A stretch of 32,000 nucleotides of DNA from Candidatus Tremblayella phenacoccinincola. Lineage in GTDB: Bacteria > Pseudomonadota > Gammaproteobacteria > Burkholderiales > Burkholderiaceae. The translations under genes and the position numbers were made by a program. Under the pieces are notes generated by a model, which was not told the origin of the DNA, ran no database searches, and saw nothing but the letters and a program-made list of their open reading frames with translations. The first letter of the stretch is position 1, and each line of letters opens with the position of its first letter. The stretch covers positions 1 to 32,000 of the forward strand of contig NZ_VMQO03000001.1 of NCBI RefSeq assembly GCF_009805595.3. The letters run 5' to 3'. Positions 1-32,000 of the stretch are shown here, one piece after another.

Positions 1-21
1 CCTAGAAAAACCCCTCCCTCT

Positions 22-100
22 CTATGCTCTATGCTCTATGGACTACCTCTATGGACTACCTCTATGGACTACCTCTATGGACTACCTCTATGGACTACCT
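22..100 (+). repeat. Tandem repeat array: 2 x CTATGCT followed by 5 perfect copies of the 13-bp unit CTATGGACTACCT
   Basis: Read directly. The 13-bp units start at 36, 49, 62, 75 and 88 with no mismatches. Confidence 0.95.
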
Positions 101-333
101 ACCCCTCTCCCTCAACCTGAAGACTCTCTCTCTCCCTCAACCTCATTCTCATTCTCATTCGCTTACCTCCCTGCCTCAAACCCCACAACCCTCCTCTCTA
201 GCTTCTTCTCCTTCAAGACCTTCTAGCTTCTCCTTCTCCTTCAAGTTCTTAGCTTCTCCTTCTCCTATCTCCTTCTCTTTCTTCTAGCTCTATCTTCTAC
301 CACCCACACCTCTCTTGAATTCAGAAAACTATT
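101..333 (+). repeat. Pyrimidine-rich (C/T) low-complexity leader upstream of secA with internal degenerate repeats
   Basis: CTCCCTCAACCT occurs at 107-118 and 132-143. CATTCT x3 lies at about 144-161. A roughly 25-bp module TAGCTTCT..CCTTCAAG is repeated 2-3 times at about 199-265. Purines are scarce on the + strand. Confidence 0.85.
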
Positions 334-2604
334 ATGTTAAAAGAATACATACAGCAAACAACGAGAATTCATGGCCTAGAACCCTACTTCAAATCCCTGA
401 AAGATGTTACATTCAAACTCAAAACGAATGCACTTAGACTTTTCTTGAAAACAAACGTATCTTTTAACAAGCTTCTCCCATATGCTTTTGCTTCATTTAA
501 GGAGGCTTGTTATAGACTAATAGGCCTCAGACTACATGATACTCAGTTGCTAGGAGGACTTGCTTTATGTAGTGGCAAGGCAGTGGAAATGAAGACGGGA
601 GAAGGTAAAACATTGGCAATTGCGGCTGCCGCTTTTGCCTGCTCACTGTTCAACTCAGGAGTTCACATTGTAGTCCCTAGTGACCATCTTACAAAAAGGG
701 ACAGTGAGCTAACACAGGACGTATTTGAATTCTTAGGGACCTCAGTAGGTAAAGCTGTTACAGGCCTGGCTAACAACTCAAAAAGAACAGCATACAATTC
801 AGATATAACTTACGTTTCTTTCAGTGAGCATATATTTGATTATCTTCAAGACCACCTGGCGTATAAGGGCCAAGAATATGTTCAAAGGAGAAAACAAAGC
901 TGCTCGATAGTGATAGTTGATGAGGTTGATTCTATATTAATAGATGAAGCTGAGACACCTTTCATTGTCTCCACATCTAAAAATAACTCTACATACCTTC
1001 ATGCTCAGATGAACAAAGCTATCAAGCTTTTTGTATATGAAACCAGAAAAGCATTCTCCCCCCGTTTCCTATACTACTCCAACCAACCTAAACAACTGCT
1101 TTTAACTGAACTAGGTTTTATTAAGACTGAAAACCTACTAATAAACGCTAACCTCATTAGAAACGGATATCAACTGTATACTCCCAAAAGCTACCATCTA
1201 ATAAATATGATGTACGTGCTGCTAAAGGCTTACAAAACAGTTAGTAAAGATAGAGACTACATCATTCGCAACGGAGAAGTAATAATTATTGCTAAGCTAA
1301 CCGGTAGACTCTTGCCTAACAAACGTTGGTCCAATGGAGTACATCTGGCTGTCGAAACAAAAGAAGCTCTCAAAACAAGGAAAGACAGCCAGGCTATAGA
1401 CCAGCTAACACTCCAGAGTTATTTTAGTATGTACAGTAGTCTATCAGGAATAACAGGAACCGCAAACGAAACACAAGAACTCAAAAGCCTGTATAACCTG
1501 GAAACAGTCGTCATTCCAACAAACAAACCACAAGGCAGATATGATGAACCAGACAGAATATGTTTGACGGTTCGCGATAGAATTATAGGAGTTATCAGAG
1601 ATATTCAGAGTTGTTATAAACGTGGACAGCCAGTATTAGTTGGAACACAATCGGTAGAACAATCTGAAGAGCTTTCTGTTATGTTAAACAACATTGGGTT
1701 TCCTCACGAACTATTGAATGCTAAAAGCCAGCTGTTAGAACCCATAGTTGTTGCAAACGCTGGAAAGCCAAATAAGATAACTATAACGTCCTGCATTGCA
1801 GGCAGGGGAACAAACATATTGTTAGGGGGTTTAGTATATTTTGACCACAACACCAAAGACCAAACCTACTTCAAGTCCAAAAGGTTAGGCGGTCTAAGAG
1901 TCATCGGCATTGGTAGACATAACCTAAGAAAAGCTGATGTACAGCTAATCGGTAGAGCTGGGAGACAAGGAGAGGCTGGCACTTCCTGCTTTTATGTGTC
2001 CTTAAAGGACAGGCATCTAAATAGATTATCCGTAGACCCCAGAATGCTTGCTCAAACCATTGAAAGCATCCAAAAAAGAACTCAGACTAAAAGCCTATAC
2101 CAAAAAACACAACTAGCAAGCTTCAGCAACATCTTGGACTTCCAAAGATATACAATACATATGTTGAGAAGAAAGCTAACTTCTAAAACCCAATCAGAAG
2201 CCTTTGTACTCAAAGCCAAGAAGTGGCCAGGCAACTGTTATAGTTATTCTTGGTCTAAAAAGCTAAAAGTAACATTGAGCTTAAACCTTTTTAAGAGAGC
2301 TGGAGCTGCATATTCGAACTCTTGGTTTAGTCTCTTAGTTAACCTAAACCAATTGGCCTGTATTGAATTGACAGGGATACAAAAGAGAAAAGAGCTGGAG
2401 AAAAGCTTATTATTAGGTTCAATGGATTCAATATGGATGAATCACCTTAGGTTTTTAAACAGCTCTCACTGGAACCTAATCTTAAGTCTTCAACCTTTCA
2501 ACAAGCCCCACATTCAATACATTCAGAACACTTTGAAGCTACTTAAACGGATGGTCGCTTATTTAGCTCTCGATGTTCTATGCCTGTCAGAAGTAGGAAT
2601 CTAA
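334..2604 (+). CDS. secA: Preprotein translocase ATPase SecA (divergent, no C-terminal zinc-finger tail)
   Basis: 756-aa ORF that aligns along its length with E. coli SecA as I remember it. Matching motifs include MKTGEGKT, DEVDSILIDEA, RWSNGVHLAVE, TGTA, GQPVLVGT, AGRGTN, GRAGRQGE and SMDSIWMNHL. Confidence 0.93.
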   Translation: MLKEYIQQTTRIHGLEPYFKSLKDVTFKLKTNALRLFLKTNVSFNKLLPYAFASFKEACYRLIGLRLHDTQLLGGLALCSGKAVEMKTGEGKTLAIAAAAFACSLFNSGVHIVVPSDHLTKRDSELTQDVFEFLGTSVGKAVTGLANNSKRTAYNSDITYVSFSEHIFDYLQDHLAYKGQEYVQRRKQSCSIVIVDEVDSILIDEAETPFIVSTSKNNSTYLHAQMNKAIKLFVYETRKAFSPRFLYYSNQPKQLLLTELGFIKTENLLINANLIRNGYQLYTPKSYHLINMMYVLLKAYKTVSKDRDYIIRNGEVIIIAKLTGRLLPNKRWSNGVHLAVETKEALKTRKDSQAIDQLTLQSYFSMYSSLSGITGTANETQELKSLYNLETVVIPTNKPQGRYDEPDRICLTVRDRIIGVIRDIQSCYKRGQPVLVGTQSVEQSEELSVMLNNIGFPHELLNAKSQLLEPIVVANAGKPNKITITSCIAGRGTNILLGGLVYFDHNTKDQTYFKSKRLGGLRVIGIGRHNLRKADVQLIGRAGRQGEAGTSCFYVSLKDRHLNRLSVDPRMLAQTIESIQKRTQTKSLYQKTQLASFSNILDFQRYTIHMLRRKLTSKTQSEAFVLKAKKWPGNCYSYSWSKKLKVTLSLNLFKRAGAAYSNSWFSLLVNLNQLACIELTGIQKRKELEKSLLLGSMDSIWMNHLRFLNSSHWNLILSLQPFNKPHIQYIQNTLKLLKRMVAYLALDVLCLSEVGI

Positions 2605-2632
2605 CCTAGAACAGACCTAGGAAAGGCTATTT

Positions 2633-2641
2633 CCCCCCCCC
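2633..2641 (+). repeat. C9 homopolymer between secA and rplU
   Basis: Counted directly. It lies 29 nt after the secA stop. Confidence 0.95.
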
Positions 2642-2660
2642 TCTGACAAACATATGTATA

Positions 2661-2690
2661 CATAAACATAAACATAAACATAAACATAAG
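2661..2690 (+). repeat. Hexanucleotide tandem repeat (CATAAA)4 plus one imperfect unit CATAAG
   Basis: Units start at 2661, 2667, 2673, 2679 and 2685. Confidence 0.95.
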
Positions 2691-2743
2691 CCTACTGCTG
2701 CTCTATATTTCTGAATGCTAAACCTATACTAAAGCTAACCCAT

Positions 2744-3202
2744 ATGAACGAACAAGAAGAGCAACCAAAATGTATGGTATTTCAGATCGGGAATGAAGCC
2801 CATGTTCACAACTTAGGCTACGCTATAATAAAACTAAACGGCAAACAGTATAAGACACAGATAAACAAAAGAGTGATTGTAGATCGAATGGGTTTACCAG
2901 AAGGTAGGCTGTTTTATCTACATAATGTACTCCTTCATATACATTGTAACAAAACCAACATTGGACAACCTACTCTCGAAGGAACCCGAGTAACTGCAAT
3001 GGTTTCAAGGCACTTCAAAACCAAAAAGATAGAAATCCTAAAGCACAAAAGAAGAAAGCATCACATGAAGAGCCAAGGATACAGAAGCCTACGTACTGAA
3101 ATTATCGTAACAAACATTCAGACTACCCAGTTGCTAACATGGCCCAAAAGAAAGCAGGCGGTTCTACTAGGAACAATAGAGACTCGAGGTCCAAGAGGCT
3201 AG
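2744..3202 (+). CDS. rplU: 50S ribosomal protein L21 (extended at both ends relative to the canonical ~103 aa)
   Basis: The core [12 protein letters not shown]...[26 protein letters not shown] parallels E. coli MYAVFQSGGKQHR...[25 protein letters not shown]. The internal ATG at 2774 is the more likely start. The ORF runs 64 nt into rpmA. Confidence 0.85.
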
Positions 3203-3402
3203 GTATCAAAGCTTACAGTGGGGTCTTAGTAATGCCAGGTTCCATTGTTGTACGTCAGAAAGGCACAAAGATCCATCCTGGTAAAAACGTAGGTACTGGA
3301 AAAGACCACACATTGTTCGCATTGACTAAAGGAGTAGTGAGGTATCACTGGAATGACTCTAGAAAGCTGGTAGAAGTTCGAATGGTGCTCCGTAATAACT
3401 AA
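3139..3402 (+). CDS. rpmA: 50S ribosomal protein L27
   Basis: [47 protein letters not shown]. The N-terminus is near-identical to the E. coli L27 N-terminus. Confidence 0.95.
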
Positions 3403-3500
3403 CAATACAGAGCCTTCCCCAAACAGCTGTTTAATAACAATACTCTTGGGTTTTCCAATAGCTAACACATATTATAGTTATTATATTATTTAGTTATAAA

Positions 3501-3516
3501 CCCCCCCCCTTTTTTA
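3501..3516 (+). repeat. C9 homopolymer immediately followed by a T run, 22 nt upstream of the dnaB ATG
   Basis: C run counted at 3501-3509, followed by T from 3510. Confidence 0.95.
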
Positions 3517-3531
3517 ACTATAACAAAAGCT

Positions 3532-4929
3532 ATGAATATAATAAATAACCCAACCTCCCATATAAAAGCTAAGCTAGAAACTAACCATAATAGAAAAAGG
3601 AAGGCATTACCACATTCTTTAGAAGCAGAGCAAACAATATTAGGTTGTCTAATGGTAGATAATAATATATGGACTGAAATAGCAACTGTTATTTCGGAGC
3701 AAGACTTTATGGAAAGAAGCCATAGGATAATATATAATGAAATGAAACTGTTATTAGAAACCCATAAACCAATTGATCTTATTACACTTTCCGACTCATT
3801 AGAACAAAAAGATAAGTTAACTATGATTGGTGGTTCTTCTTATTTAGCTGATCTATATAAACCCATTGCAAATACTGCTAACATTTTAGAATATGCTGCT
3901 ATTGTTAAAGATAGAGCAATAAAACGAGAACTAATCAAAACAGCTCAAGAGTTAATTAATAATAGCTATAGTCCGAAAGGTAAAAGTAGCTCTGAGTTAT
4001 TGGCAATAGCTGAGTCAAAGATATTTCATATAGCTGAGCATAGAGTTAATGAAAGCAATGGCCCTAAACCTATTGATAATATCTTAGGGAAAACAGTTGC
4101 TAATATAGAAAAGGCATTTAAAAGTTCTAAGAAAGGTATTACTGGTCTTTCTAGTGGATATTATGAGTTAGATATAAAAACGTGTGGTTTACAAAAGTCT
4201 GACTTAATTATCATTGCGGCAAGACCTTCAATGGGTAAAACAACATTAGCTTTAAATATATGCGAAAATGCTGTTGTTAATGAAAATAAACCAGTGTTGA
4301 TATTTAGTTTAGAAATGCCTAGTGACCAAATAATGATAAGAATATTAGCTTCTTTATCAAAGATCAATCAAACAAATATAAGGACTGGACAGCTGAATAG
4401 TAATGACTGGTCAAGGCTTTCTAATACTATGAATATGCTCTTAAAAAAGAAGAACCTATATATTGACGACTCTCCTGAACTAACGCATACAGACTTAAGA
4501 ACAAGAGCTAAACGTATCTATCGAGAATATAACGGACTTAGTTTAATTATGGTAGACTATATGCAGCTAATGAAAGTACCGTCTTTATCAGAGAATAGAG
4601 CATTAGAAATAGCTGAAGTTTCACGTTCATTAAAAGCCTTAGCTAAGGAATTGCAAGTACCTATATTAGCGCTTTCGCAACTAAATAGAAACTTAGAACA
4701 GAGGGTTGATAAACGTCCAATAAACTCAGATCTACGAGAGTCGGGTTCGATTGAACAAGATGCTGACTTAATATTATTTATATATCGAGACGAAGTATAT
4801 CGAGGTTGTGTTAACTCAGGAATGAATGGAATAGCAGAAGTTATTATTGGAAAGCAACGAAATGGCCCTACTGGAACTATTAAGTTAAGGTTTAATGGCC
4901 AGCTGTCGCGCTTTGATAGCTATAGTTAG
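3532..4929 (+). CDS. dnaB: Replicative DNA helicase DnaB
   Basis: 465 aa. N-terminal LPHSLEAEQTILG, Walker A ARPSMGKTT, FSLEMP, VDYMQLM, ALSQLNR and EQDADL. Confidence 0.95.
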   Translation: MNIINNPTSHIKAKLETNHNRKRKALPHSLEAEQTILGCLMVDNNIWTEIATVISEQDFMERSHRIIYNEMKLLLETHKPIDLITLSDSLEQKDKLTMIGGSSYLADLYKPIANTANILEYAAIVKDRAIKRELIKTAQELINNSYSPKGKSSSELLAIAESKIFHIAEHRVNESNGPKPIDNILGKTVANIEKAFKSSKKGITGLSSGYYELDIKTCGLQKSDLIIIAARPSMGKTTLALNICENAVVNENKPVLIFSLEMPSDQIMIRILASLSKINQTNIRTGQLNSNDWSRLSNTMNMLLKKKNLYIDDSPELTHTDLRTRAKRIYREYNGLSLIMVDYMQLMKVPSLSENRALEIAEVSRSLKALAKELQVPILALSQLNRNLEQRVDKRPINSDLRESGSIEQDADLILFIYRDEVYRGCVNSGMNGIAEVIIGKQRNGPTGTIKLRFNGQLSRFDSYS

Positions 4930-4980
4930 ATTAGTTCTTTCAGTACAATATTGTTTTAGGAATGTCTATAAACTATGCTT

Positions 4981-4990
4981 CCCCCCCCCC
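4981..4990 (+). repeat. C10 homopolymer between dnaB and frr
   Basis: Counted directly. It lies inside the 5' end of the ORF-track frr ORF but upstream of the region homologous to RRF. Confidence 0.95.
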
Positions 4991-4994
4991 ATAT

Positions 4995-4999
4995 AGGAG
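4995..4999 (+). promoter_or_regulatory. Shine-Dalgarno AGGAG serving a TTG start of frr at 5010
   Basis: AGGAG lies 10 nt upstream of the in-frame TTG. Confidence 0.6.
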
Positions 5000-5009
5000 C
5001 ACATATAAC

Positions 5010-5570
5010 TTGAATACAATAGATATATGTAAAGACTATGAACTTCAAGCAGGAAAATATATAGAAGCCTTTATAAGAAATATTAACAACTATAGAACAG
5101 GAAGAGCTTCTCCTGATTTACTTAATGGAATCAAAATAAAATATAATAATAAAATAGCTTCTATACGTCAACTAGCTTCTATTACTTTAGAGTCCACAAA
5201 GTCTGTGATTATCACTGCTTTTGATAATTCACTACTTCCAATAATAAATAAAAGTATTATCGCTGCTAACTTAGGGTTAAGCTCTTATTTAGAAACCAAT
5301 TTAGTTCGTATCTTATTTCCAGACCTTTCTGAAACCTATAGAAATAAGTTAGTTAAGTTGGTTCAGAATGAAGCTGAAAAGGTAAGAGTTATTATTCGAA
5401 ATACAAGACGTATGTTTAATAATAAACTAAAAGACTTATTTAAAAAGAAGTTGTTTAGTAAAGATAATATGGAAGCTCTTCAAATAAAAATACAATCTAT
5501 TACTGATTGCTTTATAAAAAAGGTTAATAGCATAGCTATATGTAAAGAAGCAGAAGTTCTTAATCGTTAG
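5010..5570 (+). CDS. frr: Ribosome recycling factor (start reassigned to TTG 5010; the ORF track starts at ATG 4962)
   Basis: From the TTG the product (M)NTIDICKDYE...RTGRASPDLL aligns residue for residue with E. coli MISDIRKDAE...RTGRASPSLL. The 16 upstream codons (MSINYASPPPYRSTYN) have no RRF counterpart and are the poly-C tract plus the SD. Confidence 0.88.
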   Translation: MNTIDICKDYELQAGKYIEAFIRNINNYRTGRASPDLLNGIKIKYNNKIASIRQLASITLESTKSVIITAFDNSLLPIINKSIIAANLGLSSYLETNLVRILFPDLSETYRNKLVKLVQNEAEKVRVIIRNTRRMFNNKLKDLFKKKLFSKDNMEALQIKIQSITDCFIKKVNSIAICKEAEVLNR

Positions 5571-5676
5571 CTTATATGTATTATTTTATATAGAACTTCG
5601 GGTTTCCATTCGGTTAGTGACTTCGAGAAGCATTAAGGATTCACCGTCATTTAAATTCGAAAGAGCAGTTAACAAA

Positions 5677-5704
5677 GAACTAAGAACTAAGAACTAAGGA
5701 CTAA
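5677..5704 (+). repeat. Heptanucleotide tandem repeat (GAACTAA)3 plus one imperfect unit GGACTAA, ending 5 nt before the tal ATG
   Basis: Units start at 5677, 5684, 5691 and 5698. Confidence 0.9.
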
Positions 5705-5709
5705 AAAGA

Positions 5710-6678
5710 ATGAATATGACTGCTTTAGGTTTTTTGAAGAAATATACAACAGTTGCTTTGGACAGTGGAAACTATTTGGAAGTAGCAAAGCTCCAACCGA
5801 ACGATGTTACTACAAACCCTTCGTTGATTCTAAAAGCAACAAAAGACAAAGAGTGTTTAGCGTTTATAGATGGGGTAATTTCATCATACAATTCTTACGC
5901 TACTTCTGAAATAATAAACCAGATCTTAGTACATCTTGGCAATGAAATCCTGAAGCATATTCCTGGTTCTGTTTCTATTGAGTTGAACGCTGACTATGCT
6001 TTTAATGTTGAAAAGTCTATGGAACAGTTAGCTGAGCTTTTAAAGTTGTGCAAAGCGTTTAATATACAGGACAGAGTTCTGATTAAGGTGCCTGCAACAT
6101 GGGAAGGAATCCAAGTATTAAGATTAGCTAGGAAAAAGAACGTAAGATGCAATATGACGTTGGTATTCTCTTTAGTTCAAGCAGTTTTGTGTGGTGAATC
6201 CAAAGCCTATCTCATTTCTCCATTTGTAGGACGGGTATCTGATATGTACACAAGCTTAATCTCTAACTGCAAAAAACAGAATGAGTCTTTAGATGTTGGT
6301 GTTCAACTTCTTGAACAAGTGTATCAATATTTCAGACATAACAATTACAACACTAAAATAATGGCAGCAAGCTTTAGGAATATTGAACAAGCTCTATCCG
6401 TAGCAGGCTGTGACTATGTAACTTTAAGTCCTGATATCTTCTTGGAACTCAAGAATGAGCAGCGTTTACATCCAACAGCAGTTTTAAGAGTTAGCCATAC
6501 TTCCAAATGGAAACAAACCATAGACCTGAAACCAATCTGGAGACAAGAGCTCTTTTATAGAACATTAAGACAAAATGGTAACGCATACAAAAACCTAATA
6601 AACGGGGTCTACACATTCAGGAAAGCTACTCAGGAGCTAACAAAATACATTGAAAAGCGAGTCTGTGGCGGATGTTAG
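5710..6678 (+). CDS. tal: Transaldolase (TalB type)
   Basis: 322 aa. TTNPSLIL, the catalytic-Lys context VLIKVPATWEG, ISPFVGR and ASFRN match E. coli TalB motifs. Confidence 0.92.
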   Translation: MNMTALGFLKKYTTVALDSGNYLEVAKLQPNDVTTNPSLILKATKDKECLAFIDGVISSYNSYATSEIINQILVHLGNEILKHIPGSVSIELNADYAFNVEKSMEQLAELLKLCKAFNIQDRVLIKVPATWEGIQVLRLARKKNVRCNMTLVFSLVQAVLCGESKAYLISPFVGRVSDMYTSLISNCKKQNESLDVGVQLLEQVYQYFRHNNYNTKIMAASFRNIEQALSVAGCDYVTLSPDIFLELKNEQRLHPTAVLRVSHTSKWKQTIDLKPIWRQELFYRTLRQNGNAYKNLINGVYTFRKATQELTKYIEKRVCGGC

Positions 6679-6879
6679 GAGGAAAGGTATTTAGGTGGTT
6701 TCAATGATGTTGCTTCTGTCAGTAGGTGTTTAGGACTAACAAGCTGTTATTGTTTGGGTGACTTACAGCCTTTGTATAGAGTTATTGGAATGTATTATAG
6801 AGGGGGAAATAGCTGTTAGATATAGAGCTAGGAGGGTTTGTATTGTAGTGGTTAGGGCAGTGGATATTGCTTTGGGTTG

Positions 6880-7080
6880 TGTTGAAGGTATTTGGTGGTG
6901 CTATTGGGGGGGAAGGTAAAGGTAGGAAGGGGAAAGAAGGTAAAATGTATTGGATGTGTTGAGGGGGAAGCCTGGGGGGAAAAGGAAGAGTAGTAAAGAG
7001 GTAGAAAGGAAAGGAAAGGAAAGGAAGGACTTGTTATAGGTTTTGGGGGGAGGGAGAGAAGGGGAAGGTTTTGATTGAGG
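6880..7080 (-). repeat. G/purine-rich low-complexity tract on the + strand (C/T-rich on the - strand) with multiple G runs and (GAAAG)4-5
   Basis: G7 at 6906-6912, G5 at 6963-6967, G6 at 6974-6979, GAAAG units at 7004-7028, G6 at 7045-7050. Confidence 0.85.
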
Positions 7081-7214
7081 CTTCACCATTAATTCGTTTA
7101 GTTGAAGTTATGCTTATGGTTATGTTTATGGCTGTTGTCTTCACTATGAAATACCTGGTAGTTCTAGGTTCTAATGCGTGCAGCTATAGGCATGGACATA
7201 CCACCTGTTGGGGA

Positions 7215-7435
7215 AAGAGCTTCCTATTATATCTCTCTTCTTCTATACCCATCTTCTATACCCATCTTCTTCTCCTACCATTCTCCTCTCTCATTCTCCT
7301 CTTCTCTCACACACTCCCAGTCTTTCACACACATTTATTTCCAACTCCCTCACACCCTCCTTCTCTTCCACCATCATCAACCTTCTTCTTCATCAACACA
7401 GAGACAAACCTAATATCTAATAGACCTCCACCCAT
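7215..7435 (+). repeat. Pyrimidine-rich low-complexity leader upstream of rpsI, including 2 x 13-bp CTTCTATACCCAT (7240-7265)
   Basis: Read directly. Purines are nearly absent on the + strand. Confidence 0.85.
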
Positions 7436-7493
7436 ATAACATATAGTACAGACAGAACTAGAAACCCTGTCTCAAAGACCACATCTTTCAACT

Positions 7494-7503
7494 GGAGAGG
7501 GAG
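7494..7503 (+). promoter_or_regulatory. Shine-Dalgarno-like GGAGAGGGAG upstream of rpsI
   Basis: It ends 6 nt before the ATG at 7510. Confidence 0.55.
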
Positions 7504-7509
7504 AACTAA

Positions 7510-7908
7510 ATGGGCATCTGTAGCTGGTTTTATGGAACAGGTCGAAGAAAAAGATCTACTGCTAGAGTTTTTATTAGAGAAAATATTAAGAATGAGATGC
7601 TGGTAAATGGAATACGTCTGAATGACTATTTTACAAGACATAAGCATATCGAAATGTTACGCCAAGTCATACAACAACTACCTACTAAACGCTCCTTTCT
7701 ACTTAAAGCAACAGTTAAAGGTGGTGGTAAAAGTGGACAGGCTGACTCTATCAGACTTGGGTTATCCAGGGCTCTCGTTAGTTTTAGTCCAGCATTTAAA
7801 CAAACACTTGCCAAACAAGGATATTTGACTAGAGATTCAAGAGAAGTAGAAAGGAAAAAGTGTGGTTTACATAAAGCTAGAAAACAAAAGCAATTCTCAA
7901 AGAGATAA
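7510..7908 (+). CDS. rpsI: 30S ribosomal protein S9
   Basis: YGTGRRKRSTARVFI, VKGGGKSGQADSIRLGLSRAL and TRDSREVERKKCGLHKARKQKQFSKR match E. coli S9. Confidence 0.95.
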   Translation: MGICSWFYGTGRRKRSTARVFIRENIKNEMLVNGIRLNDYFTRHKHIEMLRQVIQQLPTKRSFLLKATVKGGGKSGQADSIRLGLSRALVSFSPAFKQTLAKQGYLTRDSREVERKKCGLHKARKQKQFSKR

Positions 7909-8234
7909 TGAAGTTGTTCTTCACAGATAACTCAACAAAGCATCTGCACCAAGTCATACAAGAGAAAAGCAACCCAAGCTTAAAGCTTAGAATATTTGTA
8001 CTGGGTGGTGGTTGTGCAGGTCTTCAATATATGTTTGCACTTGTCGAGAAAGTATGTGCGGATGACTTAGCATTTGTAAAAAGATCAGTTAGCTTCATAG
8101 TAGACTGCATTAGCTTACAGTATCTTAACAATGCAACCATTGACTATAGAAGTAGTATAGATGGATCTTATTTCATGGTCTATACTCCTAGCTCCGTTAC
8201 TACCTGTCATTGTGGAGCTTCTTTTGTAATGTAG
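7908..8234 (+). CDS. erpA: Iron-sulfur cluster insertion protein ErpA (A-type carrier)
   Basis: NPSLKLRIFVLGGGCAGLQYMF and the C-terminal TTCHCGASF parallel E. coli ErpA [22 protein letters not shown]...STCGCGSSF. The ATG overlaps the rpsI TAA by 1 nt. Confidence 0.85.
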   Translation: MKLFFTDNSTKHLHQVIQEKSNPSLKLRIFVLGGGCAGLQYMFALVEKVCADDLAFVKRSVSFIVDCISLQYLNNATIDYRSSIDGSYFMVYTPSSVTTCHCGASFVM

Positions 8235-8241
8235 AATAGCT

Positions 8242-8249
8242 CCCCCCCC
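8242..8249 (+). repeat. C8 homopolymer between erpA and ilvD
   Basis: Counted directly. It lies 8 nt after the erpA stop. Confidence 0.95.
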
Positions 8250-8343
8250 AATAGAACCTGAAACCCAAAAGCTGAATAATATATAGAGACTGGCAGATTA
8301 GAACGACAGGTTATGATACAGCTTCAAGGTTAGCTACTAATAT

Positions 8344-10035
8344 ATGCAGTTGACGAATGGATCTAAAATGAAGTACAATTCCAAGAGTGTTACAAAAGGT
8401 TATGTTAGAACTGCAAACAGGTCTATGTTCTACGCATTAGGCTGTAAACTAAAGGACTTTAAGAAACCAATAGTTGGCATAGCTAACGGATATTCCACTA
8501 TTACCCCTTGTAATGCTGGTTTACAAAGACTAACAACCACTGTAAGTAGCTTTCTTAACCGACATGGAACCATAGCTCAATCTTTTGGAGTCCCAACTGT
8601 TTCTGATGGTATTTCTATGGGGACTCCAGGAATGAAATATTCTTTAGTCTCTAGGGAAGTGATTGCAGATAGTATAGAAGTGTGTGCGCTAGGCCAAAGT
8701 ATGGATGGACTTATTGTGGTAGGAGGCTGCGATAAGAATCTTCCAGGTGGTTTGATGGCACTAATAAGAATTAACGTTCCTAGCGTATATATATATGGGG
8801 GCACCATATTGCCAGGTTACTGGAAAGGAAAGGCTCTTACCATTGTTTCTTCGTTTGAAGCAGTAGGAAAGCTCAGTTCACAGGCTCTTACACATGAAGA
8901 CTTTACAGAAATAGAGAAGCATTCGTGCCCTACCACCGGTTCTTGCGGTGGTATGTATACTGCGAACACTATGAGTGCTTCATTCGAGACGTTAGGCATT
9001 TCTCTGTTTTATTCATCAACGATGGCAAGTCCTAATACTGAAAAGCTCCGATCATCTCATTTGTCTGCGAAGTTTTTAATGAAGGCCTTAAGATTAGGAA
9101 TTAAACCAAACAGTCTGATTACAAGGAAAGCAGTTGAAAATGCAATAGCTGTTGTAATGTATCTTGGTGGCTCCACAAATGCTATTCTACACTACCTTGC
9201 CATTGCAAACAGCGTTCGAATTAACTTAACGTTAGACGACATAGAAACAATAAGAAAGAGAATCCCAGTGACTTGCAACCTAAAACCTTCAGGAGTCCAT
9301 GCAACAACTGACTTACACAATGTTGGAGGTGTTCCTCAGGTTTTAAAAAGACTATCAGTTCAAGGGCTGATTCACAAACAATGTGTCACCGTCACTGGTC
9401 GTTCTTTAGGAGAAGAGCTCAATAGGATTAAGTTTGCTACCCAAAGTAAATACAAAGTTATACTACCAATCAACAAGCCACTGCACCAACAAGGACACCT
9501 ACTAGCTTTAAAAGGTAATCTTGCAGTGTTTGGAGCAGTTGCCAAAACATTAGGCATCAAACGGAGTGCTATTACTGGCAGAGCCAAAGTATTCAACGAT
9601 GAAGAGAGTACAACCAATGCAATATTGGACGATAGAATTACAGCTGGCAACATTGTAATAATAAGATATCTTGGACCTAAAGGAGGACCTGGAATGCCTG
9701 AGATGCTCTCTCCCACTTCTGCTTTAGTTGGTAAAGGACTTGGAGATAAAGTATGTTTGATCACTGACGGTAGGTTTTCTGGTGGTTCTTGGGGTATAGT
9801 AGTAGGACATGTTGCTCCTGAAGCTTTTGTTGGTGGAGTTATTGCTTTGGTTAAGGACAACGACTTGATAACAGTTGACTTATCAGAAGCTCTTATACAT
9901 TTGCATGTTAGTAACGCTGAGCTATTGAAGCGTCGAAAGCTATGGAGGCTACCAACATTTGAGAACAGAAGAGGTATCCTTAAAAGATACGCTGAAGTGG
10001 TTAACCAATCTAGTTTTGGTTCAGTTACAGTTTAA
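8344..10035 (+). CDS. ilvD: Dihydroxy-acid dehydratase (short ~560-aa type); alternative start at ATG 8368
   Basis: GIANGYSTITPCN, SDGISMGTPGMKYSLVSREVIADS, GGCDKNLPG, CPTTGSCGGMYTANTM, GGSTNA, TDGRFSGG and HVAPEA. Confidence 0.93.
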   Translation: MQLTNGSKMKYNSKSVTKGYVRTANRSMFYALGCKLKDFKKPIVGIANGYSTITPCNAGLQRLTTTVSSFLNRHGTIAQSFGVPTVSDGISMGTPGMKYSLVSREVIADSIEVCALGQSMDGLIVVGGCDKNLPGGLMALIRINVPSVYIYGGTILPGYWKGKALTIVSSFEAVGKLSSQALTHEDFTEIEKHSCPTTGSCGGMYTANTMSASFETLGISLFYSSTMASPNTEKLRSSHLSAKFLMKALRLGIKPNSLITRKAVENAIAVVMYLGGSTNAILHYLAIANSVRINLTLDDIETIRKRIPVTCNLKPSGVHATTDLHNVGGVPQVLKRLSVQGLIHKQCVTVTGRSLGEELNRIKFATQSKYKVILPINKPLHQQGHLLALKGNLAVFGAVAKTLGIKRSAITGRAKVFNDEESTTNAILDDRITAGNIVIIRYLGPKGGPGMPEMLSPTSALVGKGLGDKVCLITDGRFSGGSWGIVVGHVAPEAFVGGVIALVKDNDLITVDLSEALIHLHVSNAELLKRRKLWRLPTFENRRGILKRYAEVVNQSSFGSVTV

Positions 10036-10054
10036 AACAAACACCTGAAAGCCA

Positions 10055-10495
10055 ATGCATATTCCTAAGCTAATGTTCAGCAGGTTTAGTATTGAAGCTA
10101 CAATCGTGTATTCAATATACCAATGGTGCATCAGTAATAGATATACACCCTGTATATTATTTAGACCTAGTGTTAGCAATAACTTACCAAACCGTCTATT
10201 AAAGCTGGAAGAGTTAATTATTAGTCTCAGTAGAAAAGCAGTTCAAAAGCTTACCATTACCAACGATGCGTTAGCTTTTAACACTAGCTTTTCAGGCTTA
10301 GTCCATAATGTTAAGGTTTGGTTTGTGCAGTTGATGGCGGTTTATGGTTTAGAAGTTGGTAATGGTGTTTCAATGTATAATTATCCACTTGCTAGGCTTG
10401 AAAGAACAACAATCAACAGGAACACAACCAAGACAAATGCCAACTTCAAAGTAACCATTTGTATTAACGAAAAGATCGAAAAGCAGGAGGTTTAG
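10055..10495 (+). CDS. sspB: Stringent starvation protein B (ClpXP adaptor SspB), divergent
   Basis: IYQWCISNRYTPCILF and LIISLSRKAVQKLTITNDALAFNTSFSGLVHNVKVWFVQLMAVYGLEVGNG parallel E. coli SspB FYEWLLDNQLTPHLVV and IVLNIAPRAVGNLELANDEVRFNARFGGIPRQVSVPLAAVLAIYARENGAG (from memory). Confidence 0.7.
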   Translation: MHIPKLMFSRFSIEATIVYSIYQWCISNRYTPCILFRPSVSNNLPNRLLKLEELIISLSRKAVQKLTITNDALAFNTSFSGLVHNVKVWFVQLMAVYGLEVGNGVSMYNYPLARLERTTINRNTTKTNANFKVTICINEKIEKQEV

Positions 10496-10760
10496 TAGTG
10501 GGTTGTAGTTCTTTATATTAGTGTTATTTTATATCGTTTGTAACCTGTTGTTTGGATGCCTGGTCTTTAGGAGAAGAGCCTGCAATATTCTTTTCCTCCC
10601 CCTGGATAAAAGCCATAGGAGCAATGACAGCTTATTTGGGGGTGGATCAGGTAGTAATCATCGCATTTTCTCGGTTGTAAAACTAAAAACTGCTGGAATT
10701 AGACTTAGGCTTTTGGTAGGAAATACCGTTTCATTACCCATAGTTAATATATAACACCTG

Positions 10761-11771
10761 ATGAACATAAATACCAACTTTATAGATGAAGCTATTATTT
10801 CAATCAAAGCTGGAGCTGGAGGTAATGGAAGTGTAGCTTTTCGAAAAGAGAAAGCTATACATTATAAAATACCGGATGGAGGTGATGGAGGTGATGGAGG
10901 TGATGTTTGGTTATATTCTGAAAAAGCTATAAATACCTTATTATACTTTAAACTCAAAAGGATATATATCGCTGAAAGCGGGACTAATGGCAAAAGAAAT
11001 AATTGTACTGGAAAAAAAGGAAAAGATATAGTAATAAAAACTCCAATAGGGACAAGAATTATTGATGTTAAAACTAACAAACTTATTATTGATATGTCTT
11101 TTGTTGGTCAAAAGGTCTTAGTAGCAAAAGGTGGTTTCCACGGTATAGGTAATTTAAAACTTAAAACAACTAATAAACTGCAAAAGAATAAAGGATTTCC
11201 GGGGGAGGCCTGTGATATTCTTATGGAATTGTTGTTAATCGCTGATGTAGGCATATTAGGTTTACCAAATGTTGGAAAGTCTACTTTTATTAATTCTGTT
11301 TCGAAAGCTAAATCAAAAATAGCTAATTATTCTTTTACCACATCTTTTCCAGTTTTAGGAGTTGTTCAACTATATAGTAATAACTTTATTATTGCTGATA
11401 TTCCTGGTTTAATTGAAGACGTTTCTAATGGTATTGGTTTAGGTGTTAGGTTTTTAAAGCATTTAGAACGTTGTAAGTTATTATTACATTTTGTTGACTT
11501 AAAATATATGAATGAGGCGTTTTTATATAAAGCTATTAAAACTATCAATAATGAACTATATCAATATAATAACTTAACTTCAAAAAAGCTTTGTTGGTTA
11601 GTTTTTAATAAAATAGATAAGATAACTGATAAGTTCTATTTAATAAAGTTTGTTGATAGGTTTATAAGAAGAATAGAATGGAAAACTAAATACTATCTAA
11701 CTTCAACTATAAACTATGTTGGCATTAAAAAACTATGTTACGATATCCTATATTACCTATCTAAGACATAG
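10761..11771 (+). CDS. obg: GTPase Obg/CgtA (no acidic C-terminal extension)
   Basis: FIDEA.I...AG.GGNG.V.FR.EK, GGDGGDGGDVW, Walker A GLPNVGKST, ADIPGLIE, RFLKHLERC and WLVFNKID. Confidence 0.93.
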   Translation: MNINTNFIDEAIISIKAGAGGNGSVAFRKEKAIHYKIPDGGDGGDGGDVWLYSEKAINTLLYFKLKRIYIAESGTNGKRNNCTGKKGKDIVIKTPIGTRIIDVKTNKLIIDMSFVGQKVLVAKGGFHGIGNLKLKTTNKLQKNKGFPGEACDILMELLLIADVGILGLPNVGKSTFINSVSKAKSKIANYSFTTSFPVLGVVQLYSNNFIIADIPGLIEDVSNGIGLGVRFLKHLERCKLLLHFVDLKYMNEAFLYKAIKTINNELYQYNNLTSKKLCWLVFNKIDKITDKFYLIKFVDRFIRRIEWKTKYYLTSTINYVGIKKLCYDILYYLSKT

Positions 11772-11865
11772 ATTGGTTCTTATTAGCTGTCTTTTATATA
11801 GCTGCTAGTCCTTTAGAGAATGGGGGGAAAGGTTTCTATAGGTCTTACCTACTTATAGCTTATAG

Positions 11866-12318
11866 CTAAATACTATTCATAATATTAGCTAATTCTAATA
11901 TAGTAACTATTGAGTCAGTTCCTTTATTTCCAGCTTTAGGTTCTGTCCGTTCAATAGCTTGTTCAATATTATCTGTTATTAGTATCCCTGAAGTTATTGT
12001 TAGCTTATTATTTATTGTTATATTGTTATAGTTTAAGTTGCAATTACTAACTACAATTTTAAAATGAAAGGTATCTCCTCGAATGACAGAACCTATTGGA
12101 ATTATAATATTATACCTTTTATTATATAATAAGCTATTTACTATTATTGGCATCTCATTAGAACCAGAAACCCAAAGAATATCTATAGTATTTTCTATAG
12201 TTGCTATTAACTTAATGATATTCATTACGCTTTTTAATATGGCCTTGCTAATAAAGTAATTAAAACGAGCAATAATGACTACTGCTTTATAGGGGTAACT
12301 AGAATATATAGCTTTCAT
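11866..12318 (-). CDS. ribH: 6,7-dimethyl-8-ribityllumazine synthase
   Basis: 150 aa. IIARFN.FI, VSGS.E.P, G.VIRG.T.HF and NIEQAIERTEPKAGNKG parallel E. coli RibH. Confidence 0.9.
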   Translation of the reverse strand: MKAIYSSYPYKAVVIIARFNYFISKAILKSVMNIIKLIATIENTIDILWVSGSNEMPIIVNSLLYNKRYNIIIPIGSVIRGDTFHFKIVVSNCNLNYNNITINNKLTITSGILITDNIEQAIERTEPKAGNKGTDSIVTILELANIMNSI

Positions 12319-12449
12319 GTGGTTTTGTTAGCTGGGGGAAAGCTTAGGTTTAACATAATTAAAAACTATTATAGCATTACCACAGAGAATTCTTCCATAG
12401 TTCTTGTAGACCTTGGTACCACCTACTATACATTCAAGAACAGAATAAC

Positions 12450-12455
12450 AGGAGG
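12450..12455 (+). promoter_or_regulatory. Canonical Shine-Dalgarno AGGAGG, 6 nt upstream of the ybeY-like ATG
   Basis: Read directly. It is the best SD in the window. Confidence 0.6.
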
Positions 12456-12461
12456 TTCCTT

Positions 12462-12815
12462 ATGTATATACAGTATGGTTCTGAAGCTACCGTTGGTTTA
12501 TTTGACATTCTGCCAACATTCAGCTTAACAAAAGAGACTCTTCAGTTAATCGCCCAACATACAATGGTCATTACCATAAGATATGTAGGAGCTAGAGAGA
12601 TGAAGCGTTTTAACATAAAATATAGAAGCAACAGAAAACCTGGAAACATTCTAACCTTCTGCATCCTTGGTTTTAATTCTTCCAAATACTTGTACTGTGA
12701 CTTAATATTACATCATAGGCTTATAATGAAGGAGAGTTTAAATTACAACAAGAACACACAGAGTTATTACATGGAGCTTTTTGCTAAAGGTATTCTAAAC
12801 GTACAGAGTGTTTAG
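12462..12815 (+). CDS. ybeY: YbeY-like endoribonuclease, truncated and lacking the zinc-binding His motif (possible pseudogene)
   Basis: ITIRYVGAREMKRFNIKYRSNRKPGNILTF parallels E. coli [30 protein letters not shown]. The C-terminus AKGILNVQSV-stop replaces HGSLHLLGYDH. Confidence 0.6.
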   Translation: MYIQYGSEATVGLFDILPTFSLTKETLQLIAQHTMVITIRYVGAREMKRFNIKYRSNRKPGNILTFCILGFNSSKYLYCDLILHHRLIMKESLNYNKNTQSYYMELFAKGILNVQSV

Positions 12816-12832
12816 TATGTCTTTCAGGTTTG

Positions 12833-14146
12833 TTAGCGTACATTCCTTAAGTTGATGTGAATATGAAGCTCATTGAGATCTAGCTTTTCTTTTATGGTTT
12901 CTTTTATATGTCTCTTTGAGTCTTTGTTTAACTTATTAAGATTTGAACCATGTGCTACTAGAACCAAAGGACTACAGCCGCCTTGGTGTATATAGTTTAG
13001 TTTAACTTTGTCTTTTGCGGCTTTTGCGTTTATTGAAGAATTGTTTTCAATGGTTGGAACAACATCTTCAATCATTTTGTTTAGCTTTATAGTTGGTATC
13101 TTTGTGTTAGCATGATTGTTTAGCCTGTGTAGAGTTGCTAAAAGATTGTTTAGGCCAACCCGTTTAAGTGCTGAGAAAGCTAAAGCGCATACATGAAACT
13201 GTTCTTTAAACCTTTGTAGTTCAAGCAGTTTATTTTTAACGCTAACTTCTTTAACAGTGTCACATTTGTTAAAACCAACTGCTAGAGCTTTGTTGTTCCT
13301 GAGTGTAAAGTCAATAATTGTAAGGTCATGCTTTGCTATTCCGAACTGTGCATCAACCACCAATAATACGATATTGGATGTTAGAATTGTTTGTAGCGCT
13401 TTTAAGGTTACACATCTAGCAACAGAACTTTCAATATTCCCTTTTCTTCTCAAGCCTCCAGTGTCAATCATTGTGTATTGATGATCTTTGAACATAAGAG
13501 AAACTTCGATTGGATCCTTTGTGGTACCTGATACACTAGAAACTACCGAACGGTAATAACCTACTAAAGTATTTACTAACGTAGATTTACCAACATTTGG
13601 CTTTCCAACTATTGCTACTCTGGCGCTATTTCTGGTTCCTAGTTCTTTTTTTACATTCAATGTTTGGTTTAGATTCCTTAGGATGTAGTACATCATTCTT
13701 TTAATTCCAATATTATGAACAGATGACACGAAGAAAGAACTGTAGGTGATGTGGTTAAATTCCTTCTTCAATAAAATACAGTTGGGGTCTGACTTGTTTA
13801 TTGCTACGTAAACGAGCTTGTCGAGTCTCGAAAGACAGCTTAAGAACTTAAGATCTCCTGTAGTTAGTCCTTCTCTAGCATCTAAAACAAGAATGACCGT
13901 ACTGGAAAGGTTAACTGCTTTCTTAAGTTGGTCTGTAGGGTCACTGTAGACTTCCCAGCCGTTAGTATCCAGAACATAGTACAGTCCAAACCTTTTACGA
14001 TGTAGAGCTCCAATACCATATTTACTATCAGCTGTAAGGCCTGGTAAATTGTATGCTATTGAACCATGATGGCATGTTATGCGGTTGAACAAGGTGGTTT
14101 TCCCAACATTTGGTCTTCCTAATATAGGAATAGGTGCGTATTTCAT
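12833..14146 (-). CDS. der: Ribosome-associated double-GTPase Der/EngA
   Basis: Two G domains (GRPNVGKTTLFNR and GKPNVGKSTLVN; DTGG; NKSD/NKCD) and a KH-like C-terminus (KLNYIHQGG..P). Confidence 0.92.
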   Translation of the reverse strand: MKYAPIPILGRPNVGKTTLFNRITCHHGSIAYNLPGLTADSKYGIGALHRKRFGLYYVLDTNGWEVYSDPTDQLKKAVNLSSTVILVLDAREGLTTGDLKFLSCLSRLDKLVYVAINKSDPNCILLKKEFNHITYSSFFVSSVHNIGIKRMMYYILRNLNQTLNVKKELGTRNSARVAIVGKPNVGKSTLVNTLVGYYRSVVSSVSGTTKDPIEVSLMFKDHQYTMIDTGGLRRKGNIESSVARCVTLKALQTILTSNIVLLVVDAQFGIAKHDLTIIDFTLRNNKALAVGFNKCDTVKEVSVKNKLLELQRFKEQFHVCALAFSALKRVGLNNLLATLHRLNNHANTKIPTIKLNKMIEDVVPTIENNSSINAKAAKDKVKLNYIHQGGCSPLVLVAHGSNLNKLNKDSKRHIKETIKEKLDLNELHIHINLRNVR

Positions 14147-14334
14147 CCTATGTTTACCTTTTGGGACGTTGACAAAGCTATTATTGTTTCTTCTTTTTTA
14201 TTAGCTTTCATATGATATATTGGCTGTTGGAGCTATGGCTCTTTGGGATGTAGTAGCTAAGAAGGAATGTAATGTACTTCCGAAGCATATCAGCAGCATC
14301 ATCATATACTCTAAGTTCTGGTTTAGCTACATAT

Positions 14335-14424
14335 TGATACTGATACTGATACTGGCACTGGCACTGGCACTGGCACTGGCACTGGCACTGGCACTGGCAC
14401 TGGCACTGGCACTGGCACTGGCAC
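14335..14424. repeat. Hexanucleotide microsatellite (TGATAC)3(TGGCAC)12, followed by degenerate units to about 14446
   Basis: TGATAC units start at 14335, 14341 and 14347. There are 12 perfect TGGCAC units from 14353 to 14424. Confidence 0.97.
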
Positions 14425-14561
14425 TGGCATAGCATAGCACTGGCATATAACAGCTAAACCCCCGAAGTCTTGAAGAACAGCTAACACACGAAGCTATATA
14501 TTGATTAAAGAAGTCTAAGAGAACGTTTCTAAACCTTTAAAACTCTAAACTAGGAATCTAT

Positions 14562-15767
14562 ATGAGCTATGTTAAAGTCTGTTCATTTTGTGGATGTACC
14601 GAAAGCAAGAGCTATAAGTTAGTTATTAGTCCGTTCGCTTCTATCTGTGAGGTATGTATTAAAATAAGTATGGAACTAATTCAGAGCTTAAGAAGAACTC
14701 AAAGTAAACCAGGACCTTCTGTATTACCTTGTGAGATGCATGTAGAGCTAGATAAATACGTTGTTGGTCAAAATGCTGTGAAGAAATCCATTACAGTTTC
14801 CATCTACAATCATTACAAAAGAATAGGAAAGAAAAGACCAGAAGAGTCGGAGTTATTCAAAAGTAATATATTATTGGTGGGCCATACTGGTTCAGGCAAA
14901 ACACTGATAGCACAAACGATGGCTCAATTCCTAAACGTTCCATTTATTATTGTGGACGCTACCTCATTTACCGAGGCTGGATATGTTGGAGACGATGTAG
15001 AAAACATATTGCAAAAGCTCTTACAGGCTTGTAGCTATGATGTTGAGTTGGCACAGAAGGGTATAGTGTATATAGATGAAATAGACAAGCTTTCTCGTAA
15101 GTCAAATAACTCCGTGGTCGGCAGAGATATTTCAGGTGAAGGTGTACAGCAAGCTATGCTAAAACTATTAGAAGGAACTTCAGTATCTGTGCCATGTTAC
15201 GGAACCAAAGGACAGCCAGACTCGGAGTTCATTTTGATGGATACTTCAAACATCCTGTTCATATGTGGAGGTTCGTTTGAGAGCCTGGAAAAGATAACAA
15301 GCCAAACCCACAAGAAATATACCATCGGTTTCCAGAAAGATTCAACTGAGCTAAAAGATATGACACATTGTTCAACCAAAAAGATATCAGCAAAGGACCT
15401 CATCAAGTTTGGAATGATTCCAGAGTTGGTTGGAAGGTTACCCATCATTGAAACTCTCCGATGCTTAAATGAAGCTGATCTAATGAGAATCCTAACAGAA
15501 CCCAAAAAAGCATTAGTTAATCAGTTTAAGATGTTACTCGATAGTGAAGGAGTTCAGCTAATAGTGCACGACTCTGCATTAAGAGCAATAGTAAAACGAG
15601 CGATAGAATTAGGTACTGGAGCAAGAGGTTTACGTTCAATATTGGAAAGCCTTCTGGTAGATATAATGTATCAAGTGCCAATGTTACGAAGCGTGGAAAA
15701 AGTAATACTTGACGGAATGGTGGTTGATGGATCTAAAAAGCCAATAATGGTGTACGATAGTTTATAG
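14562..15767 (+). CDS. clpX: ATP-dependent protease ATPase subunit ClpX
   Basis: N-terminal zinc ribbon CSFCG...CEVC, Walker A GHTGSGKT, pore loop GYVG, Walker B IVYIDEIDK, IGF loop (YTIGFQ) and sensor GARGLR. Confidence 0.95.
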   Translation: MSYVKVCSFCGCTESKSYKLVISPFASICEVCIKISMELIQSLRRTQSKPGPSVLPCEMHVELDKYVVGQNAVKKSITVSIYNHYKRIGKKRPEESELFKSNILLVGHTGSGKTLIAQTMAQFLNVPFIIVDATSFTEAGYVGDDVENILQKLLQACSYDVELAQKGIVYIDEIDKLSRKSNNSVVGRDISGEGVQQAMLKLLEGTSVSVPCYGTKGQPDSEFILMDTSNILFICGGSFESLEKITSQTHKKYTIGFQKDSTELKDMTHCSTKKISAKDLIKFGMIPELVGRLPIIETLRCLNEADLMRILTEPKKALVNQFKMLLDSEGVQLIVHDSALRAIVKRAIELGTGARGLRSILESLLVDIMYQVPMLRSVEKVILDGMVVDGSKKPIMVYDSL

Positions 15768-15818
15768 CTAACATTAACTTACCATCTCTTAAAGGTTGGT
15801 GGCTTCCTGAAGGTAATT

Positions 15819-18227
15819 ATGCAAGTTCATCATCTTATGACGAAAAGCTCTAAGCTACCCCTGTTATCCTTGAAAGATATTGTTATGTTTCCCGGAATGG
15901 CTCTTCCAATATTTGTAGACAGGAAGAGAACCATTAACACTGTGGAACTAACAAAAGCTAATGCCATAAGACTGATGATAGTTACACAAAAGAACTGCAT
16001 TAGCAAACAGTGTGCAGCTGAACTCTACAATATAGGCTGTATAGGCGTAATTAGACAGCTTTTGAGACTACCTGATGGTACAATGAAAGTTATGGTTGAA
16101 GGTGTACAAAGGTCTGAAATAATATCAACAAGATCTAACAACTTCCAATGCTGCGAAGTAATACCTTTTGCATATGAATATCAAACCTCTAACCCAAGAA
16201 CCATAGAAAGCTTGTTTAGGATGGTAGTCAATAGATTCGAATGTTACCTACATTTGAACAAAAGATATTCTGAAGAAGCTGAACTTACACTAAGAATGAT
16301 TGGTGGCTTTGACCTAAAGGAAGTTAACAAGTTGTTTGATACTATTGCTATTAGCGTAGTCCCAGGTTTAAAACAGAAGCAAAGAATGTTAGAAGCACCC
16401 ACCATTGAAGCAAGACTTGAAATCTTAGCAGAAAGGATAGAGTATGAGATGAGTTCTTTGTTATTAGAAGATAGACTGCAAGATAGAATTAAGCACCAAA
16501 TGGAGAAGAGCCAAAAGGAATATTTCTTACATGAACAGCTCAAAGCAATACAAAAGGAGCTAGGTGAACCTGAAGAGCTTTCTGACATTGATAGAGTTGT
16601 TGGTTGTATTGAGGCTTCAAAAATGCCTGAGGATGTGAAAGCTAAAGCCAAAAGAGAATTGAGAAAGCTAAGAACAATGGCTCCTTCATCTGCGGATTCT
16701 AACGTAATACGAAGCTATATTGAAGTCCTCATTTCCTTGCCTTGGAAAAGGAAAAGCGTAGCTCAAATAGATATCAATAAAGCTGAAGACCTTCTGAATG
16801 CTAACCACTATGGTTTAAGCGAAGTAAAAAGCAGAGTAATAGAACATTTAGTTATTAGTAAACGAGCTGGTAAAGCGAGAACACCTATCCTCTGTTTTGT
16901 TGGACCACCAGGTGTTGGAAAAACTTCACTTGGAAGATCTATTGCAAAAGCTATTGGCAGAAGGTTTGTTAGAGCTTCTTTAGGTGGAGTTCATGATGAA
17001 GCAGAAATCAGAGGACATCGACGAACGTATGTAGGCTCAATGCCAGGTAAAATACTTCAAAGCTTAATAAAAGTAAAAGTATGCAACCCGCTTTTTTTGC
17101 TGGATGAAGTTGATAAGGTTGGTTCAGACTTAAGAGGTGACCCTGCATCAGCATTACTAGAAGTTTTAGATCCTGAACAAAACTCTTTTTTTTGTGATCA
17201 CTATATTGAAGTTGAGTTTGATCTTTCGGACGTTATGTTTATCGCAACTGCAAATTCCCTTAACATTCCAAAACCTCTAGTTGATAGAATGGAAGTAATA
17301 AAGATTCCTGGTTACACTGAAGATGAGAAAGCAAACATTGCACATGCCTACCTGATTAAAAAACATCTGATAAATAGTGGTTTGAAAGAAGGGGAGGTTT
17401 GTTTCTCCAAGAATGCAATTAACGAAATGATTAGATATTATACTCGAGAACCTGGCGTACGCTCATTAGAAAAAGAAATAGCTAAGATCTGTAGAAAAAT
17501 AGCTAGGAAAGCTTTAAACTTGAAGGAGTCAACGCACCATGTAATTAGCTCAAATAACTTAAAGCATTATCTTGGTAACCCAAAATATAGCATCACCAAC
17601 TCCTTAAAACAGGGTAGGATCGGACAGGTAGCGGGGTTGGCTTGGTCTGAATCAGGTGGAGACTTGTTGTTCATTGAAGCTCTGATATTGAGTGGCAAAG
17701 GTAGGATCTTGCGAACTGGCTCGTTAGGCAAGGTGATGAAGGAATCTATAGAAGCTGCTCGTTCAATAACTCGTTCTAGGGTATGTGTTGTTAATCTTTG
17801 CGCTCCAATTAGTGAAAGTGACATTCATATCCATGCACCTGAAAACGCTGTTCCAAAAGATGGTCCTTCAGCTGGTGTTGCTGTTGTGGTTTCTATATTC
17901 TCGGTGTTGACAGATAGCATTGTGCGTTCTGAAGTTGCAGTTACTGGAGAAGTTACCCTAAATGGAGAAGTTTTACCAATAGGAGGTCTGACTGAAAAGC
18001 TTTATGCTGCTCAAAGAGGAAATGCGAGAACTGTATTGATTCCAGAAGATAACCTAAAAGAATTAGAAAGCATGCCCAATCGTTCCAAGCTTACAATAAA
18101 CGTAGTCCCTATTAAATGGATAGATCAAGCCTTAATCATTATGCTAAAGACTCCTCAGAAGCTGTTAAAGTCATTCGGTGTGCCTACAGTTACCCCAAGT
18201 TCTTATGCACACCAAACAGAATACTAA
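15819..18227 (+). CDS. lon: ATP-dependent Lon protease
   Basis: 802 aa. LPLLSLKDIV.FPG, MEKSQKEYFLHEQLKAIQKELG, GPPGVGKTS, LLDEVDK and the catalytic PKDGPSAG. Confidence 0.95.
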   Translation: MQVHHLMTKSSKLPLLSLKDIVMFPGMALPIFVDRKRTINTVELTKANAIRLMIVTQKNCISKQCAAELYNIGCIGVIRQLLRLPDGTMKVMVEGVQRSEIISTRSNNFQCCEVIPFAYEYQTSNPRTIESLFRMVVNRFECYLHLNKRYSEEAELTLRMIGGFDLKEVNKLFDTIAISVVPGLKQKQRMLEAPTIEARLEILAERIEYEMSSLLLEDRLQDRIKHQMEKSQKEYFLHEQLKAIQKELGEPEELSDIDRVVGCIEASKMPEDVKAKAKRELRKLRTMAPSSADSNVIRSYIEVLISLPWKRKSVAQIDINKAEDLLNANHYGLSEVKSRVIEHLVISKRAGKARTPILCFVGPPGVGKTSLGRSIAKAIGRRFVRASLGGVHDEAEIRGHRRTYVGSMPGKILQSLIKVKVCNPLFLLDEVDKVGSDLRGDPASALLEVLDPEQNSFFCDHYIEVEFDLSDVMFIATANSLNIPKPLVDRMEVIKIPGYTEDEKANIAHAYLIKKHLINSGLKEGEVCFSKNAINEMIRYYTREPGVRSLEKEIAKICRKIARKALNLKESTHHVISSNNLKHYLGNPKYSITNSLKQGRIGQVAGLAWSESGGDLLFIEALILSGKGRILRTGSLGKVMKESIEAARSITRSRVCVVNLCAPISESDIHIHAPENAVPKDGPSAGVAVVVSIFSVLTDSIVRSEVAVTGEVTLNGEVLPIGGLTEKLYAAQRGNARTVLIPEDNLKELESMPNRSKLTINVVPIKWIDQALIIMLKTPQKLLKSFGVPTVTPSSYAHQTEY

Positions 18228-19106
18228 CTATACCTTTTCTGCAAACCTTAAGATTGCACTTCGTGAGCTAGGGTTATATTTAGCTTCTTGTTTTGATGGT
18301 TTTATTTTACTAAAGCTTTTTAGGATGTTTTTATGACTATTGTTAGATATAAAGGCTTTTACTAACTTATCTTCTATAGAATTAAAACTTAATACAACTA
18401 GCCTCCCATGTTTAGATAAAGCAGCTAAGGAGATATTTAATATAGAGCTAAGTTCTTCTAGTTCATTATTTATAAATATCCTAAAAGCTTGGAAAGTGCA
18501 TGTAGCAGGATGGGTTTTCTTTTTAGACCATCCTTTAGCTTTTGTTATAACTTTAGATAGTTCTTTCGTTCTTGTAATTCTATTCTTTTCTATATAAGCT
18601 AAAATGTCCTTAGCTATAGATATAGAAAGCTTTTCATCACCAAAGCTTTTTAATATGTTATTAACTTCATATTCTTTAGCTGAAGCTAGCCAATCAAATA
18701 ACGGCTTTCCTCTAGTATTATCCATACGCATATCTAACGGACCATCTTTATAGAATGAGAAGCCTCTTTCTGATTTAGTTAGTTGATGAAAAGAAATACC
18801 TAAGTCTAAAATAATACCATCAACCTTACCTATTAAGTTAAATACTAAAAGATATTTATCTATATTAGAGAAAGAGCTATGGATATAATAAAACCTATAG
18901 TCATTTATAGTCTTAGAATATGCATATGTATCTGGGTCACAGTCAAAGGACAGCAGTTTACCATTATTAGATAGTTTAGATAATATAAGCTTTGAATGAC
19001 CACCCATTCCAAAAGTACAATCTAAATAAGTTCCATTAGCTTTTATGTTTAGGTTCTTTATAGTTTCATGTAATAAAACAGGTGAATGTTGATAATAGCA
19101 GTTCAT
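18228..19106 (-). CDS. rsmH: 16S rRNA (cytosine1402-N4)-methyltransferase RsmH/MraW
   Basis: H.PVLL.E, DCTFG.GGHS, DGIILDLG.S..QL, RGFSF..DGPLDMRM, HPAT.TFQA.RI..N.EL and NP.SRSA.LR.AEK. Confidence 0.9.
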   Translation of the reverse strand: MNCYYQHSPVLLHETIKNLNIKANGTYLDCTFGMGGHSKLILSKLSNNGKLLSFDCDPDTYAYSKTINDYRFYYIHSSFSNIDKYLLVFNLIGKVDGIILDLGISFHQLTKSERGFSFYKDGPLDMRMDNTRGKPLFDWLASAKEYEVNNILKSFGDEKLSISIAKDILAYIEKNRITRTKELSKVITKAKGWSKKKTHPATCTFQAFRIFINNELEELSSILNISLAALSKHGRLVVLSFNSIEDKLVKAFISNNSHKNILKSFSKIKPSKQEAKYNPSSRSAILRFAEKV

Positions 19107-19207
19107 AGGTTTATGGGAGAGTGTGTGTGTGAGAGAAAGAATAGCTGAGGGTTGGGTTTAACAATATAATATCCTTAGTGCAGTTTAGTTAATAGTTATT
19201 ATATTAT

Positions 19208-21904
19208 ATGCTAAATAAACCTAAAGCTAATATGTCCTTAAACCATAGCTATATAGCCTCAAAAGATACAGATCCAATAGAAACAAAAGGTTGGTTACTT
19301 TCTATATGTTCAGTAATAAAGACAAAAGGCTTATTGCGTTCTAAATACCTAGCCGCTAAAGTACATAATAAGCTACTAAAAACAAAAAGAAACCTATTCA
19401 GAAGAACCCAACTTCTATACATAAATACTGTTCCTTCTATAACTGAACCAACATACCCTGGTAACCTAAAACTAGAATTCTATGTATGCTCTTTTATTAG
19501 ATGGAATGCAATAATAATAATATTAAGGGCTTCAAGAAAGAATACAGAACTAGGCGGCCACATCTCCTCTTTTCAGTCTTTAGCTTTAATATATGAAGTA
19601 TGCTTTAACCACTTTTTTCAATCAGATAATAACTATAAACCCAAAGACTTAATATACTTTCAAGGCCATAGTTCTCCTGGCATATACGCAAGAACATATA
19701 TAGAAGAAAGACTAACTGAACCCCAATTAAATAGCTTTCGTCAAGAAGTAAAAAGAAAAGGTATTTCATCATATCCACATCCAAAACTAATGCCTAGCTT
19801 TTGGCAGTTCCCTACTGTTTCTATGGGTCTTACTTCAGTTAATGCTATATATCAAGCTAGATTCCTAAAATACTTAGAAAATAGAGATCTTAAAGATACT
19901 AAAGCTATAAAGGTATATGCTTTTTTAGGGGATGGAGAACTGGATGAACCAGAATCTAAAGGAGCAATTTCGATAGCTTCTCGAGAAAAACTAAATAACC
20001 TTATATTCATAATTAACTGTAATCTTCAAAGGCTAGATGGACCGGTATTAGGAAATAATAAGATTATCTTTGAATTAGAAAACCTATTTAATGGTTCTAG
20101 TTGGAAAGTCATAAAAGCTATTTGGGGTTCTAAATGGGACCGGCTTTTATTAAAAGACACTAGTAATAAACTAATAAAGCTATTAACTGAAACTATAGAC
20201 GGTGACTATCAAACCTTAAAAACAAAGACTGGGTTTTATATTAGGAAGTATCTTTTTGGTAAATATAATGAAACAAAAAACCTAGTAAAAAGTTTAAGTG
20301 ATAATGAACTATGGGATCTAAATAATGGCGGTCATGATCCTAAAAAGATATACGCAGCTTTCAAAAAAGCAGTTGCTGTTAGTAATAAACCAGTGGTTAT
20401 CTTATTTCATACAATAAAAGGCTATGGAATGGGAACCTTAGCTGAAAGTAAAAACATAGCACATCAAGTAAAAGCTATGTCTAAAAAAGACTTAACATAT
20501 TTTATAAACAGGTTCTACTTAACTAATATAATAAAAGATAGTTATATAGGCTTCTTACCATACTTAAGGTTTTATAGGCATTCAAAAGAATATCTGTATA
20601 TTCATAAGAGACGTCAGCTATTACATGGTTATATACCGAAAAGACTAAAAAGGTTTACAGAAAAGATAAACCTTTTCATATTCGATATATCAAAAGCTAT
20701 AATAAAACCCATAAGAACTTCTATAACTTTAGGACTTATAAAGCTACTAAATAAGTTAGTTGATCTAAGCTATATTAAAGCTAGGTTAGTTATTATTATA
20801 GCTGATGAAGCTAGGACTTTTGGTATAGAAAGCTTATTTAAAAAGATAGGCATATATAATATAGATGGACAAAAATACATTCCACAAGACTATTTGTCTC
20901 TTTTTTGCTATCGTGAATATAAAAAGGGACAGGTATTACAAGAAGGCATTAACGAATTAGGTGCTTCTAGTTCATGGTTATCCGCTTCAACAGCATACAG
21001 TAACAATAACTTAGCTATGGTTCCTTTTTATATTTATTATTCAATGTTTGGGTTTCAAAGAGTTGGGGACTTACTATGGGCAGCAGGCGATCAACAAGCA
21101 AGAGGCTTTTTAATAGGAGGTGTGGCTGGAAAAACATCGCTTAGTGGTGAAGGGCTCCAGCATGCAGACGGGCATAGCCATATCCAGTCATTAACAATAC
21201 CAAACTGCATTTCGTATGACCCAACCTACGTCTATGAAATACTAGCTATCATACATAATGGAATATATCGTTTATATGGAGAAAAGCAAGATAATGCATA
21301 TCTTTATATTACTATCTATAATGAAACCTATTCTATGTTTAATATAAAGAAAGGCATAAAAGCTGGAATATGTAAAGGAATATATAAGCTAGGTTCTACT
21401 ATGGGAATCAGAGGTAGGGCTCAACTATTGGGTTCAGGTTCTATTCTGTGTAATGTGTATAACGCTGCTAAGGTTCTCTCAAAAGAATATGATATTAGTT
21501 CGGATATCTACAGCGTAACTTCTTTTACTGAATTAGCAAGGGATGGCCAAGACTGTGAACGTTGGAATATGCTACATCCTAAAGAAAAACCAACTATTCC
21601 ATATGTTTCTAGCTTACTTAATAAATACCCGTCTGTAGCTGCAACAGATTATATGAGGATGTATGCAGAGCAAATAAGAAGATATATCCCTAGTAAACAA
21701 TATTATGTTTTAGGTACAGATGGGTTTGGTCTTTCTGATAACCGCAGTTGCTTACGTAGTTACTTCGAAAATGACACTAAATATATAGTTATTGCTGTAT
21801 TGTATGTATTAACAAAATGTAATGCTATTTCTAATAACTTAATAATTGATGCTATTCTAAACCTTAATATTAATTGTAATAAACTTAATCCACGTATTTT
21901 ATAA
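19208..21904 (+). CDS. aceE: Pyruvate dehydrogenase E1 component
   Basis: 898 aa with long runs identical to E. coli AceE as I remember it: DPIET, SSYPHPKLMP.FWQFPTVSMGL, INCNLQRLDGPV, GGHDPKKIYAAFKKA, PFYIYYSMFGFQR, DGHSHIQSLTIPNCISYDP and SVTSFTELARDGQDCERWNMLHP. Confidence 0.96.
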   Translation: MLNKPKANMSLNHSYIASKDTDPIETKGWLLSICSVIKTKGLLRSKYLAAKVHNKLLKTKRNLFRRTQLLYINTVPSITEPTYPGNLKLEFYVCSFIRWNAIIIILRASRKNTELGGHISSFQSLALIYEVCFNHFFQSDNNYKPKDLIYFQGHSSPGIYARTYIEERLTEPQLNSFRQEVKRKGISSYPHPKLMPSFWQFPTVSMGLTSVNAIYQARFLKYLENRDLKDTKAIKVYAFLGDGELDEPESKGAISIASREKLNNLIFIINCNLQRLDGPVLGNNKIIFELENLFNGSSWKVIKAIWGSKWDRLLLKDTSNKLIKLLTETIDGDYQTLKTKTGFYIRKYLFGKYNETKNLVKSLSDNELWDLNNGGHDPKKIYAAFKKAVAVSNKPVVILFHTIKGYGMGTLAESKNIAHQVKAMSKKDLTYFINRFYLTNIIKDSYIGFLPYLRFYRHSKEYLYIHKRRQLLHGYIPKRLKRFTEKINLFIFDISKAIIKPIRTSITLGLIKLLNKLVDLSYIKARLVIIIADEARTFGIESLFKKIGIYNIDGQKYIPQDYLSLFCYREYKKGQVLQEGINELGASSSWLSASTAYSNNNLAMVPFYIYYSMFGFQRVGDLLWAAGDQQARGFLIGGVAGKTSLSGEGLQHADGHSHIQSLTIPNCISYDPTYVYEILAIIHNGIYRLYGEKQDNAYLYITIYNETYSMFNIKKGIKAGICKGIYKLGSTMGIRGRAQLLGSGSILCNVYNAAKVLSKEYDISSDIYSVTSFTELARDGQDCERWNMLHPKEKPTIPYVSSLLNKYPSVAATDYMRMYAEQIRRYIPSKQYYVLGTDGFGLSDNRSCLRSYFENDTKYIVIAVLYVLTKCNAISNNLIIDAILNLNINCNKLNPRIL

Positions 21905-21908
21905 TATA

Positions 21909-23105
21909 ATGACTATTAAAATCAATGTACCGGATATTGGGAATAAAGAAATGGAAGTTATTGAAGTTCTTATTAAGGAAGGAGATATTATAAAACATAA
22001 ACAACCATTATTAATAGCCGAAGGAGATAAAACATCTATTGAAGTTCCTTCCCCTACTAATGGAACCGTAGAGGCCATAAAAGTAACTATTGGTGATAAG
22101 ATAAAAACCGGTTCTTTAATAATGACTCTTAAAGAAATAAACCCATTAAGTTCCCCAAAAAGAACCAACTCAAATAACTCAAAAGTAACAACAGATAATA
22201 GCTATACAGGTTCTGAGTTATTGAATACATATTCAACACCAAAACTAAAGCGCTTAGCAAATAAGTTCGATATTAAGTTAGCTTCTATTAAGGGGTCAGG
22301 AAATAAAGGACGTGTATTAGAATCTGATATACAATGCTATATTAAATCTAAACTAAAACAAGCTAACGAAACCCTAACTAACAAACTAAGTTCTAATATG
22401 TTTGGTAATATAAAAGAAATAACTATAAAAAGAACCCAAAAGCTATTAGGAAAAGCTCTCCATAAAAGCTGGTTAACTATTCCACACGTTACACAGTTTG
22501 ATGAAGCTGATGTAACAGATCTAGAAAGGTTCCGTATTAAGCAAAATATAAAGCTCAATAATAAGACCATAAAACATAAAGTTACTTTGTTATCTTTTCT
22601 AATTAAGGTTGTTTCTAAGGTTCTAAAAGAAATGCCATTATTTAATAGTTCTATAGCTGAAGATAATGATAAGATAATATATAAAGAATATGTTAATATA
22701 GGAATAGCTGTTAATACAGGTAAAGAATTATTAGTGCCAGTTATCCGAAATGTTGATAAGAAAGATATAATAGAGTTATCATATGACTTACTAGAAGTTT
22801 CTAATAAGGCTAAGCTAGGAAAGCTCAGGAATGAGGACTTTCAAGGGGGAAGCTTTACTATTTCTAACTTAGGAAACATAGGCGGTAGTTATTTTACTCC
22901 TATAGTTAACTATCCAGAAGTAGCAATTCTTGGTGTATCTAAGACCTATATAAAACCAATATGGAACGGTAATAAGTTTATAGCTAGGCTAATAATACCA
23001 ATATCTTTATCTTATGACCATAGAATAATTAATGGTGCTGAAGGTGCTAGTTTTATAAGAATGCTTAATTATATAATATCAGATATTCGTTATTTACTAG
23101 CTTAA
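21909..23105 (+). CDS. aceF: Dihydrolipoamide acetyltransferase E2 of pyruvate dehydrogenase (single lipoyl domain)
   Basis: One lipoyl domain (EGDKTSIEVPS), an E3-binding domain (TPKLKRLANKFDI.L..IKGSG.KGR) and a catalytic domain (SLSYDHRIINGA). Confidence 0.93.
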   Translation: MTIKINVPDIGNKEMEVIEVLIKEGDIIKHKQPLLIAEGDKTSIEVPSPTNGTVEAIKVTIGDKIKTGSLIMTLKEINPLSSPKRTNSNNSKVTTDNSYTGSELLNTYSTPKLKRLANKFDIKLASIKGSGNKGRVLESDIQCYIKSKLKQANETLTNKLSSNMFGNIKEITIKRTQKLLGKALHKSWLTIPHVTQFDEADVTDLERFRIKQNIKLNNKTIKHKVTLLSFLIKVVSKVLKEMPLFNSSIAEDNDKIIYKEYVNIGIAVNTGKELLVPVIRNVDKKDIIELSYDLLEVSNKAKLGKLRNEDFQGGSFTISNLGNIGGSYFTPIVNYPEVAILGVSKTYIKPIWNGNKFIARLIIPISLSYDHRIINGAEGASFIRMLNYIISDIRYLLA

Positions 23106-23126
23106 ACTACAATAACTAATAAAATA

Positions 23127-24545
23127 ATGAACTTTAAGTTTAAAACAAATGTTATAGTTATTGGTTCAGGCCCTGGGGGTTATTCAGCTGCTTTTAGGTG
23201 TGCTGACTTAAATCTAAATACCATCTTAATAGAACAATATAATAATATTGGAGGCGTATGTTTGAATGTTGGATGCGTTCCATCTAAAACCTTATTACAT
23301 TTAGTAAAAGTTATTAGCGAAATAAAAGCTATAAAAAGATATGGTTTATTATACAACAATGAAGAAATAAATATCAATAAGATACGAAGCTGGAAAAACA
23401 ATATTATTATCAAAGTTAACAGCTCTTTATATAAGCTAGCTAAAGTCCGTAATGTCAAAGTTATTAACGGATATAGCTTTTTTATTAACAGAAATACTAT
23501 CCAAATTAATAACAATAAAAGCATAACAGCAGTTAACTTTGAATCCATAATTATAGCAACTGGTTCAAAACCTATATTGTTACCAATTATTAAACCAATA
23601 GTCTATAAAAACATATGGACTTCATCTGATGCTTTAAAACTAAAGCTAATACCAAAAACATCTTTAGCTATAGGAGGCGGAGTTATAAACTTAGAGCTAG
23701 CAACAATATATAGCTATTTAGGTTCAGTAGTAAATATCATAGAAGCCTTTAACCAATTATTACCAGAAGTTGATAAAGATATAGTTAATGTCTTTATTCA
23801 AGAAACCAAACCAAAAGCTAATATTATATTAAATACAAAAGTAATATCAATAAAAAGCAGAAGAAATAAAGTATATACAAAGCTATATAATAAAGAACTC
23901 TATACTGTCCTAAAAAGCTATGATATAATAGTGATTGCAATTGGACGTCTACCAAATATCAGTTTACTTAGTTTAGAAAAGACTAATGTTAAAACTATCA
24001 AAGGCTATATATGCGTCAATAAACAAATGCGTACTAACATATCGAATATTTATGCTATAGGTGATGTCATAGGAAAGCCTATGTTAGCTCATAAAGCGGC
24101 TAATGAATCACATATTGTTGCTGAAGTTATAGCTGGGAAAAGCTACTATTTTGAACCAAAAGCTATTCCAATTATTATATACACTCAACCTGAAATAGCA
24201 TTAGTAGGATATACAGAACGAAAAGCTATAGAAGATAATATAAACTATGAAGCTTCTATATTTCCATGGTTAGCTTCTAGTAAAGCAATAATATCCAATT
24301 CTAAATATGGAATAACAAAATTAATCTTTGATATAAAAACAAATAAGATAATAGGTGGTCTAATAATTGGTTCAGATGCTGGAGAGTTAATAGGAGAACT
24401 AACTTTAGCAATAGAAATGAGTTGTGATGCTGAAGATATAACATTAAGTATTCATGCCCATCCTACATTATATGAATCGATAAATATAGCATCTCAAATA
24501 TATACAGGCACTGTAACAGACTTATTAAACTTCAAAGCTAAATAA
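23127..24545 (+). CDS. lpdA: Dihydrolipoyl dehydrogenase (E3)
   Basis: GSGPGGYSAAFR, redox disulfide GGVCLNVGCVPSK, GGG.I.LE, AIGD and HAHPTL.E. Confidence 0.95.
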   Translation: MNFKFKTNVIVIGSGPGGYSAAFRCADLNLNTILIEQYNNIGGVCLNVGCVPSKTLLHLVKVISEIKAIKRYGLLYNNEEININKIRSWKNNIIIKVNSSLYKLAKVRNVKVINGYSFFINRNTIQINNNKSITAVNFESIIIATGSKPILLPIIKPIVYKNIWTSSDALKLKLIPKTSLAIGGGVINLELATIYSYLGSVVNIIEAFNQLLPEVDKDIVNVFIQETKPKANIILNTKVISIKSRRNKVYTKLYNKELYTVLKSYDIIVIAIGRLPNISLLSLEKTNVKTIKGYICVNKQMRTNISNIYAIGDVIGKPMLAHKAANESHIVAEVIAGKSYYFEPKAIPIIIYTQPEIALVGYTERKAIEDNINYEASIFPWLASSKAIISNSKYGITKLIFDIKTNKIIGGLIIGSDAGELIGELTLAIEMSCDAEDITLSIHAHPTLYESINIASQIYTGTVTDLLNFKAK

Positions 24546-24547
24546 CA

Positions 24548-24757
24548 TTAACGAATACGAAATAGAAACCTACCTCTATTTAAAACATAAGGAGTGACTT
24601 CAACAATTACTTTATCTCCTGTTAAAAAACGTATATAGGGTTTACGTAAACTATGAACCATAACAACATGACCATTTACTAACTCTACAAGAAAGCTAGC
24701 ATTAGGTAATATTTCTAGGATAGTACCTTGTAGCTCAATAGTTATAGCTTTTATCAT
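24548..24757 (-). CDS. infA: Translation initiation factor IF-1
   Basis: 69 aa. [26 protein letters not shown] and [17 protein letters not shown] parallel E. coli IF1. Confidence 0.93.
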
Positions 24758-24775
24758 TAACTAATCCTTTTAGTT

Positions 24776-24782
24776 GGGGGGG
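24776..24782 (-). repeat. C7 homopolymer on the - strand (G7 on the + strand) between the trxB stop and the infA start
   Basis: Counted directly. It lies 18 nt upstream of the infA ATG on the infA sense strand. Confidence 0.95.
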
Positions 24783-24784
24783 TT

Positions 24785-25726
24785 TTAACCACATATGCTA
24801 TTAAAAAAAGCTTTAGTATCTAAAGCAGCCATACACCCACTTCCAGCTGAAGTTATTGCTTGTCGATAGTAACTATCAACAGCATCTCCTGCCGCATATA
24901 CACCAGGAATAGAAGTAGCTGTTGAACTATTAAACCCAGTTCTTGTTTTAATATAGCCTTTATTTAATAATAGCTGTTCCTTAAAAACACTAGTATTAGG
25001 AACATTGCCTATTGCGATGAAAAGACCATCAACAGATATCTTTTTAATATTATTATTGATAATGCTTTTTAGTTTTATGTTAGTAACATATGTTTTATTA
25101 CCTAATATTTCTTCAACGATATGATTCAAATGTAAAACAATAGCTTTATTTAAAACCTTAAACATTAGCTTTTTTATTGTTATAGCTTCCGCTTTAAAAT
25201 AGTTACGACGATGGATTAGGTGTGTTTTATTGGCTATATCTGATAAAAATAGAACTTCTTCTAAGGCGGAGTTTCCCCCACCTATTACCCCTACGTTTTT
25301 GTTATGGTAAAAATATCCATCACAAATAGCGCAGGTTGAAACTCCTTTTCCTTTATAAAACCCTTCTGATTCTAATCCTAAATATTTAGGTGAAGAGCCA
25401 GTAGCGATGATTAATGAATCACAATAGTATTTTTCATTACCTAATAAATAGAAAGGCTTTTCAAGTAAGTTAGTCTTGATAATACTATCAAATATAAGCT
25501 TTACTTTAAGTTTAACTACGTGAGAATACATACGTTCCATTAAAAGCTGGCCAGTTAAACCTTCAGCTTCTCCAGGCCAGTTTTCAATATTATTTGTATT
25601 AATTAACTGACCACCTATCGAATTTCCAGTTATTAGTATTGGTTTTATATTAGATCTAGCTGCGTATATTGCAGCTGTATATCCGGCAGGACCTGTTCCT
25701 AATATAATTAGCTTATAGTAGTTCAT
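24785..25726 (-). CDS. trxB: Thioredoxin reductase
   Basis: ILGTGPAGYTAAIYAAR, redox CAICDG, GGGNSA.EE, HLIHRR, AAGD and YRQAITSAGSGCMAALD. Confidence 0.95.
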   Translation of the reverse strand: MNYYKLIILGTGPAGYTAAIYAARSNIKPILITGNSIGGQLINTNNIENWPGEAEGLTGQLLMERMYSHVVKLKVKLIFDSIIKTNLLEKPFYLLGNEKYYCDSLIIATGSSPKYLGLESEGFYKGKGVSTCAICDGYFYHNKNVGVIGGGNSALEEVLFLSDIANKTHLIHRRNYFKAEAITIKKLMFKVLNKAIVLHLNHIVEEILGNKTYVTNIKLKSIINNNIKKISVDGLFIAIGNVPNTSVFKEQLLLNKGYIKTRTGFNSSTATSIPGVYAAGDAVDSYYRQAITSAGSGCMAALDTKAFFNSICG

Positions 25727-25784
25727 ATGCTTTTGTAGTAGATATTTATTAAAAGAACTAAGTTAAAGAATAATAACATAGGTA

Positions 25785-25858
25785 GCCGATATAGCTTAGT
25801 AGGTTAGAGCAACGCTTTCGTAATGCGAAGATCATAGGTTCAACTCCTATTATCGGCA
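25785..25858 (+). tRNA. tRNA-Thr (anticodon CGU); no encoded CCA
   Basis: Hand-folded cloverleaf. Acceptor GCCGATA/TATCGGC is perfect, with A73. D stem GCTT/GAGC. Anticodon loop TTCGTAA. T arm ATAGG-TTCAACT-CCTAT. It is very similar to E. coli thrW as I remember it. Confidence 0.9.
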
Positions 25859-25868
25859 TAGATTCTAA

Positions 25869-26315
25869 CTATATTATGAAAGATCTATATATTGTTTTTA
25901 TAACCAAATAATAAGCTTTAAAACCAAACCCAACTAGAACGTCTGTAGCAATATCAGAGAAATAGGATCTGTGTCGAAAGGCTTCTCTAGCAGCTATATT
26001 AGATATATGAAGTTCAATAAAAGACATATTTACTGCTAATAAAGAGTCTCTAATAGCTATGCTGGTATGTGTGTGGCCTGCAGGGTTAATAACCATATAA
26101 TCAATATATCTATAGGTTTGATGCACATAGTCAGTTAACAGATATTCTGAGTTAGTTTGAAAGTATTCTATTTCTATACCAGCTGGTAAGTATAGTTCAG
26201 TAATATCTGCTATAATAGACGATATAGTTATATAGCCATATTTATCAGTCTCTCGAATACCTAACATATTAAGATTTACGCCATTAAGGAATAAGATACG
26301 GGTAGTCTTTATCAT
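25869..26315 (-). CDS. aroQ: Type II 3-dehydroquinate dehydratase
   Basis: 148 aa. ILFLNG.NLN.LG.RE...YG, FQTNSE, INPAG.THTS.A.RD and H.SNI..RE.FRH.SY.S. Confidence 0.9.
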   Translation of the reverse strand: MIKTTRILFLNGVNLNMLGIRETDKYGYITISSIIADITELYLPAGIEIEYFQTNSEYLLTDYVHQTYRYIDYMVINPAGHTHTSIAIRDSLLAVNMSFIELHISNIAAREAFRHRSYFSDIATDVLVGFGFKAYYLVIKTIYRSFII

Positions 26316-26500
26316 GGTAGAGGCCTTTAGCAGAAGCTGTTAGAAGATGTAGAAGCTGTTATAGGATTAGAAACTATAGAAGCTATATAGAACCTAGCTA
26401 ATAGACGTATATGCAAGGGAGAAGAACCGTAAATACAGTTAAGTTAGTAGTTGGTTCTTGGTTCTGCTAATACTTTAGTATATGGTTTAGGTTAGACATA
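26316..26500 (-). repeat. Low-complexity spacer that is purine-rich on the + strand (C/T-rich on the aroQ sense strand) with reiterated TAGAAGCT(G/A)T modules
   Basis: AGAAGCTGTTA occurs twice and TAGAAGCTATA once within 26334-26392, read by eye. Confidence 0.8.
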
Positions 26501-26811
26501 AGCTTTCCCCCCAGTTAAGACCAACACATCATAACACAGATTCAAAGAGCTATCCTCTCCTTCCCCCATATATACCTACCGCATCTGTCTCATACTCTGG
26601 TTTTAATCCTTCAACAGCTTATTGATTAACCGGACAACCAGTAGGTCTTTCCCCCTTTCTAGTTCATATTATTAACACTTCCTCCTTCTCCTTAAACACT
26701 AACTAACCCCCTCCCCCCCCCTTCCTTCCTTTCCTTTAGTCTCAACCACCCTCCTGAGAAGACCTAAACACTCCCCACCCTACCTCCACAATACCTACCA
26801 TCTAACCCTAA
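26501..26811 (+). repeat. Pyrimidine-rich low-complexity leader upstream of leuC with C6 (26507-26512), C5+C9 (26707-26711, 26713-26721) and CTTCC/CTTTC repeats
   Basis: Read and counted directly. Confidence 0.88.
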
Positions 26812-28197
26812 ATGACCTCAGCAACCTTGTACGATAAGCTTTGGAATACGCATGTCATTAAAATACAGAACAGCGGTGTGTCCTTGTTATATGTAGATAT
26901 TCACTTTATTCACGAAGTAACATCTCCACAGGCATTTGAAGCTGTTAACCAATATGTCCATAGCCCTAAAACCACTCTAGCCATTCCAGACCACAATATT
27001 ACAACCAATCCAGAAAGAAACAAAAACACTAACTTCGGTTCTCAAATAGAGCTACTAAGAACAAACTGTAAGAACCATAGCATAAGCTTTCTATCAGGCC
27101 ATGATGAAAAACAAGGCATAGTCCATGTTGCAGGACCAGAATTAGGAATAACAACTCCAGGCTCAAGTATTGTATGTGGAGATTCTCATACTTCAACACA
27201 CGGCTCTTTTGCTTCTCTGGCGCAAGGCATAGGTACTTCTGAAGTTGGAAATACCTTGACGTCACAAACGCTTCTTCAAAGGAAGAACCGATCTATGGAA
27301 GTTAGCATAGCAGGTAAACTGCAAGCTGGATGTGCAGCTAAAGATGTAGCATTAGCTTTAACTAAAACAATAGGAGTTTCTGGAGGTTCAAGTTATTCTA
27401 TAGAGTTCAAAGGAGACACATCCCAAAGGACGGCAGTAAATTGTCGTTCAACATTGTGTAATATGTCCATAGAAGCTGGTGCAAAGGTTAGTTTGTTATC
27501 AGTTGACAACATGCTTCTTAATTATCTAAACAACCGAACGCTATACGTTCATACTTTAAGTTCTAACCCCTGGAAGAACCTAAGAACAGACCTTAGTACA
27601 GTGTTTAATAAATGCATCTCAATTAACGTAAACTCAATAGCTCCTCAAGTAACTTGGGGAACATCTCCTGAAATGGTTTCTTCAGTCGAAGATAGAGTTC
27701 CAGACCCTGCATATGAATCCAATCCTGACAAAAGAAAAACTATGGAAACTGCCCTTAGCTACATGCTTTTAGAACCAGGTAGGCCTATTAACACAATAAA
27801 CCTAGACTACGTTTTCATTGGTTCCTGTACTAATAGTCGAATAGAAGATTTAAGAAGCGCAGCAAGTATTGTTAGAAAGCTGAACAAAACCGTTGATAAA
27901 AGAATTAGGAAAGCAATTGTTGTTCCAGGTTCTGGCTCTGTAAAAAAACAAGCAGTAGCAGAGGGTCTTGATAAGATATTCAAGAACGCTGGGTTCGAAT
28001 GGCGTAATCCTGGCTGTTCTATGTGTATCGCAATGAATTCAGACAGGCTATTCCCAGAGGAAAGATGTGCTTCTACTTCTAACAGAAACTTTGAAGGAAG
28101 ACAGGGGAAGCTTAGCAGAACACACTTAGTCAATCCAATGATGGCGGCATTGGCAGCTATTAGTGGTAAGTTCCAAGATACTAGAAGAGTGGTTTAA
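26812..28197 (+). CDS. leuC: 3-isopropylmalate dehydratase large subunit
   Basis: LYDKLW..HV, HEVTSPQAF, GIVHV.GPE.G.T.PG..IVCGDSHT.THG, FIGSCTNSRIEDLR, PGCSMC and CASTSNRNFEGRQG. Confidence 0.95.
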   Translation: MTSATLYDKLWNTHVIKIQNSGVSLLYVDIHFIHEVTSPQAFEAVNQYVHSPKTTLAIPDHNITTNPERNKNTNFGSQIELLRTNCKNHSISFLSGHDEKQGIVHVAGPELGITTPGSSIVCGDSHTSTHGSFASLAQGIGTSEVGNTLTSQTLLQRKNRSMEVSIAGKLQAGCAAKDVALALTKTIGVSGGSSYSIEFKGDTSQRTAVNCRSTLCNMSIEAGAKVSLLSVDNMLLNYLNNRTLYVHTLSSNPWKNLRTDLSTVFNKCISINVNSIAPQVTWGTSPEMVSSVEDRVPDPAYESNPDKRKTMETALSYMLLEPGRPINTINLDYVFIGSCTNSRIEDLRSAASIVRKLNKTVDKRIRKAIVVPGSGSVKKQAVAEGLDKIFKNAGFEWRNPGCSMCIAMNSDRLFPEERCASTSNRNFEGRQGKLSRTHLVNPMMAALAAISGKFQDTRRVV

Positions 28198-28785
28198 ATG
28201 GAGAAAGTGATAATACACAGAGGGGTTATTATCAGTATCGAAAAAGATAACATAAACACTGACATCATTCTTCCAAAGCAGTTCTTAAAAGTAACGTCCA
28301 AATGCAAACTCGGATGCTATCTATTCAGCGAATGGAGATGCCCTTCAAACCAATCCAATAGTGAGCCCTTTCCATTAATGCTAAGGACAAGCAACAAAGT
28401 CTCTGTCCTGCTAGTTAGGAAAAACTTTGGCTGTGGTAGTTCAAGAGAGCATGCGCCTTGGTCTATTAAGCAATATGGTTTAAACATTCTCATTGGGATT
28501 AGCTTTGCTGACATATTCTACGTTAATGCTATTAAGAATGGGATATTACCTCTAACTCTAAAAGAAACCGATGTAGCATATATAGCTCAGCTCTTAGCAA
28601 ATGCTCCTAGGTTTCAGATTACGGTGAACTTAATGGACAGAAAGATAACCTCGAACTCATATAAAGCCTGGCCGTTTTGTGTTCCTTCCTTTTATCGCTT
28701 AGCATTATTGAGAGGCTTGTCAGAAACTGAATTAATCCTTAAACACATCAAGGATATCATAAGCTTTGATAGAAGCAATGAGTGA
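28198..28785 (+). CDS. leuD: 3-isopropylmalate dehydratase small subunit
   Basis: NTD.I.PKQFLK, NFGCGSSREHAPW and SFADIFY.N. The ATG directly abuts the leuC TAA. The gene ends on TGA. Confidence 0.9.
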   Translation: MEKVIIHRGVIISIEKDNINTDIILPKQFLKVTSKCKLGCYLFSEWRCPSNQSNSEPFPLMLRTSNKVSVLLVRKNFGCGSSREHAPWSIKQYGLNILIGISFADIFYVNAIKNGILPLTLKETDVAYIAQLLANAPRFQITVNLMDRKITSNSYKAWPFCVPSFYRLALLRGLSETELILKHIKDIISFDRSNE

Positions 28786-28857
28786 ACCCGAACTTCTTAA
28801 TTATGGTTATATATTATTATTATTATAACGAAAGCATATGAGCCGTATATATGAATA

Positions 28858-29937
28858 TTGCTGTTCTACCCAGGTGATGGAATAGGTCCTGAAGTTATTA
28901 AGGAATCAATCAAGGTACTGAACGCACTGAGCATACACCAAATAACCATTAAGGAATCTCTTATTGGCAGAACAGCTTTTGAAGCCACTGGTAGTTTTTT
29001 GCCTGAATCAACAATAAGTCTGGTTAAGACAAGCGATGCAGTTTTGCTTGGTGCAGTAGGAGCTAACAGGACTTCTGACATTACATACTACCCTGGTCCT
29101 GAAACAGCACTTTTAAAACTAAGAAAGTTAATGAGATCCTCCATAAACCTCAGACCAATCAAGCACTACGATTCCATTAACACCAACGGCTCTAATGTCT
29201 CTAATGTCTCTAATGTGCAGGGCACTGACATATTGATTCTGAGAGAGCTAACCAGTGGAGTTTACTTTGGTAAGCCAAAAAACGTAAGAAAGCTATACAC
29301 TCAGAACAATGCAGTATCGCTAGAAGGTTTTGATACAATGAAGTATTCTGATTCAGAAGTTAGAAGTATAGCGCACGTTGCTTTTAAAACCGCTAGGTCT
29401 CGTAAAAAGAAAGTACTATCAGTGGACAAAGCAAATGTACTCGAAGCTTCCAAAGTATGGAGGAACATGGTTTTAGAAGTATCCAAGTGTTATAATGATG
29501 TTAGACTATGGAACAATTACGTTGATAGTGCAGTAATAGAAATATTATCGAACCCAAAAGAATTCGATGTAGTTCTTTCTGGTAATCTTTTTGGAGACAT
29601 TCTTTCTGACCAACTTTCAATAGTCTCTGGTTCTTTAGGAATGCTGCCTTCTGCATCCTTGGGTTTTAATGGGAAAGGCATGTATGAACCAGTTCATGGA
29701 TCAGCTCCAAACTTAACACACAGGAACTTGGCTAACCCAATAGCTGCTATTCTTTCGTTATCGATGCTGTTAAGATATTCGTTCCATCTAAACAAACAGT
29801 CAACTATGATTGATAATGCAGTAGATAACATTCTAAGAAAGAACTATAAAACAGCAGATATCTCCAACGGTAAAAGATATGTTAGTACGTCTGAAATGGG
29901 AGAGCTGATCGCTTCATTAATTAGAACTGCTTTTTAA
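28858..29937 (+). CDS. leuB: 3-isopropylmalate dehydrogenase (ORF as drawn starts at TTG; the canonical N-terminus is out of frame at ATG 28851)
   Basis: PGDGIGPEV, LRPIK, LRELTSGVYFG, DKANVL, NLFGDILSD, GSLGMLPSAS and YEPVHGSAP....N.ANP.A.ILS..MLLRYS. Confidence 0.9.
   Translation: MLFYPGDGIGPEVIKESIKVLNALSIHQITIKESLIGRTAFEATGSFLPESTISLVKTSDAVLLGAVGANRTSDITYYPGPETALLKLRKLMRSSINLRPIKHYDSINTNGSNVSNVSNVQGTDILILRELTSGVYFGKPKNVRKLYTQNNAVSLEGFDTMKYSDSEVRSIAHVAFKTARSRKKKVLSVDKANVLEASKVWRNMVLEVSKCYNDVRLWNNYVDSAVIEILSNPKEFDVVLSGNLFGDILSDQLSIVSGSLGMLPSASLGFNGKGMYEPVHGSAPNLTHRNLANPIAAILSLSMLLRYSFHLNKQSTMIDNAVDNILRKNYKTADISNGKRYVSTSEMGELIASLIRTAF
29191..29217 (+). repeat. In-frame 9-bp tandem triplication (TCTAATGTC, TCTAATGTC, TCTAATGTG) inside leuB, encoding SNVSNVSNV
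   Basis: Read directly. Confidence 0.95.
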
Positions 29938-29946
29938 TATCTAAGA

Positions 29947-31026
29947 ATGCCAGGAAGAACCTGTATTGGAATTGTAGGTTGGAGAGGCTTGGTAGGTTCG
30001 GTATTTATCAAACAGCTTGCTGCTAACATTAACAACGAAAACACTAAGTTCATATTTCTTAGTAGCTCATACAAAAGGTTGATTAAGATCTTAAAAGGAA
30101 GCTACTACGTAAAGAAAGCTAACGACGTTAAAGCTCTATTAAAATGCAAAATTATTGTTACAATGCAAGGCAGTGGCTACACTGATATCACACTTGCTAA
30201 GCTAAGAAACCTGAATTGGGTTGGCTATTGGATTGACGCAGCGTCTTCTCTTAGAAGGTTGCTTAATGTGTGTGTAGTGTTGGACCCCGTAAACTCTAGT
30301 AACATCAAAAGATCCATAGAAGCCAGCAAAAAGAGTTTCGTTGGTGGAAACTGCACCGTTAGTTTAATGCTAATGGCGTTACATAGTTTAATCAGGAGAA
30401 GCAAGATGAAATGGATGTTCGTTACAACTTTTCAATCTGTTTCAGGTGCTGGCGCCAACTACGTTAAGAGCTTGCTGTTACAGATGGCAGTATTGAGTAG
30501 AGTTAGGTTTAGGAATGTGATAAGCTCAAGTATTCAGTTTAGAATAAGCGACCCAAACGCAAGTGAAACTGTTGCTGGTTCAATTGTGTCTTGGATAGAT
30601 GAAGAAACGAATAAGTTAGGAACGTCAAAGGAAGAGCAAAAGGGTCTTATTGAAGCTAACAGGATATTAGACTTACCAATGAAGATTCACGTTGGTGGAG
30701 TGTGTGTAAGAGTTGGAGTGTTAAGATGCCATTCACAAAGCTTTCTAATTAAGGTTGAAAGAAAAATGTGTTTTGGCTGTGTTGCTGATATAATTCAATC
30801 GACCAGCAGATGGGTTAAGTTATTGCCAAATAGAAAACCATACTCAAGGTTACTATTAACTCCTGAAGTTATCTCTGGGTCTTTGGTGATTGCTATTGGT
30901 AGGCTAAAGAAAATGGCATTCAATAGTGGACTCCTATCAATGTTTACAGTAGGTGATCAGCTGTTATGGGGGGCTACAGAACCTATAAAGCGAACACTTA
31001 AACTCTTTTGTCCAACCACGAACTAA
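29947..31026 (+). CDS. asd: Aspartate-semialdehyde dehydrogenase
   Basis: IGIVGWRGLVGSV, YWIDAASSLR, active-site FVGGNCTVSLMLMAL, VRVGVLRCHSQSF and FTVGDQLLWGA.EP parallel E. coli Asd. Confidence 0.93.
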   Translation: MPGRTCIGIVGWRGLVGSVFIKQLAANINNENTKFIFLSSSYKRLIKILKGSYYVKKANDVKALLKCKIIVTMQGSGYTDITLAKLRNLNWVGYWIDAASSLRRLLNVCVVLDPVNSSNIKRSIEASKKSFVGGNCTVSLMLMALHSLIRRSKMKWMFVTTFQSVSGAGANYVKSLLLQMAVLSRVRFRNVISSSIQFRISDPNASETVAGSIVSWIDEETNKLGTSKEEQKGLIEANRILDLPMKIHVGGVCVRVGVLRCHSQSFLIKVERKMCFGCVADIIQSTSRWVKLLPNRKPYSRLLLTPEVISGSLVIAIGRLKKMAFNSGLLSMFTVGDQLLWGATEPIKRTLKLFCPTTN

Positions 31027-31170
31027 TCATATGTTGGACCTCGTTCTTTCAGTCTACAATGCAGATGGGTGTGGTGGGTTCTGTTAGAAGTCTCAGTAGG
31101 TAAAGTAATTGACTGAGGAACCTATCCACCTGAGGTTATCGTACATCTTCTTAACAAGAGCATAACTATT

Positions 31171-32000
31171 ATGTATAGAAACGCACAAAGGTATGTACAT
31201 TTAAGGATGCATTCAGAGTTCTCAATATTAGATGGCACTATCAGGCTAAATGAAGCGTTAGAATGCGCAAAGGCAAACAGACAAGGGGCTTTAGCTTTAA
31301 CTGATCTCAATAATATGTTTGGAGCAATAAAGTTTTATAAGCTATCAAGAATTCAAGGCATTAAACCAATAGTCGGATGTAACCTATCAATTAAACATGG
31401 TAGTTCTGAAAGTAGGAACAAAAGCAATATCATTTTGCTAGCCACTAACGTACAAGGGTATCGTAATCTTTGTAAAATAGTTACTATGGCTTGGACAAAT
31501 CATAATATCAACAGCTATTCAGTTCTCGATGCATATAACATAACTCAAAGATCTTCCAGTTCAATAGCTATAGAAAGAGAATACCTGAAAGGAGAGCTAA
31601 CAAGAGGTCTCATAGTTTTATCAGGAGCAACACAAGGAAACATAGGACAGGCCATAATGGACGGAGAAATGCATGCTGCGAGAAACCTGTTGAATGAATG
31701 GTTAGAAGACTTCTCTGGTAGTTTTTATGTTGAGATTCAACGTAGCGGCCAACAAAGCGAGGAGCGTTATATAGATGGTGCAATAGAAATAGCTGTGAAT
31801 TCTAGAACACCAATCGTAGCAACACATCCAATTCAGTTTCTCAAATCAACAGACTTTCAAATGCATGAAGTCAGGGCTTGTATTTCTGAGAATAAGACTC
31901 TTTTTAATAAACAAAGAGCCAAGAAATACACATATGAACAGTATTTCAAATCCAAAAGAGAGATGTGCAGCCTATTTAAAGATATCCCTTCAGCTTTAGA
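31171..32000 (+). CDS. dnaE: DNA polymerase III alpha subunit, N-terminal PHP domain (partial; runs off the window). It is missing from the ORF track because there is no stop in the window.
   Basis: I translated by hand from ATG 31171 and found no stops to 32000. YVHLRMHSEFSILDG, GALALTDLNNMFGAIKFY, GIKPIVGC, YVEIQR and PIVATHPIQF fit the DnaE N-terminus. Confidence 0.9.
   Translation, partial: MYRNAQRYVHLRMHSEFSILDGTIRLNEALECAKANRQGALALTDLNNMFGAIKFYKLSRIQGIKPIVGCNLSIKHGSSESRNKSNIILLATNVQGYRNLCKIVTMAWTNHNINSYSVLDAYNITQRSSSSIAIEREYLKGELTRGLIVLSGATQGNIGQAIMDGEMHAARNLLNEWLEDFSGSFYVEIQRSGQQSEERYIDGAIEIAVNSRTPIVATHPIQFLKSTDFQMHEVRACISENKTLFNKQRAKKYTYEQYFKSKREMCSLFKDIPSAL

Follow-up and report, generated by a model that had tools for sequence, protein, structure and literature searches.

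Gene content and composition of the window

The window, by which we mean the entire stretch of 32,000 nucleotides that was analysed, contains 28 identified protein-coding genes and a tRNA gene, and its open reading frames are, without exception, either housekeeping genes or without family match. All 28 gene identities given in a first-pass annotation of this DNA were confirmed by Pfam, by the Pfam families of the orthologues in 'Candidatus Tremblaya phenacola' PPER or by tblastn to E. coli. The G+C content of the whole window is 35.6%, and sliding-window as well as block-wise values divide it into seven alternating blocks, with the borders that had been proposed before: 1-3470 (B1; G+C 0.400), 3471-5590 (G1; 0.310), 5591-10760 (B2; 0.388), 10761-12318 (G2; 0.284), 12319-18227 (B3; 0.377), 18228-26315 (G3; 0.306) and 26316-32000 (B4; 0.385). 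The genes of the moderate blocks B1 to B4 are referred to as beta-class and those of the AT-rich blocks G1 to G3 as gamma-class; published class labels are those of Table S5 in PMC11014885.

All beta-class genes but one are encoded on the plus strand. Block B1 comprises secA (334..2604; GC3 0.371), rplU for L21 (2744..3202; GC3 0.379) and rpmA for L27 (3139..3402; GC3 0.443). SecA is 37% identical to E. coli SecA and 78% to its PPER orthologue, which carries the SecA Pfam families, and the gene is labelled beta, as are tal, erpA, ilvD and clpX (PMC11014885). The rplU gene, beta-class by composition, is an extended reading frame of 152 aa which overlaps rpmA; its product carries Ribosomal_L21p at residues 26-125 and is 29.5% identical to the E. 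coli protein. RpmA is 92% identical to that of PPER, and rpmA and dnaE were both included in the published beta tree (PMC11014885). In block B2, tal (5710..6678; GC3 0.347), for which a search of solved structures gave no discrimination between the classes, is separated by 831 nt from rpsI (7510..7908; GC3 0.241), compared to 158 nt in PPER. The latter gene is the weakest compositional call of its class (classifier LLR +0.002) and carries a beta label in both Table S1 and Table S5 (PMC11014885). It is followed by erpA (7908..8234; GC3 0.349; Pfam Fe-S_biosyn), ilvD (8344..10035) and sspB (10055..10495; GC3 0.374; Pfam SspB), which is beta-class by composition. As recognized in the first-pass annotation, IlvD is of a short type, with 563 aa and 33% identity to the 616-aa E. 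coli protein versus 53% to the representative of a cluster of IlvD proteins of about 560 aa. Block B3 starts with a short ybeY-like gene (12462..12815; 117 aa; GC3 0.381), likewise assigned by composition, which matches Pfam YbeY with 28 bits over profile positions 22-102 of 129 and has a 118-aa orthologue in PPER. Next are der/engA (12833..14146; GC3 0.311), the sole minus-strand gene of the class, with two MMR_HSR1 domains and one KH_dom-like domain, clpX (14562..15767; GC3 0.346; product 50% identical to that of E. coli) and lon (15819..18227). Block B4 holds leuC (26812..28197), leuD (28198..28785; GC3 0.408), leuB (28858..29937), asd (29947..31026; GC3 0.378) and the 5' part of dnaE (31171..32000) with a PHP domain. 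Long spacers inside the beta blocks and at the aroQ|leuC junction are of low complexity.

The gamma-class genes are found on both strands. Block G1 consists of dnaB (3532..4929, plus; GC3 0.234) and frr (4962..5570, plus; GC3 0.207; Pfam RRF), the latter being called gamma by the classifier described below. DnaB shares 60.6% identity with E. coli DnaB, and the top chains in a search of solved structures, which we take to be E. coli and Vibrio DnaB, score about 585 bits. Block G2 contains obg (10761..11771, plus; GC3 0.190) and ribH (11866..12318, minus; GC3 0.192; Pfam DMRL_synthase). The largest of these blocks, G3, begins with rsmH (18228..19106, minus; GC3 0.208; Pfam Methyltransf_5; product 45.5% identical to that of E. 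coli), followed by aceE (19208..21904, plus), aceF (21909..23105, plus; GC3 0.198) and lpdA (23127..24545, plus; GC3 0.180; Pfam Pyr_redox_2 and Pyr_redox_dim; 49.5%). AceF has one lipoyl domain only (Biotin_lipoyl once, E3_binding, 2-oxoacid_dh). Then come infA (24548..24757, minus; 69 aa; Pfam eIF-1a), whose product aligns with E. coli InfA, and trxB (24785..25726, minus; GC3 0.197; 55.6%). The same-strand order of trxB and infA is that of E. coli without cydDC-aat, as had been pointed out before: E. coli carries trxB-cydD-cydC-aat-infA on a single strand. A tRNA-Thr(CGU) gene (25785..25858, plus), detected by ARAGORN and Rfam and without an encoded CCA, lies inside block G3; the expected closeness to E. 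coli thrW amounts to 66 of 74 identical positions. Between this gene and the last junction resides aroQ (25869..26315, minus; GC3 0.228; Pfam DHquinase_II), encoding a type II dehydroquinase, which is assigned to the gamma class by a thin margin (LLR -0.018). In the published data, dnaB and rsmH are part of the gamma tree, ribH and trxB are labelled gamma, and aroQ is labelled gamma for both PSOL and PPER (PMC11014885).

The classes are fully separated by GC3, as the first-pass annotation had anticipated. Values range from 0.241 to 0.443 (mean 0.348) in the 16 complete genes of the moderate blocks and from 0.180 to 0.234 (mean 0.206) in ten genes of the AT-rich blocks, with zero overlap among these 26 genes (Mann-Whitney U=160 of 160 possible, p=2.8e-5); two genes scored apart, infA at 0.129 and the incomplete dnaE at 0.297, agree with their classes. 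The low-GC3 genes form three runs (P(<=3 runs | 10 of 26 genes) = 0.005). A synonymous-codon classifier, trained on homology-verified genes only (lon and leuC versus aceE and obg), placed each of the 24 remaining genes into the block proposed earlier, with slim margins for rpsI, dnaE and aroQ. Both styles occur on both strands, in agreement with the previous description (15 beta genes on the plus and one on the minus strand; six gamma genes on the plus and four on the minus strand, or five counting infA), and cumulative GC skew along the window displays no switch where blocks meet.

Ancestry of the two classes

Homology searches against named taxa were performed for AceE, Obg, Lon and LeuC and span four of the seven blocks. 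Every named protein among the best 120 AceE matches belongs to Enterobacterales (59-62% identity; E. coli 60.3%), and sequences from Arsenophonus, Sodalis, Buchnera, Doolittlea and Blochmannia are mixed at the top and score alike (1213-1258 bits). All named Obg matches beyond two T. phenacola entries are gammaproteobacterial (46-53%). Four peptides that the first-pass annotation had given as shared with E. coli, RFLKHLERC, WLVFNKID, GGHDPKKIYAAFKKA and SVTSFTELARDGQDCERWNMLHP, were all found both in the proteins of the window and in ObgE/AceE of E. coli K-12. Lon is 84% identical to that of PPER and 79% to that of a third lineage introduced below; beyond the three Tremblaya-lineage entries, its named matches are nearly all from Burkholderiales (51-54%; E. 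coli 49%), the exceptions being two MAGs labelled Bacillota. Similarly, LeuC is 82% identical to that of T. phenacola PPER, followed by Burkholderiales, nearly all of them Burkholderiaceae (53-54%; E. coli 48.6%). The best Burkholderiales match exceeds that of E. coli for LeuD (41% vs 36%) and LeuB (47% vs 42.5%); for Asd, identity alone is ambiguous (40.5% vs 39.0%), and the gene was assigned by synteny and composition. The leuC-leuD-leuB-asd order, which had been proposed to be betaproteobacterial, was found with the same strand in 78 of 78 Burkholderiales loci having all four genes.

These comparisons support the earlier proposal that the two sequence styles reflect two ancestries, Enterobacterales/Gammaproteobacteria for the AT-rich and Tremblaya/Burkholderiales for the moderate blocks. 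The beta origin of blocks 1-3470 and 5591-10760 rests on composition, low identity to E. coli and published gene trees, and the gamma origin of block 3471-5590 on composition, E. coli identity and published trees. The enterobacterial donor, a former co-symbiont, has been reported to be Sodalis-allied (PMC11014885; PMC5664097).

Source genome and related symbionts

Lon is 100% identical to T. phenacola WP_226338813.1 and KAH0998286.1, and Obg to KAH0998280.1; the deposited T. phenacola Lon and Obg sit on a contig of 87,910 bp. The gene order of the window equals the TPSOL_peg2-peg31 numbering in Tables S1, S2 and S5 (PMC11014885): peg2 secA, 4 rpmA, 5 dnaB, 7 tal, 9 rpsI, 11 ilvD, 14 ribH, 18 clpX, 19 lon, 20 rsmH, 21-23 aceE/aceF/lpd, 25 trxB, 26 aroQ and 27-31 leuC/leuD/leuB/asd/dnaE. 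The G+C content reported for PSOL, 34.8% (PMC11014885), is similar as well. Judged by protein identity and peg numbering, the source is almost certainly 'Ca. Tremblaya phenacola' PSOL, which lives in the bacteriome of the cotton mealybug Phenacoccus solenopsis (PMC11014885), and the window is almost certainly the first ~32 kb of the 87.9-kb PSOL contig. A scan for exact DNA matches in species-representative genomes gave none. The PSOL genome has been reported as a beta/gamma fusion (Bai et al. 2024, ISME J 18:wrae052; PMC11014885), with beta and gamma genes on shared contigs and high synteny with PPER. Since this was published in 2024, the chimeric genome is already known and the mosaic itself is no new finding; the additions made here are small and concern three disputed class labels, a PSOL-specific aroQ|leuC junction and the low-complexity spacers.

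The fusion in PPER was reported by Gil et al. (2018, ISME J 12:124; here after the summary in PMC5664097). The first-pass annotation had named PPER, or a similar fusion, as the possible source and as the only known precedent. The kind of genome was recognized correctly; PPER itself is rejected, its DNA being only 83-90% identical (proteins 74-92%), and the window represents the sister strain PSOL, the publication of which also provides a further precedent. PPER exhibits the same kind of mosaic, and the PPER and third-lineage orthologues show the same GC3 split. Its contig 7 carries 14 genes in the order and orientation of window positions 334-14146, and its contig 1 has leuC-leuD-leuB-asd-dnaE as in the window; in contrast, PPER is without aceE and aceF in Table S5 (PMC11014885), and no PPER protein occurs among the best 120 AceE matches. 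T. phenacola PAVE, of the same symbiont clade, has been described as non-chimeric (170.8 kb, 42.2% G+C); it is syntenic with the beta genes of PSOL and stands outside the two genomes reported as chimeric (PMC11014885). A patchwork of amino-acid pathways shared between a betaproteobacterial and an enterobacterial partner, as in the window, is found in the consortia of Pseudococcinae mealybugs, which combine T. princeps (G+C about 58%) with a gammaproteobacterial endosymbiont such as Moranella endobia. In these nested consortia, however, the genomes are separate, cell within cell, whereas the window has both gene sets on one molecule. Two separate replicons of this type were rejected for the window, which is contiguous and whose junctions are conserved across three lineages. 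According to the literature, the Phenacoccinae bacteriome has a single cell type and no separate gammaproteobacterial cell.

Junctions between the classes

Six junctions connect the blocks. J1 (3403..3531, rpmA|dnaB) and J3 (10496..10760, sspB|obg), both beta to gamma, have the same neighbours in PPER contig 7. The gamma-to-beta junctions J2 (5571..5709, frr|tal) and J4 (12319..12461, between the divergent genes ribH and ybeY) are each crossed by a single blastn segment in that contig, spanning window positions 3570-6679 (86.8% identity) and 11860-14250, respectively, and the stretch from window position 358 to 14250, which includes J1-J4, runs collinear with PPER contig 7. At J5 (18227..18228, beta to gamma) the convergent genes lon and rsmH abut at their stop codons, with no spacer. 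The arrangement clpX-lon|rsmH also occurs in PPER contig 3 and in two Logan contigs (SRR24008595/94), with a single blastn segment covering window positions 14511-18837 at 83.6%. Five of the six junctions (J1-J5) are thus also found in PPER, a genome assembled independently.

The exception is J6 (26316..26811, aroQ|leuC, gamma to beta), a 496-nt spacer with a pyrimidine-rich 3' half, which is absent from PPER: contig 1 carries rpsU on the minus strand upstream of leuC, and alignment of the spacer to PPER is confined to window positions 26457-26546. Support for J6 therefore comes from the window's own contig only. No direct or inverted repeats of at least 30 nt that could reveal the mode of recombination were found at any junction. 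A classical horizontally acquired genomic island was also rejected, as there are neither such repeats nor integrase or other mobility genes, and as the tRNA-Thr gene is set apart from J6 by aroQ.

Origin of the mosaic

Taken as a whole, betaproteobacterial Tremblaya genes very probably lie interleaved with genes of a former enterobacterial co-symbiont on one PSOL chromosome. In line with Gil et al. (2018) and Bai et al. (2024), a fusion of two genomes would have occurred in the ancestor shared by PSOL, PPER and the third lineage, and segments would then have been shuffled through recombination and inversions. Loss of redundant or dispensable genes may have cut these segments down to blocks of two to eight genes, of which the trxB-infA adjacency after loss of cydDC-aat might be one trace. 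The first-pass annotation had deduced many recombination events from the small blocks. Their timing can be corrected: with five of six junctions shared, most of these events would predate the PSOL/PPER split. Pairwise identities suggest the branching (PSOL,(PPER, third lineage)), by which J5 would be older than all three, and we infer that the mosaic is older than their divergence. One later rearrangement, at a minimum, is specific to a lineage: leuC has aroQ as upstream neighbour in PSOL and rpsU in PPER. The contigs from SRR24008594/95 may represent a so far undescribed third lineage of chimeric T. phenacola, sister to PPER, which we regard as more probable than the reading of the two classes as separate equilibria discussed below.

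Alternatively, the Tremblaya genome might have gained small gammaproteobacterial fragments singly, with no wholesale fusion. Blocks as small as two genes would fit such serial horizontal transfer, as would the lack of collinearity of the gamma blocks with E. coli, where dnaB-frr and obg-ribH are widely separated; moreover, a large ancestral gamma segment is traced in the window only by aceE-aceF-lpdA and trxB...infA. These remnants of microsynteny, however, resemble deletion products of bigger segments, and one uniform codon usage prevails across the gamma genes. Furthermore, about 45% of the PSOL genes are gamma in the published tables, with little redundancy and including nearly all aminoacyl-tRNA synthetases, and the PSOL and PPER gamma genes form one group sister to Sodalis in the published tree (PMC11014885). 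Serial acquisition is, thus, considered improbable.

As to composition, the gamma-derived genes would have been AT-rich already on entry, and the gap has not yet been erased. Synonymous divergence is limited: fourfold-site identity between PSOL and PPER is still about 0.80 in both classes, and G+C at fourfold sites (GC4) is 0.23 in beta and 0.15 in gamma genes. The two classes might instead represent separately maintained equilibria, through mutation or selection specific to each gene class, and not a fading memory of the fusion. The GC3 split is equal in size in all three lineages descended from the fused ancestor, and a crude, underpowered count of changes at fourfold sites yields an equilibrium G+C of 0.24 for clpX and lon, close to their present 0.23, compared to 0.15 for gamma genes. 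We hold such equilibria to be unlikely.

An assembly chimera has to be considered since mealybug bacteriomes often house Tremblaya together with a gammaproteobacterium, the reads of which could have been misjoined into one contig, and since PSOL was assembled from short reads in combination with PacBio reads of whole bodies that had been filtered. However, PPER, which was sequenced and assembled separately and from a different host species, also has J1-J5; J5 occurs in contigs of two further public runs as well, and its genes abut without spacer. Single alignment segments cross junctions at 83-87% identity, and identical misjoins across three diverged genomes are not credible. With five of six junctions in PPER and one also in the third lineage, a chimeric assembly, which the first-pass annotation had named as a potential refutation of its reading, is very unlikely, and for J1-J5 it is effectively refuted. 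Finally, G+C heterogeneity within one lineage can arise from expression level, strand or selection, but this reading is refuted by the homology results, which place AceE and Obg with Gammaproteobacteria and Lon and LeuC with Tremblaya/Burkholderiales, and is further at odds with the presence of each style on both strands and the missing skew switch at block borders.

With respect to the class labels of the fused PSOL genome, lon, asd and rplU are listed as gamma for PSOL in Table S5, yet look betaproteobacterial. Lon matches beyond the Tremblaya entries are nearly all from Burkholderiales, asd has beta gene order and beta composition, and rplU has beta composition and is a member of the rplU-rpmA pair. 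In the same table, the PPER orthologues of all three genes are labelled beta (PMC11014885).

Relation to the published T. phenacola genomes

The beta/gamma mosaic is already known, both in this very genome, that of the Phenacoccus solenopsis symbiont 'Ca. Tremblaya phenacola' PSOL (Bai et al. 2024, PMC11014885), and in its sister strain PPER, whose chimeric genome Gil et al. 2018 were the first to report (summary in PMC5664097); a later preprint cites both chimeras as known. The compositional observation is confirmed and its interpretation supported, while the biology, odd as it is, has been published before. The first-pass annotation had proposed that the window is PPER or a similar fusion. 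The latter part of this suggestion holds, as Lon is 100% identical to T. phenacola KAH0998286.1/WP_226338813.1 and Obg to KAH0998280.1, and the gene order follows the PSOL gene (peg) numbering of PMC11014885 one for one: peg2 secA, 3 rplU, 4 rpmA, 5 dnaB, 7 tal, 9 rpsI, 10 erpA, 11 ilvD, 14 ribH, 18 clpX, 19 lon, 20 rsmH, 21-23 aceE/aceF/lpd, 25 trxB, 26 aroQ and 27-31 leuC/leuD/leuB/asd/dnaE. PPER itself does not fit, its DNA identity to the window being 83-90%. An exact 40-mer of the spacer at the rpmA|dnaB junction had no match in species-representative genome contigs.

Two compositions along one molecule

The window as a whole has a G+C content of 35.6%, and both a sliding G+C profile and the block totals agree with the seven alternating blocks proposed earlier. 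The moderate blocks, whose genes are classed as beta (Tremblaya/Burkholderiales-like), have G+C values of 0.400 (1-3470), 0.388 (5591-10760), 0.377 (12319-18227) and 0.385 (26316-32000), and the AT-rich blocks with the Enterobacterales-like (gamma) genes values of 0.310 (3471-5590), 0.284 (10761-12318) and 0.306 (18228-26315). G+C at third codon positions (GC3) likewise separates the two, as had been anticipated, ranging from 0.241 to 0.443 in the moderate-block genes (n=16 complete) versus 0.180 to 0.234 in the AT-rich ones (n=10), with disjoint ranges (Mann-Whitney p=2.8e-5); infA (0.129) and the 5' part of dnaE (0.297) each agree with their own block. The 10 low-GC3 genes among these 26 form three runs (probability 0.005). 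With lon and leuC versus aceE and obg as its only training genes, a synonymous-codon model placed all 24 others into the proposed blocks, the calls being thin for rpsI, dnaE and aroQ. Either style was indeed found on both strands, and the cumulative GC skew across the window showed no turn at the block borders.

At fourfold-degenerate sites, PSOL and PPER still share 80% identity in either gene class, and the G+C content of these sites is 0.23 in beta and 0.15 in gamma genes. The lasting compositional split is compatible with compositional memory; a three-taxon polarisation of the fourfold-site changes was flawed, with PSOL as the actual outgroup rather than the third lineage described below, and covered few sites (47 in rsmH). 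In comparisons of the window with PPER contigs 7 and 1 and a Logan contig, PSOL-PPER protein identity (about 0.80-0.85) does not exceed the fourfold-site identity of 0.80, which suggests that the constraint on protein sequence is very relaxed in both gene classes.

Two ancestries of the genes

All 28 gene identities and the tRNA-Thr(CGU) called from the sequence were borne out. The tRNA is close to E. coli thrW, as stated (66/74 identical), the four peptide runs named in the first-pass annotation occur alike in the window proteins and in E. coli K-12 ObgE and AceE, and E. coli trxB-cydD-cydC-aat-infA do lie on one strand. Database matches support the claim that the two styles represent two ancestries. 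Among the best 120 matches of AceE, all named proteins belong to Enterobacterales (59-62% identity), and beyond two T. phenacola entries the named matches of Obg, from an AT-rich block of only two genes, are all from Gammaproteobacteria (46-53%). Conversely, Lon from a moderate block matched Tremblaya-lineage entries at 100, 84 and 79%, followed by named matches nearly all from Burkholderiales at 51-54%, with E. coli Lon at 49%. LeuC was nearest to that of PPER (82%), the sole T. phenacola record returned in a scan of species-representative genome contigs, and then to 79 more Burkholderiales loci, nearly all Burkholderiaceae (53-54%), versus 48.6% for E. coli. LeuD and LeuB are also nearer to Burkholderiales than to E. 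coli, while Asd is ambiguous by identity (best Burkholderiales match 40.5%, E. coli 39.0%). The order and strand of leuC-leuD-leuB-asd, regarded from the outset as betaproteobacterial, recur in 78/78 Burkholderiales loci with all four genes; in E. coli, by contrast, asd lies far from the leu genes. Identity to E. coli is 60.6% for DnaB, 55.6% for TrxB, 49.5% for LpdA and 45.5% for RsmH from the AT-rich blocks, and 37% for SecA, 33% for IlvD and 29.5% for RplU from the moderate ones.

The beta assignment of blocks 1-3470 and 5591-10760 is based on composition and on published single-gene trees. A search with concatenated SecA (residues 1-630) and IlvD against a library of 50%-identity representatives confirmed that IlvD is of the short type; the cluster representatives were nameless or distant (Deinococcus, Kaiserbacteria, Chitinophaga) and gave no beta/gamma signal. 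Among solved structures, E. coli TalB chains were no nearer to Tal than several other transaldolases, and DnaB scored equally against two different DnaB sequences, presumably those of E. coli and Vibrio; we know of no beta comparator for this search. A high-scoring AceE match (P0001) was an ordinary enterobacterial contig with pdhR-aceE-aceF-lpd and hence irrelevant.

Origin of the mosaic and age of its junctions

Two ancestries and two compositions occur on one molecule with old junctions, and for the events behind them we follow the published interpretation. In that view, a Tremblaya genome would have fused with an enterobacterial one that was reduced and AT-rich beforehand, the segments would then have been shuffled by recombination and inversions, and would have shrunk by losing redundant genes. 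Several local traces are consistent with such fusion followed by loss: aceE-aceF-lpdA are still intact, trxB adjoins infA as if cydDC-aat had been deleted in between, AceF has a single lipoyl domain where E. coli AceF has three, and spacers are very short in gamma blocks (2-101 nt) and reach up to 831 nt in beta blocks. Serial transfer of gamma genes into a Tremblaya chromosome may still account for what these 32 kb show, but it is unlikely, being hard to reconcile with the published view of the whole genome, in which about 45% of the genes are gamma, including nearly all aminoacyl-tRNA synthetases, and in which the gamma genes come from a single donor clade (PMC11014885).

With regard to the junctions themselves, PPER contig 7 (MKGN01000007.1, 13,128 bp) carries secA-rplU-rpmA|dnaB-frr|tal-rpsI-erpA-ilvD-sspB|obg-ribH|ybeY-der in the order and orientation of the window, with alignment segments crossing frr|tal (J2) and ribH|ybeY (J4) unbroken, and PPER contig 3 carries clpX-lon|rsmH (J5). 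The latter arrangement is also kept in two contigs from the unrelated public runs SRR24008595/94, at 79-80% protein identity to the window. As the same junctions are found in PPER, this independent evidence indicates that five of the six local junctions (J1-J5) are older than the PSOL/PPER split, and J5, present in the third lineage as well, older than all three. Misassembly of separate symbiont genomes is not a credible explanation of J1-J5, since identical misassemblies would be needed in diverged genomes. No repeats of at least 30 nt, sought as recombination substrates, were found at the junctions.

The sixth junction, aroQ|leuC (J6, 26316-26811), is the only one supported by the PSOL assembly alone, a hybrid of Illumina and PacBio data made with Unicycler. 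The upstream neighbour of leuC is the gamma gene aroQ in PSOL and the beta gene rpsU (minus strand, PPER contig 1 308-490) in PPER, and the alignable part of the spacer is limited to about 90 nt (window 26316-26811 versus PPER contig 1 1-724). On this comparison of gene neighbourhoods, the J6 rearrangement is younger than the PSOL/PPER split, and at least one rearrangement is lineage-specific.

The Logan contigs of SRR24008595 and SRR24008594, aligned to window 14511-18837, represent a third T. phenacola-like lineage with the clpX-lon|rsmH beta|gamma junction. Its proteins are nearer to those of PPER (85-91% identity) than to those of PSOL (79-80%), and the grouping obtained from pairwise identities is (PSOL,(PPER, third lineage)). 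A literature search for the two runs returned no paper mentioning either.

A stable chromosome from two bacterial classes is among the most extreme results of symbiont co-residence and bears on how redundant functions are sorted in merged genomes. The window brings no new phenomenon, and its added value is modest: the dating of five junctions, a PSOL-specific J6 pointing to continued rearrangement after fusion, three doubtful origin labels and the indication, from public reads, of a third related lineage.

Published origin labels and pyruvate dehydrogenase genes

In Table S5 of PMC11014885, PSOL lon (15819-18227), asd (29947-31026) and rplU (2744-3202) are labelled 'gamma' and their PPER orthologues 'beta'. 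The 'gamma' labels are probably wrong and the sequence evidence favours beta: for lon because of the predominance of Burkholderiales after the Tremblaya-lineage matches and its codon usage, for asd because it follows the gene order of Burkholderiales with codon usage of the beta type, and for rplU because of beta codon usage and its place in the rplU-rpmA pair. Relabelling would slightly reduce the reported gamma-gene excess of PSOL. The same table lists TPPER_00065 as a gamma rpsI; it is numbered between dnaB (00066) and tal (00064), where PPER contig 7 has a gene of the RRF family, frr.

Table S5 further gives aceE, aceF and lpd for PSOL with no PPER orthologues, and a PPER lpdA entry (TPPER_00051) under another function number. 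It thus seems that PSOL alone has kept the genes for pyruvate dehydrogenase E1 and E2 (19208-23105). The best AceE match outside the PSOL genome is only 62% identical, and the absence of a close database relative follows from this listing of aceE/aceF for PSOL and not PPER.

Spacers and gene shapes

The beta-block spacers 1-333, 6679-7509 and 14147-14561 and the J6 spacer (26316-26811) are of low complexity with short tandem repeats, such as (CTCTATGGACTAC)x5 at 34-100 and (ACTGGC)x16 at 14351-14445. All but 14147-14561 show a strong purine/pyrimidine skew: 1-333 is 73% pyrimidine, the tal-rpsI spacer 28% at 6780-7070 and then 71% at 7210-7440, and the J6 spacer 67% at 26510-26811. These skewed tracts look PSOL-specific, since their PPER counterparts lack the skew and are shorter (158 nt for tal-rpsI, versus 831 nt in PSOL). 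Two ORFs inside low-complexity spacers (24-287 and 7071-7439) had no family match and were taken as spurious. The convergent lon and rsmH have abutting stop codons at 18225-18230 (0-nt spacer), compared with 24 nt in PPER and 42 nt in the third lineage.

The rplU ORF (window 2744-3402 region) encodes 152 aa, versus 103 aa in E. coli, with about 25 added N-terminal residues and a C-terminal extension overlapping rpmA by 64 nt, as in PPER (contig 7, 2607-3062 and 2999-3262). Other proteins are shorter than in E. coli: the YbeY-like protein (12462-12815) measures 117 aa, with a weak match to its Pfam family confined to positions 22-102 of 129, Obg (10761-11771) has 336 aa versus 390 in E. coli and lacks the C-terminal tail, and SecA (334-2604) has 756 aa versus 901. 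As the PPER orthologues of these three are of equal length, they look like conserved reductions rather than recent pseudogenes.
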